From a virus (lineage: Duplodnaviria; Heunggongvirae; Uroviricota; Caudoviricetes): a stretch of 64,000 nt of DNA. The notes beneath the pieces were generated by a model, which was not told the origin of the DNA, did not search any database, and worked only from the letters and a program-made list of their open reading frames with translations. Shown piece by piece: positions 1 to 64,000 of the stretch; within the stretch, counting starts at the first letter, position 1, and each line of letters opens with the position of its first letter. Location: IMG/VR virus record IMGVR_UViG_2645727901_000008. One strand, 5' to 3'. The translations under genes were made by a program, and so were the position numbers.

Positions 1-555
1 CTCGATGACACCAGCAAAGTCACCTGATACAAAGGAAGTGTTTTTGAGTACGTCATCAGCCAAAAATGCCTTCATCTCTGCATGTGGGAAGTAGGGCGCT
101 TTGTATTTGCCATACCCCACGTTGAACTCGCCATTTTGGTTGTACCGCGTTACGCCATTAAAACAGTGACGATTAAGGTACAAAAATGCGGCAGCATGAT
201 GTAGTTGGTCATACTTTCCTCTGTTAAATGCCTCACGCACTTCGAGGTAAGCGTCAGCGTTGTTGTAATTTTTGAAAAAACTATATGACAGCGTGACGAG
301 CGAATGTCCTTCTCGCTGCAATGTCTGATAGAAGTTAATCAGGTCACCGTTAATATCATTAAGCAGGTTGTGGCGAAATCCTGCATTCGTAAATACGGAA
401 CCGCCACCAACGAATGGTTCTATTAACCGCTTACCGTGTGGTAGATGCTCAAGCACTGTAGGCAATTCTGAGAATTTACCACCTACCCATTTGAATATCG
501 GACGCTCATATTCATCCGGAGTCCGAATGGTGCGCATATAGCTAATTTCAGCCAT
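1..555 (-). CDS. Dam-type (D12 class) N6-adenine DNA methyltransferase, N-terminal part; 3' end runs off the window
   Basis: Own translation of the minus strand from ATG at 555: MAEISYMRT..FKWVGGKF..EPFVGGGSVF..NDINGDL..LNRHCFNGVTRYNQNGEFNVGYG. These match the Dam-family KWxGGK, FxGGG and RxNxxGxFNV motifs. Sits next to hrdC, as P1 dmt does. Confidence 0.8.
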   Translation of the reverse strand, partial: MAEISYMRTIRTPDEYERPIFKWVGGKFSELPTVLEHLPHGKRLIEPFVGGGSVFTNAGFRHNLLNDINGDLINFYQTLQREGHSLVTLSYSFFKNYNNADAYLEVREAFNRGKYDQLHHAAAFLYLNRHCFNGVTRYNQNGEFNVGYGKYKAPYFPHAEMKAFLADDVLKNTSFVSGDFAGVIE

Positions 556-592
556 CGTATCCTGTTTTTCTATGGCTATGCTTGCTATAGAT

Positions 593-1345
593 TTACTCAT
601 AGAGCACCCCCTTATTCGCTTCGAAAACTGCCTTTGCGAATCCATGTGGAGTAGCACTTCGAAAATTAGCCCTGTCAGGCCCTGGTGGCGCGGCATGGAT
701 TCTGTTATCTGGCTTGCCTAATGATTCGTCCATTAGGGCATCAGGCATGACAAAGCCCTGGCCGCTCCAGAGGCATGTTTTTTTTGTGTAGTTATCTTCC
801 TGACAATATGCAGTGAAGAAGTAAGGGTGAAAGATGTGATCTGGCTTACGCCAGAATGTCGATATTTTGCTGACCGGATTTTCAATCATGTACGGACAAC
901 CGATCATCTTTGCAATGTCATAACACTGCCAGACAACCTGCATTGCTTTGAACTGGAAAACCGGATCTTTATTAGCCTTGTCCGAAAACCAGCGCGCGCC
1001 GGAAACAGCCAGGTCAGTACACGGTGGGAACCCGGCCAGAAACACGATGCGCTGCAAATTCTTACGGAGAAAAGCGTATACTTCATCGCTATCGATGATC
1101 GCACTAATACGCGTCAGAACGGCACCTGATTGCATCCGCTCGTCACTGGTCGATAAGTGCTGTGGATCGACGATAGCGGCATCGACACCGTATTCCAGCC
1201 AGGGGGCAACCATTGCCCCCGTAAAATCACAAAGACTCACAACAAGCTGTCGGTTATTATCGTTCTGCTTCACCGCCAATGGCCTCCACCAGCGCGTTAA
1301 ACAGTGCAGATAATTCGCCCGTAAAGAGCACGAAATCAGCATCAA
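593..1345 (-). CDS. C5-cytosine-methyltransferase-like protein (second methylase module); real start probably GTG at 1273
   Basis: SLCDFTGAM (motif I-like), [12 protein letters not shown] (PC motif IV) and MIENPV (ENV motif VI). The first 24 codons of the track ORF overlap the hrdC 3' end. GTG at 1273 lies just before the hrdC stop. Confidence 0.6.
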
Positions 1346-2162
1346 ATCGTTGTGCTACATCCTCCCGGTCGATATCGTCGTTCTGGTCATAGAGATCATC
1401 ACAGAATGTCAGGGCTTTGATACTCATATCATCGTTGACTCTGAACGACGCACGGTCCATCCAGTTAATTGCAACGGTCGTAGCTACTTTCCCCGCCTCA
1501 ATGTGAGACATAATCTCGTCGGACTGTAGATCAACTTTGTTGCAGCGAACGGCACCACCATTATCGAGCAGACCCTTTAATGTGGCGTCTTCACCTGCTG
1601 TAAATCCGGCAGGGAAGCCGCTTTTAAACCACTCGGTCATTGTAATTTCCAGCGGTTCGCGTGGTGTGAATGGAATGACAGGCAGGCTGCCGAGCGACTT
1701 TCGCAATAAAGCCAGCTGGTCCTCTGCCTTTTTGGCGCTGCTTGCCTCAACGAATACCAGATGGTTGCTGCGGTCGATCAGGATTTTGGCGAGTGATTTT
1801 CTCGTGAACGCGCGAGGCAAAAGTGAATGCAGGACTTCATCTTTAAGACTGTCTCTTTCCGTTTTCTTCAGCTTGCGGGCTTGCTCTTCTTCGAGTTTCA
1901 GGACTTTTTTCTGCAACTCTTCCTTGAGCACCTGCGAGGGGAGAATTTTTTCTTCTCGCTTATGCTGTATTAGCAGAAAACCCTGGTATTCATGGGTGAG
2001 GTTGTCACCAAGAACAGGTGTCCAACCGACTTTAGCTGTGTCCTGAGAACCGCAAGGAGTAAACACGAATTTGCTAAGAGCATCGGATACTTCTGCGGCA
2101 CTCCAGTTAACTTCACGTGAAAGACGATAGATGAAGATGTTTTTGAAAGCGACTGATCTCAT
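1257..2162 (-). CDS. hrdC: RdgC-family recombination-associated protein (P1 HrdC equivalent)
   Basis: Colinear with E. coli RdgC as I recall it: FKNxxxYRLSRE, [15 protein letters not shown], [27 protein letters not shown], [13 protein letters not shown], [15 protein letters not shown], GGEAxR. Confidence 0.9.
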
Positions 2163-2169
2163 GTTTCAC

Positions 2170-2211
2170 CAATTGTGTTAGAAAATTCTATTCAATTATC
2201 TAACACAATTG
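2170..2211. promoter_or_regulatory. Bivalent copy of the dispersed 17-bp motif (candidate C1-type operator) just upstream of hrdC
   Basis: Perfect 13-bp inverted repeat CAATTGTGTTAGA (2170-2182) / TCTAACACAATTG (2199-2211) with a 16-bp spacer. On the hrdC strand the spacer contains TAGAAT, a -10-like hexamer. Confidence 0.5.
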
Positions 2212-2221
2212 GATGTGTTTT

Positions 2222-2875
2222 CTATCCCTTCTTGAAATCAAAGTTGCTTGCGATGGCCTGGAAGGTGCCTCCAGCCTTGAAATCAATATTTTCGTCGGCT
2301 GTCACAGTAATGTTTTTGCCATTAACGCTGATGTTATCGGCTGATTTGACGTTAACACTCCCTCCCGCATTCACTACTACATCAGCCGGACCAATGATGT
2401 ATATCTGCCCTGATTCATTCATTCCAATCCTTGAGCCTGCTGCCGTATTCGCTATTTCATATCCACCGCCAGCCGTTCGCACTTCGAGCACATTGTTGCG
2501 GTGAATCACGAAATCTTTTGTCGCCGAAAATTGCGGGCGGGGAGGCGCTCCGTCTACTTCTGGTGGCGTCCAGCCGCTACCATTGCCTGACGCCTCCGGC
2601 GCGACGTTTGGTACTCCTCCAGGCGCATCCTGAGCTGCGCCAACTATCATTGGGCGTCTGGTATCAATTCGACCATTAACATCCAGATAAGGAAACTCTA
2701 CCCATACCAGGTCGCCTTTTACTGTAGGTACAAACGCGTTACCTATGGGTAACAGGTATTCTGCCCAGGGTAGATCGTCATCAGGAACGCCATTCCAGTC
2801 TGGTAAAACACGGACCTGAGCACGCATAAGCCCTGCCGGGTGCACAGTTCCAACAATTTGCGCTCTACGCTTCAT
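2222..2875 (-). CDS. Baseplate central spike / gpV-like protein
   Basis: N-terminal OB-fold pattern typical of P2 gpV / Mu gp45 (GTV..AQVRV..LPWAEYL..VKGDLVWVEF), then a Gly/Val-rich repetitive C-terminus. Last gene of a 4-gene overlapping operon. Confidence 0.6.
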   Translation of the reverse strand: MKRRAQIVGTVHPAGLMRAQVRVLPDWNGVPDDDLPWAEYLLPIGNAFVPTVKGDLVWVEFPYLDVNGRIDTRRPMIVGAAQDAPGGVPNVAPEASGNGSGWTPPEVDGAPPRPQFSATKDFVIHRNNVLEVRTAGGGYEIANTAAGSRIGMNESGQIYIIGPADVVVNAGGSVNVKSADNISVNGKNITVTADENIDFKAGGTFQAIASNFDFKKG

Positions 2876-3852
2876 TTGTTCGGCACTCCTAATATCATTC
2901 GTGTTGTGTAGCCTACGCGGTCTTCAAAGTGCGCAACATTTTTTACTATCAGCTTGCGGGGCATTGATTCATCAATGCGGTTTTCCTGGTCATAGCGGTA
3001 TACGATAATCTCTATTACCATTCCCGGTTTTATATCCGGATTGCCTGCGACTTCTATATCCATTTTGGGGACGAGAGACAGCTGCATATTGCGAAGAGTT
3101 TCCATATCAGAATCGGATATATAACGCACTGGGAGTGAGCTATCGCCATATTCGACGTAGCCATCGGTCATGGAATACCCAACAAAACGATATTGATTCT
3201 TTGCTGTTGTCGCATGTTCCTGTTGGAGTAGGCGCATTTTGGACAAAGTGTATTCTGCTTTAGGGTTATTCCCCTCGTAGGTAAATGATGGCGTTTGCTT
3301 CATCAGATCAGCCAGGGTGTAAAAGTTAAATTCCCCACGGCATACCCAACATAATGCACCTTTGTCTCGCGCTATCTGCGAGAGCATTTTTGACGGTTTG
3401 TCACCGGCATTCAGATGATATGTAACTGCGCGTTTTAGCACGCTGCTGGTAATTTTAAGCTTGCCGGAATATGCCTTGAATATAGCGTCTGGTGTTTTGT
3501 TGGTATGTAAATTTGTGCGCGGGGAGGGGATCTTAAACCTGCGCACGTCTTCACTGACAGCAATAACGGTAACAACATCACCAGCCAGCATTGCAGACGT
3601 AACAAAGAAGTCTGTTTTAAAAGTGCCTGCATTACCGTTTGGATCGCCCATTTCAGCCACCAGCGATGCACCGTATTTGGCTTTCCAGTCATCAATTACG
3701 GTGCCGGTAGCGTCATGAATTTCCAGTTTTAGCAAAGGGGCTTTGAGGCTGGTTTTTTCTACATATACTGCGGTAAAAATCCAGTCTCGTGGCACTTTGT
3801 TATCGTTAATGAGCACTGACTGTAGAAAATATTGTTGTAACTCCTGGGCCAC
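2872..3852 (-). CDS. Baseplate hub-like protein (gpD / Mu gp44 position)
   Basis: 326 aa, start/stop overlap with the spike gene, and in the position immediately upstream of the spike. No motif I can name. Confidence 0.4.
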   Translation of the reverse strand: MAQELQQYFLQSVLINDNKVPRDWIFTAVYVEKTSLKAPLLKLEIHDATGTVIDDWKAKYGASLVAEMGDPNGNAGTFKTDFFVTSAMLAGDVVTVIAVSEDVRRFKIPSPRTNLHTNKTPDAIFKAYSGKLKITSSVLKRAVTYHLNAGDKPSKMLSQIARDKGALCWVCRGEFNFYTLADLMKQTPSFTYEGNNPKAEYTLSKMRLLQQEHATTAKNQYRFVGYSMTDGYVEYGDSSLPVRYISDSDMETLRNMQLSLVPKMDIEVAGNPDIKPGMVIEIIVYRYDQENRIDESMPRKLIVKNVAHFEDRVGYTTRMILGVPNK

Positions 3853-3855
3853 TTA

Positions 3856-4623
3856 TCACCCCATAGATATCGAGGTTTCGGTAATAATACGTTTTGCGTC
3901 CAACTCCCATGCTGTGATCACGTCTGCAATCACACTTATCGGCGCTTGTGTGGCATAAATACGCTCTTCTCCAATTGGTGCCGAAACATCCGTAAATCCG
4001 ACTTCTTTGGCATCCTGTATCGAGCAAATCAGCGGGACCGGGACACGAACAAGGTGAGTGGTTGCTTCAAATTGTGTACCTGTCATCAGGCGAAGCCGTG
4101 CGCCCAGCGAATTACACATCAGACTCATGGTCGCTTTATCAGTTGACATTAACGTAACGTCATACGTCAGAATGGCCTGGGTGTATTCCAGTTCTGCTAA
4201 AGGCATTCCGGTATCCGGTTCGCAAAAACTGGCTACTTTTTTGCGGTCAATCTGCTGATCATCGTTGATATAATTGATATCCATAGTGCGTGAGATATTG
4301 ACCAGGGGGAGAGCATCCCGGTTAATGTTCTGGTTTTCAGGTTTTCTCCCTTGCCCGGCATTTGCGCGACGAACTGCTTTAAGAAACTCGATCGCATTGT
4401 CGAAACGGGCCACATAGACACGCTCTGCTGGTGGACGATTCAGGAATGACGCAAAGCGTTTTTCTTCCGGCGCGGGGGCCACCAGTAAGATATCAGAAAA
4501 GATATTGCTGATTAGCGTAGCAAACGCGTTATCCACGTTTTCAAAGCCCGTGGTCTGGAATTTCCCTGTGCGTGAGGTTTGCCATTCACCTGTTCGCGCC
4601 AGGAGGGTTTTATTTGAAGTCAT
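3856..4623 (-). CDS. Tail/baseplate-associated hypothetical protein
   Basis: 255-aa ORF, translationally coupled within the baseplate operon (4620-4623 overlap). No recognisable motif. Confidence 0.35.
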   Translation of the reverse strand: MTSNKTLLARTGEWQTSRTGKFQTTGFENVDNAFATLISNIFSDILLVAPAPEEKRFASFLNRPPAERVYVARFDNAIEFLKAVRRANAGQGRKPENQNINRDALPLVNISRTMDINYINDDQQIDRKKVASFCEPDTGMPLAELEYTQAILTYDVTLMSTDKATMSLMCNSLGARLRLMTGTQFEATTHLVRVPVPLICSIQDAKEVGFTDVSAPIGEERIYATQAPISVIADVITAWELDAKRIITETSISMG

Positions 4624-5453
4624 TCGATCACTCCGTTTTGAGTCGTATCAAAATTCCTGGCAGGTATGCAGTAGTAAAGCGAACCAACATGCTGTGTGCC
4701 GTAGCTAAAAATACGGTGCACGTACCACCAGCGGCGGGCTACGCCGTTTACCATCTCTTCATTCCATTCAAGAATTGATCCGACGGGGACGTTATTTGCT
4801 GCAATACGCAGAATCAGAACATCATCGGTTAAGCCATCCTGCTCACCGTCTGCGTCAATCGCATGGAAAGAGTCACGCCCGTCCGGGTTATCCAGCACAT
4901 AAACGATTTCAGGTTCCTGGTAAGTCAGTTCGCGCTGGTTGTTATCCAGTTCAGTGAATGACTCTTCTCCTGTTTCGTCGCTGACTACCCCATATGTGCC
5001 AACATCTGGTCGATATAAGAGAGCCTGAAACGCGTCTGGGCTGGATTCAATAATCAGCATCCAGTCTGCGCGGATTTGGTCGTTAAAGGCTTTATGCCCG
5101 TTATAGCGTGCTTTTAGCTGTGGAGTTGGTTCTCTGCCAGCCAGGGAAGGTGGAAGTATGGCTATATCTGATTCGGCAGCATCCGGAGTAAGGCCAGCGT
5201 TGCTATCAGCAAAATTATCATGGCTATCAGCTTTGGCGGCGGGTTGCTCTTCCAGAATGCTGAATGAATCCGAACCGGTATTGCCATGTTCCGGCGCGCC
5301 TCCTGCATTCGCTTCAATCGGCGCTGGCGTTTCTCTCTGCGTGCTGTCATGTTCTGACTCATTACTTGCCAGGTTTGCATCGTCAGCAAACCATTCGTCA
5401 AAACGGCCCATAAGCATCCTCAAAGGTCGATTTATCAGGTATCGAGGGTGCAT
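4620..5453 (-). CDS. Hypothetical virion-operon protein with an acidic, low-complexity N-terminal half
   Basis: 277-aa ORF, first gene of the overlapping baseplate set. The N-terminal ~110 aa are rich in D/E/A/S/P. Confidence 0.35.
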   Translation of the reverse strand: MHPRYLINRPLRMLMGRFDEWFADDANLASNESEHDSTQRETPAPIEANAGGAPEHGNTGSDSFSILEEQPAAKADSHDNFADSNAGLTPDAAESDIAILPPSLAGREPTPQLKARYNGHKAFNDQIRADWMLIIESSPDAFQALLYRPDVGTYGVVSDETGEESFTELDNNQRELTYQEPEIVYVLDNPDGRDSFHAIDADGEQDGLTDDVLILRIAANNVPVGSILEWNEEMVNGVARRWWYVHRIFSYGTQHVGSLYYCIPARNFDTTQNGVIE

Positions 5454-5481
5454 TGTCTGGAGATTGTGATTTCAATTCATA

Positions 5482-5532
5482 TCCCAACATGGGACTAAAG
5501 TGCTTTACATTGTCCCATATTGGGACTACTAT
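5482..5532 (+). promoter_or_regulatory. higBA promoter with two TCCCA-N3-TGGGA operator palindromes
   Basis: TTTACA (5504-5509), 17 nt, TACTAT (5527-5532). Palindromes TCCCAACATGGGA (5482-5494) and GTCCCATATTGGGAC (5512-5526); the second fills the spacer. Confidence 0.55.
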
Positions 5533-5556
5533 ACTTTCAGAGAGAAGGAATCTGTG

Positions 5557-5859
5557 ATGAAAATAATTTCGGTAAAAACACTAAGGGATTTCTGGGCGAA
5601 GAATCCCGATGCAGAACAGCCATTAAAGGCATGGGTTGATGAAGCAACAAAGGCTGACTGGAAAAATCCGGCTGAGATCAAAGAACAGTACCGGACAGCC
5701 AGCATCCTTAAAAACAGGCGCGTGGTGTTCAATATTAAGGGAAATGATTACAGGTTAATTGTCGCAATTGCTTATCAGCGAGGATGGATGTTCGTTAAGT
5801 TTATTGGAACACATAAGGAATACGATGCCATTGAAGCGGATACAATAGAACTGGAGTAA
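5557..5859 (+). CDS. higB: HigB-family type II toxin (RelE-fold mRNA interferase)
   Basis: MKIISVKTLRDFW..VFNIKGNDYRLIVAIAY..VKFIGTHKEYD parallels E. coli HigB (FNVGGNELRVVAMV..THKEYD). AAGGA SD 8 nt before ATG 5557. The track's upstream M (5500) lies inside the promoter. Confidence 0.85.
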   Translation: MKIISVKTLRDFWAKNPDAEQPLKAWVDEATKADWKNPAEIKEQYRTASILKNRRVVFNIKGNDYRLIVAIAYQRGWMFVKFIGTHKEYDAIEADTIELE

Positions 5860-5862
5860 ATC

Positions 5863-6222
5863 ATGAACATTAAACCTATCCGTACAGAACAAGATTATGA
5901 GGCCGCACTGCGTGCGGTCGAACCGATGTTCGATAACGAACCGGAAATGAACACACCGGAAGGCGATTTCTTTGAAGTAATGTGCCTGCTCATTGAAGAG
6001 TACGAGAAAAAGCATTACCCAATTGAGCCACCATCACCTATTGAAGCCATTAAATTCCGTATGGAACAGCAAGGGCTGACCGTGAAGGATCTGGAACCGG
6101 CGATTGGTAAGTCAAATCGAGTTTACGAAGTGCTTAATGGGACACGAAATTTGACGTTACCTATGATTCGTCGTTTACATGCCCAGTTTGGTATTCCACT
6201 GGAAAGTCTGGTTGGTGTTTAA
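5863..6222 (+). CDS. higA: HigA-family antitoxin (XRE-type HTH)
   Basis: 119 aa, starts 3 nt after the higB stop. C-terminal HTH (LTVKDLEPAIGKSNRVYEVLNGTRNLTLPMIRRLHAQFGIP), the typical HigA layout. Confidence 0.85.
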   Translation: MNIKPIRTEQDYEAALRAVEPMFDNEPEMNTPEGDFFEVMCLLIEEYEKKHYPIEPPSPIEAIKFRMEQQGLTVKDLEPAIGKSNRVYEVLNGTRNLTLPMIRRLHAQFGIPLESLVGV

Positions 6223-6227
6223 GTTTG

Positions 6228-6249
6228 GCGGTCTGGAGGACCGCTTTTT
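6228..6249 (+). terminator. Intrinsic terminator after higA
   Basis: GCGGTC-TGGAG-GACCGC followed by TTTTT. Confidence 0.6.
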
Positions 6250-6272
6250 ATCTAAAATAAAAATTAGAAGGT

Positions 6273-7022
6273 TTGATAGCTTGTATGGGCAAAAATTCAT
6301 CAACAGAAAACACATCTACAATTGACTCAATCAAGGGCACAATGGATGAAGCCATAAAAGATAAATTATTTAATAAATTATTTGCATATGTGGTGGTTTC
6401 ATTTTTTGTCGTTAATTGGCAAGAAATACTAATTTTGTTTAAATCTAAATATGATATATACACAACACTGTCTATAGTATGGGTAGGGGATAAATATCAA
6501 ATCCCTTATTTTGGAACCTTCATTGTATCTCCGTTTTTAGCTCACTTTGTGATGCCGTTTATATATGGCACTATTGCGTCCATAGTGATGCCTTATATTA
6601 CTATGCGTATATCAAAACTCACTGGTAGAAATTATGCGCAAATAAGATACATTGACCATGAATTTGACTCAGAAGAGAAAGCAAGAGTAAAGGCGTTGCT
6701 GAGAAACCTAAAGAAAAAAGAGGAAGAGCTTTTAAAATTAGAGGAACAAATAGAAGGTCAACAAAAAATACTGAATACAATCGAAGAAAAGAAGAGAGAG
6801 ATTGAGAGTGCCAGAGTGGCTCTGTATCACGGTATAAAAGTAATTGTTGATATATATAAAGCAAAAGATAAAAGGATTTCCACCAAAGAAGATTTTGCCG
6901 ATTTATTAAAAGCAATTGAAGAAAGTGATTTTTATAAAGACACTGGGTTGTGGGGTATTAATAAATTAATAGATGACGTGGAGACAATATATGAGTCTCA
7001 ATCGACATCAAAGGACAAGTAA
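6273..7022 (+). CDS. Membrane protein with a C-terminal coiled coil (accessory gene; possible Abi/exclusion factor)
   Basis: AT-rich ORF with hydrophobic segments (LFAYVVVSFFVVNWQEILILF; FGTFIVSPFLAHFVMPFIYGTIASIVMPYITM), then a K/E-rich heptad-like region. Starts at TTG 6273 (GAAGG SD) or ATG 6285. Confidence 0.45.
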   Translation: MIACMGKNSSTENTSTIDSIKGTMDEAIKDKLFNKLFAYVVVSFFVVNWQEILILFKSKYDIYTTLSIVWVGDKYQIPYFGTFIVSPFLAHFVMPFIYGTIASIVMPYITMRISKLTGRNYAQIRYIDHEFDSEEKARVKALLRNLKKKEEELLKLEEQIEGQQKILNTIEEKKREIESARVALYHGIKVIVDIYKAKDKRISTKEDFADLLKAIEESDFYKDTGLWGINKLIDDVETIYESQSTSKDK

Positions 7023-7025
7023 TAT

Positions 7026-7047
7026 AAAAGGCGGGATAACCGCCTTT
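7026..7047. terminator. Bidirectional hairpin terminator
   Basis: AAAA-GGCGG-GATAA-CCGCC-TTT between convergent genes. Confidence 0.5.
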
Positions 7048-7055
7048 GTTGTAAA

Positions 7056-8252
7056 TTAAGAACCTTTCTTCACATACTCCATGAACATTTTTTCAGCTTG
7101 TGCAGGTGGTGTTCCTGCCATGACCAGCGCATCAATGAACGCCTGCTTCTTCAGTGCGAACTGATCGGCCAGGCGTTGCTGAAGCTCCTTGTTTTTCTGT
7201 TTCTCACGTTGCAACGCCGCTTCTTTTGCTGCCGCCCGTTTTTTCTGTGCGTCTGACAACTTTCTGGCCTTGGTCAGTTGGTCACGTAGCTTGTCAATCT
7301 TGCCGTTGTCCTTTGCCAGTTTTGTGCTTAAAGCGGCCTGGCGCTTCTGATAGAGCCTCCATTCGCGCTTGGCAGCGTCAACGTTTGTTTTACTGTTGCG
7401 ATTGCGATTAAACTCCCTCTCGTCTTCTTTTGAGAAGTGTTTGGTTGTACGGCGGCGATCGTCACCAAATGCAATTTGCGTTGCGGCCTTTTGTAACGCA
7501 CGAGCAATACTCATTTGCCAACTAGCGGACTGTAACCGCGTCATTGAGTGGATCACGTGTTTACAGGCGACGCCTTGTAGCTTAGGGTTACGAACTTTTG
7601 GATAGGCGTATTCTTTTGGCGGGGCCAGGGCAAAGTTACCCGCAGTAGCGATGTAACGATACCAGTATTGATGACGACCACAGTCACAATCGAAAGACAC
7701 CCGCCCGGCGCACAGTGATTTAGTGATTTTCAGAGCTGATTTATCGTCTTCTGCGATGTCATCGACCATCTGATCCCATTCTTCAAAGCGTATCCGGACG
7801 ATATGGTGCTGGTGGACGGATATATCCGATGCTTCTACGCGGATATGAATCACGTTGTGGCGAAGAGATACGGGTGTAGCTCTTTTGATACCAGATCCGT
7901 CATCCACGGCGTTATTTGCACGCTTAATATCGATTGCCTGGCTGGATGCCACCAGCTGGGCGTATGTGATGCCAGCCGTCTTGCTGTCATATTTTTCGCG
8001 TGTTTTACTCCGTAGCTTTTCGAAACCTTTCAGGTCGTCTCGCGTGAAGAACGTGCCGCCTTTTTTCTTCCCTAACTTGAGAATATCTTCGGCGGATTTG
8101 TTCCTCAGTCTACCTGGCGTCAGCGTCCGGTGAGCTTGTCGGCGCTTACGGGTTTGTTCTTTCCTGATAAGGTCGAATAAACGCGTGAAGTCCTTAGAGG
8201 ACAGGCCGTCAGTGATATAGCGCCCGTCCTGGTTTTTCAGGAAATCAGGCAT
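7056..8252 (-). CDS. SWIM zinc-finger protein with a basic coiled-coil C-terminus
   Basis: CxC..CxH pattern: FDCDCGRHQYWYRY..GVACKHVIHS. The C-terminal ~100 aa are K/R/A/Q-rich. Confidence 0.5.
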   Translation of the reverse strand: MPDFLKNQDGRYITDGLSSKDFTRLFDLIRKEQTRKRRQAHRTLTPGRLRNKSAEDILKLGKKKGGTFFTRDDLKGFEKLRSKTREKYDSKTAGITYAQLVASSQAIDIKRANNAVDDGSGIKRATPVSLRHNVIHIRVEASDISVHQHHIVRIRFEEWDQMVDDIAEDDKSALKITKSLCAGRVSFDCDCGRHQYWYRYIATAGNFALAPPKEYAYPKVRNPKLQGVACKHVIHSMTRLQSASWQMSIARALQKAATQIAFGDDRRRTTKHFSKEDEREFNRNRNSKTNVDAAKREWRLYQKRQAALSTKLAKDNGKIDKLRDQLTKARKLSDAQKKRAAAKEAALQREKQKNKELQQRLADQFALKKQAFIDALVMAGTPPAQAEKMFMEYVKKGS

Positions 8253-8574
8253 TTTCTATCTCCGGTTCCGCGCTCGCGTAATCACGGATCTTGTTCCTCA
8301 GCCATGCCACATCAGGAAGAGTTAACGTGGTCCCGGCGGGCATTTCTTCCATTTCTGACTCATGGCCCACCAGCACCCGGAATACCCAGCGCAAATCTGC
8401 ATTGCCATACGCCCTGTAGGCTGCAAGGTCTGAACGATATACTTCATCAATCTTTATCGTGTACTGGAAATTATCAGAGTGATACTCCGATACCCGCTTA
8501 ATCATTTCCTGGTGAAACAGCGCACGAAAAATATCGTCTTCAATGTACCTATCGTCGAGTCTGCTATAGCCCAT
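8245..8574 (-). CDS. Hypothetical protein
   Basis: 109-aa ORF overlapping the start of the SWIM gene by 8 nt (operon). Confidence 0.35.
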   Translation of the reverse strand: MGYSRLDDRYIEDDIFRALFHQEMIKRVSEYHSDNFQYTIKIDEVYRSDLAAYRAYGNADLRWVFRVLVGHESEMEEMPAGTTLTLPDVAWLRNKIRDYASAEPEIENA

Positions 8575-8767
8575 AACAAAGCCTCTCAGTCATAACATGG
8601 GGGAAACTGTATGCAGGGTGTGAAATGCGAGAAACAGACAGGCCACCAGTTCAGGGGGATGTGGTTCATAAATCCCCTCACTGGTGACAAGTGACTTTCA
8701 TTAATCTTTATGCGGGGGCCAGCTTCATTTGCTGGCATTAGATTAAAAATTAAACGGAGTGAATGAC

Positions 8768-8902
8768 ATGGATGTTATTCTAGAATTGTTAAAGCTTATT
8801 GATCTGTTTATGAACGCCTCATTGACCACTCAAATACTGGCGTCAATATTTTTGTTACTCTTCTACCTGGTATTGAGGGAGTTAACAAAGCTACTAATGT
8901 GA
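8768..8902 (+). CDS. Possible 44-aa hydrophobic peptide
   Basis: Own translation: MDVILELLKLIDLFMNASLTTQILASIFLLLFYLVLRELTKLLM. GGAG is 8 nt upstream. Below the ORF-track size cut-off. Confidence 0.2.
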   Translation: MDVILELLKLIDLFMNASLTTQILASIFLLLFYLVLRELTKLLM

Positions 8903-9556
8903 TCAAAGTATCACGGTATCTTCATCAACTTCTTTCCCAGCCAGTGACTTTGGCTGGGAGGTGCCTGCTTTAACTTTTTCATGCCCAATAATGGAAAGGA
9001 ACGAAGCGAGTATGCCTGTTTTTTGCTCTTTCTCGACTGTACCGGTCATCTGCTCTACATAATCTGCACTGGCAACGTTGTGGTATACGGTCGCGTAGCA
9101 ACACAGGATCATCAGAATATGCTCCGGCCTGATATCCTGCCAGTTCACCCTGTAGACTTCTTCTCCGTTACCGTTGTATTCGGTATCAACGATAGAGTCG
9201 GGGATTTCGAAAGCACCTTTGTTATTTTGCGGCAGGGATAATAGTTTCTGGAGTTTTAACTCTCTGTATCTTTCCATCCCGACGATGATTGCTGCTCTTC
9301 CATCGGCATGACGGGTCTTGAGAGTCACCTGACTTGCTCCGGTGCCAGCGGAGATCGTTGGCGTAATTTCGTCTACCAGTACCTTAAATTTGCTTTTCCG
9401 CAGGGCTGCTATAGCTGGAGGAATTTTTTGCTTTTGCTCCAATGCTGACGCGGGAAGGGGTTTTACTTCGTTAATAATGAGAGCACCGTCTTTCAGTATT
9501 GCAGTGAGCATTTGAGGCTTGCTGGTGGTCAGGCTGAATATTGCGATCTTTTCCAT
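8903..9556 (-). CDS. Hypothetical protein (start at MEKIAIF)
   Basis: GGAGGAAGG SD precedes ATG 9556. The longer track ORF (to 9598) would run through the upstream terminator hairpin. Confidence 0.4.
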   Translation of the reverse strand: MEKIAIFSLTTSKPQMLTAILKDGALIINEVKPLPASALEQKQKIPPAIAALRKSKFKVLVDEITPTISAGTGASQVTLKTRHADGRAAIIVGMERYRELKLQKLLSLPQNNKGAFEIPDSIVDTEYNGNGEEVYRVNWQDIRPEHILMILCCYATVYHNVASADYVEQMTGTVEKEQKTGILASFLSIIGHEKVKAGTSQPKSLAGKEVDEDTVIL

Positions 9557-9583
9557 TGTCCTTCCTCCACGGATGACGGATAC

Positions 9584-9608
9584 AAAAAAAGGCCGCACAT
9601 GGCGGCCT
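9584..9608 (-). terminator. Intrinsic terminator-like hairpin 28 nt upstream of a gene start (orphan terminator/attenuator)
   Basis: Minus strand: AGGCCGC-CATGT-GCGGCCT followed by TTTTTT. No minus-strand ORF lies upstream of it. Confidence 0.5.
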
Positions 9609-9824
9609 GCTTTGGCGTTATGACTCCCTACCGCGCTTCGGCTGAAAGTTAATCGTCAAAAGAACCTTCAACGGGAGCCGTTAGCGCGATGGATTATGTG
9701 CAGTTTGTGATTTCCAAAATAGTGTCAACCACTTTTTGTGGATTTTATTTTTTGACCGAAATTTGGCCTAAATCATGTTGATGTAGTTAATTGTTTTTAT
9801 AACATAAAACTTCATTTTGTTTAC

Positions 9825-10448
9825 ATGAAGGATGGTGTAGTGAAGTTAAGGGTTTTAGGGGCCGCGCTCGCGGCTATGTTGGGATGCGTATCTGCTAATA
9901 CTGCCAATGCAACTGCGTTACCTGCACAATTCAGGGCAGGGCAGCAGGTTATGAATAATGCTGGTGGGGATCATTCACAAGCGGCCATTATGGACTTTTG
10001 CAAGAGGGAGGGCATTCCATTACGGCCTGTTGGAACTCAGTTTATTGGTAAAACTGACTTTTGCGTTTTTGCATATACAGCATATCTGACGGACAAAGCT
10101 ATAACAAAAACAGGTTATTCAACCAAAGATACTCTTTCCAGATTAAGTCAGGGATGGCAGCAATTCGAAGTGTATCGCCAGCAAGGATTAGGTGAGTTAT
10201 TGCAACCACTTTTTATGCTTGCGTTGGTGCCCGAGGGGCAGCAATTTTTGGTTAAAAAGGGAATGCTTCGCCAAAGTGATATTGCCGGGTTCGATAGCAT
10301 GATGGCTTATGAGCGCAAACTAACCGAGCAGCGAAATAAAAAACCATCTGCTTCATGTGTGCAAAGTAAAACAGCAGAATACAGTGCAGTAGCCGGGCCT
10401 TTAGCCAAACAAATGGCAGAGCAATGGTGTAAAAAATACGGGCAATAA
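9825..10448 (+). CDS. Secreted/periplasmic hypothetical protein (moron)
   Basis: N-terminal signal peptide (LRVLGAALAAMLGCVSANTANA). AT-rich upstream region. Its own transcription unit with the next gene. Confidence 0.45.
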   Translation: MKDGVVKLRVLGAALAAMLGCVSANTANATALPAQFRAGQQVMNNAGGDHSQAAIMDFCKREGIPLRPVGTQFIGKTDFCVFAYTAYLTDKAITKTGYSTKDTLSRLSQGWQQFEVYRQQGLGELLQPLFMLALVPEGQQFLVKKGMLRQSDIAGFDSMMAYERKLTEQRNKKPSASCVQSKTAEYSAVAGPLAKQMAEQWCKKYGQ

Positions 10449-10468
10449 GTTACGCAGCGGAGGCAGAA

Positions 10469-10861
10469 TTGAAAAGATTGACTATTGCTTTACTGGCGTC
10501 TTTCCCTTTGATCGCGAGCGCCGGAAATTTACAAGTTAAGTGCGGTCGGTTTGATATAAAAATCTATCCAGATGCCATATTTCTGAATGGGAATAAGGTT
10601 GATAACGTACACCGAAAAACTAAATCTGACGTAATGAGCTATGTGTTCCAGGAGTATGCGGAGATGGGGGGAACTTACACGCTGTACTCGCTGGATGTTC
10701 CTTCTCGCGGTGATATGACATTATCCCATCAATGGCAGAACGCCGATGGCGAAGCTCTGCGCGAAGTTAAAACAGAAAAATGCGGCACTTTCCATTCTTT
10801 TAAAGGGAAAGTGCCAAATGTTAAATCTGTGCTTGAAAAACAGCGCGCAGGTGATTTTTAA
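10469..10861 (+). CDS. Secreted hypothetical protein (moron)
   Basis: Signal peptide MKRLTIALLASFPLIASA. GGAGG SD upstream. Confidence 0.45.
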   Translation: MKRLTIALLASFPLIASAGNLQVKCGRFDIKIYPDAIFLNGNKVDNVHRKTKSDVMSYVFQEYAEMGGTYTLYSLDVPSRGDMTLSHQWQNADGEALREVKTEKCGTFHSFKGKVPNVKSVLEKQRAGDF

Positions 10862-10884
10862 ACTGCGTTAGCACTTTGAACATG

Positions 10885-10916
10885 GCGACAACACATCTTG
10901 GTGGCTGCGTTGTCGC
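10885..10916 (+). terminator. Hairpin terminator after the secreted-protein pair
   Basis: GCGACAAC (10885-10892) pairs with GTTGTCGC (10909-10916), followed by a T-rich run. Confidence 0.45.
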
Positions 10917-10949
10917 TGTATGTTTTTATAATATAAAGCATTAAAGTTT

Positions 10950-11567
10950 TCATTTTTGTCGGATCTTTTCCAGCATATTTAATTCATTATCACTTTCTGC
11001 TGCTGAGACGGTTGGCCTCACATTTCCGAAATATTTCCTGTGAGACTCATGACTTATGTATTCACCGACAGTTTCATTCTTGAATATACGAATTTGACAT
11101 ATGCGAGATCCAACAATAAGTTCTACAGGGCTATTCCCATGATTAAATAACTCTAAAGATATACAGCCTCTGTACCCTGGTTGTATCATGGTATTTAATG
11201 AAAGACCAAGCCTTGTATAGCTGCTTCTGGACAATACATCAGCGTAGCAATCTGGTGGCAAACAAACATATTCTAATGTTGTTGCCAGTACCACTTGATT
11301 CGGGTAAACAATGAATCTATCCCCAAGATCTCTCCTTGTTTCCTGGAAAAATGTTCTGATTGGTTGATGAGTATCATTGTTTTTTGATGGAATTAACTCT
11401 ATTGACGGCTTCCTTGTCATAATAGACACTAAAAAATCGTAACCAAGTCTAAGGTCTATGGTGAAGTTCCCAATTTGGTTTTTATTTAGAAGAGGTTCAA
11501 TGAACAACGACTCAGGTTCTTCTGATTCATAATATTGCAGCAATTCAGCTTTGCTTAGGAGATTCAT
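10950..11567 (-). CDS. Minimal dCTP deaminase / dUTPase-fold enzyme (Dcd-like), third gene of the cassette
   Basis: SRSSYTRLGL versus E. coli Dcd GRSSLARLGL. IQPGYRGCISLELFN versus IDPGWSGCIVLEFYN, including the catalytic Glu. TIDLRLG versus TVDVRLG. ATG 11567 overlaps the upstream stop (ATGA) and has a GGAG SD. Confidence 0.7.
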   Translation of the reverse strand: MNLLSKAELLQYYESEEPESLFIEPLLNKNQIGNFTIDLRLGYDFLVSIMTRKPSIELIPSKNNDTHQPIRTFFQETRRDLGDRFIVYPNQVVLATTLEYVCLPPDCYADVLSRSSYTRLGLSLNTMIQPGYRGCISLELFNHGNSPVELIVGSRICQIRIFKNETVGEYISHESHRKYFGNVRPTVSAAESDNELNMLEKIRQK

Positions 11568-12637
11568 TGTGCACTCCATTTTTCAAGAATCATTACGTTT
11601 CGAATCGATTTTTCAACCAAATCATTTATAGTTTTTTCTATGGCTTCTTGTGACAACCCAGACCATATACCCGTAGGTTTTTCCCATTCAGAGCATAAGT
11701 ACTGCCAGCTGCTGTTAATAAAAGCATGCATTTCATTGTGGTCGCGAATAACAAAAGGACGCACATTATCAAAAGCTGATTTCACATCAAGCAAAGGTGT
11801 CGGCAATGTCAAACAAGGAGAAATAATCTGCCCACCATTATGTAAGGCTGATATCACAGCATTGAACATGCCAACAACTGGATTTTCCACTTTGTTCAAA
11901 AAGTCGCTTACAATTTTAACTCTATCTTCTGTGGATGGGTGAGTATAGCTTGCAGGATGAGAGCCAGCTAATTTGTATAAGAAATCTACCCCACTTTTTC
12001 CAATAAATTGGGCACTAAATAGATCTGCAAAATATTCTCTGCAATGATTTATCCAAATAACATCAGGTAGATTACTCCATTCTGGTCCAGGAAGTGTGCC
12101 TTTGTCCTTGGAACGATAGTTAAGACAGGCAAGCTCAGAAATACCTTTGCTAATATCAACGAAATGTCCCAATTCGTGATATAAAGGTATAGAGCATAAT
12201 GGTCGTCTTCTGTACATTTCAGGTAATGAAATCTGAATTAATTCGACATCGAATTTGACATTTAAAACTTCGTCAAATAAAGAATACAAATTCTTGTTTA
12301 CAGACTTAAAATAAAACCCATGCATATCTGGAGATAGGGCTGTGGTTATAAGTGTTTTTTCACTTATCCATTTTTTACAGGCATCATTTAAGCAATAGAC
12401 AATCTCGTAGGGAATTTTCTTTGTAGTACTGCCAGTGAAAAAATTAACTGCATCGGTGATAAAAAAAGTACAATCCGCAATTATTTTATCAGCAACATTC
12501 ACATGGTTTTCATAGAGCTTATCCACCGCTTCTTGTAGAACAGCAAGATATTCATGCATGTCTTTAGAAAAATAGGGAGATTCTGATATCTCCCTTAGCT
12601 TATTTCGAACTAATGTAAGTTGTGTAAATGCAAGCAT
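11564..12637 (-). CDS. Soluble M48-like zinc metallopeptidase-motif protein (HExxH...ExxAD...HPxxxxR)
   Basis: YHELGHFVD, then REYFADLFSA, then SYTHPSTEDRV, in the order I recall for HtpX/Ste24-type peptidases. No obvious TM segment. AT-rich. Confidence 0.5.
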   Translation of the reverse strand: MLAFTQLTLVRNKLREISESPYFSKDMHEYLAVLQEAVDKLYENHVNVADKIIADCTFFITDAVNFFTGSTTKKIPYEIVYCLNDACKKWISEKTLITTALSPDMHGFYFKSVNKNLYSLFDEVLNVKFDVELIQISLPEMYRRRPLCSIPLYHELGHFVDISKGISELACLNYRSKDKGTLPGPEWSNLPDVIWINHCREYFADLFSAQFIGKSGVDFLYKLAGSHPASYTHPSTEDRVKIVSDFLNKVENPVVGMFNAVISALHNGGQIISPCLTLPTPLLDVKSAFDNVRPFVIRDHNEMHAFINSSWQYLCSEWEKPTGIWSGLSQEAIEKTINDLVEKSIRNVMILEKWSAQ

Positions 12638-12942
12638 TAAATGTACTCTAATACATTCCGGGCCATTACGGGTTCTAACATATCTTCGCTAGTTACTTTG
12701 GTTAGCACCTGGGCGAGCGCCTTAGTGTGGCGTATCTCTACCGCGAGCGAGATGGACTCTCTGTGAGAAGGAATCTGTAATTGATCACCTTTATCTACAC
12801 TTAAGTTTGAGGCTTCTCTGATCACCTCATAAACCCGTAACTTTAACTGCTGTGACACTTCTTGTTGAGATGCTATAAGCTGAAGTACAGTCTTGATCAA
12901 CTTCAAAGAATCAGAAGCTTGCTGAGGAACCGCATAGAGCAT
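12637..12942 (-). CDS. Small helical protein, first gene of the cassette
   Basis: 101 aa with an AAAGGAGGGG SD. Its stop overlaps the next start (TAATG). Confidence 0.4.
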   Translation of the reverse strand: MLYAVPQQASDSLKLIKTVLQLIASQQEVSQQLKLRVYEVIREASNLSVDKGDQLQIPSHRESISLAVEIRHTKALAQVLTKVTSEDMLEPVMARNVLEYI

Positions 12943-13077
12943 AACCCCTCCTTTCCCTTATCTATAACCGCTTTCTTTTTTCTGTGTATGTTAAAAGTAG
13001 AAGCGGTTTTTACCTTTTGTAATATATATAGTGTCTAAAACTAACTTTGGCACTATATATGGCATGATATCTATGTT

Positions 13078-13123
13078 TTAAAGACACAAAAGCTCTGTTA
13101 AAACAGAGCTTTTGTGTCTTTAA
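13078..13123. repeat. Perfect 22-bp inverted repeat (2-nt spacer) upstream of the cassette
   Basis: TTAAAGACACAAAAGCTCTGTT (13078-13099), aa, AACAGAGCTTTTGTGTCTTTAA (13102-13123). Confidence 0.8.
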
Positions 13124-13267
13124 CTTGATCATTTTCTCGCTGAAGTGTATGTCAGGCTTAGCTCATAATCAAGTTGCTTCCAAGCTAAAAATGAGCTAGC
13201 TCCCTGAAACACTAAGAGCGGGGTGTTTCATTTATTAGCGTTGGGCCTGACGGTGTGTAGGTGAATT

Positions 13268-13555
13268 TTAGCTCATTACTCGATAACGACGGGGAATGGA
13301 ATTCTCCATCAGGCCACGAATTACTCCCGCCTCACGTAGTTCCTCTGTCTCCCAGTATCTGTTTGTCACCAGATCGAGGCTGGCTATGACCTTGTGCCGG
13401 TCATTCGGCATAGCTAATTTTTCTGCTATAACCATCAGTGAAAACTCTTCATCCAGTAGAATTTGATAGCAGTTTTTTGATAGTTCCACTTCCCTTATGA
13501 GACTGAAACGTCGCTGGATTGTGGCAGTAGAGTAAGTGAAATCTATTTTCTTCAT
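13268..13555 (-). CDS. Hypothetical protein, distal gene of immI-like module 1
   Basis: 95-aa ORF downstream of the antirepressor gene, after an intercistronic hairpin. Confidence 0.35.
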   Translation of the reverse strand: MKKIDFTYSTATIQRRFSLIREVELSKNCYQILLDEEFSLMVIAEKLAMPNDRHKVIASLDLVTNRYWETEELREAGVIRGLMENSIPRRYRVMS

Positions 13556-13587
13556 CGTGCGGAGAATCCGATTATTTAGCAGTTAAA

Positions 13588-13606
13588 GCCCCGGACAGGC
13601 CGGGGC
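13588..13606 (-). terminator. GC hairpin, homologous to the module-2 terminator but with a weak U-run
   Basis: GCCCCGG-N5-CCGGGGC. Same stem as 51537-51555. Confidence 0.35.
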
Positions 13607-13614
13607 AACAGTAA

Positions 13615-14541
13615 TTAACTAACAATCCAGTCCATAGCAACCATATCCTCTGGCGCTAAATCAATAGCATGGATTTTCCCATCCCGGATAGTGCGCCAGT
13701 GCTTCCTTGATCCGCCTTCGGGCCATACCCATACACCTTCAGACCATGAGGCGCGACGGCATACCGTTGCATATCCACTTCTGATCTTCTCTCTGGCGGT
13801 ATGCAGTGACAGATTATCTTTTGGGATTTCCGGTAAAGGATGATGGATTGCCTGAAACAGCCCCATCTTGGGATGATACCAGCGTTTGTTGCGTGGTTCT
13901 GCCTCCGACATAACCTGCTTGAAGGCTTTCTGGAAGGGGGCCAGGGCCACAATGGAGCGTCGCGCAAGCAAACCATCTGGAGTTAAAAACTCATGCGTAT
14001 CGGTGGGAATCCGGAAAGCGTTAACCAGGTTGCGACATTTGGCTTCGGTCAGGCCACATTTCGCCGCCAGCTGGCGGTAGCCAATGTAGCCTTCCGGAAT
14101 ATTGCCTTTCTTTATTTGCTCGAGTGTTTCAGCGACCATCGATACTTGTGCTGATACCTCGGCTACCTGGGCATTTACGGCGTTGATCCGGCGTTCATGC
14201 TCAAGATGCATTTGCGCCATTTCAGCCAGGATTTCGGCTTTTGATTTTAACTGTACCCGGGCATTCTCCAGTTCGCGCCAGCGGTCCACCAGCCGGGCGG
14301 TGAATTCGGGAGAGAGCTGCGCGACGACGACAATACTATCGCGCTTGCCTTGCTCGCCTTCGAAGACGTAATAGCTCGCCGGGCGGCCTGCGGTGGGCTT
14401 TTCCTCAATTTGAGGAAAAGATATTACGCCCCGTTCCGCCAGGTGTTCAATGGTGCGTTTAACGTTATCAGGGCGCTTACCTACCAGTTCCGCGATCTCA
14501 ATGCTGGTCATTGTCGCTTTTTGAGAGATGGACAGATTCAT
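13615..14541 (-). CDS. ant: Antirepressor-type protein (Rha/Ant N-terminal domain) fused to a C-terminal DUF2829-like domain
   Basis: MTSIEIAELVGKRPDNVKRTIEHL..GRPASYYVFEGEQGKRDSIVVVAQLSPEFTARLVDRWRELE (Rha-like). The C-terminus RRASWSEGVWVWP..DMVAMDWIVS parallels the separate 66-aa ORF at 51564. Occupies the P1 ant position after icd. Confidence 0.65.
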   Translation of the reverse strand: MNLSISQKATMTSIEIAELVGKRPDNVKRTIEHLAERGVISFPQIEEKPTAGRPASYYVFEGEQGKRDSIVVVAQLSPEFTARLVDRWRELENARVQLKSKAEILAEMAQMHLEHERRINAVNAQVAEVSAQVSMVAETLEQIKKGNIPEGYIGYRQLAAKCGLTEAKCRNLVNAFRIPTDTHEFLTPDGLLARRSIVALAPFQKAFKQVMSEAEPRNKRWYHPKMGLFQAIHHPLPEIPKDNLSLHTAREKIRSGYATVCRRASWSEGVWVWPEGGSRKHWRTIRDGKIHAIDLAPEDMVAMDWIVS

Positions 14542-14756
14542 CAGTGCGCCTCCACGCAGTTCATCGGCAGATTCCAGTAATTGAGGATCTCCATCGCATC
14601 AAGAGTGAAGCGAGCAGCAAAAATGCAGGGTTCTTCGGGAAGGTATGAGCGCGCCTCTGCTTCGGTAGCAGCCATGACGCAGATATACAGGTGTTTTTGG
14701 CAGGAATAGAAACGCCAGATAAATTCAGAATGAGTTGGGGTAGGGATAGTAGCCAT
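14541..14756 (-). CDS. icd: Icd-like small protein (cell-division-inhibitor family), module 1
   Basis: 71 aa, EFIWRF motif, paralogue of 52468-52692. TGATG coupling to ant. Its SD is covered by the b2 target of the c4-like RNA. Confidence 0.55.
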   Translation of the reverse strand: MATIPTPTHSEFIWRFYSCQKHLYICVMAATEAEARSYLPEEPCIFAARFTLDAMEILNYWNLPMNCVEAH

Positions 14757-14812
14757 ATTGGCAGCCTCCTTTGACTAAGTTAAGGAGCTACCGCGTGAGG
14801 TTCCAATCTCAA

Positions 14813-14892
14813 TGGCGGTAGCACTGACTGGGTTGGAACTACCGGCGTCAAAGGGAACCGGCCTGCCTTTCGGCAGCCCAGCCAGCACTACC
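14813..14892 (-). ncRNA. c4: c4-like antisense immunity RNA, module 1 (~77-80 nt)
   Basis: - 16-bp terminal helix GGUAGUGCUGGCUGGG / CCCAGUCAGUGCUACC, then GCCA.
- Internal CUGCC-GAAA-GGCAG hairpin.
- Loop CCUUUGAC and single-stranded GUUCCAA each have complements both upstream and downstream; the downstream copy overlaps the icd SD.
- Length fits the 77-nt P1 c4. Confidence 0.7.
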
Positions 14893-14941
14893 ATTGATCT
14901 CTGAGCTAAACGCTACGTATGGCTGTGCGATGGCATGACAC

Positions 14942-14963
14942 AAAAAAAGACGCTTTCGGCGTC
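14942..14963 (-). terminator. Hairpin plus U7 between the a1/b1 boxes and c4 (module 1)
   Basis: Minus strand: GACGC-CGAAA-GCGTC followed by TTTTTTT. Confidence 0.55.
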
Positions 14964-15068
14964 TGTGTCGCCTTTGACATTATCCGGGGTTCCAATCCCG
15001 GCACCCGTTTTTCTAAGGTGCCGTAGAAATATACCCCACGATAATGCCAGGGCGCAACAGTCAGTATT

Positions 15069-15236
15069 TTATGCTTTGGCGGATTTCTTCCGGGCTTGCT
15101 TGCAGGCGTAGGCCATTGCTTTAGCTTTCACTTCATCCAGCTTCCCGGTGATCGCTTCTTTTCCGAGAGTGACAAACCAGTCATAGCAACCGCCAGTGAT
15201 GTTCTGGATTTGAAAGTTGAGGTAGCGAACGGTCAT
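15069..15236 (-). CDS. Possible 55-aa ORF, coupled to a 29-aa ORF (15233-15322)
   Basis: Own translation: MTVRYLNFQIQNITGGCYDWFVTLGKEAITGKLDEVKAKAMAYACKQARKKSAKA. ATGA overlap with the upstream mini-ORF MNSYCLFPSLVVRHSRDNLHSLLALGVSK, which has an AAGGAG SD. Confidence 0.3.
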   Translation of the reverse strand: MTVRYLNFQIQNITGGCYDWFVTLGKEAITGKLDEVKAKAMAYACKQARKKSAKA

Positions 15237-15557
15237 TTTGACACCCCCAGCGCGAGTAAAGAATGCAGATTATCGCGTGAGTGGCGGACAACGAGTGATG
15301 GGAAAAGACAGTAGCTGTTCATAGTGTAGTGACTCCTTGCTTTCGGAGCCGCCATCGACTGTTCCACGGTCTGGTGGCGGCGCAATAAAGGCTGGAACAC
15401 CGTGAGTCAACGGGGGCTTTTCAGCCACCTATATTGCACCGCCATAGGTATAGCGGCGGCAATAATACGAAAAACTAAACAGTTTGTCTCAAAAAGTTGA
15501 CCGGTGTGCCAATCGGTAGTGAATGTACATCGGAGAAATTTACAATTCAACTTAAAA

Positions 15558-15574
15558 TGTTAGAAAACTAATTT
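15558..15574 (+). promoter_or_regulatory. 17-bp motif copy (candidate C1-type operator)
   Basis: TGTTAGAAAACTAATTT at the ref 3' end, upstream (on the minus strand) of the immI-1 leader. Minus-strand TTGAAT-17-TACATT lies just downstream. Confidence 0.45.
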
Positions 15575-16146
15575 ATCAATTCAATCGCCATCTGATACAA
15601 CGTCATTTCATCGGCATTGTGCCGCATGAAATCTGCTTTTCCGCCTATTTTTCCGTCAGCATGAACAGGGACCAGCCAGGGATATTGTTCTCGGACCTCG
15701 GCTGGCGCTGCGTACTGGTGGTGCCATTTACACAAAGGGAGGACATATTTATGCGCGTTCTCTGCCGTTCTCCCGAAGATATGGTGCAGGGATACTACTG
15801 GGCTATGTTGTCCGTGAATATGGCAGGCAATGCAGGGGAGAGTACCGATAGCGGTCTGTATCCGGCGTTCATCAGCTGTGAGTGATCTGCCCTTCAGGCC
15901 GCGTGACGTGCGTGTTTTTTTGGGCGGAGCGGATACAGCTTTATCTTTTCTCCGCTGTTCATATTGCTTTGCTTTTTCAATTTTCTTTTGCCGATATTCA
16001 GGCGATGCGGCTTTTTCTCTCGCTCGCTGCTGCTGGCGTTGAGCTTGTTGAAGGCGCTTTGCCCTTTGTTCCTCTCGCCAGGCCGGGTCAGCCAATTTTT
16101 GCATGGCTTTTTGTCTCTGTTTCTCCCAATAGCTCTGTTTCTGCAT
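15568..16146 (-). CDS. ref: Ref recombination-enhancement nuclease (HNH-type, RecA-dependent in P1)
   Basis: Basic N-terminus plus RGLKGR..ADERRI..LPCIACHIHG..SLHHI.GRT..LPLCKWHHQYAAPAEVREQYPWLVPVHADG, which closely matches P1 Ref as I recall it. Confidence 0.85.
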   Translation of the reverse strand: MQKQSYWEKQRQKAMQKLADPAWREEQRAKRLQQAQRQQQRAREKAASPEYRQKKIEKAKQYEQRRKDKAVSAPPKKTRTSRGLKGRSLTADERRIQTAIGTLPCIACHIHGQHSPVVSLHHIFGRTAENAHKYVLPLCKWHHQYAAPAEVREQYPWLVPVHADGKIGGKADFMRHNADEMTLYQMAIELIN

Positions 16147-16194
16147 GATGGCAGTCTCTTACTTTTCAATGATTTTTCTATGATTGATCAAAAC

Positions 16195-16224
16195 TGTTAG
16201 ATATTCAAAATTGATTTTCTAACA
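16195..16224. promoter_or_regulatory. Bivalent motif (candidate operator) overlapping a plus-strand sigma70-like promoter, between ref and the early operon
   Basis: TGTTAGA-N16-TCTAACA. TTGATT (16211-16216), 16 nt, TAATAT (16233-16238). Confidence 0.55.
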
Positions 16225-16263
16225 CAAAACATTAATATCATTCCTGATAACTGTTTGGAGGAC

Positions 16264-16419
16264 ATGATGCTTATAGCTTTAAGTGCGATCCACCAGCCAT
16301 CTGTGAATGAAATTGGCCTGTTCTATGTGTTGTTTTTCGGGGCGTTGGCGCTACTTGAGCTTGGTATTGAGCTTTTCGCAGTGCTTATGTTTTGCGTCAC
16401 GATTTTGGGGAAATTTTGA
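16264..16419 (+). CDS. 51-aa hydrophobic peptide, first gene of the early operon
   Basis: Own translation: MMLIALSAIHQPSVNEIGLFYVLFFGALALLELGIELFAVLMFCVTILGKF. GGAGG SD. TGATG coupling to the next gene. Confidence 0.4.
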   Translation: MMLIALSAIHQPSVNEIGLFYVLFFGALALLELGIELFAVLMFCVTILGKF

Positions 16420-17042
16420 TGGTGAAACGAGTTTTGAAAATTTACATCGCGGGGCCGATGACTGGTTATCCAGATTACAACCGTGCTGCGTTTAATGCGA
16501 AAGCGAGCGAGCTGATGGCTGAAGGGCATATCGTTCTGAATCCAGCTGTGTTACCTGGTGGCCTTTGTCAGAGTGAATACATGGATATTTGCCTGGCAAT
16601 GGTGCGTTCTGCTGATGCGATCTACTTGCTCAATCGATGGGAGGAATCGATTGGTGCTCGTGCAGAGCACGCGCTGGCTGAAAAGCTGGGGCTGACTGTA
16701 ATTTATGAATCACCAACCAACATTGAATGCCAGGTTGCTCCGCATATTTACCGGGAACTGGTCAATGCGTTACGTGATGTTGCTATTGAATGTCACGGCA
16801 CGGATCAGCTTCGCGCTCGCTTAAGCCAAACCCTTTCCAGTTACCTGTCTTTGGCTGAAGGATACAACCTCCGACAGCGAAGAATGGTCAAATTAATCAC
16901 TCTTTTATCGCAATCCCTTGCAAATGCTGAACCAACCAATCCGCTACCTGGTGACGCAATGAATTATCTGAAGTCATGCGGTGTTGTTTCTGAAGATGCA
17001 GTTCGTTTTGTGGAGTTTATGTCTCGGAGGATGTCGGCGTGA
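16419..17042 (+). CDS. DUF4406 / nucleoside 2-deoxyribosyltransferase-like protein with a C-terminal extension
   Basis: KIYIAGPMTGYPDYNRAAFNAKA..GHIVLNPA..DAIYLLNRWEESIGARAEHALAEKLG. Start taken at the ATG coupled to the upstream peptide (the track start 16392 is upstream of it). Confidence 0.6.
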   Translation: MVKRVLKIYIAGPMTGYPDYNRAAFNAKASELMAEGHIVLNPAVLPGGLCQSEYMDICLAMVRSADAIYLLNRWEESIGARAEHALAEKLGLTVIYESPTNIECQVAPHIYRELVNALRDVAIECHGTDQLRARLSQTLSSYLSLAEGYNLRQRRMVKLITLLSQSLANAEPTNPLPGDAMNYLKSCGVVSEDAVRFVEFMSRRMSA

Positions 17043-17356
17043 GCTGGCGGGGATGGGGAAGGGCAGAAATCATGATACTCCGCCAGTGCGCCGGAACTAT
17101 GACGGTAGAGAGTATTGGGAAGCTGATCGGTCGTACCGGTGATGCCGTCAGGACTAAAGCGCGGGAGCTGGGGATCAGCATGATTCTGAAAGGAGACTTT
17201 CATCCGTCAGCCAAATACCGGCAGAGCGATATAGAACTGGCACGGCAGCTTCATCAGTGTGGTGTTCCCCGCCGTGAGATCGCGGAAAAACTCGAAATGC
17301 CCCTGGGCATGATTAATCAGTACGTTTATTTCGAAAGGAGAGTACATGAAGTCTGA
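17039..17356 (+). CDS. Small putative DNA-binding (HTH) protein
   Basis: 105 aa with a GTGA-coupled start and two HTH-like stretches (IGKLIGRTGDAVRTKAREL; GVPRREIAEKLEM). Confidence 0.35.
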   Translation: MSWRGWGRAEIMILRQCAGTMTVESIGKLIGRTGDAVRTKARELGISMILKGDFHPSAKYRQSDIELARQLHQCGVPRREIAEKLEMPLGMINQYVYFERRVHEV

Positions 17357-17771
17357 AGGTTTAACGCCAGAGCAACTGGCGGAGCGTAACGCTCAGTATG
17401 TGACGGAAATTTCCCGTCTTGAGAAAGAGCGCGCGGCGCTGGCGGCGGAGAATGCAGGGCTAAAGGCGATATGTGATGACTGTCGCAGGTTCATCATGAA
17501 TGGTGTGCAGATGGGTTATATCAAGGTGCCAACAGCGGAAACAGATCCAGACCTTGAGACAATACGTATTGCTATATCACCACAAAAGCCCATTCCAGCC
17601 ACCGATGCTTTTCTGGCTGAAGTCCGGGCACAGGGATTGGAGATGTTTGCTCAGAAATGTAACTCAAAATCAGAACAGTCGATTGCATCTGATATACGCG
17701 ATAACTGGAAACTACTCGGTGAACATGCCACTGACTTTGCCGCAGAGCTTCGCAAGGGAGGGAAACAGTGA
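17346..17771 (+). CDS. Hypothetical early protein
   Basis: 141-aa ORF in a tightly coupled plus-strand operon. Confidence 0.35.
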   Translation: MKSEGLTPEQLAERNAQYVTEISRLEKERAALAAENAGLKAICDDCRRFIMNGVQMGYIKVPTAETDPDLETIRIAISPQKPIPATDAFLAEVRAQGLEMFAQKCNSKSEQSIASDIRDNWKLLGEHATDFAAELRKGGKQ

Positions 17772-18016
17772 GTAATTCAGCACGACTACAGCTTGGTTTT
17801 TCACCGCTATCAAAAACCATCGTGTTGGCAAAAATGCGTGACTTAGGGGATGGAACAAAACGTCGTGTTGGCAATGATCGCGGTCGTGATGTAACCAACG
17901 AGGCCGCTCAACTCGTCTGGCATCTGGTCATGGCAGAAGGCGGTGAAATTAATTGGGAGCTGGATGATGGTTCGCGCATGGTATTGAAGGCAGAAAAGCA
18001 GGAGCCACCACAGTGA
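17768..18016 (+). CDS. Hypothetical early protein
   Basis: 82 aa, GTGA-coupled. Confidence 0.3.
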   Translation: MSNSARLQLGFSPLSKTIVLAKMRDLGDGTKRRVGNDRGRDVTNEAAQLVWHLVMAEGGEINWELDDGSRMVLKAEKQEPPQ

Positions 18017-18306
18017 ATATCGACACCACGATAACGATCGATACGGCCCTCAACACAGGTTTGGCCCTGCTCGGTTGGTTTTACATCATGTTCAGTGCGG
18101 GGAAGTGGGCGGCCTCTGTTTTTCTAAAGCAGTGGGGAAAGCGCCGCAAACAGGAGATACGCCAGAAAGCGTTAGAGGCGTTCTATGACGCCTTTGAACT
18201 TAGCCGCATTGAGCCTGGCACAACAGCCAGGGTAGCAACAAAAGATGACCTGATGATCGTGATGTTCCGACAGGAGAAAGCAAATGGCAGCAAAGCGAAT
18301 GACTAA
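18013..18306 (+). CDS. Hypothetical membrane-anchored protein
   Basis: 97 aa, N-terminal hydrophobic helix (LNTGLALLGWFYIMFSAG). Confidence 0.3.
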   Translation: MNIDTTITIDTALNTGLALLGWFYIMFSAGKWAASVFLKQWGKRRKQEIRQKALEAFYDAFELSRIEPGTTARVATKDDLMIVMFRQEKANGSKAND

Positions 18307-18508
18307 TCGCGAACTTGTTGATGCCGCGATTGAACTTGCTGGCGATTTTTATTCCATGATGGGGTACACGCATCGCCCAGGCTTCAAATATTGGGAGTCT
18401 CCGCACCCGCAAGAGCAACGGGTATTTCAAATGGCCTGTCGCGCTTTTGAAGTTATTCGCGGTTCTGATGTGATGGACGCGATTGCTGATTTGGAGGATG
18501 AAGAGTGA
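18284..18508 (+). CDS. Hypothetical protein
   Basis: 74-aa ORF in the operon. Confidence 0.3.
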   Translation: MAAKRMTNRELVDAAIELAGDFYSMMGYTHRPGFKYWESPHPQEQRVFQMACRAFEVIRGSDVMDAIADLEDEE

Positions 18509-18816
18509 ACACAATTAAAGAAATGCCGGTAGAACGTGATGAATATGGCTGCTGGACACATCCGGAGTATGAGAAGTTTTGCGCAGGTCGTGAATATATT
18601 TCCACTGAGGAATTTGACGCCTGGATGAAGGAAAATAATCTTCAGTGGACTATTCGCAGTATGGATGAAGATGATTTTGATCTGGACGCAGCTGGTCCCG
18701 ATATTGCCGCCTGGGAACCGGAGCGACCAGAAGGTGAAGGCTGGTTTGTTGGCTCTATTCATGACACTGAAGATGGTCCAGTTTGTATCTGGCTGCGGGA
18801 GAAGGTTGCCGCATGA
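18505..18816 (+). CDS. Hypothetical acidic protein
   Basis: 103 aa, GTGA-coupled. Confidence 0.3.
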
Positions 18817-19505
18817 TCCAAGCTATGCATGAAGTGAATTTATATAGCCGTATTGATGGTTCTGGCTACAGAAACATATGGGTAGTTGGTGATCTGCATG
18901 GTTGCTACACCAGACTGATGTCCGAACTCCATCGTGTGGATTTTGACCCGGCGCAGGATTTACTGATATCGGTTGGCGACCTTATCGATCGCGGTACTGA
19001 AAATGTCGAATGTCTGGAACTATTACAGATGCCCTGGTTCAGGGCAGTAATGGGGAACCATGAGCGGTTGATGCTTGATGCGTTAAGTCCTGATGGCAAC
19101 GTGAATAACTGGCTAATGAATGGCGGACAATGGTTCTTCATGCTGGACACTGATCAGGAAATATTAGCCAAGGCGCTGGTGGAGCTGGTAAAGCGTCTGC
19201 CATATATCATTGAGTTGAACACCGGACATGAAACTATCGTTATAGCCCATGCCGACTATCCAGGTGGAGAGTACCAGTTCGGTAAGGATGTATCGCTTTT
19301 TGATGTTGTCTGGTCGCGCAGTCGCGTCGGTGATTCGATAGATGGCATTGGTGGAGAAATCACAGGCGCAGATCGCTTTATCTTTGGGCACACACCGGTA
19401 CGAAGACCAAAAGCATACTGGAATCAGCACTACATAGACACGGGCGCGGTTTTTTGTGGAAATCTGACGCTAATGCAGGTGAAGGGAGGGCAGCTTAAAG
19501 TCTGA
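18813..19505 (+). CDS. Ser/Thr protein phosphatase (lambda PPase / PrpA-like metallophosphatase)
   Basis: [15 protein letters not shown] and GNHE motifs. ATGA coupling at 18813. Confidence 0.8.
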
Positions 19506-19530
19506 TCAAATCATTTACGCACTCAAAATG

Positions 19531-19560
19531 CGTTAGAACATTGATTTTAGTTTTCTAACA
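19531..19560. promoter_or_regulatory. Bivalent motif (candidate operator) upstream of the DUF968 gene
   Basis: CGTTAGA-N16-TCTAACA. TTGATT is embedded in the spacer, as at 16195. Confidence 0.5.
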
Positions 19561-19602
19561 TATTATTTTACCACTCGGAACAAAACAGAGTCGGTATGCA
19601 TT

Positions 19603-20598
19603 ATGAGTGCAATAATCACCCCATATGTCGTAAATGAAACTGGTGTGGCTGTCTTTCCGGTAGACAAGCCCACCAGCAACTACATCGGCGCAGGTCGCCG
19701 TTTCATTATCTCACCACTTCCGCGAGAACAGGCTGAAAACACTCCAGATGGCGTAGTGGATCTGAATTATTCGCTGGTTGCCAACCAGTCGCTGAAACCA
19801 TTTTTTCAAAGCGAGCGCGTATTTAACGCGTTAGGCGGTGAAGATTCGCTTGTTCATTGGGTAAGTTCCAATATCCACGATTGCCAGGCGCACGATAAGC
19901 GCGATTGCAGCCACCAGCTAACCACTCATTTCTATAACGGCTCTGCCGTTCGCCTGTGCTGGAAGCATGATGCGGAATACATGATGAAGGGGTACAGCAA
20001 GCTGGACGACCAGTTATCCCTGAATCGCGCCAACTGGGTTATGAACTGGGCTGCGAGCGAGTTAAAACTACCGCCAGAACGCGATCTGAGCATGGTTGAA
20101 CTCACTTTTTGGGCCATTCGCCGGAATCTGAAAGATGAGCTGCCAGATGAAGCCGGGCGCATTGCATTTTGTCAGCCAAAAACTGAAATCCCTACCGGTA
20201 CGCTGAAAGAATCAGATATCACCTGGGAGCACAGTACCCGCGAGCTGGTGGACATAACCGCAGAGCAGATCGTCAACCTGTCTGTAGATGAGGATTCCGG
20301 CCTGCTTTATATGCGCCGACCAAAAGCGGTCCTCGGTAAAAGCCCAGCTTATCTCCGGTTTGTGGTTTCTCGTCCGTGCATCGGATGCGGTGGCAAAGTT
20401 AACCACCCGTTCATGTACCGCGCCCGCTCGTTAAACGAACACGACCGCTGGGCTGTTCCTCTTTGTGATGACTGCGCCAGAAGCGCAGAACACGATGTCC
20501 GGGCATGGGAAAAAGCACATGGCATACGCCTTTATGTAGCCGCTAACCAGCTTTTCGACTTCGCCATCGAGCGCGGAGTGATCACGTTCAATAACTGA
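19603..20598 (+). CDS. DUF968-type protein (Cys-rich C-terminus)
   Basis: C-terminal RPCIGCGG..HDRWAVPLCDDCARSAEHD pattern, which I associate with DUF968 prophage proteins. Confidence 0.45.
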   Translation: MSAIITPYVVNETGVAVFPVDKPTSNYIGAGRRFIISPLPREQAENTPDGVVDLNYSLVANQSLKPFFQSERVFNALGGEDSLVHWVSSNIHDCQAHDKRDCSHQLTTHFYNGSAVRLCWKHDAEYMMKGYSKLDDQLSLNRANWVMNWAASELKLPPERDLSMVELTFWAIRRNLKDELPDEAGRIAFCQPKTEIPTGTLKESDITWEHSTRELVDITAEQIVNLSVDEDSGLLYMRRPKAVLGKSPAYLRFVVSRPCIGCGGKVNHPFMYRARSLNEHDRWAVPLCDDCARSAEHDVRAWEKAHGIRLYVAANQLFDFAIERGVITFNN

Positions 20599-20611
20599 TG
20601 GGAACAACGCA

Positions 20612-20911
20612 ATGAGTCAAGGTAACGGTGGTGGAGCTGCAAAGTGCAGAATCTCCACTTGTTTGATTAATGGCAGAAAAATAGAACCGTGCGCGGCGCT
20701 GGCACAATCTCTGGAGCAGGATGCTGAATACACGACGCGAAAAGGCCTGCTGAAATACAAAGTCTATAACCATGAATTAATTCATTCACAGGACCTGATC
20801 ATGCTGCGGTCTGGTGAATTTTCTAAATCGCCTATTCGAGTTTCATTTTGCCCATTCTGTGGTGAAAGTCTGAAAACGTGGGAAGCGGAGGCAACCAGTG
20901 AGCAAAATTAA
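20612..20911 (+). CDS. Small zinc-ribbon protein (paralogue of 22404-22667)
   Basis: Both copies share KCRI..G..IEPCA.LA..LE and the C-terminal FCPFCGESLKTW..EATSE. Confidence 0.4.
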   Translation: MSQGNGGGAAKCRISTCLINGRKIEPCAALAQSLEQDAEYTTRKGLLKYKVYNHELIHSQDLIMLRSGEFSKSPIRVSFCPFCGESLKTWEAEATSEQN

Positions 20912-21356
20912 CTATCAAGAACTGCGCGAGGCGGCGGAACAGGCAACGCAAGATGAATGGGTAGCATATATTTTGCCGGGTCATAACGGCATTTATCCTG
21001 CGCGCACGTCTGAAGGTAGGCATTGCGGATACTTTATTGACTGGCCTGGCATTGATGGACAAAGGAATGCTGGTGCTAATGCCCGTTATATCGCGGCTAT
21101 CCCACCAAAAGTTGCACTGTCACTCCTAGGCGAAATTAAGCGCCTGGAGGACAAAAATATTGATGCCATGTGCCAAATTGCAGAGCTGGAGAGCAATCGC
21201 GCGGCGCTGGCGGCGGAGCATGGTATTCAGATTGCAATAAATGAACTGCTTGCTCTGGCCCCGCGTCTGGATAAACGAGCGATGGATGCACTCTCTGTGG
21301 CTGTGGAGCACCTGTGTAAACTGATTAAGAAGGAGGCAGTCAGTGAGCAAAATTAA
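20898..21356 (+). CDS. Ead/Ea22-like protein (copy 1)
   Basis: GTG start. MSKINYQELREAAEQAT..W is the characteristic Ea22-like N-terminus. Coiled-coil centre. Confidence 0.55.
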   Translation: MSKINYQELREAAEQATQDEWVAYILPGHNGIYPARTSEGRHCGYFIDWPGIDGQRNAGANARYIAAIPPKVALSLLGEIKRLEDKNIDAMCQIAELESNRAALAAEHGIQIAINELLALAPRLDKRAMDALSVAVEHLCKLIKKEAVSEQN

Positions 21357-22023
21357 TTACCAGGCACTGCGTGAGGCGGCAGAAAAAGCACTACATGGTG
21401 AATGGGGTTACGAGGCAGGGGCAATCTGGAATACCTGTGATAGCGGCTATGTTCAGCACATGGCAGCGGTCGAGACTGGCGATGATGTTAGCGATGAAGA
21501 GCATATGAGCAATATGCGTTTTATCACGCTCGCCACGCCAACTGTTGTTCTTGGATTGCTTGATGAGCTTTCTGAAGCTAAAGCTGCCGAAGAGAATGAG
21601 TCCAGTTGTGCTAACAGCGTTATCGACATCGCTATCAACTGGCAGATGCGAGCCAAAGATGCAGAAGCCAAGCTGGAAGCCGCAGAGAAGCGCATTGCGG
21701 AACTGGAAACAAAAGCGAACCAGCAAACCAGAATAAGCGATAAGAATCTGACCAGGCTGATTGCCGATGCTGACAAAATGCTGGGTATGCGTTCGCCGGT
21801 TATAGACAGCGAGTGGTGGACGCTTTTACGGCAGTTCCTGATTGAACTTCAGGATCGCCGCAGAAACAGCATTTCTGAATCTGGAATCCGTGCTGAAACC
21901 CTGAATGATTTAATCCGACATATTGACAGAAACCTGGATATTGACGCGATGAAATCGCCGTTTGAACTGTCATCTGAAATTGTGGATTACGTTAATAGGC
22001 AACTGCACAAGGAGAATTCGTAA
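21343..22023 (+). CDS. Ead/Ea22-like protein (copy 2)
   Basis: MSKINYQALREAAEKALHGEW. Shares the NQQTRISDKNLTRLIADADK segment with the fragment at 22243. Confidence 0.55.
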   Translation: MSKINYQALREAAEKALHGEWGYEAGAIWNTCDSGYVQHMAAVETGDDVSDEEHMSNMRFITLATPTVVLGLLDELSEAKAAEENESSCANSVIDIAINWQMRAKDAEAKLEAAEKRIAELETKANQQTRISDKNLTRLIADADKMLGMRSPVIDSEWWTLLRQFLIELQDRRRNSISESGIRAETLNDLIRHIDRNLDIDAMKSPFELSSEIVDYVNRQLHKENS

Positions 22024-22242
22024 TGCAGGTGGCATTTGTTGGCCTGTTACCGCATCCGATCCGCCTTTGGGCGGATATGTCACTCATAAAAACGCATTTT
22101 TTTACTACTGATGGCGGCATTCCGGCACCAAAGCGCCGTCATACCGGTATTGCAGCGGCACGACGAGCAGCAAAGAGACGCAGGAGAGCAAAGCGATGAA
22201 AAACCGTAAAGCAAATAAAGTGGCAAAACAGGAGGCGGCGCA

Positions 22243-22407
22243 GTGAACCAGCAAACCAGAATAAGCGATAAGAGCCTGACCAGACTGATTGCCGATGCGG
22301 ACAAGGTGCTGGAGCGGAACACACCCGTTGCCGATGAGGAATGGTGGCAGGATTTCCGGGCTGCAATGCTGGAACTTCAGGAACGTCGTCGGGAGGAGTT
22401 GAAGTGA
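22243..22407 (+). pseudogene. Truncated Ea22-like C-terminal fragment (54 codons)
   Basis: Own translation: VNQQTRISDKSLTRLIADADKVLERNTPVADEEWWQDFRAAMLELQERRREELK, near-identical at DNA level to 21718-21860. AGGAGG precedes the GTG, so it may still be expressed. Confidence 0.5.
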
Positions 22408-22667
22408 GTGAATTAAAGTGTCGAATTAATGGCAATCAGATAGAACCGTGTGCGGTACTGGCAAAAGCACTCGAATATGGAAATCCAGCCTTTAAGAGTA
22501 AAGGCATATTTATCCCGGAACGCGTGAATATAAATACCGGCGAGCCAGGCTTAGACATTGCTCAAATTCACTCCGGCCAATATGTCGGTCGTGGTGTTGC
22601 CATGTGTTTTTGCCCGTTCTGTGGTGAAAGTCTGAAAACATGGAAAAAGGAGGCAACCAGTGAGTGA
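22404..22667 (+). CDS. Small zinc-ribbon protein (paralogue of 20612-20911)
   Basis: GTG at 22404 overlaps the fragment's stop. VSELKCRINGNQIEPCAVLAKALE..FCPFCGESLKTWKKEATSE. Confidence 0.4.
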   Translation: MSELKCRINGNQIEPCAVLAKALEYGNPAFKSKGIFIPERVNINTGEPGLDIAQIHSGQYVGRGVAMCFCPFCGESLKTWKKEATSE

Positions 22668-23214
22668 AGTTAACTATCAGGCACTGCGTGAGGTGGCAGA
22701 GGCCGCGAAGGGGGATACGACGTGGCAGAACCTACAGGCTTTTCATGCTGCGGCAACGCTGGAGGTTGTGCAGGCGTTGCTGGATGAAAACGAAAGACTG
22801 TGTCGCGATCTGATAGCTCGTAATGGTGAGATTGAAGGGCTTCGGGAGTGGGCAGAAGAACTGGAGGCACGGGAAGTGGCTTTGCCAGTAGCGTCATGCA
22901 TTGTTGAAGATGGATGCATGTGTGTTGATGGGTTCAGTGAGTATGTAGGTCACTCGCTACCTGATGGAATGCATGAGCTTTATGCTGCCCCACCAGCGTC
23001 GGTAGTGCCGGAAGGACTAGTTAAAGCAGTGCGTTTCTATGAACAGGTAAAGTGTGAGAATCCGCCAGTCGAAACCGGAGCATGGAAAGACGCTATTGAC
23101 TGGGTGCTCAAAGAGGCTTGCCAGGCTGTAAACATTGGCATCAAAGGAGAGAGATATGGCAACTTTAACAAAAAAAGAACAAGCATGGTTGAACGAATTA
23201 CAGGACGTTCTTGA
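22660..23214 (+). CDS. Ead/Ea22-like protein (copy 3)
   Basis: MSEVNYQALREVAEAAKGD. Same junction with the preceding zinc-ribbon gene as copy 1. Confidence 0.5.
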   Translation: MSEVNYQALREVAEAAKGDTTWQNLQAFHAAATLEVVQALLDENERLCRDLIARNGEIEGLREWAEELEAREVALPVASCIVEDGCMCVDGFSEYVGHSLPDGMHELYAAPPASVVPEGLVKAVRFYEQVKCENPPVETGAWKDAIDWVLKEACQAVNIGIKGERYGNFNKKRTSMVERITGRS

Positions 23215-23419
23215 TCGCTGTCCGTCACCGAAAAAAATAGGCTTTTACACCATTGGCGATAAAAACATTTACCTGTATGACCTACGCCGCATGGATGTAA
23301 TCATGGAGGCTCTTGATAATCGTTCGTCGATGGATTGGTGTGCTGCTGTCCATGATATGAATGCCGGATTTGATGAAACGATTTTGTTCCCCTCATCAGT
23401 TGAAAGCACTGCGGGTTAA
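23156..23419 (+). CDS. Hypothetical protein
   Basis: MATLTKKEQAWLNEL.. with a GGAGAGAG SD. Overlaps the 3' end of the previous ORF by 59 nt. Confidence 0.35.
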   Translation: MATLTKKEQAWLNELQDVLDRCPSPKKIGFYTIGDKNIYLYDLRRMDVIMEALDNRSSMDWCAAVHDMNAGFDETILFPSSVESTAG

Positions 23420-23429
23420 GGAGTAACAC

Positions 23430-23813
23430 ATGACCACTATTACCAAAGAACGTATTGAATTGTTCATTAAAAATCCGCTTGAAAACGGACTTACCCGTGG
23501 CGAACAAATGGAACTGGCACGAATTGCACTGGCCTCGCTTGAGGCAGAGCCAGTTGGTGCATTCCACATTGCTGAACAGCAAGTTGACGGCACAAGTGAC
23601 TACATCAAGGATGGGGAGTGGCCTATTGATAATGGGACAATTGAAGTCTACGCCGCCCCGCCAGTACCGGTAGTACCTGCTGCATTACCTGAGAACGACG
23701 ATGAGGACGGGCAGGACATTGATTATCTTGAGCCATCTGAAGTTTACGCGCTTGGGCGAACAGCTGGCTGGAACGCCTGCCGTGCTGCCATGCTTAAGGG
23801 AGATAAATCATGA
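23430..23813 (+). CDS. Hypothetical protein
   Basis: 127-aa ORF, AAGGAG SD. Confidence 0.35.
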   Translation: MTTITKERIELFIKNPLENGLTRGEQMELARIALASLEAEPVGAFHIAEQQVDGTSDYIKDGEWPIDNGTIEVYAAPPVPVVPAALPENDDEDGQDIDYLEPSEVYALGRTAGWNACRAAMLKGDKS

Positions 23814-24181
23814 TTAATCGTACCAAGCTGGAGCACATCCTCGAATATGCCAGACAGCAGAAGCGCTTTGGTCAGCATTGCAAAATTCCGCCAGGAGATA
23901 TGGTTGAAATCGTGGAGATTGCCATGCGTAAGGCTGGCAACTATCCGGTAACTCCGGATAGTTGGATAAGCTGTAGTGATCGAATGCCTGAAAAGGGCCA
24001 GAACGTGCTTATTTCGGTGAATTTCGATAGCTCTCTGGTTGAACCGCTAATATGCTCCGCACGCTATACCGGAAGCACCTTTCGGCGCGGAGATGCAACG
24101 ATTAAGCCGGGTAATGGTATTGAGCAAGCAACTCACTGGATTCCGCTACCGGAACCGCCGCAGGAGGTTAACCGTGGCTAA
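23810..24181 (+). CDS. DUF551-like protein
   Basis: WISCSDRMPEKGQNVLIS..THWIPLPEPP, the pattern I associate with DUF551. Confidence 0.5.
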   Translation: MINRTKLEHILEYARQQKRFGQHCKIPPGDMVEIVEIAMRKAGNYPVTPDSWISCSDRMPEKGQNVLISVNFDSSLVEPLICSARYTGSTFRRGDATIKPGNGIEQATHWIPLPEPPQEVNRG

Positions 24182-24455
24182 CCTGCAACTTGCCGTCAAA
24201 GGTGAATACTTCGATGCCATGATTCGCGGGGAGAAAACAGAAGAATATCGCCTGTGTAATGACTACTGGAATAAGCGAATTATGTTCCGGGAATATGACC
24301 GCCTGATTATCACAAAGGGATATCCGAAGCGCGACGATTCCAGTCGCAGAATAGACGTCCCGTATAACGGATATGAAATCAAGACAATCACACATCCGCA
24401 CTTCGGTGATAAACCGGTAAAGGTGTTCGCGATAAAAGTGAAGATTAATAGCTAA
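24174..24455 (+). CDS. ASCH-domain-like protein
   Basis: GTG 24174 with a GGAGG SD. LAVKGEYFDAMIRGEKTEEYR..ITKGYP. Confidence 0.4.
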   Translation: MANLQLAVKGEYFDAMIRGEKTEEYRLCNDYWNKRIMFREYDRLIITKGYPKRDDSSRRIDVPYNGYEIKTITHPHFGDKPVKVFAIKVKINS

Positions 24456-24478
24456 ATTTCAATTAACACGGAGTAATT

Positions 24479-24772
24479 ATGTGGCGCGGTAATAATCATG
24501 GCGGAAGCCAGATGATACTTACCGAATATACGTTCGACCCCAAAACCTATAAATCACGTTCAGTATATTTGCTTCGGCACAATAGCCGCGTAAGGAATAC
24601 CGTGCTGGAGCAAAATCTGACCGTTGAAATGGATAATTTTGGGAACTTCAAGCCAACAATTGCGCTTGATGATTTTCCGCGTGGTTTAAGCGAAAGAGAA
24701 GCAATGCTGAAATTAGCAGAATGGCTACAAAGATTAAGCATTGCTATTGAAGATAACTGGTCTGAACCTTAA
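24479..24772 (+). CDS. Hypothetical protein
   Basis: 97-aa ORF. Confidence 0.3.
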   Translation: MWRGNNHGGSQMILTEYTFDPKTYKSRSVYLLRHNSRVRNTVLEQNLTVEMDNFGNFKPTIALDDFPRGLSEREAMLKLAEWLQRLSIAIEDNWSEP

Positions 24773-24778
24773 ATTTAT

Positions 24779-25153
24779 ATGATGACACTAAAACATTTTC
24801 TTGACCGCCCATTATGGGCGGCAGCCGCAGGCTATGATTTTAATTATATGGATTGCATGTCTTATACTGCCAATGCATACGACCATTCGTTCAGCCTGCT
24901 GTTTAATTCTTTAAGAATATTGCCGGAAACAGAAGTTGGAGAGCTTCATTTATGGCTATTGGGTTTTATCGCGGCTGTCGTTGGTATTGCTGTATGGCCT
25001 TTTATTTTCTGGCTGGTGGCTGTTGTAGTGTGGTTTAAGTGCAAGACATACCGGAAAAAGTATTTCTTAGGTGATGGAATGACTGATATTGCCAAAATGA
25101 ACATTGAAAAATGGACTAAGGAATGTGAAAAGAAATGGCGCAAAAAGAAATGA
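24779..25153 (+). CDS. Hypothetical membrane protein
   Basis: Hydrophobic stretch LWLLGFIAAVVGIAVWPFIFWLVAVVVWF. Confidence 0.35.
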   Translation: MMTLKHFLDRPLWAAAAGYDFNYMDCMSYTANAYDHSFSLLFNSLRILPETEVGELHLWLLGFIAAVVGIAVWPFIFWLVAVVVWFKCKTYRKKYFLGDGMTDIAKMNIEKWTKECEKKWRKKK

Positions 25154-25758
25154 CCAGAATCACTGAAGAGCGTATATCAGAGATTATTTCCCGTATCGAA
25201 ATGTATGGTCACGGAGCTGGATATACGGCAGATGAAGTATTGGAAATAGCCCAGCAGATGCTGGCCTTGAGACAAAAAGAGCAACATGAAAGTAATACGT
25301 GTAGATTGAATTTTGAGCAGTGGCTGGAACAGCAACGCGGGAAAATCGATGTGGACTGTGGTTGTGTGTCCACTGAAACATTCATGCACTGGCTGCGGGT
25401 AGCTTACGAGGCTGGCAACTATCCGGATATTCCGGATAGTTCGGCGCAAGCACCAGGGAAGGGGGGGTTCCCCGGAGAGCGGATCCGAATTAAGCCGCAT
25501 GTTTACCGTGAACTGGTTAACCGCCTCCACGATACAGCGATCAAGTGTGCTGGCACCCAGCAATTACGGGAAAGAATTAGCCGCGTTTTGGGCGAAGTTA
25601 TTACACCAGATCGTCATAAACAAGCCGAGAAAAGCGGCCTGGAAAGGAGTCATCTTGAGGCGGCATTAAACATTAAACCGGGGCATACGCTAGGTGTCAT
25701 TGATGCCATGTTGGTTCATGAAATGGCTAAGGCGTTATTGCCACTGGAGGCTGATTAA
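25135..25758 (+). CDS. Hypothetical protein sharing a ~35-aa module with 16419-17042
   Basis: KPHVYRELVNRLHDTAIKCAGTQQLRERISRVLGEVI versus APHIYRELVNALRDVAIECHGTDQLRARLSQTLSSYL. Confidence 0.35.
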   Translation: MAQKEMTRITEERISEIISRIEMYGHGAGYTADEVLEIAQQMLALRQKEQHESNTCRLNFEQWLEQQRGKIDVDCGCVSTETFMHWLRVAYEAGNYPDIPDSSAQAPGKGGFPGERIRIKPHVYRELVNRLHDTAIKCAGTQQLRERISRVLGEVITPDRHKQAEKSGLERSHLEAALNIKPGHTLGVIDAMLVHEMAKALLPLEAD

Positions 25759-25827
25759 ATTCCGGATAAAGCTGATATCTGATCACCATGCTAAAATCCC
25801 CTCAATTCACAGAGGGGATTTTTGTAT

Positions 25828-26094
25828 ATGTTGCGTAGATTTTTAGGTAAAAGCGTTATTGTCGGTGCGATGTTGGCTATGTCTGGGTGTGCTATGGTGC
25901 AATACAATGACGGAGAAAAGGTTAGCATCCAGTCAGATGGTTGGTATGGCCTGGATAGCCTGCAAAAAACAGCGGATAAAGCCTGCCAGCAATACGGAAA
26001 GTCTAAAGCCGTATATCAGCATAGCGCGAACGCTAACCCTCATCTTGCGCCCGGTTCGGGTGTTCAGAATACCATCTGGAAATGTGAGCCTTAA
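25828..26094 (+). CDS. Probable lipoprotein/secreted small protein
   Basis: [21 protein letters not shown].. (signal peptide with a lipobox-like SGC). GAGGGGA SD. Confidence 0.45.
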
Positions 26095-26096
26095 AC

Positions 26097-26345
26097 ATGA
26101 GCGACTGGAATATTGCAGCCAAAAGTCAGGAAGAACGGGATAAGGTTAACGTAGATCTGGCTGCCAGCGGTGTGGCGTACAAAGAGCGATTGAACATACC
26201 AGTCATAGCGGAACAGGTGGCCAGGGAACAACCTGAGCACTTGCGTGCATATTTCATGGAAAGACTACGTTATTACCGCGAGCAGAGCGTGAAACTACCA
26301 AAAGGAAGTGATCCGGTATATCAAAAGGCAGATCCACAAAAATAA
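26097..26345 (+). CDS. Hypothetical protein
   Basis: 82-aa ORF directly after the lipoprotein gene. Confidence 0.3.
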
Positions 26346-26420
26346 GCCTTTTCAATAAGCTATATCACCACCAGCTAAAAAATACATTCTGACTTGCATG
26401 AAATGCGCCCTTTAGCGATA

Positions 26421-26440
26421 TACTGTATATAAACACAGTA
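26421..26440 (+). promoter_or_regulatory. LexA (SOS) box upstream of humD
   Basis: TACTGTATATAAACACAGTA fits CTG-N10-CAG and the E. coli consensus TACTGTATATATATACAGTA. Confidence 0.8.
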
Positions 26441-26456
26441 TTTAGGAGGGCGTATA

Positions 26457-26849
26457 ATGGGATTCCCATCACCAGCAGCCGATTTTGCTGAAAGCAGAAT
26501 TTCGCTTGACGCACAATTCATCAAACGACCAACCGCAACATATTTCATGCGGGCCGCCTGCTCACATCTCCGTGAGGGGATTTTGCAAGGTGCAATGCTG
26601 GTGGTTGATTCATCTCTTCCACCACTGGATGGTTCTCTACTCATATGTGCCGTAGAGGGAGAATTTCGCGTAAAGCGATACCGCAAGCATCCTCGCCCAC
26701 ACCTTGAGGATCTGGAAAGCGGAAGACGTGAGTCACTGCCAGATGATGATGACAGCAGCTATTCCGGGAGTCAGGCCATATTCGGGGTAATCACATACAT
26801 CATTAACGATGCCAGGAGTGGGGAATTTGATGATTGCCCGGTGATTTAA
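26457..26849 (+). CDS. humD: HumD (UmuD'-like SOS mutagenesis protein homologue)
   Basis: 130 aa with a UmuD'-like core (ATYFMRA..GAMLVVDSS..DGSLLICAVEGEFRVKRY). LexA box upstream. Precedes phd-doc, as in P1. Confidence 0.8.
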   Translation: MGFPSPAADFAESRISLDAQFIKRPTATYFMRAACSHLREGILQGAMLVVDSSLPPLDGSLLICAVEGEFRVKRYRKHPRPHLEDLESGRRESLPDDDDSSYSGSQAIFGVITYIINDARSGEFDDCPVI

Positions 26850-26891
26850 GCTGCAAAGAGCTGGTGCTTTATGCTTGTGAAGTTTATACTT

Positions 26892-26912
26892 GTGTACACA
26901 TAACGAGTACAC
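26892..26912 (+). promoter_or_regulatory. phd-doc operator region (GTGTACAC / GAGTACAC sites)
   Basis: GTGTACAC palindrome (26892-26899) and GAGTACAC (26905-26912) directly upstream of the phd SD. Confidence 0.5.
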
Positions 26913-26921
26913 GAGGTGTTT

Positions 26922-27143
26922 ATGCAATCCATTAACTTCCGTACCGCGCGTGGCAACCTTTCTGAAGTGCTCAACAATGTTGAAGCCGGGGAAGAGGTTG
27001 AAATCACCCGCAGAGGCCGTGAGCCAGCAGTAATTGTCAGCAAGGCTACTTTCGAAGCCTACAAAAAAGCGGCGCTGGATGCTGAATTTGCATCCCTGTT
27101 TGACACCCTGGACTCCACCAACAAGGAACTGGTTAACCGATAA
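26922..27143 (+). CDS. phd: Phd antitoxin
   Basis: [73 protein letters not shown] matches P1 Phd as I recall it. Confidence 0.9.
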
Positions 27144-27523
27144 TGAGGCATATATCACCGGAAGAACTTATTGCGCTTCATGATGCGAATATAAGCCGCT
27201 ACGGCGGCCTGCCGGGAATGTCAGATCCGGGTAGGGCAGAGGCCATTATCGGGAGAGTTCAGGCCAGAGTTGCCTACGACGAGATCACCGACCTTTTCGA
27301 AGTCTCCGCCACCTACCTGGTGGCTACGGCGAGAGGGCATATATTCAATGATGCCAATAAGCGTACCGCGCTAAACAGTGCGCTGCTATTTCTACGCCGT
27401 AACGGTATACAGGTATATGATTCTCCCGTGCTGGTGGAACTTGCGGTGGGGGCCGCAACTGGTGAAATCCCCGTATCTTCAGTAGCGGAAAAACTACGTG
27501 AATTATTTGGTTCCAATATTTGA
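27143..27523 (+). CDS. doc: Doc toxin (Fic-fold kinase)
   Basis: [11 protein letters not shown] Fic-type motif, 126 aa, TAATG-coupled to phd. Confidence 0.9.
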
Positions 27524-27606
27524 AAAGAAGCCCGCTCAACCAGGCGGGCTTCCTACTATCACTCAATGATTTTTTCTGCTGTCAGCCAGCTAATTCGGTG
27601 ATGTTT

Positions 27607-28413
27607 TTAGGCGTCAGCATCAGCATCCTCCGCTACCTCTGCTTCCACATCAGCCACGGCTTCATCGGACGGTTCTTCTTTGGCCTGATCTGCAATCGCC
27701 GCACGGCATTTCGCCCTGGCTGTAGCGATTGCTTCAGCTCGCACATCATCAGGAATCGTTGACGTGATATACATATCCACTTCTTCGGCGCGGAACACTG
27801 TTTGGTCCAGATATTCGCGTAGCATCCAGGTAAATTCGAAATCACACGCGATAATCTCTGCGCTACCTTCTGCACCATTTGAGAAATGAATAAATGCCTG
27901 TTTAGCCAAACCGATAACACGACATGCGGTTGCCAAAACAGCGACAACTAGGTTTACATTTTCACACGCTACGGGCTGATTAACGCCGGAGATTACTCCA
28001 TTTAACTGTCGGTTATATGGAAGGTAGTTTGAGATGCGTTCTACGCGCCATGTGCCAGTCAGGCTGCCATTTTTAAATATAATTGGTGTAACGGATAGCC
28101 CAAGCTCGCGTATAAGTCGTTGCGCTATAGCAGGATCATTAAACAGGTCTAATGCTATACATTCGAAAGACTGCGCAAGGGCAAACAGTTCTTCCAGAGA
28201 GTAGTCTTTGCCCCTGGCGGTGATGTAACGACGAACGCCGCTGTCTGCATCACTCCATATAGCTACGCCATGCTCTTCATTCAGCACTTCATTAAAGCCG
28301 AGATACGTCATGATAGTGCGTTCAATCGTGTCAAACGGCAGTGACATGTCGGCGTTAACAGCCACCAGCAGGCCATTACGCAAGCGGTATTGAATTGTTT
28401 TGGTGCTTTCCAT
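27607..28413 (-). CDS. Hypothetical protein with a strongly acidic C-terminal tail (P1 pdcA position)
   Basis: 268 aa ending EEPSDEAVADVEAEVAEDADADA. Convergent with doc. Confidence 0.35.
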   Translation of the reverse strand: MESTKTIQYRLRNGLLVAVNADMSLPFDTIERTIMTYLGFNEVLNEEHGVAIWSDADSGVRRYITARGKDYSLEELFALAQSFECIALDLFNDPAIAQRLIRELGLSVTPIIFKNGSLTGTWRVERISNYLPYNRQLNGVISGVNQPVACENVNLVVAVLATACRVIGLAKQAFIHFSNGAEGSAEIIACDFEFTWMLREYLDQTVFRAEEVDMYITSTIPDDVRAEAIATARAKCRAAIADQAKEEPSDEAVADVEAEVAEDADADA

Positions 28414-28419
28414 GTCAAA

Positions 28420-29097
28420 TCACTCCACTACAAACCAGTCACATGCCAGTAAGTCGCCTACAGAAGGAACCCACGGAACAACTACACCTTGTGCATTTTT
28501 TAAGGCGAAATAAGCACCATACGGAACGAGGTCGCCGGGGAAATATCCCTTAATGGGTTCCATTCGTGCCGGGTACTGTCCTTCAGGAACCAGCCAGCAG
28601 AATTGGTTTTCGCCGTTCCACCCGCGTCGAGCAACTTTCTTGCCATCCTTCAGCCACATCAGCGCGTCAGAAAAGTCGGCTGCTTCAAGGTCGATTTCTT
28701 CTTGCTGGGTGGTGATGCCACCAGCAGAAATAGTTACGCTCCCGGTAAGATTAATCATCACGCCGTTGTCATCCGTAATGATGACCGTGGTTCCATTTTT
28801 GGCGGCGTCGTTAACCAGGCCATAGCGTTCCTCAAATGGTTTCTCCGGGGCATAGAACAAATAACCGTTTTCATAAACGATCAGATACCCGCCAGTTTTT
28901 GGTCGGTGTTTTTGTAAAAACATTGCGTCAACACAAACTGTTGCCCCTTTTGGCTCAACGAGTTCGATGCAGCCCCAAAGTGGGGCATCAGTTACTCCGA
29001 AAATAACAACATTTTTGATTTTCGATGCACTAACGTTTTTGTGAGCTTTGTATTTGGGAAGGAACTTAAAAAGCTCTTTCGTTGCCATGTTATTCAT
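28420..29097 (-). CDS. Protein with a C-terminal DUF2829 (Tad2-like) domain
   Basis: DFSDALMWLKDGKKVARRGWNGENQF..VVPWVPSVGDLLACDWFVVE fits the DUF2829 pattern as I recall it (AL..GkkvrR.gW....W.Ps..DllAeDW). Confidence 0.55.
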   Translation of the reverse strand: MNNMATKELFKFLPKYKAHKNVSASKIKNVVIFGVTDAPLWGCIELVEPKGATVCVDAMFLQKHRPKTGGYLIVYENGYLFYAPEKPFEERYGLVNDAAKNGTTVIITDDNGVMINLTGSVTISAGGITTQQEEIDLEAADFSDALMWLKDGKKVARRGWNGENQFCWLVPEGQYPARMEPIKGYFPGDLVPYGAYFALKNAQGVVVPWVPSVGDLLACDWFVVE

Positions 29098-29111
29098 AGT
29101 CTTTTCTCTGC

Positions 29112-29606
29112 TTATAACTTTTCGTACTGAAGCGGTGAACGCTTAATTTCAAAGTGGCCTTCCGATGTGCTACCAAAGCCACCAGCACCACGTTCCGTTT
29201 CGTTGAGTTCCTCAACCTCGACTAGTGAGACTTGTTCAACACGCTCAAAAATGCCTTGCATGACAGCCATTCCTGGCTTGAGACAAACGCCTTCCCCGCC
29301 GGGATCAGTAATCAGTTTTGCCATGATTTCACCGCGATAATCGGAGTCGATAATTCCTACGCAGTTAGCCAGGCGAGTATGTTTTTTGCAGCCCAATCCG
29401 GATCGCGGATAGAGTTTCAGACACCAGCCGGGCGGGATCTCCATAGCCAGTCCGGTATACACCCACCAGCTTGAGGAAATTGCACCATTGCTATCGACGC
29501 ATGTTTTTATTTCAACAGCCTCAAAATCCATCGCCGCCGATCCGGAGGTGGCATAAGCTGGAAGTTTTGCTGCCGGATGTAGGCGTTTCACTTTTACGTA
29601 AATCAT
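29112..29606 (-). CDS. dut: dUTPase
   Basis: AMDFEAVE, PRSGLG, GIIDSDYRGEI and RGAGGFGSTS motifs. Confidence 0.85.
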   Translation of the reverse strand: MIYVKVKRLHPAAKLPAYATSGSAAMDFEAVEIKTCVDSNGAISSSWWVYTGLAMEIPPGWCLKLYPRSGLGCKKHTRLANCVGIIDSDYRGEIMAKLITDPGGEGVCLKPGMAVMQGIFERVEQVSLVEVEELNETERGAGGFGSTSEGHFEIKRSPLQYEKL

Positions 29607-30079
29607 TGTTTTTTAGCTCTCTGCGTGAAGGTGTAAACCCGACGTTTGATATGTGGAACGGTAGGAACAGGAAGACAGGAACTTTCAATAACCCCTTGCT
29701 CCTCCAGCGATCGCACCGCCCGCAAGAACTGCGACGTGTCGCCGCCAAACTGGCGGGCATAGGTGCTGCCGTTAAGAAGTATTTGAGCTATTACCCGAGC
29801 TTTTGTCTGGCTGTCACGATATGCGAATAGCCGCACGGCCTCTTCTGGCGCAATCGCTAACTGATAGCCTTTACCGGCACGGTGTCGAATGAATCCATGC
29901 GCCAGTAGGTTTTTGAGTTCGTTACGAGTGCGAACAGATCCGTAATCCAGGAAGTGCGGATTAATAACGACTGGCTTAAACCATTCCGTAGGTGCTTTAG
30001 CTAATAGAGCTAACAGCTTTCCGGACAATTCTGGATAGGAAGACGGGTAACAATTCAGAGATGGGTAATAAGTTTTCAC
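29603..30079 (-). CDS. Hypothetical protein (possible winged-helix)
   Basis: 158-aa ORF, ATGA-coupled to dut. Confidence 0.3.
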   Translation of the reverse strand: MKTYYPSLNCYPSSYPELSGKLLALLAKAPTEWFKPVVINPHFLDYGSVRTRNELKNLLAHGFIRHRAGKGYQLAIAPEEAVRLFAYRDSQTKARVIAQILLNGSTYARQFGGDTSQFLRAVRSLEEQGVIESSCLPVPTVPHIKRRVYTFTQRAKKQ

Positions 30080-30420
30080 CGACGCCCCCTTGCAGGATAT
30101 CGACCTGCATCAGTATCCGGTGCGATAAAGCCGGTAGTGGGGCGAGTGAAAGCGAGATTAATCTTCTCGACCATAGTGCGATAATTTTCCTGATAGTGGG
30201 CCAGGAGTTTTTCGGCGGCAATGATGGTTACTTTCCGGACGTAGCTTTCTGCTTCCTCCAGATTTCGCCAGTTTTTTTCGAGGGTAAACACAGGGACGGC
30301 CTCAAGCCCGGTCATGATGCCGAATACAACGACAGCATGACTGTTCTTAACACCAGCAGCGAAGGTTACGGTGTAACCATCCACCTTAAAGCGTCTTGAT
30401 TCCGTGATTTGACTCTGCAA
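30076..30420 (-). CDS. Hypothetical protein downstream of the recombinase gene
   Basis: 114 aa, TTG start with a GGAGGG SD. Confidence 0.35.
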   Translation of the reverse strand: MQSQITESRRFKVDGYTVTFAAGVKNSHAVVVFGIMTGLEAVPVFTLEKNWRNLEEAESYVRKVTIIAAEKLLAHYQENYRTMVEKINLAFTRPTTGFIAPDTDAGRYPARGRR

Positions 30421-30478
30421 AGCACCCTCCGAAATAGGCGAGGGTACTTTACAGCAAAGATAACAATCTAAAAAGATG

Positions 30479-30495
30479 TGTTAGAAATTTAATTT
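30479..30495 (+). promoter_or_regulatory. 17-bp motif copy (candidate operator)
   Basis: TGTTAGAAATTTAATTT overlapping the recombinase stop, about 60 nt upstream of the 30420 start. Confidence 0.45.
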
Positions 30496-31522
30496 ATGAA
30501 TCCATCAGGCGGCTATTAGCCCCCACAGACACGCCGCCACGGCGCAGATACCGCATAAGTGTTTCCGGTTTCTTCCAGGTTCCTTCCTGCATGATCTCCA
30601 CCATAGACACCTGCTTTTCAGCCATATCGATAGCGGCCCCGACACGAGCACTATGCCCGGTCCACGTCCGGTATCTCCCTTTGTTTGGCGTGGCATCTCT
30701 TTTATTCAGCAACACCCAGGCGTCGCTGAATATTTTCTCCATTGCAGGTGCAGTAAGGGGAGTTGTCGTAATCCTGGCCTTATTGCTACGGTGTATCGGC
30801 GGGAACAGCACCGCGTCAGGATGTTCACGAAGCCCGGAAACATCCAGCCAGTCATTCAGCACTGCGGTAGTGCGACGGGAAAGCACCTTATCAAGCCCGG
30901 CGGCGGTCGTTATTGTCTTCGTGTGTGAAATATGTAGCGTGACAGTGTCACCTGTTTGGTCCAGATCTCCTACACGAATACGCGAGATTTCAGACATTCG
31001 CATCAGCGTATTGTATGCAACGAAGAGGAAAGCCCGGTTACGCAGGTCCACCAGCCGTTCTGACCTGGACAACAGGACGTCGAGCAGTTTCAGATCGTCC
31101 CACCGCAGCGGTATAGCCTGGCCTGTTCGTTCGCCTTTTTCCGTTGCCGCTTCGCGCCGGATGCGCCGCATAGCCAGAGAAACACTTTTATCATCCGAAA
31201 GTGGCGGAAGGCCACAATGCGAAAGCAGCATGTTAAGCATGGCGTAGTGCTTATCAATGGTGGTCGAAGCCAGATCAGCATCATGCAGCTGAAGAAAATA
31301 CTCGCGGGCCATCTCTGGTGAGATCGGGAACCAAGCGAGCTGGCGAGCGTGGCACCATCGCGCCCAGGAGTGAAACACTAACCGGAGATCGCGCAAAGTA
31401 TTCGGCGCGTAAGCCCCCTGGTCATTCATGAACCGCATAAAGTTTTCTGCGGCCTCCTGGTACTCTTTGCCAATGTTGCGCAGAAAACCACCGGAGCTGC
31501 CAGAGATAATTAATTCACTCAT
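30494..31522 (-). CDS. dre: Cre-family tyrosine recombinase; sequence recognised as Dre (phage D6)
   Basis: MSELIISGSSGGFLRNIGKEYQEAAENFMRF.. matches Dre as I remember it. Colinear with P1 Cre (SLAMRRIRRE, AYNTLMRMSEISRIRVGD, GHSARVGAAIDMA, catalytic Tyr in LMRYL). Confidence 0.85.
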   Translation of the reverse strand: MSELIISGSSGGFLRNIGKEYQEAAENFMRFMNDQGAYAPNTLRDLRLVFHSWARWCHARQLAWFPISPEMAREYFLQLHDADLASTTIDKHYAMLNMLLSHCGLPPLSDDKSVSLAMRRIRREAATEKGERTGQAIPLRWDDLKLLDVLLSRSERLVDLRNRAFLFVAYNTLMRMSEISRIRVGDLDQTGDTVTLHISHTKTITTAAGLDKVLSRRTTAVLNDWLDVSGLREHPDAVLFPPIHRSNKARITTTPLTAPAMEKIFSDAWVLLNKRDATPNKGRYRTWTGHSARVGAAIDMAEKQVSMVEIMQEGTWKKPETLMRYLRRGGVSVGANSRLMDS

Positions 31523-31673
31523 GAAACTATTTAACCTCTATATACAGATGACGCTACGCAAAAATATAAAAATGACAGGGTAGCTATAAGTTAATTTTCA
31601 AAATTCAAGCCTTTGATTCGAGGCACGTATTTTTAGTGATGTCAACACTGATCATCTACCCATGATTATAGTC

Positions 31674-31705
31674 TAACTTTAAATAATGCCAATTATCTAA
31701 AGTTA
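31674..31705. other. rox-like recombination target (14-bp arms, 4-bp spacer), one arm mismatch
   Basis: TAACTTTAAATAAT-GCCA-ATTATCTAAAGTTA, 152 bp upstream of dre. The rox I recall is TAACTTTAAATAATGCCAATTATTTAAAGTTA. Confidence 0.8.
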
Positions 31706-31878
31706 GAAACTTAGGAATTTTTTTCCTTTCCCCGTAGATGGGCAATGCATTGCTGGCGTGGGCTTTAAGTTATGCCTGGCAGTTTTTAAGCAGAATTTTC
31801 TAAATTGGATGACAAAAAAATGCATCTTGATCCTTTACTCACCCTGTTATTCGGCATAGATTTGTCATAGTAATTTTA

Positions 31879-31895
31879 TGTTAGAAAACTAAATC
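31879..31895 (+). promoter_or_regulatory. 17-bp motif copy 12 nt upstream of the 345-aa gene; a degenerate copy lies at 31789-31805
   Basis: TGTTAGAAAACTAAATC. Upstream, on the minus strand, ATTTAGAAAATTCTGCT. Confidence 0.45.
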
Positions 31896-31906
31896 GAGTA
31901 GGAATA

Positions 31907-32944
31907 ATGAGTAAGAAGTCGATCGAGAAAGAGTACAAACGGTTCCTGCAAACCGCTGAACGGTGGAAAGAGCTGGTGGTCGCAAACTCTGTTTTCCATG
32001 ATACCAGTTATGCCGGCGAGGAATTCCGCCACGTTGCACTAACACATGATCAGAATGTACTAGAAGAAGCTGAAAAGTGCCTCACAGAATGGAAAGCCTT
32101 TGTTGACTTGTGCCGTAACGCTGACGGCAAAGCGTCCAACATTGTTGAGTCTGTATATTCTCCGATCCCATTCATTATTGAGGACACAAATCAAAGCACG
32201 CATATTGTTGTGCAAAGCGCGACCACCACCCGCTCATTTACGCGCGAAAATCTGCTCAAAAAATATGATGCAATTATAAAGAAAAGCCTGAAAAACAAGA
32301 TATTTTCGCAGATTGTTGGTGCACTTGAAGAAGAGCGCCGTTTTTTCGCATCAGAACCTGAAGGGGAAGTTTACCGGGCGCGCAAAGATGGATACACAGA
32401 TGTAGTGCTTACAACAAACATTGAAGGCAGCAATGCTCTGTCACGATTCAGGGTAGGCGCACACGGAGCCTTAGTGTTCGCAAAACTTCCGAACACCACA
32501 GTGCCCGTTGTTAATAATGTCGGCGAACGTCGCAGCATTACTATTTATTCTGGGGTTGAGTCGATACCTTGCGGCCTGCTTGGTGACTTTAGCCTCTATC
32601 GCGTTCGCGATCTGGAGAAACACCAACCAAGCTATGTTGCGAAGTCATATATCTTGCGAAACATCGACATCCGCAATGAGAGCTTAAAGAACAAATCAGC
32701 CAAAATGCTTGAGGAAGCCGATCCGGCTATTCGCCATATCATTGAGCGTAAAATACAGACAGCACGCGAAGCGATGGCGAGACTGAATAAAATGGATCTG
32801 GAGTTGTTAGACGTAATGATGACATCCGGAGATGACCTGACAGGCATAAAACTGACAGACGCGCGGAAAAGATACGGTAAAACCATAGAAGAACGTTACG
32901 GGTTCACTTTCTCCCAAACACAGCACGCCGCTAAACTCTGGTAA
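31907..32944 (+). CDS. Hypothetical 345-aa protein at the P1 c1 position (candidate immunity repressor by synteny only)
   Basis: Transcribed from the rox side towards pacB and convergent with it, as c1 is in P1. Motif copies lie upstream. I could not see similarity to P1 C1. Confidence 0.3.
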   Translation: MSKKSIEKEYKRFLQTAERWKELVVANSVFHDTSYAGEEFRHVALTHDQNVLEEAEKCLTEWKAFVDLCRNADGKASNIVESVYSPIPFIIEDTNQSTHIVVQSATTTRSFTRENLLKKYDAIIKKSLKNKIFSQIVGALEEERRFFASEPEGEVYRARKDGYTDVVLTTNIEGSNALSRFRVGAHGALVFAKLPNTTVPVVNNVGERRSITIYSGVESIPCGLLGDFSLYRVRDLEKHQPSYVAKSYILRNIDIRNESLKNKSAKMLEEADPAIRHIIERKIQTAREAMARLNKMDLELLDVMMTSGDDLTGIKLTDARKRYGKTIEERYGFTFSQTQHAAKLW

Positions 32945-32969
32945 TCACAAGCCCCGCATTGCCGGGGCT

Positions 32970-34478
32970 TTATATATCCAGATCTGGCATTTCCACATCT
33001 GCAAGAACCTGATCGCGGAAGGTAGCCATTTCAGCGCCGATATCTTCATTAGCAGGAACATAGTCCACCAGCATTGTAAAGCAGTAGGTATCCCATCGGT
33101 CAGGTGATTTGATGTTCAGCTTTTGCCGCATGTGCTCCTTGCGCATCATCGCCATCTTCCCTTCTTCATTAAGTAAAAAGGGGATTTTTGACGCTTGCTC
33201 TGCCGTTTTAGGGTCACTGTCTATTCGCATACGACCTGACTTTATGGCATCACGAGCCATAATATTTGCGTAGGCACGTTGGTTAACAAAACGCTCCTTG
33301 TCTTTGTTCGAAAACATGGGTTTCCCCCACCGAATACGTACCGGATTAGCCCCACGGCGCACCAGCTGCGCACAGGTATCTGAACCAAAACCGTCTGCGT
33401 CAACCGCGATTGTAATATTCGGGTATTTATCCGGCGTGCATTCGTTGTATATAAAGTCAGCAAAAGCCAGCGGGTCCATAGTCCCTGGCATTTCCATTAT
33501 CTTAAAGTTAACAACGCGCCGCTTATTCCTGTGACCTGACACCTTGCAGATGTTAAGGACCGACTTGTCTCGCCCGTTCCCAACGTCAGCTGTCGCTACC
33601 CACCCCCAATTTTTCTCCAACAACACCTTGCGCCGCGCAGCGCGATCGCATTCATCACGACCAAGCAAATAGCCGTTAATCTCCCGAGGGAACTGACCAA
33701 GCACCTTAACCATATACTCAATAGAATCGCGCCCGCCATATTCCAGGAGTTTCTGCCTGATGAATTGTGGTGTGACGAACGGTGATTCTTCTGAGTTAAG
33801 AACAATTGCTGTCCAGATCCCTTTCGGGTTGTCTGGGGTTTTAGCTTGAGAATGGTGCGAATCGTAGAAATAACCACTTGGCCTTGTTGGCTGGGATAGC
33901 ATCAACATTCGGTTATCTTCTTCAGTAAGAGCACCGGTCATTACGCCGATCGCCTTATCAGATATACCAGATGCTTCATCCAGAATTAGAAGCAAATGTG
34001 CCGCGTGTTCCCCCGCCAGCGCTTCTTCGTTGCCGAGTCGATAACCTTTGCAGAGAACTTCCCAAATCCCCTTACGGGAGCGCTCATAAAACATGGTGTC
34101 AGAGAGGACAAAATAGGTCTGCAACCACCCATGACGCTTAACTGCATTCGCCCAATACTGTTTAACGTATTTGAATACGCCTGTTTTTACCTGGCCTATC
34201 TTGTTAGCAACAATGATGACACGGGCATCGGGGAACAGGATCATAAAAATCAACAGCAACATCGCGGTAAGGGACGACTTCCCCGTTCCGTGTCCGGACG
34301 TGACGGTAGTCCTACTCCCCGTTTCCTGCACTGACTGAATGATCTGCTGCTGCTGGTGGGAGGGGAACATCCCAAAAATATCGACAACAGCCTGGGTAAA
34401 GTTGTAGCGGTATTTGATTACCATATCGCGCCAGCGTGGATCGCTGGTGACGCATTTAATCTTGCGCCCGCCAGCCAT
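32970..34478 (-). CDS. pacB: Terminase large subunit PacB
   Basis: Walker A TSGHGTGKSS, Walker B LLLILDEASG, 502 aa, ATGA-coupled to pacA. Confidence 0.85.
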   Translation of the reverse strand: MAGGRKIKCVTSDPRWRDMVIKYRYNFTQAVVDIFGMFPSHQQQQIIQSVQETGSRTTVTSGHGTGKSSLTAMLLLIFMILFPDARVIIVANKIGQVKTGVFKYVKQYWANAVKRHGWLQTYFVLSDTMFYERSRKGIWEVLCKGYRLGNEEALAGEHAAHLLLILDEASGISDKAIGVMTGALTEEDNRMLMLSQPTRPSGYFYDSHHSQAKTPDNPKGIWTAIVLNSEESPFVTPQFIRQKLLEYGGRDSIEYMVKVLGQFPREINGYLLGRDECDRAARRKVLLEKNWGWVATADVGNGRDKSVLNICKVSGHRNKRRVVNFKIMEMPGTMDPLAFADFIYNECTPDKYPNITIAVDADGFGSDTCAQLVRRGANPVRIRWGKPMFSNKDKERFVNQRAYANIMARDAIKSGRMRIDSDPKTAEQASKIPFLLNEEGKMAMMRKEHMRQKLNIKSPDRWDTYCFTMLVDYVPANEDIGAEMATFRDQVLADVEMPDLDI

Positions 34479-40853: not shown

Positions 40854-42074
40854 TTATTTCCCATAAAGATCTTCTACGCCCCCATTCTTCTTGTCCCATT
40901 CGTTAGCCCACACCCGGCAGGCATCAATAATTTCTTGACGACGGTCGCCCTGCATAAAGGGGATGCTTTCATGAAAACTACTTGGGATACAGGCCACGCT
41001 GAATACGGTATCAAACGCAGTCTGTTTGATAGCTTCCAACGTCTCTGGGCGCATTTTCAATTCATCGATCGGCGCATCCTTAGAGTCCATAATCCGGCGA
41101 TGCAGGCGCGGGAAATCAGTCTCCAGGTACGCCATAATTTTATCTGCCAGGCATTCGTCTATATCGGTATTCCAGTCCGTTTCGAAGCCGGGCAGGCGAT
41201 AGTAAAGCGGCGTTCCCCATACTGATGGGATCACATCCATCGTCAGCAGGCGGTTGGTTCTAATTTGTTGATGGTAATTAGCCGTCAACAGAGCTTCACC
41301 ACGCTGACCAGTCTCCGCAACCAGACCATGCGGGTACTCATGGATATAGGCAATAGCATCCACCCCGTCATACATGAGCGGGAATGTCTCTGGCCTTTGT
41401 CCCATACCACAAGCGCGGTTCAGATCATGACCAAGCTGTGAGCACTCTCGTTTCAGCGTTTCAATAATGTTCTGCGCTGTTGCTAACTTTTTACGCAGTG
41501 TGACGCCTTCGCCTTGATACTTAATGCATTGCTGATTCAGCTCTGTTAAACGCTCTTTTAGTTCCCGACGCTCTCTTTTCAGCGCACGGTTATCCTTCTC
41601 CGCAACATCCAGTCGTTTTGACAGACTGGCTGGATAGTCTTTTTTGTAACGACTCAAATCGGCTTCTGCGGATTTGCGCAGTGTGTTTGCCTGTTCAAGA
41701 CGCGCTTCCAGATTACCGATCTCACTACGCATATTCGCGGCAAATTGATTAACAGCATTGCCAAGACTTTCAACTGTCGCTGATACGCCTGTGACTTGTG
41801 AAAAACGGATCAAGCCATCATTAACGGCTTGTTGATATCCCTCAAACTGATCCACCAGCTTGTTGTAATCAACCGTCCCTTCCTCAAGTAGCTGGTTGAT
41901 CTCCGCGACCAGGTTATCAGTAGTGGCAATGACGCTCTCATGTAACCGTCTGGACAGGTCATCCCCCGGATTCCGCTTTTGAATAAGGGCGATCTGTGTC
42001 CGCAGCGTTTCAATCGCGGCTGAGATGATTTCCAGATTAGAAGTATCAGTTTGTTGACTCATTGCAGTTCCCAT
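40854..42074 (-). CDS. Hypothetical protein, N-terminal coiled coil plus a C-terminal globular domain
   Basis: Start taken at MGTAMSQQ (42074) or MSQQ (42062), because the longer track ORF runs through a 17-bp motif copy at 42086-42102. Confidence 0.4.
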   Translation of the reverse strand: MGTAMSQQTDTSNLEIISAAIETLRTQIALIQKRNPGDDLSRRLHESVIATTDNLVAEINQLLEEGTVDYNKLVDQFEGYQQAVNDGLIRFSQVTGVSATVESLGNAVNQFAANMRSEIGNLEARLEQANTLRKSAEADLSRYKKDYPASLSKRLDVAEKDNRALKRERRELKERLTELNQQCIKYQGEGVTLRKKLATAQNIIETLKRECSQLGHDLNRACGMGQRPETFPLMYDGVDAIAYIHEYPHGLVAETGQRGEALLTANYHQQIRTNRLLTMDVIPSVWGTPLYYRLPGFETDWNTDIDECLADKIMAYLETDFPRLHRRIMDSKDAPIDELKMRPETLEAIKQTAFDTVFSVACIPSSFHESIPFMQGDRRQEIIDACRVWANEWDKKNGGVEDLYGK

Positions 42075-42085
42075 TGTTTTTTGCA

Positions 42086-42102
42086 AGATTAGTTTTCTAA
42101 CA
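42086..42102 (-). promoter_or_regulatory. 17-bp motif copy upstream of the coiled-coil gene
   Basis: Minus strand TGTTAGAAAACTAATCT. Confidence 0.45.
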
Positions 42103-42177
42103 TATTTTATTAGTATGAGAACAAGAGCGAAAGATGTGATAAACAAAAAACCCGCTAATCGGCGGGTTTTTGAGCGG

Positions 42178-42492
42178 TTATTGTGTCATTGCCTGGTAGA
42201 TAAAATACACGATGCATACCGGTACGATAGCCCATTGCAGCAATGAAAGCAGCCTCATGGCTGTCATGGGAGTAACTCCATCTACGTATTCCTTCTCTGA
42301 CATTTTCCCTAACCAACTAACCGACAAAAGGGTCGAGTTCTCCCCCATTTCCAGCTCCCTGAGGGCTTCCCGGATTAAAGGCGCTGTTACCACCTTGCGG
42401 GCAGTGTTGAGCGTAATGCTCCGCGTCCTCCCGGCGTCATCGGCAAACGCCAGGTTCACATGATATTTTTTGCTCAATGTACAAACTCCCAA
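42178..42492 (-). CDS. Hypothetical protein with a C-terminal TM helix
   Basis: 104 aa ending LLQWAIVPVCIVYFIYQAMTQ. Start uncertain (TTG at 42492 or an internal GTG). Confidence 0.3.
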   Translation of the reverse strand: MGVCTLSKKYHVNLAFADDAGRTRSITLNTARKVVTAPLIREALRELEMGENSTLLSVSWLGKMSEKEYVDGVTPMTAMRLLSLLQWAIVPVCIVYFIYQAMTQ

Positions 42493-42674
42493 TCATTGGC
42501 TTTCGCGCTTTCCGGGGTAATGCATACCTTGTCGCCGGTAACTATGTTTCGGGCTTCTAATGCCCCATCATCCATCTTTTTAAGCTCTATACAGAAAGAA
42601 TGAGGCCATGAGCAGCGACGAGCAACAACGTTAGCACCAGCAGGGATAAGTTCAGCCACGTTAAGTAAACGCAA
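42474..42674 (-). CDS. Short DUF2829-like protein
   Basis: 66 aa: ..ANVVARRCSWPHSFCIEL..PESAKANDWEFVH. Same R(R)xxW...DW-x-V pattern as the other copies, but the weakest of the five. Confidence 0.35.
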   Translation of the reverse strand: MRLLNVAELIPAGANVVARRCSWPHSFCIELKKMDDGALEARNIVTGDKVCITPESAKANDWEFVH

Positions 42675-42688
42675 AACGATTTCTCCGT

Positions 42689-43135
42689 TTAATCAAGACA
42701 AACATATTCCGTGATAGCTTTTATGGCTTCATCGGCACTGCGCGCCTCAAAGCAGTAATAGCCTGCTTCCGTGAGGCGAGTCATCCAGACGAGCTGTTCG
42801 GGAGTCAGACGGTTTCTCCCGTGCTTCATCTCAATGCGCATTCCGTGATACCCACCACGAGCAAGGTCAATAGAAAGGTCCGGATAGCCCTTCTTCTGAC
42901 CTTCTGCCACCATCTTAATGGCTGTCCTTTTGCCTCTCAGGCCGCCGTTCGGTGTTGAGTGTGTGTGCTCATACACGTATCGCATGTTGCGATACAGCCA
43001 ATCCAGAACGCGAACCTGTTCGTAATGTTCGTAATTCCGTTTTAATAAGTCAGGATTTCTTTCTAACTCTCTCAGTGCAGCAGCGTGCGGGGATATTTCA
43101 GAATACGCACTATGATGCCTGCGTCTTCGCATCAA
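42689..43135 (-). CDS. VRR-NUC domain nuclease
   Basis: EQVRVLDWL..GYPDLSIDLARGGYHGMRIEMKHG (PD-(D/E)xK, VRR-NUC layout). Confidence 0.6.
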   Translation of the reverse strand: MMRRRRHHSAYSEISPHAAALRELERNPDLLKRNYEHYEQVRVLDWLYRNMRYVYEHTHSTPNGGLRGKRTAIKMVAEGQKKGYPDLSIDLARGGYHGMRIEMKHGRNRLTPEQLVWMTRLTEAGYYCFEARSADEAIKAITEYVCLD

Positions 43136-43145
43136 ATTTCTAACA
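43129..43145 (-). promoter_or_regulatory. 17-bp motif copy overlapping the VRR-NUC start codon
   Basis: Minus strand TGTTAGAAATTTGATGC. Minus-strand TTGATA-16-TATTAT promoter about 40 nt upstream. Confidence 0.45.
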
Positions 43146-43320
43146 CAAACTTACTGAATTCATGAACACGATAATAACAAGAGCGTTAGTTTTATCAAAC
43201 CGAGGGGAATACTACTGAAGAGATAGGCGGATGCAACAGGTCGGACTTGTTTTTAGAGTAAATGGTGATGCGGGTCAACAAGCCGGGTAAATTGTATGTC
43301 ATTTACCCAACTTGTTATTT

Positions 43321-43581
43321 TTAATGGTTTATTTTATCAGGTTCGTTAATTTCCGTAACCGCCTTGTCGATAGCAATCATCCATCCTTCATAGGATAAAT
43401 CATCAACAAGTCCCACCAGCTTATCGTCAGTGTGCGGAAAATAAATCCATCCCCATTTCGAAGGGTTTCCTATATGCCGCAGGGTAAATACCCGCTTATA
43501 ACGGTGGTATTCAAGGGCGTATCCCTTCCCTTGTGAGTACGCTTTTAAGTCGTCGATCGTAAACCTACGATTCTTCCGCAT
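43321..43581 (-). CDS. Hypothetical protein
   Basis: 86-aa ORF, 2 nt after the upstream stop. Confidence 0.3.
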   Translation of the reverse strand: MRKNRRFTIDDLKAYSQGKGYALEYHRYKRVFTLRHIGNPSKWGWIYFPHTDDKLVGLVDDLSYEGWMIAIDKAVTEINEPDKINH

Positions 43582-43583
43582 GG

Positions 43584-44018
43584 CTACCCCACGATTCGAT
43601 ATTTCTCTATAGACTCGTCGTAACTTGTGTATACGTATGGCTCTGTATCATCAGCATAAGGCGCGACTTCCAGAGCATGAACGGGATTGTATACCGCGTC
43701 ATTTTCCAGGCGATCGCTCGAATACAGATGCCCGGCTAAAACCGTAAGCGCCGGGCGACTCATTTTGTAGATTTCTGCCACATCACTATCTACAACTTGT
43801 CCAAATGATATGTCGCCACGCTCCAGCAATAACGTTTTAAGCGCAGGCCACCACGGCCCATAAAGATGATAAAGCTGTGGATCTCTTTTCAGCCTTTCCG
43901 CCATGCCATCCAGATATGCATCCAGAAACGCCTCTTCACTCCTGCCATTGAGCGCCTGCGGCAAAATGTCCTCAAGGTAGGATTCCGTCGGTTTTACAGT
44001 GTCAATTAATGTCGTCAT
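43584..44018 (-). CDS. Hypothetical protein downstream of darB
   Basis: 144-aa ORF after the intercistronic hairpin CGGCCCC-AACC-GGGGCCG. Confidence 0.3.
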   Translation of the reverse strand: MTTLIDTVKPTESYLEDILPQALNGRSEEAFLDAYLDGMAERLKRDPQLYHLYGPWWPALKTLLLERGDISFGQVVDSDVAEIYKMSRPALTVLAGHLYSSDRLENDAVYNPVHALEVAPYADDTEPYVYTSYDESIEKYRIVG

Positions 44019-44054
44019 TCAAATTCGGCCCCGGTTGGGGCCGCTCCTTATCTG

Positions 44055-47000
44055 TTAGGCCGCATCGGCGATTATTTTACGCAATTCATCTACCGAGTAA
44101 CGCGTAGATACCATCCATGCAGGACGGTCAAAGTTCACATCAGCAACCGGGTTTGCTTCAAAATTCCAGAAACGCCCGCCAATCTTCTTAATCGCGTCTT
44201 TGGCGTTCCGTATTGTCGAGGAACCAGGTTGGTCGGCAATGAGATAAACCGCACCGACGTCCTCGCTGACACTCCACCAGCGCCCGCGAACACGCGCCTT
44301 AGCGCGAATCGGCTTATCATTAACCACAATGATATAGTCATCATTCGCCGCTTCATCAGCTCTGGCTTCAGCCACTGCCGCCTGCTCTTCTCTTTTGCTT
44401 TCAGCCTGTTCAAGCCTTTCCGCGATCTCTGATTCGGTGGCCCCGCCGTTTTTCAGCGATACATAGTCTTGCCACGTTGCTGATTTGAGCGCATCCGGCA
44501 ACTCATTCACATAGTCACCGTCTTTCAACTCACGGGCGCGGCGGGTAGCCATTTCTACCAGGCGATTAACAGAAACAGCATCAGCAAAATCGTCCTTACT
44601 AATGTGTTTTTCATCAAATGCATTGATGACAGCCCCCACCTTAATCCACTGCGCTGCTGGCGAATCCAGAGGATTATCGGCCTGAACAATGGCTAATTTC
44701 GCTCCATCGACACCATTATTAGCCAGCTGCTCCAATGCCGACCAGCCATCGGCATCGCTGAGTGATTTATATTGCTCAAACAATGCATCGCGCCAGGCCA
44801 CCAGCGCAGCTCGTGTTTTCTCAATTTTCGCCGTAATTTTCGCGGCCTTCACCTGATTAAACATCCGTTCAATGTCATCAGTGTTGCTAAAGGCTTTCAT
44901 CCTGCCCTGGAATAAACGGTATGCCACCACGGTCTTCCAGAAAGATTCCAGCCCTTCTCCGGACGGTTTACGGAACAGGCTAAGAATATCTTCAGAAGTA
45001 ACTTTATTAAGTGAGCGACCGGACAAACCACGCCCTGCCATCCAGTTTTCAAACTCCTGGGAAACATCATCCATCGTGGCCTGTGACCCCCATGCCTGCA
45101 TTCCCTGGATGTAATCATATCCATACAATGCCTGGAGGAATCCCTCGCCGTCCACGACATTCAGCGGGTTATCACTGGCTTGTATTTTTGCCACTTCACG
45201 CTTCAGCGCCTCATCGTTGCCATCAGGGTAAATCCACCGCTCAGGCGCTATATCCGATGCTCGCCCGATTTTTTGACCTATTACGCCATCATAAGCCGAT
45301 GACAGTGCAATCTGACCATCATCGGTGCGATAAGCCCAGTATTTAATAGCTGAACCACCGCCCCATACTCTACTAGGCTTCCCGGCAGTGACATTCATTA
45401 CCCCATTGCGAATAGCATCATAGAACTGATCGCGCGTAAGTGTTGTTGATAGCTGGTGGCATTGAACACCACGTGCAGCTGTTTCACGCGATTCTGCAAC
45501 TCCCTCTTCAAAGGTTACCGATTCAATTATCAGGTTAAAGGGCAAAAATAATGCCGTCCCCGGAGAACGAGAGTAACGACTAGCCACATCCAGCCAGGAT
45601 ATGCGGCACGTACACCCGCCCCTTTCCGCATCAATGGCGGTAACACGAACAATTGCTGTCGTATTGTGATTCTCATCGATGATCGCGCGATAATGGCTGC
45701 CCTTGTGCAACAAGATATTTTTCTCAGTGCGTACATACTCCTGTGGGTTCTGCAATACATCGGCATCAAGCTCCAGAACCCCGGCTTTAATCGCACGTTC
45801 CAGATCACCACGAGAACGTTTCATAACGGTGTCAGCGTCTTTAGCTCTGGTGATCGCAAAGCGTAGCTCCCGCACACGTTTTCTGTAGTCTCGCAACTGT
45901 TCCAGAACATATTTCTGCCCGTTCCTGTTCGTCCCCGCTTTAATCAGGTCGTCAAGATTGCGCTGGTAATGCTCTACCTGCTCCATCGCGCTTTTCAGTT
46001 CTGTCTCCATCATGCCGATATCTTTCCCGGCAGCATTCGCCGCTTTCAGGTAGTTATCGAGAGCATTATTGGCTTCGCGTAGGGCTTTCAGTTTCAGACG
46101 TTCTTCACGCTCTTGCGCCTGACGACTCATGATTGCACGGCGTTCTTCCGGATTTGCCGCCAGCATAATGGCGCGTTCATCTGCGTCATCCGCATCACCA
46201 TTGGCGATCTCTGACATGTCGGAGGTCATCACCATATTGATCCAGTCCTTCTTACGTTTCAGCGTATCCAGACGGAAGTCATCAAATGTGCCTTTGCCAC
46301 AATAGTAGTGAACATTGACCTTTTCTTGTGGTGAGCCTACCCGAGCGCCGCGCCCATTACGTTGGTCGATACTGGCAGGAGTCCAGGGTAGTGTCAGATG
46401 GTGGATATCGGTTGTCCCGATGTGCAAGTTAATACCTACTTCAGCCTTCTTGTTACAGATTATGATGCGCGTGCGACCTTCGTTATAGTCGGCGGCAATA
46501 CCTTCCATGCCCTCAAGGCCAGCATCATTTTTAGCTGAGAGATAATCCTCATATTGGGCAAGTTTGCTGTAGTAGGTTTCCCATGCACCTTCTTTGTATT
46601 CACCGTTTTTATTTGGCGTAGGTTCAGTCGGCTTATTCACCTTCTTCAGCTTGACGCCGCCAGCCTGGCTAACTGTCGTCGCATTGATAATGCCTATCTC
46701 CTGCTCCGGCATTTGCAGTGCACTGGCAATAATACGGCGCAGCTTCTGGTGCTGGGCTTTTTCATCAATGAAGACGATTTGTTTACCGTTCTTCAGACCT
46801 TCACGAAGGTTTTCGATCAGCGCGGCATACTTCGGCGGGATGGGGTGTGATACCTGCTGCATATCAATACCGGCAGCCGCAATGGCCTTCAGTATTTCAG
46901 CTTCCAGTTCAATGCCAGCACGTATTTCAACATGCGACGGATGTTCGCTAAAGGTGGTCTTCACTACCTTGCTGGCACGCGTACTGACCAGCCCACCAGC

Positions 47001-50000
47001 GCCATCTTCTTCGGCCTCGTCTACATCATCTGCCACTTTACCGCCAGCTACTTTTGGCAGGGCATCAGCAATAGCTTTTACCTTGTCTGCAAGCTCAACG
47101 GGGAACTGGAATGTAATCGCACTGGCATACAGATCAGGATCTATAGCAACCTTATCCATGTCGCGGATGATGGAGAAGATGAAATCATCCGGTTTTTCGT
47201 TTGTGATATGCCCGTTTTCATCGACCGTCAGCGCATCTTTACTACTTAACTCCTGTGCACGCTTACGAAGTTCTTCGTAAATGGCCTCTTGCTCTCCTGT
47301 CATCGGGATCTGCAAGGTATTCTCGACAATATCAGGGATTTTTACCGTCGCCCCGACGTCCGCAGCAGTCTTCAGAGTAGTCCAGCGATGGAAAATACCA
47401 CGCAGACCATCCAGGTTCTGGAAGCCCACCAGTCCCTGCTTCTCTTCCACCTCACCGGAAATTTTCTGAACCTGAACTGTGGCTGTTTTACCGAACACGC
47501 GAACGAAATCATCCGGCGTAACAATACCCATGCGCATCCACTCTTCCTGCGGAATGACAGTAGACAGCATGTTGAAAGCATCAATCGGGCTGTTCACCAG
47601 CGGTGTTGCCGTCAGCATAACCACACCACGCCCGTTGTTGCGTTTCATCATGTACGCAGCTTTTACAGCCATGTCGCGGGCCATTTTGGATACTGCCGGG
47701 TTAGGCAAATATGCCAGTTGCCCCGCTTCGCGCCCGGCGCTAAAGGAGTTGCGGTAGTTATGCCCTTCGTCGGCAATTACGCTATCGAAGTTCATATCCT
47801 CAAAGTACGGGATATTCTGCTTCTTCGTTGTACCGGTATTTGCGGCCTGGTCCTTAATCTTGTTCTTCTTCTGCGCGTCACGGTGTTTGCCAGATGCCAG
47901 GTCAAGACGCCCCATTTCCACAGCATTAAAGACCGCTTGCTGTGAGTTTTCCTCAATGGTTTCTTCTCGTAGCGGGATAGACGCGAATTGCTCTTTTGTC
48001 ATGATGACCGTTCGCCAATTTGACGACGGGATCATGTTCATGCGCTGAACGATAACGGCGCTGGCGGACTCTTTCACAACATTTCTGGTAAGAGCCTGCC
48101 CGTTACTGTCGAGGCGTGGTTCGCCATTTTCATCAAGCACCGGCGCGGTCAGAATATTTCCGCTGTCATCACGAACTTCATCCAAACCGATAAACATCAT
48201 ATTGGCGAAGGCATCAGAACTGTAGAAACTCTGTGCCTCGTGATACCAGTTCTGATAAACCGCCTTCGGAACAACAATACACGTGCGTTTAGTGCGACCT
48301 GTTTCGAAGTTATACGCCTCAAGCGCAAGCGCGGTCGTGGTTTTACCCAGCCCGGTGCCAAATCCCATGATGCCGCGCCCATCTTCTGATAAGCGACGAA
48401 CTTCTTCATTCTGATAAGTCAGAGGAATGCGCTTCCCACTAATCCCCTCCAGGCCAAGCGGTGCGTCAGAATGCGTAAACGGGATGAAGCCATTAAATGC
48501 GTCGTTATAGTCGCGGGCTATCTGATCAGCCTGCGGGTGAGTGCGTAACCAGTCGTTGAAGCTAATTTCCAGTTGAGCAATCTTATCCAGGTACTCGTTA
48601 GCGTTCTGCCCACGCGGTTTAATGCCGTTCAGGTAGTTTTCTAACTGGTTCAGGAAGCCGTCTTTATTGTTGGCCTTCTTGAACTCATTCCCGTTTTTGC
48701 CGTTTACGGTTCGTAGTTGATAGCCAGTAAATACCCCGTCCTTACCTTCGTAATCGTCCGGAGATACCAGAATGCCGTCCTCAACCTTAAGGTCGGGTTC
48801 TGTATACTTAAACTCGTCATAGCCCTGCTCTGCCAGGAACTCTTTTATCAAGCGGCGATCCAGCCAGCGGGCGTTCAGATTAACGGTGACTTTATTTAGT
48901 GGCGTGAAAATGCGTTTCTCTTCGATTTTCGCCAACTGACGCTCAAAGTTCGCTTTCTGCTCACCTGTTGACGCATCACGCCAGCCCACCAGCAATGCTG
49001 TTTTGGTTGCAATATCGCCGCTGGTGGCGCGGTCCATCGGCAGCAGGCAGCCATACCCATCAATAGCGATATCATCAAATTTCGCCAGGTATTCCAGAGC
49101 AGCATCGTCGTCTCCTGGCAGTTCGCCAGCAAACGCCTCACGAAAATCGTCCAGTGTGATTGGATTAAGTGCCACGTCACTGAAAAGGTGGGTTACAACT
49201 TGTTCCGGGCGTGTAAAGTCAATACCGGCAGCACCATCCGTTACATCAAGTCGTCCAGCAAGGAGGTCAGAAGCAGAGCCGTCCTGTTTCACGTTGCCAG
49301 TGAAAGTCATCCAGTTTTTAGCGCCAGCTTCAGCAATCCCATTCAGCTTAATCGCGTGCGGCGGACCATACTTCGCAATTTCGGCTTCCGCCAGGCGCGC
49401 GGCATCAGCAAGTACATCATCAACATTTTCCCCCAGATTACGCTTATCAAGCGCCTTGTTGATCAACTGCCCTATCAGTGCGCCGCGCATAACGCGTTCT
49501 CTGTCTTTTTCTCTCTGCTTGCCAGCAAAGCGAATCATTGCCGCTACTTCATCACTGATAACCGATGGATAGTCGGACGCGATCGCCGATATCTGGTCCC
49601 ATGACAACGCCAGAATGCCATTTGTTGACTGAAACGCGATCTGCAGATCACCAAACGTCGTAACACCATATCGATTTACATCAAGCGCGGAGGATTTGGT
49701 TGTCGCGTCCTTGACCCATTTCAGACCATCAAACTCATGCCAGATGCCGCCTACAAGGCGTTTATCGCCCACTTTCGCGCCCTGCCATGCCTGAGTAGTT
49801 ACGCCAAGCAAATCCCAATTAATGCGGCTTTCAAAGCGGCGCGATAGAGCGGTTTTCATCGACTCATTGGATACACGACCGTCCTTTTTCACCACCAGGG
49901 TATTGCGGAAGCTGGTACGCTCCATATCGCCGTAAACAAATCGCTTCCCTTCGGTTGTAAACCATTTTCCTTTGAGGAAGGTATCCCAAAGGACGTTTGC

Positions 50001-50894
50001 CGATTTGAGCGTTGCATCATCCGTGTCGGGGATCATCTCCAGGAAGGTTTCCGGGTGTTTACGCAATACCCATACGTCCACCACGGTATCTGTACCGGAT
50101 TCGCTGAACGTACCAGAAGGCATACGATGTGCGCCCAAAAATTCCGCTTTACGGCTGACTTTATCGCGCAATTTTTTGTATTTCGTACCATCGGTCATGC
50201 CATTCGGCACCACCAATACAATTAGTCCACCAGGTTTAACCTTGTCGATCGTGCGCAACACAAAGTAATTGCCAACGTTCTTCTCGTTTGCATATGCCGG
50301 ATCAAGCCCGGCAACGCCGGAACGCCCTTCACCAAACGGTACGTTACCAACAGCGTGGTCATACATTGCGTCTTTCGCCGCCAGCGCCTCAAACGCCCCG
50401 ATATTCACATCGTCTTCCGGGTGCAAAAGCTGGTTTATTCGACCGGAAATCGGAGACAGTTCGGCGCTGGTCATTATCATGCCCTGCCGTTTTGTCTCCT
50501 GGAAAATACCTGTGCCCGCTGATGGTTCCAGTACGTGCCCACCATCAATACCGTAGTCAGCAAACAGATCCCATATACCTTCAGCCATAAACTGTGGCGT
50601 GTAGTATTCGTATTGGCTGCCCTCACCATCTGTCAGGCCGCCTTCACCGGTATACCCGGCAAGAATCTGACGTTGTTCGTCAGTTAATTTCGCCCCATCG
50701 AAGCCGGGCGGAAGGGAATTAAGAAGATTTACTGCGGCATTGTTTGCTGCCCGGCGTGTTTTCTGAATACTGACGCCATCGGCTTTCCTGACGCCAAAGG
50801 TCGCAACAGCACGTAATTTATGCAACCGACTAACAATTTCAATCAGTTCGCCTAAGCTGGAGGCTTCACTGATTGAATGAAGTAGTTTGTCCAA
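44055..50894 (-). CDS. darB: DarB-like antirestriction protein (N6-methyltransferase plus helicase fusion)
   Basis: 2279 aa (I recall P1 DarB as ~2255 aa). GNVPFG methylase motif IV. Helicase motif I GFGTGLGKTTTALAL and motif II VIADEGHNYRN. Confidence 0.8.
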   Translation of the reverse strand: MDKLLHSISEASSLGELIEIVSRLHKLRAVATFGVRKADGVSIQKTRRAANNAAVNLLNSLPPGFDGAKLTDEQRQILAGYTGEGGLTDGEGSQYEYYTPQFMAEGIWDLFADYGIDGGHVLEPSAGTGIFQETKRQGMIMTSAELSPISGRINQLLHPEDDVNIGAFEALAAKDAMYDHAVGNVPFGEGRSGVAGLDPAYANEKNVGNYFVLRTIDKVKPGGLIVLVVPNGMTDGTKYKKLRDKVSRKAEFLGAHRMPSGTFSESGTDTVVDVWVLRKHPETFLEMIPDTDDATLKSANVLWDTFLKGKWFTTEGKRFVYGDMERTSFRNTLVVKKDGRVSNESMKTALSRRFESRINWDLLGVTTQAWQGAKVGDKRLVGGIWHEFDGLKWVKDATTKSSALDVNRYGVTTFGDLQIAFQSTNGILALSWDQISAIASDYPSVISDEVAAMIRFAGKQREKDRERVMRGALIGQLINKALDKRNLGENVDDVLADAARLAEAEIAKYGPPHAIKLNGIAEAGAKNWMTFTGNVKQDGSASDLLAGRLDVTDGAAGIDFTRPEQVVTHLFSDVALNPITLDDFREAFAGELPGDDDAALEYLAKFDDIAIDGYGCLLPMDRATSGDIATKTALLVGWRDASTGEQKANFERQLAKIEEKRIFTPLNKVTVNLNARWLDRRLIKEFLAEQGYDEFKYTEPDLKVEDGILVSPDDYEGKDGVFTGYQLRTVNGKNGNEFKKANNKDGFLNQLENYLNGIKPRGQNANEYLDKIAQLEISFNDWLRTHPQADQIARDYNDAFNGFIPFTHSDAPLGLEGISGKRIPLTYQNEEVRRLSEDGRGIMGFGTGLGKTTTALALEAYNFETGRTKRTCIVVPKAVYQNWYHEAQSFYSSDAFANMMFIGLDEVRDDSGNILTAPVLDENGEPRLDSNGQALTRNVVKESASAVIVQRMNMIPSSNWRTVIMTKEQFASIPLREETIEENSQQAVFNAVEMGRLDLASGKHRDAQKKNKIKDQAANTGTTKKQNIPYFEDMNFDSVIADEGHNYRNSFSAGREAGQLAYLPNPAVSKMARDMAVKAAYMMKRNNGRGVVMLTATPLVNSPIDAFNMLSTVIPQEEWMRMGIVTPDDFVRVFGKTATVQVQKISGEVEEKQGLVGFQNLDGLRGIFHRWTTLKTAADVGATVKIPDIVENTLQIPMTGEQEAIYEELRKRAQELSSKDALTVDENGHITNEKPDDFIFSIIRDMDKVAIDPDLYASAITFQFPVELADKVKAIADALPKVAGGKVADDVDEAEEDGAGGLVSTRASKVVKTTFSEHPSHVEIRAGIELEAEILKAIAAAGIDMQQVSHPIPPKYAALIENLREGLKNGKQIVFIDEKAQHQKLRRIIASALQMPEQEIGIINATTVSQAGGVKLKKVNKPTEPTPNKNGEYKEGAWETYYSKLAQYEDYLSAKNDAGLEGMEGIAADYNEGRTRIIICNKKAEVGINLHIGTTDIHHLTLPWTPASIDQRNGRGARVGSPQEKVNVHYYCGKGTFDDFRLDTLKRKKDWINMVMTSDMSEIANGDADDADERAIMLAANPEERRAIMSRQAQEREERLKLKALREANNALDNYLKAANAAGKDIGMMETELKSAMEQVEHYQRNLDDLIKAGTNRNGQKYVLEQLRDYRKRVRELRFAITRAKDADTVMKRSRGDLERAIKAGVLELDADVLQNPQEYVRTEKNILLHKGSHYRAIIDENHNTTAIVRVTAIDAERGGCTCRISWLDVASRYSRSPGTALFLPFNLIIESVTFEEGVAESRETAARGVQCHQLSTTLTRDQFYDAIRNGVMNVTAGKPSRVWGGGSAIKYWAYRTDDGQIALSSAYDGVIGQKIGRASDIAPERWIYPDGNDEALKREVAKIQASDNPLNVVDGEGFLQALYGYDYIQGMQAWGSQATMDDVSQEFENWMAGRGLSGRSLNKVTSEDILSLFRKPSGEGLESFWKTVVAYRLFQGRMKAFSNTDDIERMFNQVKAAKITAKIEKTRAALVAWRDALFEQYKSLSDADGWSALEQLANNGVDGAKLAIVQADNPLDSPAAQWIKVGAVINAFDEKHISKDDFADAVSVNRLVEMATRRARELKDGDYVNELPDALKSATWQDYVSLKNGGATESEIAERLEQAESKREEQAAVAEARADEAANDDYIIVVNDKPIRAKARVRGRWWSVSEDVGAVYLIADQPGSSTIRNAKDAIKKIGGRFWNFEANPVADVNFDRPAWMVSTRYSVDELRKIIADAA

Positions 50895-51045
50895 AGGATT
50901 TCCCCCTCTAAACCGTAAAAAATTCCGCTATGCGGTACGGTTGAGAGGGTATGGAGAATGTTATTTTCAGGGGGACGATACTACCGTCAAAATCACATAC
51001 TCCCCATAGTTTGCCTACTTATTAACCCATGACCGGGAGAAAAAT

Positions 51046-51531
51046 ATGGCAAACATTGAACCTCGCTGGCTAATTGAAGCCCGTAAGCACATTGGCCTGA
51101 CTGAAATAAAAGGCGCTAAACACAACCCTGAAATCGTTCAGTTCTGGCGCGACATCAAGCGCGGCGGAATTAAAGACGATGAAACGCCGTGGTGCGCAGC
51201 ATTTGTCGGTGCAATGCTGGAACGTGTAGGCATCCGCTCAACAAGATTTGAGTCGGCAAAATCCTATCTGGATTGGGGCGAGAAATTAGATACACCGGCA
51301 TACGGATGTATCGTTGTATTTACCCGCGTAGGCGGTGGGCACGTAGGCTTCGTTGTCGGACGCCGTGCCAATGGCGATCTGCTTGTCCTGGGTGGGAACC
51401 AGGGGGATGCTGTTAATATTCGCGCATTCCCAACATCAAGAGTGTCTGGCTATCGCTGGCCTGCTGGCGAACCACGCAATACCGCTCTGTTACCAGTCGG
51501 AGACGCAGCAACCTCAACTAATGAGGCATGA
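51046..51531 (+). CDS. Putative cell-wall hydrolase (TIGR02594 / CHAP-NlpC-like)
   Basis: GAKHNPEIVQFW..DDETPWCAAFVGAML..GGHVGFVVG, the catalytic Cys/His layout I associate with TIGR02594. Confidence 0.5.
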   Translation: MANIEPRWLIEARKHIGLTEIKGAKHNPEIVQFWRDIKRGGIKDDETPWCAAFVGAMLERVGIRSTRFESAKSYLDWGEKLDTPAYGCIVVFTRVGGGHVGFVVGRRANGDLLVLGGNQGDAVNIRAFPTSRVSGYRWPAGEPRNTALLPVGDAATSTNEA

Positions 51532-51555
51532 AAAAAGCCCCGGCCAGGCCGGGGC
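51532..51555 (-). terminator. Intrinsic terminator of immI-like module 2
   Basis: Minus strand: GCCCCGG-CCTGG-CCGGGGC followed by TTTTT. Confidence 0.6.
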
Positions 51556-51563
51556 ATCACGCT

Positions 51564-51764
51564 TCAATTCACGATCCAATCATTACCGACTATATCAGCC
51601 GTCGATAAATCAACTTCCCGGATCTGGAGTCCATTAATACAAAACCATCCGGTAGTAGAGTAATTATCAGGCCAGGCCCATACACCAACACTCCATGCTT
51701 TACGGCGGCACACTTCAGCCTGTCCTTCCCTGATTTTTTTTACCGCCTGCATGATGTCCATCAC
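51564..51764 (-). CDS. Stand-alone DUF2829-like protein
   Basis: 66 aa: EVCRRKAWSVGVWAWP..STADIVGNDWIVN. Equivalent to the C-terminal domain fused to the module-1 antirepressor. Confidence 0.45.
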   Translation of the reverse strand: MMDIMQAVKKIREGQAEVCRRKAWSVGVWAWPDNYSTTGWFCINGLQIREVDLSTADIVGNDWIVN

Positions 51765-52468
51765 TCACCTCCCCAACCGATCACCTGGAATTGCCCCATT
51801 TTGGGGTGATACCAGCGTTTTCCTCGGTGTTCAGCCTCCGACATCATCCGGTTAAAAGCATTCATGAAGGGAGATAAGGCCACGATGGAACGACGCGACA
51901 ATACCCCCTCTGGAGTTAAAAACTCATGTGTATCGGTGGGGATCCGGTAAGCGTTAACCAGGTTGCGACATTTGGCTTCGGTCAGGCCGCATTTTGCCGC
52001 CAGCTGGCGGTAGCCAATGTAACCTTCCGGCATGTTGCCCTTCTTGATTTGCTCGACGGTTTCTACCACCTGGCTAACCTTTGACTCAACAACATGAAGC
52101 CGCTTTTGCTGCTGAACTGCATTTGCAGCCATTGCGGCGATCATCTCTATTTCGGTCAACGGCTGGCGTGCTTGTTCTTCCAGTTCGCGCCAGCGGTCCA
52201 CCAGCCGGGCGGTGAATTCGGGAGAGAGCTGCGCGACGACGATAATGCTATCGCGCTTGCCTTGCTCGCCTTCGAAGACGTAAGCCTCAACACTACGTCG
52301 TAGTCCTAAGTTATTGATTTTTTCGAAAACCTCAATTTGAGGACGAACAATAACGCCACCTTTGTCTAATGTCTCAATAGTGCGTTTCACATTGTCATGA
52401 CGTTTTCCCACCAGCTCCGCGATCTCAATGCTGGTCATTGATGGCTTTTCGAGAATGCAGATATCCAT
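51761..52468 (-). CDS. ant: Antirepressor-type protein (Rha/Ant family), module 2
   Basis: MTSIEIAELVGKRHDNVKRTIETL..YVFEGEQGKRDSIIVVAQLSPEFTARLVDRWRELE. The central and C-terminal parts are near-identical to 13615-14541. Confidence 0.65.
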   Translation of the reverse strand: MDICILEKPSMTSIEIAELVGKRHDNVKRTIETLDKGGVIVRPQIEVFEKINNLGLRRSVEAYVFEGEQGKRDSIIVVAQLSPEFTARLVDRWRELEEQARQPLTEIEMIAAMAANAVQQQKRLHVVESKVSQVVETVEQIKKGNMPEGYIGYRQLAAKCGLTEAKCRNLVNAYRIPTDTHEFLTPEGVLSRRSIVALSPFMNAFNRMMSEAEHRGKRWYHPKMGQFQVIGWGGE

Positions 52469-52692
52469 CAGTGAGCCTCCGCAATGCCGGGATTGGTAAT
52501 ATTGCGATACCAGGGATTGGTGTTTGGTTGTGGGGAAGTGGAGAAACGACCAGTGAGAACGCCATACTGATCAGGGATCAGAGAACGGGCTTCTTTTTCA
52601 GTTGCGGCAATTGCGAAGTGATCGCAGTGTTTTTGCAGGGAGTGAAAACGCCAGATGAATTCTGGACGTGAGCAAGGATTGGCATTAACCAT
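52468..52692 (-). CDS. icd: Icd-like small protein, module 2
   Basis: 74 aa, EFIWRF motif, ends AEAH like its paralogue (VEAH). TGATG coupling to ant. Confidence 0.55.
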   Translation of the reverse strand: MVNANPCSRPEFIWRFHSLQKHCDHFAIAATEKEARSLIPDQYGVLTGRFSTSPQPNTNPWYRNITNPGIAEAH

Positions 52693-52740
52693 AGTTACGG
52701 CCTCACTAACAGGTTTAACAACCTGCTACCCGCTGCTAAA

Positions 52741-52819
52741 CAGGTGGCAGGACGTGACGGGGTTAGCAGACTGGCGTTAGTGAAACCAGCAGGCCGAAGC
52801 CTCCCCATCACGCCCCACC
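52741..52819 (-). ncRNA. c4: c4-like antisense immunity RNA, module 2 (~77 nt)
   Basis: Same architecture as module 1: terminal helix GGUGG..GCGUGAUGGGG / CCCCGUCACGU..CCACC, a GGC-UUCG-GCC hairpin, loop CACUAAC and single-stranded CUGCUAA. Each has complements upstream (52888, 52902) and downstream (52704 over the SD, 52733). Confidence 0.65.
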
Positions 52820-52851
52820 ATAATTTGGGCGTAACGCGGTTTTACGGACAC

Positions 52852-52880
52852 AAAAATACCGCAATATCGGATATCTGCGG
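52852..52880 (-). terminator. Hairpin plus U-run between the a1/b1 boxes and c4 (module 2)
   Basis: Minus strand: CCGCA..TGCGG followed by TATTTTTG. Positional equivalent of 14942-14963. Confidence 0.4.
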
Positions 52881-53022
52881 TTGTCCGCACTAACATTCAG
52901 GCTGCTAAACCCGGTCGCAGAATTTGCTACGACGACATGAATATAAGCCTGAAAACATGGAAGATCAACTAAAAATTTCAGCAATAGATGACTTCAGTCG
53001 ATGATGCAGATCATACATTCCG

Positions 53023-53052
53023 ATTTAGAAACGGCAAATTAATTTTCTAACA
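53023..53052. promoter_or_regulatory. Bivalent motif (candidate operator) upstream of immI-like module 2
   Basis: ATTTAGA-N16-TCTAACA. The minus-strand half is the exact consensus TGTTAGAAAATTAATTT. This is the position of P1 Op51. Confidence 0.5.
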
Positions 53053-53106
53053 CAAAATGTCGAGCGAGCATTTTCCGATCATTGGGATGTTTTGTAGACG
53101 CACAGG

Positions 53107-54069
53107 TCACCCCCTAAAGCCAGCCGGGATTGACCAATCCTCACGGTCAAATTCAGACCGATAGCCACGCTGTTTCATCAGGTCAAAGGCTTCACCAATG
53201 GTTGCACACCCCTGGGAGCCAGAATAATCCATTGAGAAATCCAGGGCACTGGATTGTTTAGGCTTATTCACTGCGGTAGCGGCACTACGTATCCATGCAA
53301 ATTTTTTTGCCAGCTTTTCAGCGGTACGATACAGAGCCTGCCGTTTTGTGTGCCCCTCGTCTGAACGACGCTTTGCAGCTCTCGCTTTTGCCGCCGCCAG
53401 GCAGTGGTTGGTCTGTTCTTCCCTGATTACTGTTTTTTTATCCAGCACCCCGTTATCCGTTTGAGAACTATCTGCTGGTGAAGCCTTTGGCTGAACCGCG
53501 CATGATCTTTCTCTTCTTTTGGCTATAGAGTGACTCTTATTTTCTATTGGCTGTTCATTTTGAACATGGGGGGACTTGTTCAATTTGAACAGGGGGTTCC
53601 CAGTTTCAAAAAAATAACGAACCTTTGAAATCAACTGCTTAACCAGTTTTGTGGCGTTGGCAAATTTGATGCCCTGCTTACCCCCTATCTCCATTGCTAC
53701 ATGAATGAAGTGGAGAAATTGTGTCGTAAACCGATATACGTTACACACCTGGGCATTGTTATTCGCTACCTGATGTTGCTTAACAAGCATTCCGCACTTC
53801 GTCGCTTCAGCAAATGCCCGGCGTACAGTAGAAATACTGCGTCCTGTAATCTCGGACATATCAGCATATGAGCGACGGATCATGTATTCATCGGTAGACC
53901 CTGCCAGGTTGGCGAACTCGGCAATAATGGCGCTATGTGAAGGGGAAAGAAGACCGCTATGACGAGCAAAAAAACTCAACTGATGACCTTTGATTTTTTT
54001 GTGGTATTCAGTGTTGTTTTTATACTCAGAAGTGTTGAAAGTTACTGAAACTGAATTTAAAATATTCAT
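53107..54069 (-). CDS. Putative winged-helix DNA-binding protein (possibly RepL-like replication/regulatory protein)
   Basis: wHTH-like segment MIRRSYADMSEITGRSISTVRRAFAEATKCGMLV, then a basic low-complexity centre. Confidence 0.3.
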   Translation of the reverse strand: MNILNSVSVTFNTSEYKNNTEYHKKIKGHQLSFFARHSGLLSPSHSAIIAEFANLAGSTDEYMIRRSYADMSEITGRSISTVRRAFAEATKCGMLVKQHQVANNNAQVCNVYRFTTQFLHFIHVAMEIGGKQGIKFANATKLVKQLISKVRYFFETGNPLFKLNKSPHVQNEQPIENKSHSIAKRRERSCAVQPKASPADSSQTDNGVLDKKTVIREEQTNHCLAAAKARAAKRRSDEGHTKRQALYRTAEKLAKKFAWIRSAATAVNKPKQSSALDFSMDYSGSQGCATIGEAFDLMKQRGYRSEFDREDWSIPAGFRG

Positions 54070-54133
54070 CAGATAGTTCCGTGCAAAAATCTATCTACCG
54101 TATAAATCTATGCCAGTGGATTTATACACCAAA

Positions 54134-54153
54134 AAGCCGCTTCTCAGCGGCTT
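54134..54153. terminator. Bidirectional terminator after the protease-candidate gene
   Basis: AAGCCGC-TTCTCA-GCGGCTT flanked by an A-run and T-runs. Confidence 0.55.
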
Positions 54154-54242
54154 TTGCTTTTTTTGGCAGTCGCTACCGGAGCAGTGACCGCGATCCTACT
54201 CAATCACATCGGACAGGATCAACAGTGTATATAAATACACTA

Positions 54243-54259
54243 TGTTAGAAATTTAATTT
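54243..54259 (+). promoter_or_regulatory. 17-bp motif copy
   Basis: TGTTAGAAATTTAATTT, preceded by the palindrome AGTGTATATAAATACACT. Confidence 0.45.
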
Positions 54260-54269
54260 CATGCAGCGG

Positions 54270-55268
54270 TTATCCCCGTCGCGAAACGAAGAGTAATGGG
54301 GTAGTATTTTTGCTCTCCTTCGGCGATAACTCCGGCTCTTTCTTGCCTGATATCGGCAAGCCATAAGTCGCATTTGCCCCCAGAGATTCAAGCATCGCAG
54401 CCACTATGCGAGCATCATCTTCAGACTGCATACGGCAGAGCGCCCGACGCTGTTCTGCGCTGATAAAAACAGGCAGCTCCTGGATAGCATCACGCAAAAT
54501 CCTACGGCATTTCTTCGCATCTTCGCCCTGGCTTTCCATCATTGCGGCCTGGTTGCGTAATTCGTCGCGAAGTTGCATATTTTCCACTTCAAGGAGCATC
54601 AATTCTGACTCAAGGGCTTCACGCTGTGCTGACTCGAAAATAGCCTGCTGATTCTTCATTGCTGAAAAGTGGTGAACAAGATCCGTAGCCGCGTTATCGG
54701 TAAAACCTTGTTCGATAAGTGCCGCATGAATAGCCGCGTCGCGCTCTTCTGCTGATTCCAGCATCAGACTTTTCTTGTCGAGGCTGATATAGTTAGGCAC
54801 AGTTACGTAATCAAAGCCGTGGAAAGACTTTACCAGGGATACCGATGAATCTGGACCAGATGTAGCCCACGACCAACCACCAGCACCAGAGTTAATCATG
54901 CCCTGAACAATACGCCCGGTGTCTGTATCCAGTATTTCCTGCGTATGAGTAACAATGCCGTTGTCGTCAATCGAAATGTCGATAGTCCTGTTTGACGGCA
55001 CGTTCTCCAATACAACAGGCTTCCCATCTACCATCACAACAGAGACTTCCGGCAAGTTCAGGCTTTTCGTTTTGTTATAGTGCATCGCCCGGCGACCATG
55101 ACCGTAATAACCATACATCTCACCCAGCGCGATACGCTCTTTTGTTTCTGGCGAGTTGAATGTGTCTCGTACCGACTGAATGACGTAATTTCGGTTGTTC
55201 TGCGGTGTGTGTTTGCGGATTTTCTCTACCAGGGAGAAGCGATCCGTAACAGTATTCAGTGATTGCAT
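54270..55268 (-). CDS. pro: Head protease/scaffold candidate (P1 Pro position)
   Basis: 332 aa immediately after the portal candidate, with a C-terminal coiled-coil region (ELMLLEVENMQLRDELRNQ). Assigned by synteny and size only. Confidence 0.45.
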   Translation of the reverse strand: MQSLNTVTDRFSLVEKIRKHTPQNNRNYVIQSVRDTFNSPETKERIALGEMYGYYGHGRRAMHYNKTKSLNLPEVSVVMVDGKPVVLENVPSNRTIDISIDDNGIVTHTQEILDTDTGRIVQGMINSGAGGWSWATSGPDSSVSLVKSFHGFDYVTVPNYISLDKKSLMLESAEERDAAIHAALIEQGFTDNAATDLVHHFSAMKNQQAIFESAQREALESELMLLEVENMQLRDELRNQAAMMESQGEDAKKCRRILRDAIQELPVFISAEQRRALCRMQSEDDARIVAAMLESLGANATYGLPISGKKEPELSPKESKNTTPLLFVSRRG

Positions 55269-55281
55269 TATTTCCCTCCGG

Positions 55282-56964
55282 TTAATTGCTCATCACAAAT
55301 TTTGCAAAGTTTATTAACTGTTCTGGCGTCCAGTTTTCCGGATCGTCACCGGACGACAACGGCGCGGATTCGTACATACCATGCTCGTTGTTTTGCTCTG
55401 ATTCATTCGCCTTAAACTCTTTGATCATGGTGTTGAGAGTGTCATCGTCGATGTGCAACTGCTCAGTGAACAGATAACGCATAAACGCGTCGCTACCAGC
55501 CAGTTTCGGGTTGTTCTGGATCTGGTCCATAATTTGGGAGATGACAGCAACAAAGTTGGCGCGTGCATCCAGTTCTCGGTTTTCCTCTTCCTGGATAGCA
55601 GTGTTCATTGAGTTGAATTGCACGTCATAAGGGCGGTTTGTTTCGGTGTAAACCTTGCCGTATTTATAAGCGAGGTGAATGTCCAGAAGCCGATAAATAG
55701 TTCGCTGGGCGGCCTGTCTGATCCAGTTCGCACGCAATGCAGCCTGGATAGCAGTTTGCTGCCAGCCGCCTTCTCCAAGCCCTCCGCTCATCTGATCAGC
55801 CCAGCCAAGCATTGTTGCGTCAATGCCGAGGCTTGCAGCAAGCTGCCGGAGGTGAAACATAACGTCTTCGATACCACTGATATCTGCGGGTATGGATTGC
55901 GTATCAATGGTGATGCCGTTCTTCCCGTCTCCCATAACAGGTATCAGATGGTTAAGCACAGTCGGAATAGCGTTGGCATTAATCGACCTTTGCGCCACCA
56001 GGTCACTATGACGCTTCAATGCCTGGCTGACGCCACGCGTATAGTTCGCCGCATTAACCGGGTCCAGTGTGTTCGTCGTAAGAGCAATCAGGCGGTCAAT
56101 TTTGGCTGCATTATTTCGCGTTGATTTCAGCGCGGCGAGCGAAGCACATAAATTAAGGTAAGGTTCATAGCTGTATTCCAGGAATGAAGTTCCGTAATTC
56201 TGCGTCTCCATTAACGGCTTATCAGCCTGATCACTTAACAGTGAATACCCTTTTGTACCGTAGCTAACCGGAATAACCTTATGCTGCGGCGTCCAATACG
56301 GGTTTTTCATGGAAACAAGATTCCACGGTTCGGTTATTACCCTGCGCAAACTATGCGTATCCAGAATGTAATCACCACTAAAACCGACCAGCTGGCTACC
56401 GCGATAAAATTCCTGGACGAAGTGTGGAAGAGTGTAATAACTGGATTCAATGCCAGTTATCCCTCTGCCCTGTTCAGCATAAGGTCGGACATAAGACACC
56501 CCAAAGATCGCCATAATCATGGCCCATGAAGGAAGTCCGTCATTAATCATTGCCCCCAAATCAGCTGTTAACTCTTCACACCTACTTACCGCCTCGGCAT
56601 CGGAACCATCTTTTGGCGAAAGCATGAATGCCAGCCCGGTTTTCTTTGAAGGCGCAAGCGCATGTGCAATATGAATGTTTAAAGCCGTTGAGATAGTCGG
56701 GCTTTTAGCCATCGTTTCCAGGATGTTGTACTTTTGCAGGCGCTCGCCGGGCAGTTCAGCGGATAAAGAAATTGAATCTGCTGCACTCGTCATGCCATCG
56801 CTGTTGCTACCCAGGATGCCTGGACGTAAAGCGGACAGGCCGGAACGAGCAACGACACTATGCCCGCTCGTAAAAACGACCGGATCGGCGGGCGTAACAT
56901 CACCACCGTTGAAGGCTTTCTTCAATGCCGACAGAAAGCCTTTGTTTTTGTCTTTCGTTGCCAT
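55282..56964 (-). CDS. prt: Portal protein candidate (P1 Prt position)
   Basis: 560-aa ORF followed by the protease/scaffold-like gene. Assigned by synteny and size only. Confidence 0.5.
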   Translation of the reverse strand: MATKDKNKGFLSALKKAFNGGDVTPADPVVFTSGHSVVARSGLSALRPGILGSNSDGMTSAADSISLSAELPGERLQKYNILETMAKSPTISTALNIHIAHALAPSKKTGLAFMLSPKDGSDAEAVSRCEELTADLGAMINDGLPSWAMIMAIFGVSYVRPYAEQGRGITGIESSYYTLPHFVQEFYRGSQLVGFSGDYILDTHSLRRVITEPWNLVSMKNPYWTPQHKVIPVSYGTKGYSLLSDQADKPLMETQNYGTSFLEYSYEPYLNLCASLAALKSTRNNAAKIDRLIALTTNTLDPVNAANYTRGVSQALKRHSDLVAQRSINANAIPTVLNHLIPVMGDGKNGITIDTQSIPADISGIEDVMFHLRQLAASLGIDATMLGWADQMSGGLGEGGWQQTAIQAALRANWIRQAAQRTIYRLLDIHLAYKYGKVYTETNRPYDVQFNSMNTAIQEEENRELDARANFVAVISQIMDQIQNNPKLAGSDAFMRYLFTEQLHIDDDTLNTMIKEFKANESEQNNEHGMYESAPLSSGDDPENWTPEQLINFAKFVMSN

Positions 56965-57048
56965 GAATCACCGCGAATTGTTTCCAGTTTCGCGGCAGCA
57001 TAATCAGTATGTGATTTGATAGGAGAGTTTTATTGGTGCTGTTAATGA

Positions 57049-57381
57049 TTACTTACACGCTTCCCTGCCCACATAGTCAGCGATGGAACCACTTACAATC
57101 CCCCCCATTTTGGGATCAGGTTTTGAATTTTTCATCTGTTCAAGCGTCTCCCCAGAACCAAGATACTTCACTTCATTTGTCATGCAATTATATATTCTCT
57201 TCGAATATGCTGTCCCAGATGGGCCTTCCCTTTTTGTAATGATAGTTTTATATTCACCTTCACGACCAATATCCAGCACTGTATAAGTAGCTTTTGGATC
57301 AGAAGGGATTTTTATCTTATAGGGCGCAGCACAAACTGATGCAGAAGCTAATAAAGCACAAACCAGGATTATATTTCTCAT
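57049..57381 (-). CDS. Secreted small protein (moron)
   Basis: Signal peptide MRNIILVCALLASASVCA. AT-rich. Confidence 0.45.
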   Translation of the reverse strand: MRNIILVCALLASASVCAAPYKIKIPSDPKATYTVLDIGREGEYKTIITKREGPSGTAYSKRIYNCMTNEVKYLGSGETLEQMKNSKPDPKMGGIVSGSIADYVGREACK

Positions 57382-57425
57382 AACTATACTCCATGTTATA
57401 AATTATCAAAGCTAAGTAAGTAAAA

Positions 57426-57983
57426 CTAATCTGGATCAACAATAAGTTGTGAAACCTTCGCTGCAAGTCTTATATAGCGTTCAGCTTCATTTCTGGTGAT
57501 TTCAAAATCCAGAAAGTGCGCGGCTTCATTTCTTAGCGAGCGAAGCCGTTTTAACAGCAAAGCAGCGGAATCTTCAAGTTTTCCTTCTTGAATCAACCAG
57601 TCAATGAATAGTTCTGGATTCCGTTTCGGCTTTAACCCTCCCTGTATAAAACCAGAGCGCCCGGCAGCCTCCTCTACCATCAACCATGACTCCATAATAG
57701 CAGCTCTAGGTGAAAAATCAGCAATTCTCTCTAATTGTGCGATTTTATTTATATATTCAGAGTTATTATTACCATTGTTAATATTTTTATTCCCAACTGA
57801 TGCATCTGTTGCTAATACTTCTGCTGCGGTTAGTCCCGCATTAAACTCAGCTTCAGCTGCTCCAATCTTGAATCTACTCAGACGTACTATTAACTCCTTA
57901 ATATCAACCCCATACTTATTAACAAACCACACAAACACCAATGGCCATGCAAGAGCTGAAACCAAATCTGTAAATGATGACAT
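57426..57983 (-). CDS. N-terminally membrane-anchored protein with a DUF4145-like C-terminal domain
   Basis: LVSALAWPLVFVWFV (TM), an N-rich linker, then ..LLLKRLRSLRNEAAHFLDFEITRNEAERYI (the LRxxRNxAAH signature I associate with DUF4145). AT-rich. Confidence 0.4.
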   Translation of the reverse strand: MSSFTDLVSALAWPLVFVWFVNKYGVDIKELIVRLSRFKIGAAEAEFNAGLTAAEVLATDASVGNKNINNGNNNSEYINKIAQLERIADFSPRAAIMESWLMVEEAAGRSGFIQGGLKPKRNPELFIDWLIQEGKLEDSAALLLKRLRSLRNEAAHFLDFEITRNEAERYIRLAAKVSQLIVDPD

Positions 57984-58108
57984 CGGTTATCCTCATTCAT
58001 TATATTCTCAGCTAGTTTACATATTATTAAACAGGAACAAAAATGAATTATGCGCCCATCTTCAGATATGTTATGAACGCACAGAAAGAGCATTAAGTTA
58101 CATTGATG

Positions 58109-64000: not shown

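Follow-up and report, generated by a model that had tools for sequence, protein, structure and literature searches.

A dispersed asymmetric 17-bp motif as the candidate operator set of a distant C1 homologue in a D6-like phage-plasmid

A short asymmetric motif recurs between the genes of a P1-like virus, and the question that it raises is which protein reads it. The window analyzed here, a 64,000-nt stretch of viral DNA (IMGVR_UViG_2645727901_000008), is on sequence grounds a D6-like phage-plasmid of the P1 family and shares about 94% identity with phage D6. The original prediction had described a dispersed 17-bp motif and read it as the operators of a C1-type repressor in a heteroimmune relative of P1. 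Its consensus, TGTTAGAAAAYTAATTT, is matched 10 times in the 64,000-nt window at ≤2 mismatches, against 0.05 matches expected, while shuffled windows (n = 100) never held more than one such match, and a copy was found at every position where one had been predicted. Additionally, the exact palindrome TGTTAGA-N16-TCTAACA is present at 2176-2205 and 16195-16224, against zero expected occurrences. The position-weight-matrix scan that had been proposed was run on the window, with a matrix trained on the 10 best copies and a half-site cut-off of ≥10 bits, and it returned 18 half-sites at 14 loci, 13 of which are credible and span 2-54 kb. The fourteenth, at 9788-9804 (TGTTATAAAAACAATTA, 11 bits), was left uncounted because it is no better conserved than its flanks. 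D6 carries the same sites as the window, plus one beyond the window's range.

The 17-bp site has no internal dyad symmetry and consists of a conserved head, (T)GTTAGAAA(A), followed by a looser and variable AT-rich tail, YTAATTT. All the predicted single copies are present, those at 40679 and 43129 with intact heads and with 3-4 mismatches each, all in the tail. Five loci are paired, with the heads pointing outward and the tails overlapping over 30 bp; two of them are exact and one near-exact, so that the five bivalent loci listed in the original prediction exist, although its title counted four. As predicted, the copies are intergenic or lie at gene boundaries, since all 18 half-sites fall in non-coding DNA or on gene ends, which make up 10% of the window (the coding fraction of 90% being defined by a greedy ORF set). 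The window scan found no copy in the lydA/dar operon, again as predicted, nor in the lysis, head and tail operons.

A candidate reader is encoded at 31907-32944 (plus strand, 345 aa), where D6 records name the gene c1 and where the original prediction had placed the candidate repressor. This predicted cognate repressor, assigned by homology to P1 C1, shares 20% identity with it over 239 aa in BLASTP (E-value = 8e-8) and aligns with it in hhalign over 230 columns (residues 7-242) with a probability of 97.6% (E-value = 4.6e-12), and its homologues carry the PF27008 Phage_P7_repressor_C1 domain in precomputed annotation. Judged by sequence, the gene at the c1 position thus encodes a genuine C1 homologue, though one very distant from that of P1. 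The protein is about 60 aa longer than P1 C1, and its C-terminus is extended by an additional helical segment of about 100 aa. Concerning its fold, a structure predicted from a 10-sequence alignment had Tus as its only PDB match, with a TM-score of about 0.4. Tus is the replication terminus-binding protein of E. coli, which also acts at an asymmetric site, Ter, but its role is fork arrest, whereas the role proposed for C1 is transcriptional repression at many sites, and the two share no sequence similarity: hhalign of C1 against the Pfam Ter family (PF05472) gave a probability of 0.3% (2.6% with a 100-sequence profile), phmmer gave no matches, and a Pfam scan returned no Ter match.

Two copies lie upstream of c1 itself. 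The proximal candidate operator at 31879-31895 (plus strand, 24.2 bits) leaves 11 nt to the c1 start codon and follows a conserved promoter, TTTACT-17-TAGATT, at a distance of 16 nt. When the c1 upstream regions of six lineages were aligned, TGTTAGAAAA was the sole invariant run of 10 columns, even where the identity of C1 falls to 45-52%, and the geometry was kept, with the motif 16-21 nt after the -10 hexamer. A degenerate distal copy had been predicted at 31789, and the upstream alignment placed it at 31789-31805 (minus strand, ATTTAGAAAATTCTGCT); its counterpart in three lineages (L111, L112, and L113) has a perfect TGTTAGAAAA head (alignment columns 128-137). It could be argued that the head, TGTTAGAAA, is not an operator but an extended -10 element (TGn-TAGAAA) of early promoters read by the host RNA polymerase, given that TG-N-TAGAAA resembles TGnTATAAT and that six single sites are oriented as the downstream gene and precede it by 10-100 nt. 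We consider this very unlikely: TAGAAA lacks the essential final T of a -10 hexamer, the single sites at 15558, 30479, and 54243 point the wrong way, and at c1 the site follows a separately conserved -35/-10 by 16-21 nt, with only those 11 nt left to the start codon. Moreover, neither the conserved tail nor the palindromic pairs would have a role in an extended -10 promoter. The overlap with sigma70-like promoters noted in the original prediction holds for its examples, TTGATT-16-TAATAT at 16211-16238 and TAGAAT inside the hrdC site, but not for the class, since sigma-70-like matches are not enriched (11 against 16.4 expected at 30-44 kb) and a clear overlapping promoter is visible at some motif sites only.

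Most of the remaining sites, read as candidate operators, lie before genes whose P1 counterparts have C1 operators. The palindromic pair TGTTAGAAAATTCTATTCAATTATCTAACA at 2176-2205 (16.2 + 11.1 bits), within a perfect inverted repeat that reaches 2170-2211 as predicted, separates gene 5 from a minus-strand operon of hrdC, cytosine-methylase and adenine-methylase genes and is also present in D6; in P1, Odmt precedes uhr-hrdC-dmt. The second exact pair (16195-16224; 15.9 + 25.9 bits) lies where ref, on the minus strand, and the plus-strand orf88...ppp operon diverge; P1 has Oref, and the motif identity of the pair is 0.959, compared with 0.852 for its flanks (17 variants). At 15558-15574 (plus strand) a single site of perfect consensus (0 mismatches, 28.8 bits; identity 0.987 against 0.929 in flanks, 14 variants) overlaps the ref stop codon, upstream of a second immI-like module on the minus strand, which comprises small ORFs, an isrK-like RNA (14943-15021), a C4 RNA (14811-14898), icd and an antirepressor gene, both RNAs being identified by Rfam. 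The other immI module has its candidate operator at 53023-53052, made of a perfect half (53036-53052, minus strand, 0 mismatches, 28.7 bits) and a degenerate one. The C4 target sites a1b1 (52894-52946; Rfam c4-a1b1) lie 77 nt downstream of it and are followed by C4 RNA (52740-52825; Rfam), icd and the antirepressor gene. The tail of this candidate operator overlaps a -35-like TTGCCG; likewise, Oc4 of P1 abuts the -35 of P2c4.

Two sites are tied to the regulators of lytic growth. The pair at 36310-36339, with a strong half, TATTAGAAAATTAATAT, and a degenerate one (24.0 + 10.0 bits), separates orf5 from lpa (minus strand), whose start is about 80 bp away. P1 has Olpa, and a TTTTCTAA(C/T)A core is found upstream of lpa in 5/6 lineages. 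The single site at 54243-54259 (plus strand, 27.5 bits; identity 0.948 against 0.856 in flanks) separates pro from repL, the minus-strand lytic replication gene, which it precedes by about 175 bp; P1 has OrepL (Op53) before kilA-repL. Around the tRNA cluster (37762-39613, minus strand; Rfam and ARAGORN), the single site at 40679-40695 (minus strand, 16.4 bits, weak tail) lies in the non-coding leader upstream of the cluster, preceded by a late-promoter-like box at 40700-40711; its head, TTTTCTAAC, is invariant in 13 variants while tail and flanks vary. Its neighbor at 40835-40851 (minus strand, 27.6 bits; head invariant in 14 variants) directly follows the pmgS stop, 15 bp upstream of a promoter-like TTGATT-17-TAGAAT (40819-40791) that points toward the leader and the cluster, and its P1 analogue is Obanab, before the tRNA/ban operon. 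The site at 42086-42102 (minus strand, 26.4 bits; identity 0.916 against 0.751 in flanks, 14 variants), lies between the terminator following pmgR (42171-42146) and the pmgS start; P1 has OpmgRa and OpmgRb. At the pmgM start, the site at 43129-43145 (minus strand, 14.7 bits, weak tail) is found 26 bp downstream of a promoter-like TTGATA-16-TATTAT (43198-43171; 10/12 match); TTTCTAACA is invariant there in 18 variants at a flank identity of 0.69, and O26 and Oppp flank pmgL-pmgM in P1. Finally, the pair CGTTAGA...TCTAACA at 19531-19560 (12.8 + 25.2 bits), kept in D6 and across 10 variants, lies 43 bp 5' of a pdcB-like/HNH gene (19603-20598, plus strand), and a single site at 30479-30495 (plus strand, 27.5 bits) separates the dre recombinase stop from orf117 and precedes the minus-strand orf117-dut operon by 59 bp. 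Copies are equivalently placed in L111 and L112, 58-61 bp before the orf117 homologue, and L113 has one between the recombinase gene and its orf117 homologue.

This placement also bears on the alternative that the original prediction had set against its own reading, namely that the motif serves this lineage as its Lpa-dependent late-promoter element. The Lpa of the window is only 31% identical to that of P1, and P1-type late boxes (AACAAGTGACTT-N4-TANAAT) are not enriched (3 against 1.6 expected); therefore, some different late box must exist in the window. The Lpa-dependent late promoters of P1 (a -22 box plus a -10) are also short, conserved, repeated intergenic elements. They have, however, a strict orientation and stand before operons for morphogenesis and lysis, whereas the TGTTAGA motif is unoriented and avoids such operons, being found instead before c1, repL, the C4/icd/antirepressor modules and lpa itself. 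Six sites are oriented with the gene downstream and three against it, in addition to the palindromic pairs, and a promoter would not tolerate such a mixture. A separate motif, AAATMACAWWCT, occurs 11 times against 3.0 expected, 8-104 nt upstream of gp7, mat, darB, the orf16 hydrolase gene, prt, ddrB, and lydA, always in gene orientation and with a TANNNT-like hexamer 3-5 nt downstream. It is a candidate for the late box of the window and would fill the late-promoter role; since it is separate, oriented and located before the late operons, the late-promoter explanation fails and we regard it as extremely improbable.

The operator reading gains from the comparison with P1 and P7, in which the placement of the sites was set against the annotated P1 record, the D6 annotation, and the Rfam and ARAGORN results. 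The sites of the window precede c1, both C4/icd/antirepressor modules, repL, lpa, ref, the hrdC-methylase operon, the tRNA operon and pmgS/pmgM, so the claim that they stand before the genes of a P1-type C1 regulon, c1 included, agrees with the annotated record. In P1 and P7, too, about 15-20 asymmetric 17-bp operators with a conserved head and an AT-rich tail are dispersed over a phage-plasmid of roughly 90 kb before c1, c4-icd-ant, repL, lpa, ref, the dmt operon, the tRNA/ban operon and pmg genes, some are paired with heads out and tails overlapping, and the repressors belong to one protein family. The paired span is 30 bp in the window and 28 bp in Obanab and Oc1ab of P1, and the heads are unrelated, TGTTAGAAAA in the window against ATTGCTCTAAT in P1. 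The P1 consensus given in the original prediction, ATTGCTCTAATAAATTT, agrees with the record, having 17 matches in P1 at ≤3 mismatches, at annotated operators. At the same threshold P1 has no copy of the window motif and the window has none of the P1 operator; the two never co-occur in P1, D6 or the window. The window motif is thus, by its sequence, of a different specificity class from the P1/P7 immunity operator, in line with the proposed difference in immunity. Unlike P1, the window has no coi gene upstream of c1, has two C4/icd/antirepressor modules, each with a motif site, and has an additional site after the recombinase gene. An Lxc co-repressor was not detected, the 86-aa ORF at the lxc position being without similarity, and none is reported in PMC6799933.

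Conservation among relatives is concentrated in the head. Among distinct D6-like variants (16 half-sites), conservation reaches 98-100% at motif positions 2-9, compared with 82-93% for the tail and about 85% for the flanks, and the head is, from these alignments, under strong purifying selection. TGTTAGAAAA is found again before lpa and after the recombinase gene in distant lineages. The exact 17-mer occurs in 104 IMG/VR loci, 68 of which are D6-like and nearly all with several head copies, while the remaining 36 are unrelated and nearly all single-copy. In L114, whose C1 is 30% identical, the 4 kb of sequence examined contain no TGTTAGA. The head stays the same in lineages whose C1 is 45% identical, and a joint change of repressor and motif was not seen within the D6 clade; contrasts in both are provided by P1 and L114 only.

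Such constancy of the head while C1 diverges to 45% identity across lineages might suggest that another factor binds the sites, either a second regulator of the D6 lineage or a host protein such as ArcA. The half-site of ArcA is TGTTA, with which the motif head begins, and ArcA sites are direct repeats. C1 is assigned as the probable binding protein by analogy and position only. Binding by another factor nevertheless appears unlikely: P1, which has the same hosts, carries no motif copy but has C1 operators at homologous positions, and the invariant G6-A9 and the single, non-tandem TGTTA misfit the direct repeat of ArcA. In addition, a copy follows the c1 promoter at a constant distance in every lineage, the hallmark of a repressor that controls its own synthesis, and the heads-out pairing replicates the geometry of P1 C1.

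We conclude that the D6-type C1 repressor, whose gene lies at 31907-32944, most probably has this motif as its operator. The reading of these sites as operators for a C1 homologue whose specificity differs from that of P1 is supported computationally, in that every sequence-level prediction held, and such a set, although expected, has apparently remained unannotated. One C1 molecule would bind one asymmetric 17-bp site, a stoichiometry taken from P1, and would read the conserved head and the looser tail. In the plasmid prophage, C1 would sit on about 13 loci of the window, or about 15 in a whole D6 genome, that adjoin, cover or lie just downstream of early promoters. Presumably acting as a repressor at the candidate sites, it would shut off lpa (the late activator), repL (lytic replication) and both C4/icd/antirepressor modules, together with ref, the hrdC-methylase operon, the tRNA leader and several pmg genes, and it would limit its own synthesis from the site just downstream of the c1 promoter. 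Upon loss of C1, lpa would be released and Lpa would turn on the late operons via a different promoter box. If this is true, a master repressor silences this prophage with a DNA specificity other than that of P1.

The 17-bp element TGTTAGAAAAYTAATTT, which consists of a conserved head and an AT-rich tail, is matched 10 times in the window at up to two mismatches, against 0.05 expected. The 7-mer TGTTAGA occurs 16 times; 14 of these copies extend to TGTTAGA(A/T)A, all in non-coding DNA, and the remaining two (12680 and 32805) are intragenic and do not continue with (A/T)A. A weight matrix was built on the ten best copies and, with 10 bits as the half-site cut-off, its scan led to 18 half-sites at 14 loci of the window. 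At a threshold of 8 bits, 24 matches were found, compared with 3–10 in shuffled sequence. All 14 loci are non-coding or straddle gene ends, although 90% of the window is covered by a greedy set of ORFs. The dispersed motif described in the original prediction is confirmed in its copies, statistics and coordinates, every site position being correct. The five paired sites listed there also stand, but not the count of four in its title, and the palindrome TGTTAGA-N16-TCTAACA is exact at only two of them (2176-2205 and 16195-16224). The sites at 40679 and 43129 have intact heads and weak tails. A fourteenth candidate at 9788-9804 on the minus strand (TGTTATAAAAACAATTA, 11 bits), between mat and a simB-like gene, was rejected, as its conservation across D6-like variants is no better than that of its flanks; P1 has Omat where this doubtful candidate sits.

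Bacteriophage D6 is a relative of P1 with a plasmid prophage lifestyle. Escherichia phage D6 (MF356679) is about 94% identical to the 12-kb slice of the window at 30000-42000, and the two have the gene order c1, pacB, pacA, lpa, tRNAs and pmgS in common. More than 100 plasmid records of E. coli, Shigella and Salmonella span at least 80% of the same 12-kb query. The sites of the window recur at matching positions in D6, which has one additional site between gene 23 and orf52, beyond the range that the window covers. In P1, no copy of the motif was found at up to three mismatches and, reciprocally, the P1 operator ATTGCTCTAATAAATTT has no copy in the window at up to three mismatches; P1 itself has 17 copies of ATTGCTCTAATAAATTT, at positions annotated as C1 operators. 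The exact 17-mer is present in 104 stretches of IMG/VR viral contigs, 68 of which are D6-like (80–98% identical to the window), nearly all with at least two copies of the head. Of the remaining 36, which are unrelated, all except three contain a single copy. Neither of the two D6 GenBank records annotates operators; both annotate a rox site, and MF356679 also cix recombination sites. In the open literature, we found no paper presenting the motif in a phage context, or a D6-like phage together with an operator and a repressor, although the operators may already have been described in print, for example in the D6 genome paper. Concerning other repeated sequences, the Chi site GCTGGTGG occurs 44 times in the whole window (1.7 expected); a high Chi density was previously noted for P1.

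The placement of the sites was compared with the fully annotated P1 record, the D6 annotation and the results of Rfam and ARAGORN. The site at 31879, with a degenerate one at 31789, precedes c1, like Oc1a-e of P1. The site at 53023-53052 precedes the immI module (the C4 targets a1b1, C4 RNA, icd and the antirepressor) and corresponds to Oc4, while those at 54243 and 36310-36339 precede repL and lpa, like OrepL and Olpa. Similarly, the site at 16195-16224 precedes ref and the divergent orf88...ppp operon (Oref), and that at 2176-2205 precedes the hrdC-methylase operon (Odmt). Two sites at 40679 and 40835 precede the leader of the tRNA cluster (Obanab), and those at 42086 and 43129 precede pmgS and pmgM (OpmgRa/b, O26 and Oppp). 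The site at 15558, for which P1 has no equivalent, precedes a second C4/icd/antirepressor module that is absent from P1. Another two sites are without a counterpart in P1: 19531-19560, which precedes a pdcB-like/HNH gene, and 30479, which precedes the orf117-dut operon. A fork trap at repL/oriL was considered and rejected: both flanking operators point their heads at repL/oriL, but in P1 OrepL and Orlf share the plus strand, an asymmetric arrangement.

The window has two C4 antisense-RNA modules (14811-15021 and 52740-52946), compared with one in P1; one has c4-a1b1 targets, and an isrK-like RNA lies ahead of the other. Upstream of both modules is a TGTTAGA site, and both are followed by icd and an antirepressor gene. 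The tRNA genes at 37762-39613 are all on the minus strand according to both ARAGORN and Rfam. The D6 GenBank record places three tRNAs on the plus strand, where ARAGORN and Rfam give minus (D6 6084-7850), and omits the tRNA-Met at D6 6084-6159. The window encodes tRNAs for Met, Ser, Thr, Tyr and Arg, and D6 for Met, Ser, Thr and Asn. The stretch of about 1.2 kb that separates the tRNA cluster from pmgS (39614-40850) is devoid of annotated genes in D6; a promoter-like site (40819-40791) and a terminator-like hairpin (40097-40080) delimit it. This region may represent a non-coding leader comparable to the dicF-like region in the P1 ban operon; Rfam matches in the 39.6-40.9 kb leader were at chance level only.

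The architecture of the sites is also that of P1 operators, in which a conserved head, ATTGCTCTAAT, is joined to a variable AT-rich tail; two of them are bivalent, with heads outward and tails overlapping over 28 bp. Window sites have the head TGTTAGAAAA and the tail YTAATTT, and their pairs are arranged heads-out over 30 bp. The likeness of the tails, pointed out in the original prediction, is borne out by AATAAATTT and AAYTAATTT, and the tail is the least constrained part of the operator in both phages. For a footprint of conservation, all D6-like loci were projected onto the window and each distinct variant was counted once. Across 16 half-sites, positions 2-9 (GTTAGAAA) are 98–100% conserved, the tail 82–93% and the flanks about 85%. 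At the pmgM, pmgS and 40679 sites the head is invariant, with flanks down to 30–70%. This pattern of substitutions indicates that selection acts on the head.

More distant relatives were aligned upstream of c1, namely four contigs (L111, L112, L113 and L115) with a C1 45–52% identical to that of the window, together with the window and D6. Column identity averages 53%, and ten consecutive invariant columns occur only at TGTTAGAAAA. It is located 16–21 nt 3' of a conserved promoter-like TTTACT-17-TA(G/A)ATT and 11–25 nt before the start codon. About 60–70 bp upstream there is a second, inverted copy, whose head is perfect in L111-L113; the window and D6 have this copy in degenerate form. Further copies stand before lpa and after the recombinase gene of the distant lineages. 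The tails vary by lineage, the sequence in L112 being TGTTAGAAAAAYNAAT. In the 4 kb of sequence of L114, a contig whose C1 is 30% identical, TGTTAGA was not found. An inverted pair, CGTTAGA ... TCTAAGACG, was observed at 1238-1650 of this 4-kb contig, upstream of its 273-aa C1 homologue, and may represent a related head belonging to a third class of specificity.

The gene at 31907-32944, predicted to encode the cognate repressor, is named c1 in both D6 records. Its 345-aa product is 20% identical to the 283-aa P1 C1 (E-value = 8e-8), and a profile of ten D6-type homologues matched P1 C1 over residues 7-242 (hhalign probability 97.6%). Precomputed annotation assigns the C1 homologues to PF27008 (Phage_P7_repressor_C1). 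Among 1.84 billion representatives, this small family accounts for 107 clusters (50% identity), about 15 of them of the long D6 type, which has an extra C-terminal region of about 100 aa with predicted long helices. The P1 lxc product is an 82-aa co-repressor of C1. An 86-aa ORF of the window (43321-43581, minus strand) occupies the lxc position after darB and ulx, but was rejected as an Lxc analogue since it has no detectable similarity to P1 Lxc; D6-type C1 instead carries the helical C-terminal extra of about 100 aa.

If the TGTTAGA motif were the Lpa-dependent late promoter, it would be expected before late genes. The sites are of mixed orientation and are placed before lpa and c1 themselves, and the late-operon genes are instead preceded by a distinct, oriented motif, so this explanation fails. 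The aligned late promoters of P1 follow AACAAGTGACTT-N4-TANAAT, a pattern with no enrichment in the window (3 copies, 1.6 expected). However, AAATMACAWWCT, which differs from the P1 box, occurs 11 times against 3.0 expected. Seven copies (5461-5472, 9702-9713, 50955-50966, 50990-51001, 57006-57017, 59512-59523 and 63278-63289) lie 8–104 nt 5' of gp7, mat, darB, the orf16 hydrolase gene, prt, ddrB and lydA, each pointing the same way as its gene and followed 3–5 nt downstream by a TANNNT-like hexamer. Weaker copies are at 40700-40711 and 30458-30469. We consider AAATMACAWWCT a candidate D6-type Lpa-dependent late promoter.

Where a plausible promoter is visible, the c4 site abuts the −35 (the tail of this immI operator overlaps a −35-like hexamer, and P1 Oc4 likewise abuts the −35 of P2c4), the 40835 and lpa sites are just upstream of the −35, and the c1 and pmgM sites are shortly downstream of the start. 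A general rule of promoter overlap was rejected, as a consensus scan gave no excess of sigma-70-like matches, and promoter assignment is weak at several sites. That the head is itself an extended −10 element is a weaker explanation of the motif, as is binding of the sites by a host factor. Six independent lines of sequence evidence support the reading of the motif as C1 operators, pointing to the operators of a C1-family repressor whose specificity is other than that of P1. We infer C1 binding, stoichiometry and direction of control; by analogy with P1, one C1 molecule would occupy each asymmetric site. Since the sites abut, precede or follow plausible promoters closely, bound C1 would prevent polymerase from binding or stop it during early elongation.

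An AlphaFold2 model of C1 (pLDDT 85, pTM 0.57, ten-sequence alignment) resembles nothing of note apart from Tus, which accounts for all four Foldseek matches at E-values up to 1e-3 (E-value = 2e-7 to 5e-6, over about 304 columns with a TM-score of about 0.4). Tus is the replication-terminus protein of E. coli and binds an asymmetric site as a monomer, as has been reported for P1 C1. No sequence link between C1 and Tus was found, the model had no match among BFVD structures, and no paper in the open literature connects the two. It is possible, if on the doubtful side, that D6-type and P1-type C1 repressors share the Tus fold and DNA-binding mode, a monomer clamping an asymmetric site of about 20 bp; the modelled resemblance is a lead and not a result. 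If true, it would explain a long-known oddity, a monomeric repressor acting on non-palindromic operators, and would link the immunity proteins of phage-plasmids to the origin of Tus, which is an orphan fold of enterobacteria. As a weaker corollary, C1-operator complexes could be orientation-dependent roadblocks.

This prediction is the only part that might surprise a P1 specialist, to whom the operator set itself would be unsurprising, although useful for annotating a common phage-plasmid family. The Dre/rox pair is a tool already derived from D6, and the operators and their repressor may offer an orthogonal pair for P1-based tools. The operator list would serve as a regulatory map of D6-like phage-plasmids, marking promoters expected to be under the master repressor and separating early from late genes, and would provide a sequence basis for D6-type elements being self-immune, yet not immune to P1. 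It also suggests that a dispersed regulon can retain its positions while its recognition sequence is replaced.

Follow-up and report, generated by a model that had tools for sequence, protein, structure and literature searches.

The 64,000-nucleotide stretch of a D6-like phage-plasmid analyzed here (hereafter the window) carries a cassette of three minus-strand genes that, judged by its homologs, is a widely conserved, undescribed and horizontally mobile module. The genes encode a small acidic protein (g1, 12637-12942), a soluble zincin (g2, 11564-12637) and a Dcd-fold homolog of dCTP deaminases (g3, 10950-11567). We tentatively posit that the cassette may be an autonomous, mobile three-protein conflict module, carried by the phage-plasmid as a moron and acting in defence or superinfection exclusion or in a toxin-antitoxin-like (TA-like) manner, a possibility that we place slightly short of even.

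A mobile cassette at a variable position of D6-like phage-plasmids

The three co-directional open reading frames overlap at their stop and start codons, as had been described before, with the g1 stop and g2 start joined as TAATG and the g2 stop and g3 start as ATGA. The AT-rich character of the block was likewise confirmed, its GC content being 0.34-0.41 compared to 0.44-0.56 in the flanks. According to blastn breakpoints against the D6-like plasmid NZ_CP095127 (L071), which is otherwise collinear and has 31 bp in place of the cassette segment, the AT-rich insertion carrying g1, g2 and g3 comprises 2,417 bp (10864-13280). D6 itself diverges from the window over 9883-13331 and has a simB-like superimmunity gene at this variable position. 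About 12 of 84-127 D6-like phage-plasmids carry the cassette, and D6, P1 and one plasmid identical in all other respects lack it. It found no match in a search of a phage collection, where D6 aligned to the flanks only. The block, which had been suspected to vary at this junction among D6/P1-like genomes, indeed does so, and is accessory and horizontally acquired, not part of the P1 or D6 core genes.

The preliminary description knew of no named system with this composition. PADLOC, Pfam, PDB, Rfam and the literature did not provide one corresponding to the cassette either, and PADLOC-DB 2.0 has no model for any of the three proteins.

A Dcd-fold protein, a soluble zincin and a small acidic partner

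Profiles, a PDB match and conservation identify g3 as a genuine Dcd-family protein (dUTPase superfamily) with its deamination residues intact. It scores above the curated cut-offs of PF22769 (107 bits, cut-off 27; 1.3e-30) and TIGR02274 (113.3 bits, cut-off 92.8), matches the Dcd structure 4xjc (1.9e-16) and PHROG 1663 'dCTP deaminase' (6.5e-32), and matched DCD/dUTPase-type models only. The longest reading frame spans 10950-11579 (209 aa), and conservation among homologs places the start at the ATG of position 11567, which yields a protein of 205 aa in agreement with the RefSeq/GenBank annotation. Identity to E. coli Dcd is 35% over 142 residues. The strings SRSSYTRLGL and IQPGYRGCISLELFN, rightly recognized earlier as active-site strings including the catalytic Glu, align with the E. 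coli active-site residues R110/S111/S112/R115 and E138, the equivalents of which are 97-100% conserved among 59 system-linked Dcds.

Compared to housekeeping Dcd of the same fold family (TIGR02274/PF22769; E. coli Dcd, PDB 1xs1), g3 shares the catalytic Ser/Arg/Glu, the RSS phosphate-binding motif and the C-terminal lid residues K-Y…S, but differs at a position that is otherwise conserved in the superfamily. E. coli D128, the motif-III Asp of the superfamily, is replaced by Gln in 56 of 59 g3 homologs (Q129 in the 205-aa protein, Q133 in the 209-aa frame), and R126, the salt-bridge partner of D128, aligns to Met in g3. The superfamily-wide conserved Asp catalyses dUTP hydrolysis and is salt-bridged to R126 in monofunctional Dcd (PMC3360063). 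The Asp-to-Gln change could also affect substrate binding, which is not predictable from sequence. Further differences are a conserved FQxTRRD insert, a C-terminal extension of about 12 residues with an invariant Leu, the accessory and mobile nature of the gene, and a zincin that invariably accompanies g3 as a neighbouring gene or as a fusion partner.

The earlier view that g3 represents the bare core of known defensive dCTP deaminases did not hold, since those have a different, zinc-dependent fold. In the deaminases of Tal et al. and in AvcD of the AvcID type III TA system, a single polypeptide unites a zinc-dependent cytidine/dCMP-deaminase domain and an N-terminal kinase-like domain; AvcD is held off by a dedicated antitoxin. 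While the proposed outcome, dCTP depletion during infection through deamination of deoxycytidine nucleotides, is alike, g3 has an unrelated catalytic fold and no PADLOC match, and the cassette would combine an enzyme of the trimeric Dcd-fold type with two partners, a peptidase and a small protein. The likeness is thus at most a functional analogy. The 'dUTPase' defence domain predicted by DefensePredictor belongs to a different system consisting of MazG-C kinase, dUTPase and aGPT-Pplase.

The second protein, g2 (357 aa), is by its motifs a soluble zinc metallopeptidase-type protein with a probable M48-like catalytic core between helical domains. Its strings HELGH (154-158), REYFAD and THPSTEDR fall on invariant columns of the family pattern HExxH…E…D…HP…R, with H154, E155, H158, E201, D205, H233, P234 and R239 invariant in 67 g2-family sequences. 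The protein contains no hydrophobic segment of transmembrane grade (maximum 19-residue Kyte-Doolittle score 1.18). The original assignment as M48-like was therefore right in part: zincin character, M48-type motif order and the lack of membrane segments stand, whereas g2 scores below the M48 threshold of Pfam (PF01435, 16.1 bits, gathering cut-off 20.3, residues 198-243 only) and has no Foldseek neighbour in the PDB. PF01435 reaches E <=0.01 in 11 of the 67 family members (best 1.1e-4), and neither the single sequence nor the family profile gave a credible match to solved structures. Unlike the M48/M56 gluzincins (Ste24/ZMPSTE24, HtpX, BepA, BlaR1-type), g2 lacks membrane helices, possesses large family-specific N- and C-terminal helical domains and has a dedicated Dcd partner. 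On these sequence criteria, it represents a new family of zincins that has a probable M48-like core and is distantly linked to M48 but not a member of it.

Two groups of known peptidases invite comparison. Lit, a zincin of the e14 prophage, cleaves EF-Tu and thereby causes abortive infection. As a prophage-borne soluble zinc metallopeptidase in phage exclusion it is comparable to g2, but it is a single-gene system, while g2 has a nucleotide-enzyme partner. An identity of the two is rejected by hhalign of the g2 profile against Lit (9%, HExxH unaligned) and by the lack of a PADLOC Lit match; Lit, too, scores against Peptidase_M48 by HHblits according to PMC13092281. CapP/CapH, ImmA/ImmR and RmrA of RosmerTA share with the cassette the idea of a zinc peptidase and a small partner that control a toxic immune module. 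Their peptidases are, however, M78 proteins (PF06114), a family that g2 does not match, their partners are HTH repressors, and the arrangement is divergent, whereas g1 and g2 share a transcription unit with the presumed effector.

The third protein, g1 (101 aa), is a small acidic orphan defined by profile, position and N-terminal motif. Its profile matches every proteobacterial locus, and in Bacteroidota an ORF of about 100 aa is found by position (hhalign 80.6%, E 1.3e-5). The N-terminus is conserved as M-[LYFI]-x-[AS]; the start codons of 12 Bacteroidota ORFs were picked by a motif-based rule, which makes their share in the motif count partly circular. The family has a median pI of about 5.2, and g1 remains a gene of its own even where g2 and Dcd are fused. 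It is unlikely to be an HTH repressor, given a LacI-HTH match of E 0.092 only, the acidic family and a profile search that found no PDB relative; a PADLOC match to Csx1 (E 0.015) was treated as noise.

Gene order, fusions and control of the module

The order g1-g2-Dcd recurs in about 60 loci of Proteobacteria, Bacteroidota and Leptospirales, with the same overlapping junctions in Dickeya, Aeromonas, Rhizobium, Geobacter and Proteus. The genome scan gave 60 loci, and in 56 of them (two fusion loci counted) the Dcd gene directly follows g2; two of the remaining four are contig ends, and g1 and g2 without Dcd were seen in two loci (L023, L065). The three genes show translational coupling and are inherited together across phyla. 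By far most copies of the module are located on chromosomes, in bacteria with a housekeeping dcd, and the host keeps its own enzyme beside the cassette. Among 5,426 complete E. coli genomes, eight carry the cassette, on a plasmid in all cases. With occurrences on only 3 of 2.9 million viral contigs, the system is uncommon as a phage moron.

For Dcd enzymes encoded by phages, a role in channelling dCTP toward dTTP is assumed. A nucleotide-metabolism module that aids replication of the element itself, from dCTP to dUTP and, with dut, to dUMP and dTTP, would be in line with the PHROG 1663 match of g3, the AT-rich cassette and the presence of dut in the same phage. As reported earlier, the latter gene is real (29112-29606; PF00692, E 5.7e-15), and it lies on the minus strand. 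It is, however, common to D6 and 127 plasmids, most of which are without the cassette; it thus belongs to the core genes of the lineage and is not the co-acquired buffer against self-toxicity that had been suggested. We consider a metabolic role highly improbable, as an obligatory linkage ties the Dcd to a zincin and a small orphan protein, with the zincin in some cases even fused to it, and thymidylate metabolism needs neither partner. Moreover, the module is chromosomal in dcd-bearing bacteria and almost absent from viral contigs, D6 and most of its relatives replicate without it, and dut is not linked to it.

At least 23 distinct natural g2-Dcd fusion proteins were found, and the predicted structure of such a fusion reached a pTM of 0.83. 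These fusions imply that g2 and g3 very probably form a single physical complex, the ratio of which would be about 3:3 because Dcd enzymes are trimers. In the mechanism that we propose for the conflict module, g3 would be the effector and, once released, would convert dCTP to dUTP. It would not be able to continue to dUMP, since the hydrolytic Asp of the superfamily is Gln, and replication would be starved of dCTP while the cell is flooded with dUTP. The g2 peptidase and the acidic g1 would hold g3 off until a trigger arrives. Possibly, g1 is an inhibitor or pseudo-substrate that is removed by g2, or g2 processes the extra C-terminal tail of the Dcd; any such protease-gated activation is purely conjectural.

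The same data could be read with reversed roles, the g2 peptidase being the effector that cleaves an essential host or phage protein, like Lit acting on EF-Tu, and the Dcd-fold trimer being the sensor of an infection nucleotide or a phage protein. Invariant catalytic motifs in g2 and the two loci with g1 and g2 but no Dcd would be consistent with this, and a g2-Dcd fusion suits a sensor-effector pair equally well. Conservation decreases from g3 over g2 to g1, and effectors are usually more conserved than their regulators or sensors. A pure sensor, in contrast, would be expected to diverge fastest and would need neither the deamination triad nor the phosphate-binding residues that are 97-100% conserved in g3, and g2 is unrelated to Lit (hhalign 9%). 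On balance, we regard the reversal as unlikely, while acknowledging that dUTPase-fold trimers can bind partners as signalling proteins, as phage Dut does with the SaPI Stl repressor (PMC5593958).

The module has its own conserved leader. A Shine-Dalgarno sequence AAGGAGG (12947-12953, minus strand) precedes the g1 start, where a GGAGG/GGGGG block is conserved in five lineages. Further upstream lies an operator-like inverted repeat (ATATATAGTG…CACTATATAT, 13024-13060, minus strand), the left arm of which overlaps a -10-like TATAGT (13057-13052), with a -35-like TTAAAA at 13081-13076; this repeat is conserved with paired changes in five lineages. The perfect 22-bp palindrome reported earlier (13078-13123) is indeed present, with arms at 13078-13099 and 13102-13123 (22 nt each) that are 100% complementary, and is predicted to fold with an energy of about -33 kcal/mol. 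Its inner stem AGCTCTG/CAGAGCT is followed by a U-rich tract, which suggests a terminator-like hairpin on the sense strand that would be bidirectional and serve as an insulator or attenuator. The palindrome travels with the cassette, with 93-100% conservation in Dickeya and in a further D6-like phage and compensatory changes in Proteus and Aeromonas. It is not a universal element of the system but confined to the gammaproteobacterial lineage, other loci having ordinary terminators or nothing, and a comparison with Rfam gave nothing near threshold.

Just upstream of the palindrome, a conserved TTGACA-like block (CTGACA in the window) occurs together with a weak -10 AATGAT (13128-13155, minus strand). 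The number of sigma-70-like sites did not exceed the shuffled expectation, and promoter assignments for the cassette are therefore based on the five-way footprint only. At the opposite end, the hairpin terminator that had been described as flanking the block exists (10885-10918, -20 kcal/mol) and bounds the 3' side of the cassette; because its T-run is on the plus strand, it mainly terminates the convergent plus-strand gene pair.

The maintenance of the leader repeats by compensatory changes fits a tightly controlled, potentially toxic operon. It would also fit an addiction (toxin-antitoxin-type) module that is selected for stabilizing plasmids and islands and has no anti-phage function of its own, with g1 as labile antitoxin and g2-g3 as toxin, where loss of the element unleashes the deaminase. 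TA operons typically begin with a small acidic gene ahead of larger ones and have translational coupling and a tightly structured leader, as seen here, and the carriers of the cassette are a low-copy phage-plasmid and integrative islands. However, RelE/HigA-type modules are already present on the same plasmids, most D6-like plasmids do without the cassette, its site is the simB-like superimmunity position of D6, and chromosomal copies adjoin bona fide defence systems. Addiction as the main function therefore seems improbable to us, although TA and defence roles are not mutually exclusive.

Genomic neighbourhoods and implications

The loci of the triad are usually part of integrase- or defence-rich islands, with Qat, BREX, type I RM, DRT and RosmerTA-like systems. 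QatABCD and an integrase are found in one neighbourhood and a type I RM system and an integrase in another; further neighbours identified by models are BREX, DRT, RmrA/CapP, IetAS, Lamassu (LmuA) and MADS, along with transposases. The link to defence that had been proposed is thus backed by context, the loci elsewhere being rich in defence genes and mobile elements. This is a qualitative, if strong, tally of neighbours, and an anti-phage role of the triad would follow from guilt by association.

Type I Bub-like ubiquitination operons (Ubl-E2, JAB-E1, CapH/CapP) adjoin about 22% of the triad loci. In 13 of about 58 loci, distributed over four bacterial classes, closely related JAB-E1 genes (E <=1e-139) lie 13 nt to about 4 kb from the triad, and seven more loci have a shorter ThiF gene nearby. 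Bub operons have been described in 544 cases, and the targets and effectors of Type I are not known. The triad might thus be an accessory or effector module working with such operons that secondarily travels alone, for which the recurrent adjacency and the Type I architecture of the neighbouring operons would speak. Most triads, however, lack a Bub operon in their vicinity, among them the copies of the window, Dickeya, Proteus, Aeromonas and Rhizobium, and seen from the 544 operons the association would be rare. Position and strand of the JAB-E1 genes vary relative to the triad, and this changing order and orientation fits co-residence in a shared island hotspot. A module working with Bub operons appears quite unlikely to us. 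We also see little probability in a previously undescribed class of tripartite immune or toxin system in which a zincin-Dcd holoenzyme floods the cell with dUTP and removes dCTP, the Dcd being a dedicated active-site variant devoid of the hydrolytic Asp and g1, with its conserved N-terminus, the switch as plug or substrate of the peptidase, and which may be wired to Bub operons in about one-fifth of the loci.

If the proposed conflict module is real, attack on the nucleotide pool as a means of immunity would have arisen on at least two occasions from deaminase folds that are unrelated, and the trimeric Dcd/dUTPase fold would join the defence effectors, with a soluble zincin and a small partner protein as a new control logic for such an effector. 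The Asp-to-Gln variant predicts dUTP and not dUMP as the product, in which case dCTP starvation and uracil incorporation would both contribute to toxicity. If the Bub-wired triad holds true, it would be the first candidate effector for Type I Bub operons, and the recurrent adjacency could help to reveal what Bub pathways control. For the D6-like phage-plasmids found in E. coli and Salmonella of clinical and livestock origin, presence and absence of the cassette would provide isogenic pairs for the study of phage-phage exclusion.

Layout, insertion site and leader of the cassette

The cassette comprises three minus-strand genes, all found where the preliminary description had placed them: g1 (12637-12942, 101 aa) and g2 (11564-12637, 357 aa), both as ORF calls, and g3 (10950-11567, 205 aa). 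For g3 the longest ORF spans 10950-11579, and the start was refined to the ATG at 11567, which is conserved among aligned homologs and agrees with the GenBank/RefSeq annotation of identical plasmids. The overlapping stop and start codons, TAATG at the g1/g2 junction and ATGA at the g2/g3 junction, were confirmed, as was the AT-rich character of the block (GC 0.34-0.41 in the cassette versus 0.44-0.56 in the flanks). The hairpin reported on one side of the cassette exists (10885-10918), but it carries its T-run on the plus strand and so mainly terminates a convergent plus-strand pair of putative secreted-protein genes.

The window is best described as a D6-like phage-plasmid, with flanks about 95% identical to Escherichia phage D6. 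D6 lacks the cassette and carries instead a simB-like superimmunity gene and orf80 between mat and the pmgF/ant/icd (immI-like) module, at what is a variable position; the stretch diverging from D6 covers 9883-13331. In plasmid pIso00270_02 (NZ_CP095127), a nearer relative than D6, the same two plus-strand genes run directly into pmgF, and 10864-13280 of the window (2,417 bp) stands in place of 31 bp. This interval, which nearly matches the coordinates first proposed, is a clean insertion. Two plus-strand ORFs at 9825-10448 and 10469-10861 (207 and 130 aa) have signal-peptide-like N-termini and no Pfam family. They are present in D6-like plasmids with the triad and without it (NZ_CP095127, locus L071) and are replaced by the simB-like gene in D6, and therefore vary at this junction as a unit of their own. 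At the other end, the stretch of the insertion that lies past the conserved leader (13126-13280) holds a further inverted repeat (about 13157-13210) and a plus-strand terminator-like hairpin (13205-13230), and gives the pmgF-like gene a 3' end different from that in cassette-free plasmids.

The variability suspected at this junction was borne out among D6-like genomes. The cassette occurs in 12 PLSDB plasmids, from E. coli and Salmonella, as against 84 with most of the neighbouring immI-like module and 127 with the lineage's dut. It was found in 8 of 5,426 complete E. coli genomes, plasmid-borne in all eight, and a relative of g2 in only three IMG/VR contigs, one of them another D6-like phage. 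The cassette (10850-13300) had no megablast match in the INPHARED phage collection. Being rare among plasmids of the lineage and missing from D6, it is therefore accessory and recently acquired rather than a core gene set. The phage's own dut is real (29112-29606, minus strand), but the part proposed for it, that of a safeguard against self-toxicity, fails if it is meant as co-acquired, because dut is a core gene of the lineage, present in D6 and in more than 100 cassette-free plasmids. In PHROGs v4, g1 and g2 each have a near-identical full-length family (phrog_27938 and phrog_24479), and g3 a C-terminal fragment family of 79 aa (phrog_23419).

The palindrome upstream of g1 (13078-13123) is perfect, with 22-nt arms, as described. 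A copy of the cassette in Dickeya shares 69% DNA identity with 10964-13125, with the palindrome itself 93% conserved. A five-way leader alignment (the window, Dickeya, Proteus, an ENA contig and Aeromonas) revealed four conserved elements, which are as follows: (i) a TTGACA-like block, (ii) the palindrome core AGCTCTG/CAGAGCT followed by a U-rich tract, (iii) a second inverted repeat, ATATATAGT…ACTATATAT, overlapping a -10-like TATAGT, and (iv) a strong Shine-Dalgarno sequence. Compensatory changes maintain both inverted repeats, with 14 two-sided pair changes versus 6.0 ± 1.8 after shuffling (reached in 0 of 500 shuffles), and pairing amounts to 89% versus 29-57% when the partners are slid. 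With five sequences, an RNA hairpin and a protein-bound operator cannot be separated. The palindrome matched no Rfam family, and it was not found outside the gammaproteobacterial lineage; ordinary terminators occupy its position in some other loci. In the simplest reading, an insulating or attenuating terminator would precede a regulated promoter, making the cassette a self-contained, tightly controlled operon. A consensus scan also scored, on both strands, a terminator-like palindrome within the g2 coding region (12574-12595, AGGGAGAT…ATCTCCCT), which is probably a chance match.

A deaminase-fold enzyme, a soluble zincin and a small acidic protein

The assignment of g3 to the Dcd family stands and is, by its sequence, unambiguous. 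The protein matches PF22769 with an E-value of 1.3e-30 and TIGR02274 with 113.3 bits (cut-off 92.8), its nearest solved structures are dCTP deaminases, and it is 35% identical to E. coli Dcd over 142 residues. Active-site residues are kept: in 59 distinct system-linked Dcd homologs, aligned to a verified E. coli Dcd reference sequence, the equivalents of R110, S111, S112, R115 and E138, and likewise of the lid residues K178, Y179 and S188 (E. coli numbering), are 97-100% conserved. The position of E. coli D128 is Gln in 56 of the 59, and R126, the salt-bridge partner of D128, aligns to a Met of g3. This Asp is described as conserved throughout the dUTPase superfamily and as catalytic for dUTP hydrolysis (PMC3360063); we therefore infer that g3 is a variant restricted to deamination, which would yield dUTP rather than dUMP. 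Members of the family also share a conserved FQxTRRD segment and carry a C-terminal extension of about 12 residues with an invariant Leu, which is missing from E. coli Dcd.

The second protein, g2, had been likened to M48 peptidases without membrane segments. The motif order is indeed of M48 type and no hydrophobic segment of transmembrane grade was found, but the match to M48 stays below the Pfam cut-off (16.1 bits against 20.3, over residues 198-243 only), which rules out membership in Pfam's definition. There was no significant family in Pfam, NCBIfam or PADLOC. Among 1.84 billion representatives the g2 family accounts for 585 clusters at 50% identity, of which 218 reach E ≤ 1e-30, and in 67 diverse members H154-E155-x-x-H158, E201, D205, H233-P234 and R239 are invariant. 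Sub-threshold matches to M48 occur in 11 of these members and to ATLF in nine. The AlphaFold model (pLDDT 95.2, pTM 0.93) had no Foldseek neighbour in the PDB at E ≤ 1e-3, and structure comparisons gave mixed support for the link to M48. We conclude that g2 probably represents a new family of soluble zincins, whose motif set and core are of the M48 type. No relationship was found to Lit, an abortive-infection zincin, which was rejected as a relative.

For g1, an acidic protein (family median pI about 5.2), neither a family nor a structurally solved relative was found. Its profile matches every proteobacterial locus, and in Bacteroidota an ORF of about 100 aa abutting g2 is homologous to it over its full length (profile-profile 80.6%, E 1.3e-5). 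The N-terminal pattern M-[LYFI]-x-[AS] is common to both, although for 12 Bacteroidota ORFs the start codon was picked by a motif-based rule, making their share of the motif count partly circular.

Conservation and genomic neighbourhood of the triad

The same order, an ORF of 101-108 aa followed by g2 and Dcd with overlapping junctions, recurs in Dickeya, Aeromonas, Rhizobium, Geobacter and Proteus. When one genome per species was scanned, 60 loci came up in Alpha-, Beta-, Gamma- and Deltaproteobacteria, Bacteroidota and Leptospirales, with Dcd directly after g2 in 56, including two in which a single ORF spans both (L046 and L062); in both of these g1 is a separate gene upstream. Of the remaining four, two are contig ends (L021, L061) and two have g1 and g2 but lack a Dcd downstream (L023, 9676-11077; L065, 9490-10939), with a JAB-E1 gene following instead in L065; these two could have decayed, or their peptidase module could work with another partner. 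Conservation ranks from g3 (54-81%) over g2 (34-67%) to g1 (20-64%). A search begun from the two fusion ORFs found at least 23 distinct g2-Dcd fusion proteins, 547-640 aa long and as little as 50% identical to the query fusion, and the model of a fusion protein reached a pTM of 0.83. The fusions imply that g2 and Dcd are physically coupled, and the triad as a whole is a conserved, mobile unit. In a rival reading of this pairing, the peptidase would be the effector and Dcd the sensor.

In Proteus (L077, 1-4104) the triad has a complete QatABCD system on one side and an integrase on the other, in Rhizobium it is flanked by an integrase and a type I RM system, and in Dickeya (L003, 7779-9521) it sits in an integrase/AlpA island, adjoining an HTH-M78 (RmrA/CapP-like) gene with a 199-aa partner. 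Among 285 flanking genes from about 30 loci were integrases, Tn7/Mu/IS transposases, CapP/RmrA-type M78 peptidases, BrxL, PglZ, a DRT reverse transcriptase, type I and II methyltransferases, IetAS, LmuA and MADS components. Qualitatively, this neighbourhood argues for a conflict system; rival readings would make the triad a pure addiction module or a metabolic helper.

In 13 of about 58 loci, from four bacterial classes, the triad has a Bub-like ubiquitination operon as a neighbour, 13 nt to about 4 kb away (L008, 7774-10523; L024, 7728-9239; L036, 6172-9478; L039, 12489-15470; L041, 11675-14752; also L011, L017, L025-L027, L029, L052 and L065), in varying position and strand. The operon is made up of Multi_ubiq, Prok-E2_E, a JAB-ThiF fusion, an HTH protein resembling CapH, and a small protein (59 aa) that matches PADLOC candidate PDC-S38; a shorter ThiF gene is found close by in another seven loci. 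Type I Bub operons of the same architecture were described in two 2024 preprints, which give their targets and role as unknown and mention no deaminase, and no description linking them with the triad was found in the literature. The triad could thus also be read as an accessory module of Bub operons, their adjacency reflecting either functional coupling or a shared island.

A candidate conflict system

As the preliminary description held, no named system has this composition: PADLOC-DB 2.0 has no model for any of the three components, the full-text literature searched held no description of a g1-g2-Dcd triad, and database names for the components are only 'hypothetical protein' and 'dCTP deaminase'. 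The dUTPase-containing system predicted by DefensePredictor was ruled out as the triad by its differing composition. Published defensive dCTP deaminases combine a zinc-dependent cytosine-deaminase domain with a kinase domain (described in a preprint), and AvcD, a deoxycytidylate deaminase, is paired with an RNA antitoxin; the fold of g3 is unrelated to theirs, and the likeness is therefore only a functional analogy.

Sequence comparison establishes the architecture, the conservation of catalytic residues in both enzymes, the coupling implied by fusions, the mobility and the genomic contexts. For the mechanism we posit that Dcd would be the effector, converting dCTP to dUTP that would undergo no onward hydrolysis, and that the peptidase g2 together with g1 would restrain or trigger it. 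We rate the triad as a candidate for an undescribed conflict system that may target the nucleotide pool.

Follow-up and report, generated by a model that had tools for sequence, protein, structure and literature searches.

Leader, C4 RNA, and genes of module 1

The window, a 64,000-nt stretch of DNA from a Caudoviricetes genome (IMG/VR record IMGVR_UViG_2645727901_000008), carries two related immunity modules. Module 1 is transcribed from the minus strand, and all the features that a preliminary description had listed for it were found in place when that strand was read directly. The module opens with a putative sigma-70 promoter (15057–15028), recognized by sequence reading, that has a −35 element of TTGCGC (15057–15052), an 18-nt spacer, and a −10 element of TATATT (15033–15028); the transcript is predicted to start at about G15021. 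The −10 element aligns with that of the annotated P1 promoter P1c4/P51b (TATAGT), and its aligned counterparts in 16 other loci read TATATT, TATAGT, or TACACT. A simple promoter scan made no call at 15028–15057 because the −35 element matches at just three of six positions. A search of the whole window with the P1 operator consensus, allowing up to three mismatches, found no P1-type C1 operator (Op51/Oc4), and a comparison of the promoters of modules 1 and 2 found no motif in common.

The leader RNA (15021–14943) matches the whole isrK model of Rfam (RF01394, positions 1–77) at 62.7 bits, against a threshold of 50, and 12 of the 13 other loci with C4 also reach the isrK threshold. It comprises hairpin 1, hairpin 2 with box a1 in its loop, a single-stranded box b1, and an intrinsic terminator, with a fold energy of −24.9 kcal/mol. 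With the c4-a1b1 family (RF03163), module 1 scores 22.4 bits, below the gathering score of 46.7 despite the presence of both boxes, whereas module 2 (51.5 bits), P1 (51.0 bits), and Gifsy-1 (48.1 bits) score at or above threshold. The terminator (14964–14942), called by a terminator scan, is AGACGC-CGAAA-GCGUCU followed by U7; its 6-bp stem is G+C-rich, and the DNA reads (A)GACGC-CGAAA-GCGTC(T) followed by T7. All 17 loci compared share the GCG of its 3′ arm and the U-run without variation. Its homologues are the IsrK terminator of Gifsy-1, which has been defined by experiment, and, in P1, a hairpin plus U5. The preliminary description had taken the hairpin between a1/b1 and c4 for a departure from P1; this view has to be given up, given that P1 has ACCGCA..TGCGGT and ATTTTTG in the same place. 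The P1 leader also matches the whole isrK model, at 35 bits. The hairpin plus U7, taken together with a1 and b1, is thus assignable to the Rfam family isrK, that of the Gifsy-1 small RNA IsrK.

The C4 antisense RNA lies beyond a spacer of 49 nt, as compared with about 30 nt in P1. It matches Rfam C4 (RF01695) over the full model (1–87) at 77.1 bits, against a gathering score of 45, at 14898–14811 on the minus strand. The RNA from 14892 to 14813 folds as had been described, with a 16-bp terminal helix, a GAAA hairpin, and a 3′ GCCA; its energy of −46.7 kcal/mol (z = −5.6) was equaled in none of 200 shuffles. Ends placed by alignment to the annotated 77-nt P1 c4 suggest that the mature RNA is probably 14892–14814, i.e., 79 nt, give or take 1 nt, with a 5′ end at AAU/GG (the slash marks the end point) and a 3′ end at GCC(A). 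The invariant AU/GG, the acceptor-like stem, and the 3′ GCCA form a predicted RNase P–type context. Two segments face the targets: b′ (CCTTTGAC, 14854–14847) in the loop of hairpin 2 and a′ (GTTCCAA, 14839–14833) in a single-stranded segment. The three C4 helices comprise 26 pairs, every one of which is 100% paired across 10 loci; 12 of them change on both sides in a compensatory manner.

Downstream of C4 lies a gene for a 71-aa homologue (14756–14541) of the P1 cell-division inhibitor Icd. The protein is 63% identical to P1 Icd over 59 aa (E = 5e-28) and matches phrog_1426 at 139 bits, and the gene is annotated as Icd-like in D6 and by PGAP. Its stop codon overlaps the start of the antirepressor gene by 1 nt (TGATG, common base 14541), where the P1 overlap is ATGA, an arrangement that would couple translation of the antirepressor to that of icd. 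The 308-aa product of this next gene (14541–13615) matches phrog_63, "anti-repressor Ant," at 213 bits. With Pfam Phage_pRha (PF09669) it scores 29.6 bits against a cut-off of 29.9, whereas the module 2 paralogue, which is 67% identical, and the D6 orthologue reach 36.8 and 36.9 bits. The candidate antirepressor appears to be of the Rha type and is unrelated to P1 Ant. BLASTP found no similarity to P1 Ant1 (E = 0.26), and homology to P1 Ant was rejected on this value and on the Rha N terminus, which contrasts with the KilAC/ANT domain of P1.

The C-terminal 65 residues of the antirepressor (aa 244–308, 13812–13618) form a predicted Tad2-fold domain. The DUF2829-like domain proposed earlier for this position is upheld solely at the level of the fold and through a transitive sequence link. 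The structure model has a pLDDT of 93, and the best 20 Foldseek matches in the PDB are all Tad2 (TM 0.67–0.75, probability 1.00), with the next matches at 0.25 or below. In module 2 the same part is a separate last gene, and this stand-alone 66-aa ORF is 45% identical to the fused domain (E = 5e-19). Neither the fused domain (9.5 bits) nor the stand-alone paralogue (14.9 bits) reaches the Pfam Tad2-like cut-off of 25 (PF11195); a relative found with the domain's own profile (P0008, E = 1.9e-4) scores 37.4 bits on this model. Like the SPO1 Tad2 anti-Thoeris sponge and ModTad2, the domain is predicted to have an N-terminal helix followed by a five-stranded sheet, and it shares the N-terminal R-x-x-W and C-terminal D-W-I-V motifs. 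Unlike them, it is 65 rather than 89 aa long and fused to an antirepressor, and identity is just 16–21%. That the domain would bind Thoeris-type immune signaling nucleotides (gcADPR or His-ADPR) is a speculative and rather improbable extension of the structural model. If it did, the C4 switch would govern an anti-defense function in addition to prophage induction. In the fused form, signal binding could then alter antirepressor activity, which would link the lysis–lysogeny decision to the abortive-infection alarm of the host.

Directly after the antirepressor gene, the hairpin GCCCCGG-CCUGU-CCGGGGC (13606–13588) is followed by a weak U-tract (UUUAACU) and probably marks the end of the operon. 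The terminator scan made no call at 13588–13606; the module 2 counterpart has a full U6 tract. The following 95-aa ORF (13555–13268) encodes a homologue of P1 PmgF (39% identity, E = 1e-14). Its inclusion in the operon by the preliminary description finds no support, because pmgF lies outside immI in P1 and the hairpin follows ant; the ORF is probably a neighbor of module 1.

Target boxes and immunity specificity

The boxes complementary to C4 occur on both sides of the RNA. In the leader, a1 (ATTGGAACC, RNA AUUGGAACC, 14996–14988) has the core UUGGAAC that pairs with a′, and b1 (GTCAAAGG, RNA GUCAAAGG, 14978–14971) pairs with b′. In the trailer, a2 (AUUGGAACC) is found at 14807–14799 and b2 (GUCAAAGG) at 14775–14768. 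Box b2 has AGG in common with the icd Shine-Dalgarno sequence AGGAGG (14770–14765), the two together spanning 14775–14765 ahead of the icd ATG at 14756. As had been claimed, a′ (7 nt) and b′ (8 nt) match the boxes by perfect complementarity. By chance, a strand should contain the 9-mer ATTGGAACC 0.24 times; it was observed twice, once on each side of the RNA; the complementarity exceeds chance.

Most of the 17 loci have exact complements of a′ and b′ at constant positions in both leader and trailer, with at least 10 types of a and at least 7 types of b. The a and b boxes covary with the C4 loops across the 17 phage loci, leader and trailer simultaneously. Total complementarity between C4 and its targets is 490 for cognate combinations versus 321 ± 15 for permuted ones, and none of 20,000 permutations reached 490. 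Paired cells amount to 96.6–97.0%, as against 82% in shuffles and 34–49% in slid controls. In every one of the four box helices, double-sided changes affect five pairs: five of seven in a1:a′ (97% of cells paired) and in a2:a′ (100%, counted, like the other trailer pairs and the C4 helices, over 10 loci), and five of eight in b1:b′ and in b2:b′ (100% in each). Homology, structure, complementarity, and covariation are demonstrated for module 1. One further trailer element, GCGGUAGC (14794–14787), is complementary to the 3′ strand of the C4 terminal helix (GCUACCGC). It holds a fixed position in 17 of 17 loci and covaries with the C4 3′ strand (cognate mean 6.8 nt, noncognate 5.2 nt), and it may pair in this alternative way before the transcript is processed.

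The plasmids pYU39_89 and pEC213_2 have the same 300-nt control region at 100% identity, and the locus is 95% identical to the orf81–orf86 region of Escherichia phage D6. D6 and the D6-like plasmids have the same fused antirepressor (308/313 aa). D6 differs, however, in carrying the alleles UUGAGAC (a) and GCAAAAGG (b) at all six sites. Twelve of the 17 substitutions between the window and D6 fall within the 45 box positions, all of them compensatory (P = 1e-7), and for this reason the concerted changes point to a switch of immunity specificity. Calculated duplex energies favor the cognate targets: module 1 C4 reaches −10.6 and −14.9 kcal/mol with its own a2 and b2, compared with −4.5 and −9.8 kcal/mol for the D6 targets and −6.7 and −8.9 kcal/mol for those of module 2. 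RCS47 has a mosaic combination of a and b.

Relationship to P1 immI and Gifsy-1 IsrK

Module 1 can be identified as a homologue of the c4–icd–antirepressor operon of P1 immI. This reading, already proposed in the preliminary description, holds because of the Rfam C4 call, the 63% identity to P1 Icd, and the covariation of target boxes and C4 loops in 17 loci; the position of b2 over the icd ribosome-binding site and the TGATG overlap bear it out further. A comparison with P1, as had been proposed, finds that order and spacing match the annotated P1 a1, b1, c4, a2, b2, icd, and ant. As in P1 and P7, there is a promoter, then a1, b1, a hairpin plus U-tract, c4, a2, b2, icd, and an overlapping antirepressor gene; b2 lies over the icd ribosome-binding site; and family and structure are those of C4, with specificity coming from the a and b boxes. 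Unlike in P1 and P7, the antirepressor is of the Rha type with a Tad2-fold tail, the box sequences differ, the P1-type C1 operator is missing, the leader reaches the threshold of isrK but not of c4-a1b1, and no kilA and repL follow the operon. The best explanation, and a very probable one, is that a D6-like plasmid prophage carries, as module 1, a functional homologue of the P1 and P7 immI operon. The mechanism of P1 immI has been summarized (PMC8198154).

For module 1, we infer processing, a translational block, polarity, and a decoy role for the leader. Transcription would start at about 15021 from the promoter at approximately 15057–15028, and most transcripts would probably end at the intrinsic terminator (14964–14942), giving an approximately 80-nt IsrK-type RNA that displays a1 and b1. 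C4 would be present in the read-through transcripts, where RNase P would cut at AAU/GG beside the tRNA-like acceptor stem ending in GCCA, and 3′-end trimming would then leave an RNA of approximately 79 nt. The targets of the loop b′ and the single strand a′ would be b2 and a2 of the same mRNA species, and C4 bound at b2 would leave icd untranslated because b2 covers its ribosome-binding site. The antirepressor would need icd translation because the stop codon of one gene overlaps the start codon of the next and probably because of Rho polarity, as in P1; with icd untranslated, the antirepressor would stay off and lysogeny would be maintained. The free a1/b1 leader would most likely serve as a decoy for C4, like IsrK in Gifsy-1, so that the ratio of leader to C4 would set the threshold. 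Box sequences would set immunity specificity, with no cross-match to module 2 or phage D6, and the Rha-type antirepressor carries the predicted Tad2-fold tail. The P1 mechanism is reportedly also described by Citron and Schuster in 1990, Biere et al. in 1992, and Hartmann et al. in 1995.

Rfam models for isrK, c4-a1b1, and C4 are all found on the Gifsy-1 IsrK locus, where the gene named orf45 (STnc1160) turns out, by its match, to be a C4 RNA; Hershko-Shalev et al. (2016, PMC4825925) did not identify it as such. The isrK–orf45–anrP region resembles module 1 in its isrK leader, in having a1 in the loop of hairpin 2, in its partly read-through intrinsic terminator, in the order of C4 RNA followed by a2 and b2, and in having an antirepressor as the regulated product. 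It differs in lacking icd, with b2 directly on the anrP ribosome-binding site, in its boxes (UUGGCGU for a, UCACCG for b), and in its home, which is a lambdoid prophage in the chromosome and not a plasmid prophage. Reported there are read-through of the terminator, a processed RNA of approximately 80 nt, and an approximately 100-fold increase in downstream translation when IsrK acts in trans (PMC4825925), and it is for Gifsy-1 only that accumulation of IsrK as a short RNA and activation in trans have been shown (PMC4825925). The published compensatory pairs G28:C162 and G31:C159 (PMC4825925) fall on a1:a′. The decoy role most likely for the leader is a reinterpretation of this work, set against the cis structural switch proposed by its authors (PMC4825925). 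Constitutive STnc1160 did not relieve IsrK toxicity (PMC4825925). Whether all C4 systems, including P1, release the a1/b1 leader as an IsrK-type small RNA that titrates C4 is an evenly balanced question; if they do, the Gifsy-1 "orf45" is a misread C4 RNA.

Alternative readings and significance

C4 might instead act mainly by transcription attenuation, like the P4 CI RNA (seqA/seqC) and the N15 CA RNA. The P4 and N15 systems work by premature transcription termination. In module 1, C4 could bind a1/b1 of the nascent leader and promote termination at the hairpin plus U7, or it could bind a2/b2 and trigger Rho termination; by either route its own read-through and the expression of icd and ant would be set transcriptionally and not by a ribosome block. 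P4 (seqA, seqB, and seqC) and N15 immA resemble module 1 in that a small RNA comes from the leader of the very operon it controls and complementary boxes lie both upstream and downstream of it. N15 immA (antA, icd, antB) also includes icd and is under the control of a small processed RNA. Also in favor of attenuation are the position of b1 directly 5′ of a conserved intrinsic terminator in 17 of 17 loci, the placement of C4 and c4-a1b1 in one Rfam clan, the likeness of IsrK to P4 seqA/CI noted by the IsrK authors (PMC4825925), and the eightfold rise in the long transcript caused by IsrK in trans (PMC4825925). However, the leader folds into the terminator unaided, and no equally stable antiterminator was found. 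In every locus b2 sits on the Shine-Dalgarno sequence, which pure attenuation does not require; on this point module 1 is unlike P4 and N15 and like P1. The translational effect in Gifsy-1 is also far larger (139-fold) than the transcriptional one (eightfold; PMC4825925). Attenuation as the main mode is the less probable account, and it is compatible with the translational block.

Much further from likely is that 14894–14775 functions as a 39-aa leader ORF, annotated by PGAP as "ash family protein" in pEC213_2 and pYU39_89 and analogous to Gifsy-1 orf45, whose translation would drive downstream expression and make RNA structure and boxes secondary. The 5′ edge of C4 has an invariant ATG, and in Gifsy-1 a tagged orf45 protein was detected and anrP expression was sensitive to the first AUG of orf45 (PMC4825925). 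That invariant AUGG nevertheless doubles as the RNase P cleavage context. The length of the reading frame varies: P1 and module 2 have 14 aa, a Klebsiella phage has 15 aa, and other loci have 35–45 aa, while in seven loci the 100 nt read beyond C4 contain no stop. The IsrK authors noted conservation of nucleotides but not of amino acids (PMC4825925); in addition, substitutions are compensatory in the RNA helices, and the P1 product is known to be an RNA. Decay is just as hard to credit: module 1 would be a redundant, functionless paralogue of module 2, the P1-type immI at 52946–51564, as the presence of two modules in one genome with 67% identical antirepressors might suggest. None of the ORFs is disrupted here or in pYU39_89, pEC213_2, or L018, though, and the RNA scores lie well over the Rfam thresholds. 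Moreover, the concerted change of all six boxes relative to D6 could not have come about without selection on pairing.

With the immI-type switch as the preferred reading, module 1 is a real and already known phage immunity switch, since its control region is 100% identical to that of pYU39_89, a plasmid whose two c4/icd regions are already published. Operons of the C4/icd/antirepressor type belong to textbook P1 biology, and the exact sequence is already in published D6-like plasmids; module 1 therefore adds little as a module. The broader point is that the Rfam families isrK and c4-a1b1 appear to describe one element and that the only experimentally dissected IsrK locus seems to hold an unrecognized C4 RNA. 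The P1 immI and Salmonella IsrK literatures, so far separate, can explain each other, and the IsrK link suggests a function for the long-unexplained a1/b1 boxes. The six-site change relative to D6, together with the RCS47 mosaic, illustrates how heteroimmune specificities arise among plasmid prophages. Such plasmid prophages are common in E. coli and Salmonella. Annotation pipelines routinely place false proteins on C4 RNAs, such as "ash family protein," orf84, and an N-terminally extended Ant; the D6-like records annotate no RNA here and carry spurious coding sequences (orf84, "ash family protein") over C4.

Module 1 and the P1 immI region

Read directly on the minus strand, module 1 begins with two leader boxes, a1 (14996-14988) and b1 (14978-14971), and a hairpin followed by U7 (14964-14942) that was also picked up by a terminator scan. 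An RNA occupies 14892-14813 and is followed by two trailer boxes, a2 (14807-14799) and b2 (14775-14768), the latter overlapping an AGGAGG at 14770-14765 upstream of an ATG at 14756. Open reading frames (ORFs) of 71, 308, and 95 aa were read on the same strand. All the coordinates in the preliminary description were borne out, as was the fold it proposed for the RNA (-46.7 kcal/mol, z = -5.6), and Rfam scores a C4 RNA spanning 14898-14811 at 77.1 bits (threshold 45). A third copy of ATTGGAACC, at 27509, has no b box near it and was dismissed as chance.

The comparison with the P1 immI region and its curated features shows that the core immI-like interpretation was right. The C4 RNA and boxes are homologous, a1, b1, c4, a2, b2, icd, and ant are arranged alike, in order and in spacing, in P1 and the window, the 71-aa protein shows 63% identity to P1 Icd, and in both cases the icd stop overlaps the ant start. 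The hairpin and U-tract between b1 and c4 had been taken to set the window apart from P1, but P1 has ACCGCA..TGCGGT and then ATTTTTG at the same place, with a 12-nt loop that explains why a simple terminator scan missed it. The P1 leader matches the whole isrK model (35 bits), and the hairpin is also present in module 2, the second such unit in the window. The antirepressors of the window and P1 are not homologous (E = 0.26); P1 Ant carries a KilAC/ANT domain, whereas the window protein has a Rha-type N terminus and matches phrog_63 "anti-repressor Ant". No P1-type C1 operator was found in the whole window with up to 3 mismatches allowed, and the promoters of modules 1 and 2 have no 12-mer in common at up to 2 mismatches.

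The 95-aa ORF had been placed within the module, but it is a homologue of PmgF, whose gene lies outside immI in P1, and a G+C-rich hairpin is found 3' of ant, with a weak U-tract in module 1 and a full U-tract in module 2. The module end was therefore set at about 13588.

Several annotations across the RNA are artefacts. These include a 39-aa "ash family protein" called by PGAP (window 14775-14894; 1876-1995 in comparison record L016) and, in Escherichia phage D6, orf84 (L001 4496-4795), a spurious plus-strand gene opposite C4; the D6 annotation at module 1 lists Icd-like, Ant, and PmgF-like genes and no RNA. In Stx phages, coding sequences named "Ant" or "regulatory protein" (L009 1574-2596) begin within isrK/C4 or upstream of it because the C4-overlapping frame continues into the downstream gene.

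The isrK-type leader and Gifsy-1

The leader (15021-14943) takes in a1, b1, and the terminator and aligns with the Rfam isrK model along its full length, at 62.7 bits (threshold 50). IsrK has been characterised in the Gifsy-1 prophage, where some transcription passes its terminator into orf45-anrP, processing of this longer transcript yields STnc1160, an RNA of ~80 nt, and antirepressor translation rises ~100-fold with IsrK in trans (PMC4825925). On the Gifsy-1 sequence (L004, NC_010392, 34131-34329), Rfam returns isrK at 79 bits, c4-a1b1 above threshold at 48 bits and overlapping isrK, and C4 at 69 bits exactly over "orf45"/STnc1160. Gifsy-1 also has a2, and its b2 covers the ribosome-binding site of anrP. 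The numbering used in PMC4825925 was checked on the sequence, where the first AUG begins at A107; by that numbering, the compensatory pairs tested there, G28:C162 and G31:C159, are base pairs between a1 and a', its complementary segment within C4. The authors of that study drew a comparison with P4 seqA/CI and never mentioned c4 or RNase P, and no mechanistic link between isrK and c4 was found in the literature searched.

The Gifsy-1 data fit a C4 model. Mutations in a' raised basal expression 100- to 200-fold, and a1/a' double mutants did not restore repression (PMC4825925), which is expected if the repressive target is a2. By likeness to the Gifsy-1 experiments, the terminated leader would act as a C4 decoy. 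An anti-terminator sought in the module-1 leader (GGCG/CGCC) is weak and invariant.

Covariation, specificity, and mode of action

C4 segments with an exact reverse complement in both leader and trailer were sought in 17 loci, covering the two window modules, D6, P1, Gifsy-1, two other P1-like phages, two Klebsiella phages, and seven E. coli phages outside the P1 group (Stx-converting, phiP27, ZX5, phiV10, and relatives). Most loci yield no segments other than a' and b', whose targets keep fixed positions, and at least 10 distinct a sequences and at least 7 distinct b sequences occur among them. Cognate complementarity totals 490 versus 321 +/- 15 for permuted pairings, and 0 of 20000 permutations reach the cognate value. 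A 17-locus MAFFT alignment (A3) misaligned the short boxes in shorter-spaced loci and was replaced by these direct complement searches together with a 10-locus alignment (A4). In the latter, 96.6-97.0% of cells are paired; shuffles reach 82% and slid controls 34-49%. Both-side changes occur at five pairs of each box helix (a1:a', b1:b', a2:a', and b2:b') and at 12 pairs inside the C4 helices. The terminator helix is only 71% paired in A4, where four rows are off by one or two columns, and the low value was treated as an alignment artefact.

Of 17 substitutions that separate the window from D6 over 300 nt, 12 hit one of the 45 box positions, each of them compensatory (P = 1e-7). The prediction for module 1, module 2, and D6 is that none cross-reacts with another. 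The P1-like phage (Punavirus) RCS47 combines the a of D6 with the b of the window, which suggests that specificity elements recombine. RCS47 (L005, 1802-2012) and another Punavirus, 673R5 (L006, 1902-1989), carry a module-1-type C4 unit between pacB and c1, and the isrK-type leader reaches threshold in RCS47.

The best-supported account of module 1 is the P1 mechanism, in which processed C4 would block icd translation, with polarity on ant; this mechanism is summarised in PMC8198154. Citron & Schuster 1990, Biere et al. 1992, and Hartmann et al. 1995 reportedly describe it as well. Attenuation of the kind used by P4 and N15 may coexist with such a translational block, but it leaves the position of b2 on the ribosome-binding site in every locus unexplained. 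The ORF overlapping C4 is unlikely to have a coding role; across loci it ranges from as few as 14 aa to being fused in frame with the following gene, and the constraint therefore lies with the RNA rather than a protein. Decay of module 1 is also unlikely.

A trailer element between a2 and b2, GCGGUAGC (14787-14794), is complementary to the 3' strand of the C4 terminal helix. Elements of this type keep a fixed position and covary in the 17 loci, for example GGUGGUGA with UCACCACC in Gifsy-1, and in the unprocessed transcript the element could form an alternative pairing with the C4 3' strand.

The Tad2-fold domain, module 2, and genomic setting

Module 2 (52946-51564, minus strand) is a complete second unit whose RNA part is nearly identical to that of P1 immI. 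It contains a c4-a1b1 match upstream of a second Rfam C4 (52825-52740, minus), a hairpin with U5, a2/b2, a 74-aa Icd, a 235-aa Rha-type antirepressor, and, as its last gene, a separate 66-aa Tad2-fold ORF (51764-51564, minus). It shares its b boxes with P1 (GUUAGUG), whereas its a boxes read UUAGCAG where P1 has UUGACAG, a compensatory change at all three sites.

Residues 244-308 of the module-1 antirepressor show 45% identity (E = 5e-19) to the 66-aa ORF, and its N-terminal 232 residues show 67% identity to the module-2 antirepressor, which together indicate a gene fusion in module 1. The fusion is kept in D6, pYU39_89, and other plasmids. The preliminary description had called the C-terminal domain DUF2829-like, and a Tad2 fold was upheld, with direct scores to Pfam Tad2-like (9.5 bits for the fused domain and 14.9 for the 66-aa ORF) below the cut-off of 25. 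The family is rare; a word-indexed protein search with the 66-aa ORF gave only 3 matches, and an exhaustive HMMER search found only 7 relatives among 1.84 billion representatives, one of which exceeds the Pfam threshold with 37.4 bits while another falls just short. The structure model is confident (pLDDT 93), its topology agrees with the published Tad2 description, and its top 20 PDB fold matches are all Tad2 (TM 0.67-0.75, probability 1.0), with a sharp fall after them. A PDB sequence-profile search gave only non-significant matches, though three of the top four were Tad2/AcrIIA7. The assignment of the fold is sound. In a PADLOC search, neither the antirepressor nor the Tad2-like ORF gave a match, nor did the dCTP-deaminase-like cluster nearby.

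Phage D6 is a P1-like plasmid prophage, and the module-1 region is 95% identical to it. This region matches 458 plasmid records, mainly from E. coli and Salmonella, and the D6-like plasmids pEC213_2 and pYU39_89 are 100% identical to the window across 300 nt around the RNA. The published ImmI-like region of pYU39_89 adjoins a peptidoglycan hydrolase gene, a neighbour that fits the counterpart of module 2; module 1 is the counterpart of the second published region. The module is already known, and its interest rests on the unification of isrK and C4, the Tad2-fold fusion, and a clear specificity switch.

Upstream of module 1, as in D6, are genes for a Ref-like RecA-dependent nuclease (15568-16146, minus; Pfam RecA_dep_nuc, 120 bits) and a DUF4406 protein (16392-17042, plus). 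The D6 match ends just past the PmgF-like gene, at a region (10950-12942, minus) that encodes a 209-aa dCTP-deaminase-like protein (107 bits to Pfam DCD) together with two ORFs, of 357 and 101 aa, matched by neither Pfam nor PADLOC. This region may be an accessory or defence island. Elsewhere in the window, a cluster of four tRNA genes lies at 37765-39613 on the minus strand (Rfam tRNA, 42-72 bits).

Follow-up and report, generated by a model that had tools for sequence, protein, structure and literature searches.

Tad2-related domains in five transcription units of a D6-like phage-plasmid, with minimal forms tied to both of its C4 RNA-icd-ant switch operons

The DNA analysed here (the window, meaning the whole stretch of 64,000 nucleotides) is a D6-like phage-plasmid of E. 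coli/Salmonella, and it encodes a five-member family of Tad2-fold (PF11195) domains that belongs to the conserved core of the D6 lineage and is spread over five different transcription units. To judge from its sequence, copy B is a credible sponge-type Tad2 of the MoTad2 clade, and the C-terminus of copy A, copy E and, probably, copy D make up a minimal 'core-only' Tad2 subfamily of about 65 residues. The two closest minimal copies, A and E, are tied to both C4 RNA-icd-ant switch operons, A as a C-terminal fusion and E as the last cistron, translationally coupled and followed by a terminator. To the favoured account as a whole, in which five related domains comprise one sponge, B, and minimal copies acting as sponges of the switch operons, we assign a probability of roughly 0.5. 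A preliminary description had singled out five ORFs by a shared C-terminal pattern, and all five were found on the minus strand, each where it had been placed:

13615..14541, minus strand: copy A, ant cistron of immI module 1, 308 aa, a Rha/Roi-type protein in the antirepressor position whose C-terminus (residues 244-308 = 13618-13812, minus strand) is a fused minimal Tad2-fold domain
28420..29097, minus strand: copy B, 225 aa, an N-terminal module (about 1-135) followed by a canonical MoTad2-like Tad2 domain (residues 137-225 = 28423-28689, minus strand)
36732..37307, minus strand: copy C, 191 aa, an N-terminal domain (about 1-100) followed by a divergent long-form Tad2 domain (residues 103-190)
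42474..42674, minus strand: copy D, an ORF of 66 aa that begins with TTG, probably a minimal Tad2-like domain of a very divergent kind
51564..51761, minus strand: copy E, 65 aa, a minimal Tad2-fold domain as a separate protein, encoded by the last cistron of immI module 2

The family profiles retrieve exactly five copies from phage D6, matching the five of the window, no Tad2-like domain from 1,347 segments of phage P1 (best E 0.3) and no sixth copy from 948 six-frame segments of the window. Plasmid records that carry A, C, D and E number 103-119 and those that carry B 235; the reported share of D6-like phage-plasmids with a Tad2 is 93%. The canonical copy B is not new: it already bears a DUF2829 annotation (in relatives, 'DUF2829 domain-containing protein') and is a reported component of D6/P1 elements. 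All copies are intact in the window, in L001 and in D6, and purifying selection is evident from dN/dS values of 0.13 (A, C-terminal 65 codons) and 0.17 (D).

A search against Pfam PF11195 (gathering score 25 bits), proposed earlier for all five copies, recovers B (80.1 bits, residues 141-224) and C (39.1 bits, residues 103-190), but E (14.9 bits, E=0.04, aligned end to end) and the C-terminus of A (10.1 bits) fall below gathering and D has no match. B also matches the PDB entries Tad2 8v3e and ModTad2 9eib (E~1e-20), AcrIIA7/HgmTad2 8kbi and SPO1 Tad2 8sme. C matches a local DUF2829 profile at E=8e-13 and nothing among the PDB sequences; it sits upstream of orf5-lpa-pacA-pacB on the same strand and is about 100% identical in L001 and in D6 (orf6). 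The N-terminal domains of B and C have no convincing match among solved structures, and in Pfam (E<=1) these partners match neither Acb4 (PF13876) nor PF21825.

The minimal copies A and E are 45% identical to each other over A residues 244-308 (E=5e-19), and they are tied to PF11195 by a transitive HMM link through the sequences P0013, P0010 and P0011: the A/E profile finds P0013 at E=1.9e-4, and P0013 in turn belongs to PF11195 with 37.4 bits; the bridging sequence P0010 scores 23.9 bits against PF11195. This family is very narrow: when 1.84 billion proteins were searched exhaustively with HMMER for the A/E profile, only 7 matched, bridging sequences included. For E and D, word-indexed homolog searches yielded near-identical relatives only, and the A/E-family and D-family profiles found no Tad2 among PDB sequences. 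The AF2 model of E, for which E's own narrow family was the only input, has a pLDDT of 90.5 and displays the N-terminal helix, antiparallel beta-sheet, short alpha3 and C-terminal strand of Tad2; the solved Tad2 structures (8sme/8kbi/9eib) superpose on it better than other folds do, a match that is unique and strong. Comparison with Tad2 by structure prediction, also suggested beforehand, covered E and D, and the fold match of D is not specific. The proposed homology itself is borne out, through Pfam for B and C, through the transitive HMM link for A and E and, probably, through a short-family hhalign match for D.

Whether these domains can bind a nucleotide is a separate matter. The principal ligand contacts are W25, N26, W73 and D79 in SPO1 Tad2 numbering, equivalent to W21, N22, W87 and D93 of HgmTad2. 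Ligand binding is abolished in the W21A/N22A mutant of HgmTad2, and in SPO1 Tad2 W73 makes major van der Waals contacts with the ligand. B retains all four as well as S76 (pocket pattern W/N/G...W/S/-/D), and C retains three (W/P...W/T/V/D; N26->P). A and E keep two, W25 and D79, with N26->S in both and W73 replaced by I in A and by V in E, and in the hhalign alignment D keeps only W25 (N26->P, W73->V, D79->S). Among short forms that are merely 30-45% identical, W24 and D57, which correspond to ligand-contacting residues in Tad2, are invariant. The preliminary description had envisaged a diversified set of signal sponges: B is a credible one, but three of the five (A, D and E) keep at most two of the four contacts, and the set is not supported in that form.

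Helix alpha1, a small beta-sheet, helix alpha3 and the C-terminal strand make up the core-only form. In A and E the beta2-beta3 insertion is short of about 21 residues, helix alpha2 among them, whereas B and C have it, so that the pocket Trp positions are separated by 26 residues in A and E, 48 in B and 54 in C. The missing insertion explains why A/E, when aligned by hhalign to the broad DUF2829 reference, match it in the N-terminal half only (75%). In solved Tad2 proteins this insertion, with alpha2, forms a V-shaped dimer within a homotetramer whose pockets lie at protomer interfaces, and it builds a second pocket, which holds cyclic dinucleotides in HgmTad2 and is the predicted cUMP site in MoTad2. 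Because the elements of the V-shaped dimer and second pocket are missing, the known Tad2 tetramer may not form in A and E.

Copy D lies in a same-strand gene string, darB-ulx-orf13-VRR-NUC-D-pmgR-like. The darB and ulx genes of this string are anti-restriction genes. When the combined profile is run against the 948 six-frame segments of the window, D is the sole outlier (E=4e-5; next 0.24), and in hhalign against the short family it scores 29.7, compared with a column-shuffle null of 9.8 +/- 1.9 (maximum 16.2; n=200). The short-family profile is its sole link, as hhalign against the broad DUF2829 reference gives nothing (1.4%); among viral structures, a DUF2829 protein of 66 aa matches it best. 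D is therefore a probable, not a certain, Tad2 relative. One could argue that only B functions in anti-defence, that C, D and E are leftover paralogs, neutral or in decay, and that D merely resembles Tad2 by chance as a small beta-barrel. Although the sub-threshold Pfam scores of A and E and the failure of D to match Pfam or the broad DUF2829 profile fit this scenario, we consider it improbable: every copy is intact in the window, L001 and D6, dN/dS is 0.13-0.17 where measurable, the copies persist in about 100-120 plasmids, the fold match of E stands out, and the profile score of D is far outside both the shuffle null and the P1 control.

It had also been noted that each antirepressor has one copy fused or adjacent to it, and this holds: A is fused and E directly follows Ant-2, both in complete immI-type modules with a C4 RNA and an icd gene. 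Besides A and E, these modules comprise:

14541..14756, minus strand: icd-like gene of immI module 1, an ORF with 63% identity to P1 Icd
14811..14898, minus strand: C4 antisense RNA of immI module 1 (Rfam RF01695, 77.1 bits; gathering score 45)
51537..51555, minus strand: terminator-like hairpin, 8 G-C pairs then T6, 9 nt past the E stop codon
51761..52468, minus strand: Ant-2, a 235-aa Rha/Roi-type antirepressor-position protein without a Tad2-like domain
52468..52692, minus strand: icd-like gene of immI module 2, an ORF with Icd-like annotation in L001 and D6 (orf19)
52740-52825, minus strand: C4 antisense RNA of immI module 2 (RF01695, 70 bits, above gathering)
52894-52946, minus strand: a1/b1 target element of the module 2 C4 RNA (RF03163, 51.5 bits, above gathering)
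53037-53010 and 52968-52940: promoter-like sites of immI module 2

The P1-type immI character of both modules is apparent from two RF01695 matches and one RF03163 match, all above gathering, and from an icd homolog in each, that of module 1 likewise being annotated as Icd-like in L001 and D6. The P1 C1 operator consensus, with <=3 mismatches allowed, has 0 matches. A matches PHROG 63 'anti-repressor Ant' over residues 2-308 and phrog_7385 over 247-307, and scores 29.6 bits against Phage_pRha (cut-off 29.9); its counterparts in L001 (308 aa) and D6 (orf82, 313 aa) are intact. Ant-2, whose D6 equivalent is orf18, matches Phage_pRha (36.8 bits) and PHROG 63. As the two Ant bodies (Ant-2 and A residues 1-232) are 67% identical and the C-terminus of A is related to E at the 45% level, the fused and split arrangement is real. 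The span of the PHROG 63 profile raised the possibility that the fusion is common among Ant proteins, which was rejected, because tblastn coverage of the C-terminal domain is confined to D6 records; other phages contain hundreds of Rha/Roi-type Ant homologs without a Tad2-like domain. Nor is Ant adjacency a general rule for short forms, an idea rejected by the contexts of P0010, P0011 and P0013: the divergent short forms of other phage-plasmid-like contigs are free-standing, in variable regions and far from any Ant.

A 66-aa ORF at 51564-51764 had been described, and an ORF does lie there, but its start is most likely the ATG at 51761 (65 aa) rather than the GTG at 51764. This ATG overlaps the Ant-2 stop codon (TGATG) and is preceded by a GGAGGT Shine-Dalgarno sequence, and the hairpin beyond E, which resembles an intrinsic terminator, marks the end of the immI-2 operon. 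The sequence of E is nearly invariant over about 110 plasmids.

Why should a minimal Tad2 core accompany antirepressors? It is possible, if somewhat doubtful, that the minimal domains are Ant accessory modules, SH3-like barrels that serve Ant oligomerisation or contact the D6 C1 repressor or another protein partner; the Tad2 fold would then have been put to use in protein-protein interaction, leaving anti-defence to B and perhaps C. Two paralogous Ant modules, one fused and one split at an identical boundary, typically point to a physical or functional partnership, translational coupling would fix the stoichiometry, the tetramer-forming insertion has been lost along with half of the four principal ligand contacts, the fusion is conserved under purifying selection, and the constancy of E fits constraint by a partner better than an arms race. 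However, the hundreds of Ant homologs that lack such a domain indicate that Ant function does not need it, the divergent short forms stand far from any Ant, and the equivalents of ligand contacts, W24 and D57, do not vary. A protein-protein mode would also be without precedent in this family, as we know of no characterised Tad2-family member that works through such contacts.

Perhaps the Tad2 core is instead a sensor that binds a host immune nucleotide and gates the antirepressor, so that the prophage induces or changes its immunity state when Thoeris, CBASS or Pycsar fires during attack by another phage. A ligand-binding fold covalently fused to a switch protein, one copy in each of the two switch modules and a partly kept pocket are what such a device would call for, but the idea is purely inferential and no precedent for Tad2 as a sensor was found; moreover, the domain is a separate polypeptide in module 2, and its pocket is incomplete. 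We regard this reading as very improbable, and equally so its extension, in which the host alarm would switch the C1/Ant immunity circuit and induction would allow escape from a cell about to abort infection. If true, this would be without precedent: a phage sponge fold turned into a sensor, through which the immune signals of bacteria feed into the lysis-lysogeny decision.

A more appealing scenario remains the favoured one, that of a canonical sponge accompanied by switch-operon sponges. B would act as a homotetramer that soaks up TIR-derived signals of the ADPR type (His-ADPR-like), and possibly cyclic pyrimidine ones, which would blunt Thoeris- or Pycsar-type immunity. The minimal copies would be small ligand-binding or oligomerising modules made in a fixed ratio to the antirepressor, most likely immediate-early sponges with a remodelled pocket, in which the W25/D79 equivalents are invariant and the N26/W73 equivalents replaced. 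In favour of a sponge role are the record of the characterised family, the four contacts of B, the constancy of W24 and D57, the free-standing short forms in variable regions of other contigs, the 65-66-aa DUF2829 proteins of other phages and the place of D in one string with darB and ulx; against it are the replaced contacts, the missing insertion and the sponge-to-sponge nature of the fusions described so far. Their fused form (A) may have arisen through loss of the overlapping stop and start codons between ant and the small gene. In phage P1, the C4 RNA of immI blocks icd-ant translation, and on this precedent the minimal copies would be produced when that block is overcome, that is, upon infection or induction. 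The link between anti-defence and the induction switch suggested in the preliminary description would be compatible with this operon structure.

Tad2 sponges are a main phage route against signalling-based immunity, and the ligand range of the family is still expanding. What appears new here is a conserved 65-residue, core-only subfamily that lies under the Pfam threshold and, in a phage-plasmid lineage that is clinically widespread, is hard-wired to the two antirepressor operons. Should the minimal forms bind ligands, they would represent the smallest functional Tad2 unit, probably with new specificities, and the immunity switch itself would be a source of anti-defence; should they be Ant partners, a sponge fold would have been reused for regulation.

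Every characterised member of the Tad2 family is a sponge, with specificities that cover CBASS, Pycsar and Thoeris I, II and IV. The closest known relative of B is MoTad2/ModTad2 of a Myroides odoratus prophage (PDB 9eib, 8v3e), a sponge that takes up the His-ADPR of type II Thoeris and the cUMP/cCMP of Pycsar. The C-terminal domain of B aligns with it over its whole length (E~1e-20, about 50% identity), the pocket-tryptophan spacing is nearly the same (48 in B, 47 in MoTad2), and B has the GWNG and W-x-P-S-x-x-D motifs; B differs in its extra N-terminal module of about 135 aa and in T78->G, H71->V and D67->Q. SPO1 Tad2 (Gp34.65; 8sme/8smg) and HgmTad2/AcrIIA7 (8kbi-8kbm) are tetrameric gcADPR sponges, and HgmTad2 also binds cyclic dinucleotides. 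They have 47-65 residues between the pocket Trp positions, in contrast to the 26 of A and E, which lack alpha2 and the insertion and carry the N26->S and W73->V/I replacements; D has, in addition, lost D79 (->S, hhalign). Closer in size to the minimal copies are short DUF2829 phage proteins of 65-66 aa (for example Pectobacterium phage CBB A0A1L2CVD1 and Siphoviridae sp. A0A8S5M8A0), for which we found no reported antirepressor link; these proteins are the best, but weak, viral structural matches to D (E 0.011-0.13).

The modules themselves follow the order of P1 immI (c4 - icd - ant1/ant2), with a C4 RNA, an icd homolog and an ant-position gene, twice. The ant-position proteins have no detectable similarity to P1 Ant1 (E 0.26) and are of the Rha/Roi type instead; they are positional analogues of P1 Ant1 only, and we infer the designation 'antirepressor' itself. 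Unlike P1, which has no such domain, the window modules end with or fuse to a Tad2-core domain, and a minimal Tad2 core attached to, or right after, antirepressor genes is an arrangement that we did not find described. The Tad2 fusions described so far join sponge to sponge (Acb4-Tad2 and Sequestin PF21825-Tad2). A, B and C resemble these in that the Tad2 domain is joined to another module, but the partners in B and C are neither Acb4 nor PF21825, and that of A is a regulator-type protein rather than a sponge.

An ORF check bore out the five reading frames of the preliminary description, all on the minus strand.

The five copies, with the residues aligned to SPO1 Tad2 W25, N26, W73 and D79
A: 13615-14541 (-), 308 aa, C-terminal fusion on a protein in antirepressor position; W, S, I, D (2/4 contacts)
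B: 28420-29097 (-), 225 aa, long-form domain behind an N-terminal module; W, N, W, D (4/4 contacts, plus S76)
C: 36732-37307 (-), 191 aa, long-form domain behind an N-terminal module; W, P, W, D (3/4 contacts)
D: 42474-42674 (-), 66 aa, free short ORF; W, P, V, S (1/4 contacts)
E: 51564-51764 (-), free short ORF, first described as 66 aa but probably starting at the ATG at 51761 (65 aa); W, S, V, D (2/4 contacts)

Assignment of all five to PF11195 (Tad2-like/DUF2829; gathering score 25 bits) held for B (80.1 bits) and C (39.1 bits), whereas A, D and E stayed under 25 bits: E aligned end to end at 14.9 bits (E=0.04), the A C-terminus scored 10.1 bits, and D gave no match in the Pfam scan. PHROGs unites the A C-terminus and E in phrog_7385 and keeps D apart in phrog_7206. 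The A/E family is very narrow: when 1.84 billion representatives were searched exhaustively with HMMER, seven proteins came up, and three of these link it to Pfam (P0013, at 37.4 bits, passes the threshold; P0010 scores 23.9 and P0011 14). Members of this short family are 30-45% identical, with W24, D57 and a C-terminal DW invariant. Tad2-fold homology is sound for A, B, C and E, and probable for D.

For D, neither a PDB profile search nor hhalign against a 42-sequence DUF2829 reference gave a match. Among 948 six-frame segments, D is the top non-member with the short-form profile (E=0.0014) and reaches E=4e-5 with the combined profile, the next segment lying at 0.24; the same profiles recover its ortholog in phage D6 (E=1.6e-4). 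Aligned by hhalign, the D and short families score 29.7 over 59 columns, against 9.8 +/- 1.9 (maximum 16.2) for 200 column shuffles. The AF2 model of D (pLDDT 84) has its elements in the same order as E, and its top Foldseek match among viral models is a 66-aa DUF2829 protein of Pectobacterium phage CBB (prob 0.99, E 0.011, 26% identity). It thus appears quite likely that D belongs to the Tad2-fold family. It is a real gene, since its two allelic types (71-73% identical protein) show a dN/dS of 0.17 at dS~1.1. Of the two, the window has the rarer: identity reaches 95% or more in 8/112 plasmid records and is 60-80% in 104, whereas for E it reaches 95% or more in 102/111. D lies in a same-strand string, darB-ulx-orf13-VRR-NUC-D-pmgR-like, behind the anti-restriction genes darB and ulx; its neighbours are a VRR-NUC domain ORF (42689-43135, -), called pmgM-like in D6, and a 104-aa pmgR-like ORF (42178-42492, -) that overlaps its 3' end by 19 nt.

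Around B and C, a 10-kb stretch shares ~95% identity with phage D6 and with some 100 plasmids (~90 kb) of E. coli, Salmonella and Shigella; the window is a D6-lineage phage-plasmid of the P1 family. With annotation taken from a close relative (NZ_CP148392.1) and D6 (NC_050154.1), D6 proved to hold exactly the same five copies (orf114, orf6, orf11, orf17, orf82). A profile search of the 948 segments found no sixth copy in the window, and the same profiles found none in phage P1 (1,347 segments, best E 0.3). PLSDB records for the A C-terminal domain (103), E (111), D (112) and C (119) match the number of D6-like plasmids; B is in 235 because it also occurs in P1-like elements. The five-copy set is real, beyond chance, conserved in the D6 lineage and specific to it. 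B follows dut, downstream of a cre-like recombinase, and C lies upstream of orf5-lpa-pacA-pacB. Between C and tciA/tciB-like genes is a four-tRNA cluster (37765-39613, -), where D6 has three annotated tRNAs (Ser, Thr, Asn).

Published Tad2 proteins are tetrameric sponges of TIR-derived signals. In SPO1 Tad2 the ligand is gripped mainly by W25, W73, N26 and D79, with T78, S76 and others contributing; the HgmTad2 equivalents are W21/N22/G23, W87/L88 and S90/T92/D93, and its W21A/N22A and S90A/T92A/D93A mutants lose binding. Mapped through residue-numbered alignments (hhalign for D), these positions only partly support the diversified sponge set proposed earlier: homology stands, as does B as a sponge homolog, but the evidence so far does not allow C, and still less the three minimal forms (the A C-terminus, E and probably D), to be called sponges, because by the pocket check of the preliminary description their pockets are incomplete.

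The C-terminal 89 residues of B directly match the solved Tad2 8v3e and ModTad2 9eib (E~1e-20), and also HgmTad2/AcrIIA7 8kbi, SPO1 Tad2 8sme and SptTad2 8wjd. B is an ordinary MoTad2-type homolog of the Tad2 sponges, and a previously recognised one. MoTad2 itself uses separate pockets to sequester His-ADPR (type II Thoeris) and cUMP/cCMP (Pycsar), and specificity of B for His-ADPR and/or cyclic pyrimidines is a reasonable inference. The N-terminal module of B (28693-29097, -, residues 1-135) has relatives at 34-40% identity over residues ~13-105 in unrelated Klebsiella, Ralstonia, Pseudomonas (PaBG), Burkholderia and E. coli phages, and a sole, weak PDB match, Dec of phage L (6e3c, E=0.005). 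The D6 ortholog of B has only 146 aa, and no more than 41% of the module matches there, in two pieces. Since Tad2 domains are frequently fused to other sponges, for example Acb4 or Sequestin/PF21825, the module is a candidate for testing.

The two Trp positions are separated by 47 residues in SPO1 Tad2 and MoTad2, 65 in an HgmTad2-like protein, 48 in B and 54 in C, but only 26 in A and E, which lack the beta2-beta3 insertion with helix alpha2. In solved Tad2 proteins this insertion builds the V-shaped dimer and a second pocket, where HgmTad2 holds cyclic dinucleotides and MoTad2 is predicted to bind cUMP. We prefer to view the minimal forms as small ligand-binding oligomers with a remodelled pocket that would be delivered from immunity-switch operons at infection or induction, to which we give a probability of about 0.5. 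That they are sensors instead seems very improbable.

The operons in question are two immI modules. According to Rfam, a C4 antisense RNA lies in each (module 1, 14811-14898; module 2, 52740-52825), and there is a single a1/b1 target element (52894-52946). After either C4 RNA comes an icd homolog (module 1, 14541-14756, product 63% identical to P1 Icd; module 2, 52468-52692) and then, in ant position, a Rha/Roi-type protein. These Ant proteins have no detectable similarity to P1 Ant1, so that the label antirepressor reflects position and annotation. Directly upstream of the module-1 C4 RNA is an Rfam isrK match (Hfq-binding sRNA; 14943-15021, -; 62.7 bits, gathering score 50) that carries a terminator-like hairpin of its own (14964-14948); module 2 has the c4-a1b1 target element there instead. 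The proposal that one copy is fused to, and another adjoins, an antirepressor-position gene was confirmed. In module 1 the domain is joined through a linker of ~12 residues, and no terminator was found directly after A. In module 2 the start codon of E, an ATG preceded by a GGAGGT Shine-Dalgarno, shares bases with the stop codon of Ant (TGATG), and a hairpin of 8 G-C pairs then T6 lies 9 nt past the E stop codon; E is therefore the last cistron and translationally coupled. Protein A matches E at 45% identity over residues 244-308 (E=5e-19), and over residues 1-232 it matches the product of the gene directly before E (235 aa) at 67%; a two-part unit thus occurs once fused and once split, at an identical boundary. 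The fused domain (13615-13812, -) is more diverged than free E, at 80-90% DNA identity in 96/103 plasmid records.

Such an arrangement could mean that the minimal forms are accessory or interaction modules of Ant, the main rival, which we regard as rather unlikely. Of 726 phage records that contain Rha/Roi-type homologs, those of D6 alone cover the A C-terminal domain; the divergent short forms P0010 and P0011 stand free between capsid and upfB/upfC-like genes on other 88-110 kb contigs, and P0013 adjoins a YonV_C gene. The Ant link is therefore a D6-lineage feature rather than a family rule.

Tests on 18 homologs showed that the Tad2 family can inhibit CBASS, Pycsar and Thoeris I, II and IV; HgmTad2 binds cyclic dinucleotides as well, without Cas9 inhibition. 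In our limited literature search, neither the presence of several Tad2 paralogs in these elements nor a minimal subfamily nor an antirepressor fusion was mentioned. For "Tad2 AcrIIA7", a 2025 survey gave frequencies of 93% among D6-like and 56% among P1-like phage-plasmids.

Follow-up and report, generated by a model that had tools for sequence, protein, structure and literature searches.

A D6-type homologue of the phage P1 C1 repressor and its putative operator regulon in a P1-family plasmid prophage

The window, that is, the whole 64,000-nucleotide (nt) stretch of viral DNA that was analysed, contains at 31907..32944 (+) an open reading frame of 345 amino acids (aa), ORF345, which is convergent with pacB (32970..34478, −), beyond which lie pacA and then lpa. 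To its left and divergent from it lies the gene for the tyrosine recombinase Dre (342 aa; 30494..31522, −), whose product matches Dre of phage D6 with 100% identity. The rox site for Dre was located at 31674..31705 by alignment with the annotated D6 rox and by an inverted repeat (I1). ORF345 thus occupies the map position of c1 in phage P1, where c1 is likewise convergent with pacB, and of the open reading frames that lie between the rox-like site and pacB it alone exceeds 40 aa; on both points the preliminary description was correct. The start codon is preceded by a Shine–Dalgarno sequence, AGGA, at 31900..31903 (+), which was read directly from the sequence and at whose position a purine-rich block is kept in a seven-lineage alignment (A4). 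Between the stop codons of the convergent c1 and pacB genes lies a GC-rich hairpin (32949..32970; 8-bp stem, 6-nt loop, −16 kcal/mol, z = −3.0) that is probably a terminator. The rox site itself differs from that of D6 at position 31697, where the right arm reads ATTATCTAAAGTTA as against ATTATTTAAAGTTA, one substitution despite the 100% identical recombinase. A near-consensus sigma-70 promoter directed toward dre (31692–31665, −; TTGGCA-16-TATAAT, 11/12 positions) has its −35 hexamer in the rox spacer and the edge of the right arm, so that the recombination site overlaps the recombinase promoter.

Comparison of the window with the complete phage D6 genome (MF356679) revealed collinearity with D6 positions 61941–91159 followed by 1–32242, mostly at 94–97% identity, and plasmids of E. 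coli, Salmonella, Shigella and Enterobacter carry the pac–c1–dre segment in 148 records, the closest matching at 97.8%. The collinearity and the plasmid records together place the window within a P1-family plasmid prophage resembling D6, of which it spans approximately 64 of approximately 91 kb. Four relatives with 45–52% protein identity share the gene order recombinase–c1–pacB–pacA–lpa; one contig of the synteny set (P0009) stops inside the gene upstream of c1. Elsewhere the window carries a cluster of four tRNA genes (37765–39613, −) and a phd/doc-type addiction module (26916–27523, +), as do D6 and P1.

The preliminary description had regarded ORF345 as an orphan, a label that does not hold, since the protein has close relatives in 148 sequenced plasmids, belongs with proteins annotated as PF27008 and shows 89.9% aa identity to the c1 product of D6 (AAV84948.1 in AY753669; ASR76322.1, D6_1, in MF356679), which is also 345 aa long. 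The 2004 annotation of the D6 orthologue reads ‘c1, phage repressor protein; similar to the C1 repressor of phage P1’, that of the complete genome calls it ‘prophage repressor’, and most copies on D6-like plasmids in RefSeq carry the label ‘hypothetical protein’. The D6 gene has the same position between rox/dre and pacB, and its proximal operator and promoter region are identical to those in the window. By sequence, ORF345 is therefore placed as a member, an allelic variant, of the already known D6-type C1. The dN/dS ratio of 0.06 between ORF345 and D6 c1 further means that ORF345 encodes a real, constrained protein under strong purifying selection.

At the nucleotide level the two c1 genes are less alike than their surroundings, having 84% identity and a dS of 0.94, whereas dS for the flanking dre, pacB, pacA and lpa is 0.01–0.25. 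Because of this difference, the c1 gene of the window looks like an older allele set in a nearly D6-identical backbone, with its operator specificity unchanged. Approximately 90 bp to the right of rox (about 31706–31790) could not be aligned with D6, and the rox site looks like a mosaic junction.

The preliminary description could recognize no similarity between ORF345 and P1 C1, but such similarity is detectable at several levels. BLASTP aligned the two proteins over 239 collinear aa at 20% identity (E = 8e-8), and both fall over their full length into one protein family, PHROG 1678 (E = 4.7e-159 for ORF345). The profile comparison with the P1 C1 family that had been suggested was performed with hhalign, and matched aa 7–242 of the D6-type profile to aa 8–247 of P1 C1 with a probability of 98.4% and an E value of 7.6e-15. 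The NCBIfam model for C1, NF041318, matched ORF345 at aa 7–240 (23.1 bits, E = 4.5e-5); the equivalog cut-off of this model, 500 bits, is not reached, and because of the 23 bits against 500, ORF345 is not to be classed as an equivalog of P1 C1. The family PF27008 (Phage_P7_repressor_C1) is on record, in precomputed annotations only, for all homologues of ORF345 and P1 C1. A profile search of 1.84 billion representative sequences retrieved 104 relatives that form a continuum of long forms, of about 345–380 aa, and short forms, of about 250–290 aa, and recovered a P1-type member at E = 9e-13. Residues R41, R157, R159, P86, P88 and G187 are invariant across the D6-type and P1-type families and are kept in ORF345. 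Taken at the sequence level, the homology of ORF345 to P1 C1 over aa 7–242 is distant but secure. ORF345 has in common with the C1 proteins of P1 and P7 (283 aa; NF041318, PF27008, PHROG 1678) a homologous core of approximately 240 aa (aa 1–242; 31907..32632, +), which is alpha/beta and predicted by AlphaFold2 and matches to E. coli Tus to have a Tus-like fold. In contrast to P1 C1, to which it is only 20% identical, ORF345 continues with a C-terminal extension of approximately 100 aa (aa 243–345; 32633..32941, +) that P1 C1 lacks; it is specific to the long, D6-type form, every homologue of which conserves it. A clear c1 homologue elsewhere in the element was sought with P1 C1 as the query, and apart from the c1 locus itself none was found in either the window or the entire D6 genome.

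Upstream of ORF345 the window carries a copy of a motif that recurs throughout the element and that we consider to be the D6-type operator, an asymmetric sequence of approximately 17 bp, TGTTAGAAAAYTAATTT, with the consensus TGTTAGAAAATTAATTT and the nearly invariant positions TGTTAGAAA. Allowing up to three mismatches, 13 copies of the 17-mer were found in the window against 0.36 expected, a number reached in none of 100 shuffles, and a weight-matrix scan added weaker partner sites, giving 13–17 sites in total. Among these are four overlapping inverted pairs (2176/2189, 16195/16208, 19531/19544 and 36310/36323), in all of which the 17-mers are offset by exactly 13 bp and thus overlap by 4 bp; the annotated P1 pair Oc1a/Oc1b has an offset of 11 bp instead. 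D6 carries the motif at the same, syntenic places genome-wide, often with identical sequence.

With genes assigned from the D6 annotation and Rfam, the sites precede c1, lpa, the repL homologue, the c4–a1b1/C4 RNA locus, ref, genes resembling hrdC and pdcB and the block downstream of dre, and further ones lie around pmgS. The inverted pair upstream of lpa (36310–36326, +, and 36323–36339, −), found with the weight matrix, has a strong half identical in D6 and stands at the place equivalent to the P1 operator Olpa. A perfect-consensus operator upstream of the c4–a1b1 element and C4 RNA locus (53036..53052, −; D6 equivalent 21260–21276) is the counterpart of the operator that P1 has at its c4–icd–ant immunity region, and the site upstream of the repL homologue (54243..54259, +) maps to D6 22467–22483, upstream of repL (D6_20). 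The remaining inverted pairs lie upstream of the ref homologue (16195..16224, mapping to D6 76630–76646, upstream of ref, D6_87), upstream of the pdcB-like gene (19531..19560, with an identical pair at D6 80709–80738) and upstream of the hrdC-like gene (2176..2205; D6 equivalent 64116–64145), and a single operator at the dre stop codon (30479..30495, +; identical site at D6 89948–89964) precedes an orf2–orf3–dut block. In more distant relatives, no 10-mer is more frequent in locus L006 than the core TGTTAGAAAA, which also ranks among the commonest in L007. The possibility that the motif is a late-promoter element was rejected, as the sites lie before early and immunity genes and the −22 box of P1 late promoters is unrelated to it. 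A text search for TGTTAGAAAA together with ‘repressor’ returned unrelated papers only.

P1 C1, which has RepL and Lpa under its control, binds 22 dispersed operators whose asymmetric 17-bp consensus is ATTGCTCTAATAAATTT (PMC8546580); in the P1 record, operators are marked upstream of lpa and, as a cluster, upstream of c1. The sites in the window resemble those of P1 in being dispersed, asymmetric and 17 bp long, in forming some overlapping inverted pairs and in standing before lpa and c1, but their sequence, TGTTAGAAAAYTAATTT, differs from the P1 consensus, and the P1-type operator is essentially absent from the window, with a single four-mismatch match to ATTGCTCTAATAAATTT in 64 kb. This P1-like layout, combined with the lack of P1-type operators, marks the element, as judged from its sequence, as a P1-like repressor regulon of different specificity. 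When the P1 and D6-type consensus sequences were aligned, forward and reverse registers both gave partial AT-rich matches. In P1 itself (L002), a D6-type core, TGTTAGATAAAATTG, occurs just upstream of Olpa at about 1893–1909 and overlaps its 5′ end, which may be a coincidence in AT-rich DNA. A homologue 53% identical to P1 C1 (P0027) is preceded at about 5900–5960 of its locus (L012) by the palindromic sequence GCTCTAAAAAATTTATTTTTTTAGAGA, which has the look of an overlapping inverted pair of operators of a variant P1 type and suggests that the operator sequence tracks the C1 subfamily. The locus of a short homologue with 30% identity (P0012, L011) contains no clear copy of either operator type.

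The strong motif copy that had been described before the ATG was confirmed at 31879..31895 (+), where the proximal operator TGTTAGAAAACTAAATC scores 24.0 bits and leaves 11 nt between the site and the start codon. It has three mismatches to the consensus given previously, from which it departs in the 3′ half, and an identical site is found at the same place in D6. A degenerate copy further upstream had also been described; at 31789..31805 (−) we found ATTTAGAAAATTCTGCT, an inverted operator remnant with six mismatches and 3.2 bits, which taken alone is indistinguishable from chance but whose position is conserved in diverged relatives. For this comparison we used the control regions of relatives whose C1 proteins are 72, 52, 50, 48 and 45% identical. 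The core TGTTAGAAAA before c1 is invariant in seven lineages covering 45–100% protein identity, and in all relatives compared it lies about 27–35 nt before the true start. Three loci with 45–52% identical proteins (L006, L008 and L007) carry the full inverted core, TTTCTAACA, 83–95 bp upstream of the direct copy, and D6 and the window have the degenerate inverted core 82 bp upstream of it. Compared with the five-site Oc1a–e cluster before P1 c1, the arrangement here is simpler, with one good and one degenerate inverted site; the earlier comparison with the P1 Op99 cluster is nonetheless reasonable.

Between the two c1 sites, the seven-lineage alignment (A4) shows only two conserved blocks, TTTACT and, 17 nt later, TA(G/A)ATT, the sequence flanking these hexamers having diverged. 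In the window these correspond to TTTACT (31834–31839) and TAGATT (31857–31862), a candidate c1 promoter at 31834..31862 (+) that matches 8 of the 12 consensus positions and so falls below the threshold of the consensus scan, by which it was not called. If TTTACT-17-TAGATT is read as the c1 promoter, as we infer, c1 transcription is predicted to start at about 31869, and the strong operator would lie at about +10 to +26 of the c1 transcript. At 31700–31712, partly within the end of the rox right arm, the sequence AAGTTAGAAACTT is similar to the operator core and recurs in inverted orientation at 31794–31806; since it is not conserved in D6, this likeness is probably due to chance.

From the position, homology and operators of the gene, we consider it highly probable that ORF345 is the c1 gene of a D6-like plasmid prophage and encodes the primary immunity repressor, by which lytic functions are kept off in the lysogen. 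The protein would bind the asymmetric sequence TGTTAGAAAAYTAATTT, probably as a monomer like P1 C1 and by means of a non-HTH, Tus-like alpha/beta core, at operators that are single or arranged as 13-bp-offset inverted pairs at the promoters of lpa, repL, the c4/antirepressor region, ref and others, and occupancy of these operators would block the early lytic programme. The gene may also be autoregulated. The candidate promoter lies between the degenerate inverted site approximately 70 bp upstream and the strong site at approximately +10 to +26, just before the ribosome-binding site, and because this promoter-like element is flanked by two sites, the repressor would block its own transcription, possibly with looping of the DNA that separates them. 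More speculatively, a partner function might be taken over by the additional helical domain at the C-terminus, for instance through self-association or by stabilizing the protein on DNA. The preliminary description had foreseen a highly diverged or a non-homologous repressor that recognizes the motif; the first alternative survives, in the form of a diverged P1 C1 homologue with the motif before P1-C1-type target genes, and the second does not.

Another regulator, encoded by the element or by the host, might instead bind TGTTAGAAAA, leaving ORF345 a member of the C1 family with c1 as only one of the targets. The window covers only approximately 64 of approximately 91 kb, which leaves room for such a regulator, and the first bases of the motif with their flanks often form a −10-like TATGTT, so that its conservation could partly reflect promoter function. 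Against this, apart from HigA antitoxins no further repressor candidate is listed for the complete D6 genome, in which P1 C1 has no second match, and the motif shares with the P1 C1 operators their length, asymmetry, dispersal, overlapping inverted pairs and target genes (PMC8546580). Moreover, the core stays with D6-type c1 across 45–100% identity, and a P1-type relative has a CTCTAAAAAATTT-type site before c1 instead. We therefore regard a different binding protein as improbable; the related proposal in the preliminary description, that the repressor lies outside the window and ORF345 is a mere target of it, is likewise unlikely, since comparison with P1 C1 brought up no further match in the window or in complete D6.

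The partner proteins of the P1 circuit appear to be missing. P1 has coi, imcA, imcB and lxc, and the window and D6 are without them: tblastn with Coi, ImcA and ImcB against the window and the whole D6 genome found no homologue (best E = 0.87), in line with the earlier remark that no coi-like ORF was seen, and tblastn with Lxc likewise found none. In P1, Coi is an antirepressor and Lxc a corepressor. The C-terminal domain of ORF345 (aa 233–345) gave no alignment with P1 Lxc or Coi at E ≤ 100. The P1 gene order is darB–ulx–lxc, and in the window darB and a ulx homologue (46% identity) are followed directly downstream by an 86-aa ORF (43321..43581, −) at the lxc position, P1 lxc encoding 82 aa. 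As an Lxc homologue this ORF was rejected (E = 5.3; PHROG 6844 as against 2160), but it could be a positional analogue of lxc. With Coi and Lxc absent, the circuit cannot, on the sequences compared, be identical to that of P1. Two C4 antisense RNA genes were found at 14811–15021 (−) and 52740–52946 (−), with an isrK-like RNA beside one of them and an a1b1 target element beside the other; these, together with the two icd/antirepressor pairs in the D6 annotation, suggest that the element carries two P1-type c4/antirepressor immunity modules.

These loci bear on the idea that ORF345 has lost or changed its repressor role, for example in favour of a function of its C-terminal domain, and that D6-type immunity runs mainly through the two c4 RNA/antirepressor loci. 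The 100-aa extension, the presence of two C4 RNA loci and the absence of Coi and Lxc speak for this idea, but the P1 c4/ant system acts by antagonizing C1 (PMC8546580) and so presupposes a C1-type repressor. The C1 core is, in addition, under strong purifying selection, R41, R157, R159, P86, P88 and G187 are retained in ORF345, and an operator stands before c1 in every lineage examined, which together make a lost or altered role very unlikely. That ORF345 is an orphan, non-homologous gene in the c1 slot, as might be read from a tblastn search of 50,697 phage records with ORF345 that did not reach P1 c1 and from a local Pfam scan that matched neither ORF345 nor P1 C1, is refuted by the BLASTP alignment, the common PHROG, the NCBIfam match, hhalign and the full-library profile search, all of which tie it to P1 C1.

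How a C1-type repressor might recognize its operator was approached through structure prediction. The AlphaFold2 model of ORF345 (mean pLDDT 86.6, pTM 0.56) is alpha/beta to about residue 232, followed by helices at 233–270 and 276–306 and three short helices at 316–342, and the C-terminal extension has a pLDDT of 88–94, whereas the P1 C1 model has a low-confidence basic tail where ORF345 has its structured extension of approximately 100 aa. The Foldseek comparison proposed in the preliminary description returned, for the ORF345 model against the PDB, four matches at E ≤ 0.001, all of them E. coli Tus (2.9e-7 to 7.9e-6), the next match having E = 0.15. Tus was the sole significant solved-structure match for the D6-type and the P1-type models alike, although two of the models share one alignment and are not fully independent, and the TM-scores between C1 models and Tus were low (0.33–0.44). 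No HTH domain was detected in ORF345 by Pfam and no HTH protein was among the structural matches, in keeping with the preliminary description, in which no classical HTH had been recognized; P1 C1 resembles ORF345 in this and in the predicted match to Tus.

Tus (PDB 1ecr, 4xr0) differs from C1 in that the two have no sequence similarity, in acting in fork arrest rather than transcriptional repression, and in that the likeness of fold comes from predicted models only. A 93-sequence profile of the C1 superfamily aligned with the Tus sequence by hhalign at a non-significant probability of 1.75%, the C1 profile matched no PDB sequence, and a search of the available literature library found no paper linking C1 and Tus. 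In the older literature P1 C1 is a monomer on an asymmetric site and has no HTH, and the Tus-like fold prediction fits such a protein. As a tentative model, which may well prove wrong, P1-type and D6-type C1 proteins would be Tus-fold monomers that bind asymmetric operators through inter-domain beta-strands, as in Tus–Ter, and the C-terminal helical domain of the D6 type would replace Lxc by self-association or by clamping on DNA.

For the D6-like group, these results suggest a P1-like circuit that runs without Coi or Lxc, and the D6-type consensus and its target sites would define the immunity specificity of a group of phage-plasmids represented by 148 plasmid records, for which naming the plasmid copies a C1-type repressor would be a useful correction of ‘hypothetical protein’ labels. 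Should a structure bear it out, the Tus-like prediction would account for the recognition of asymmetric sites by P1 C1 in the absence of an HTH, and, if it is true, C1 repressors would be the first Tus relatives or analogues outside replication termination.
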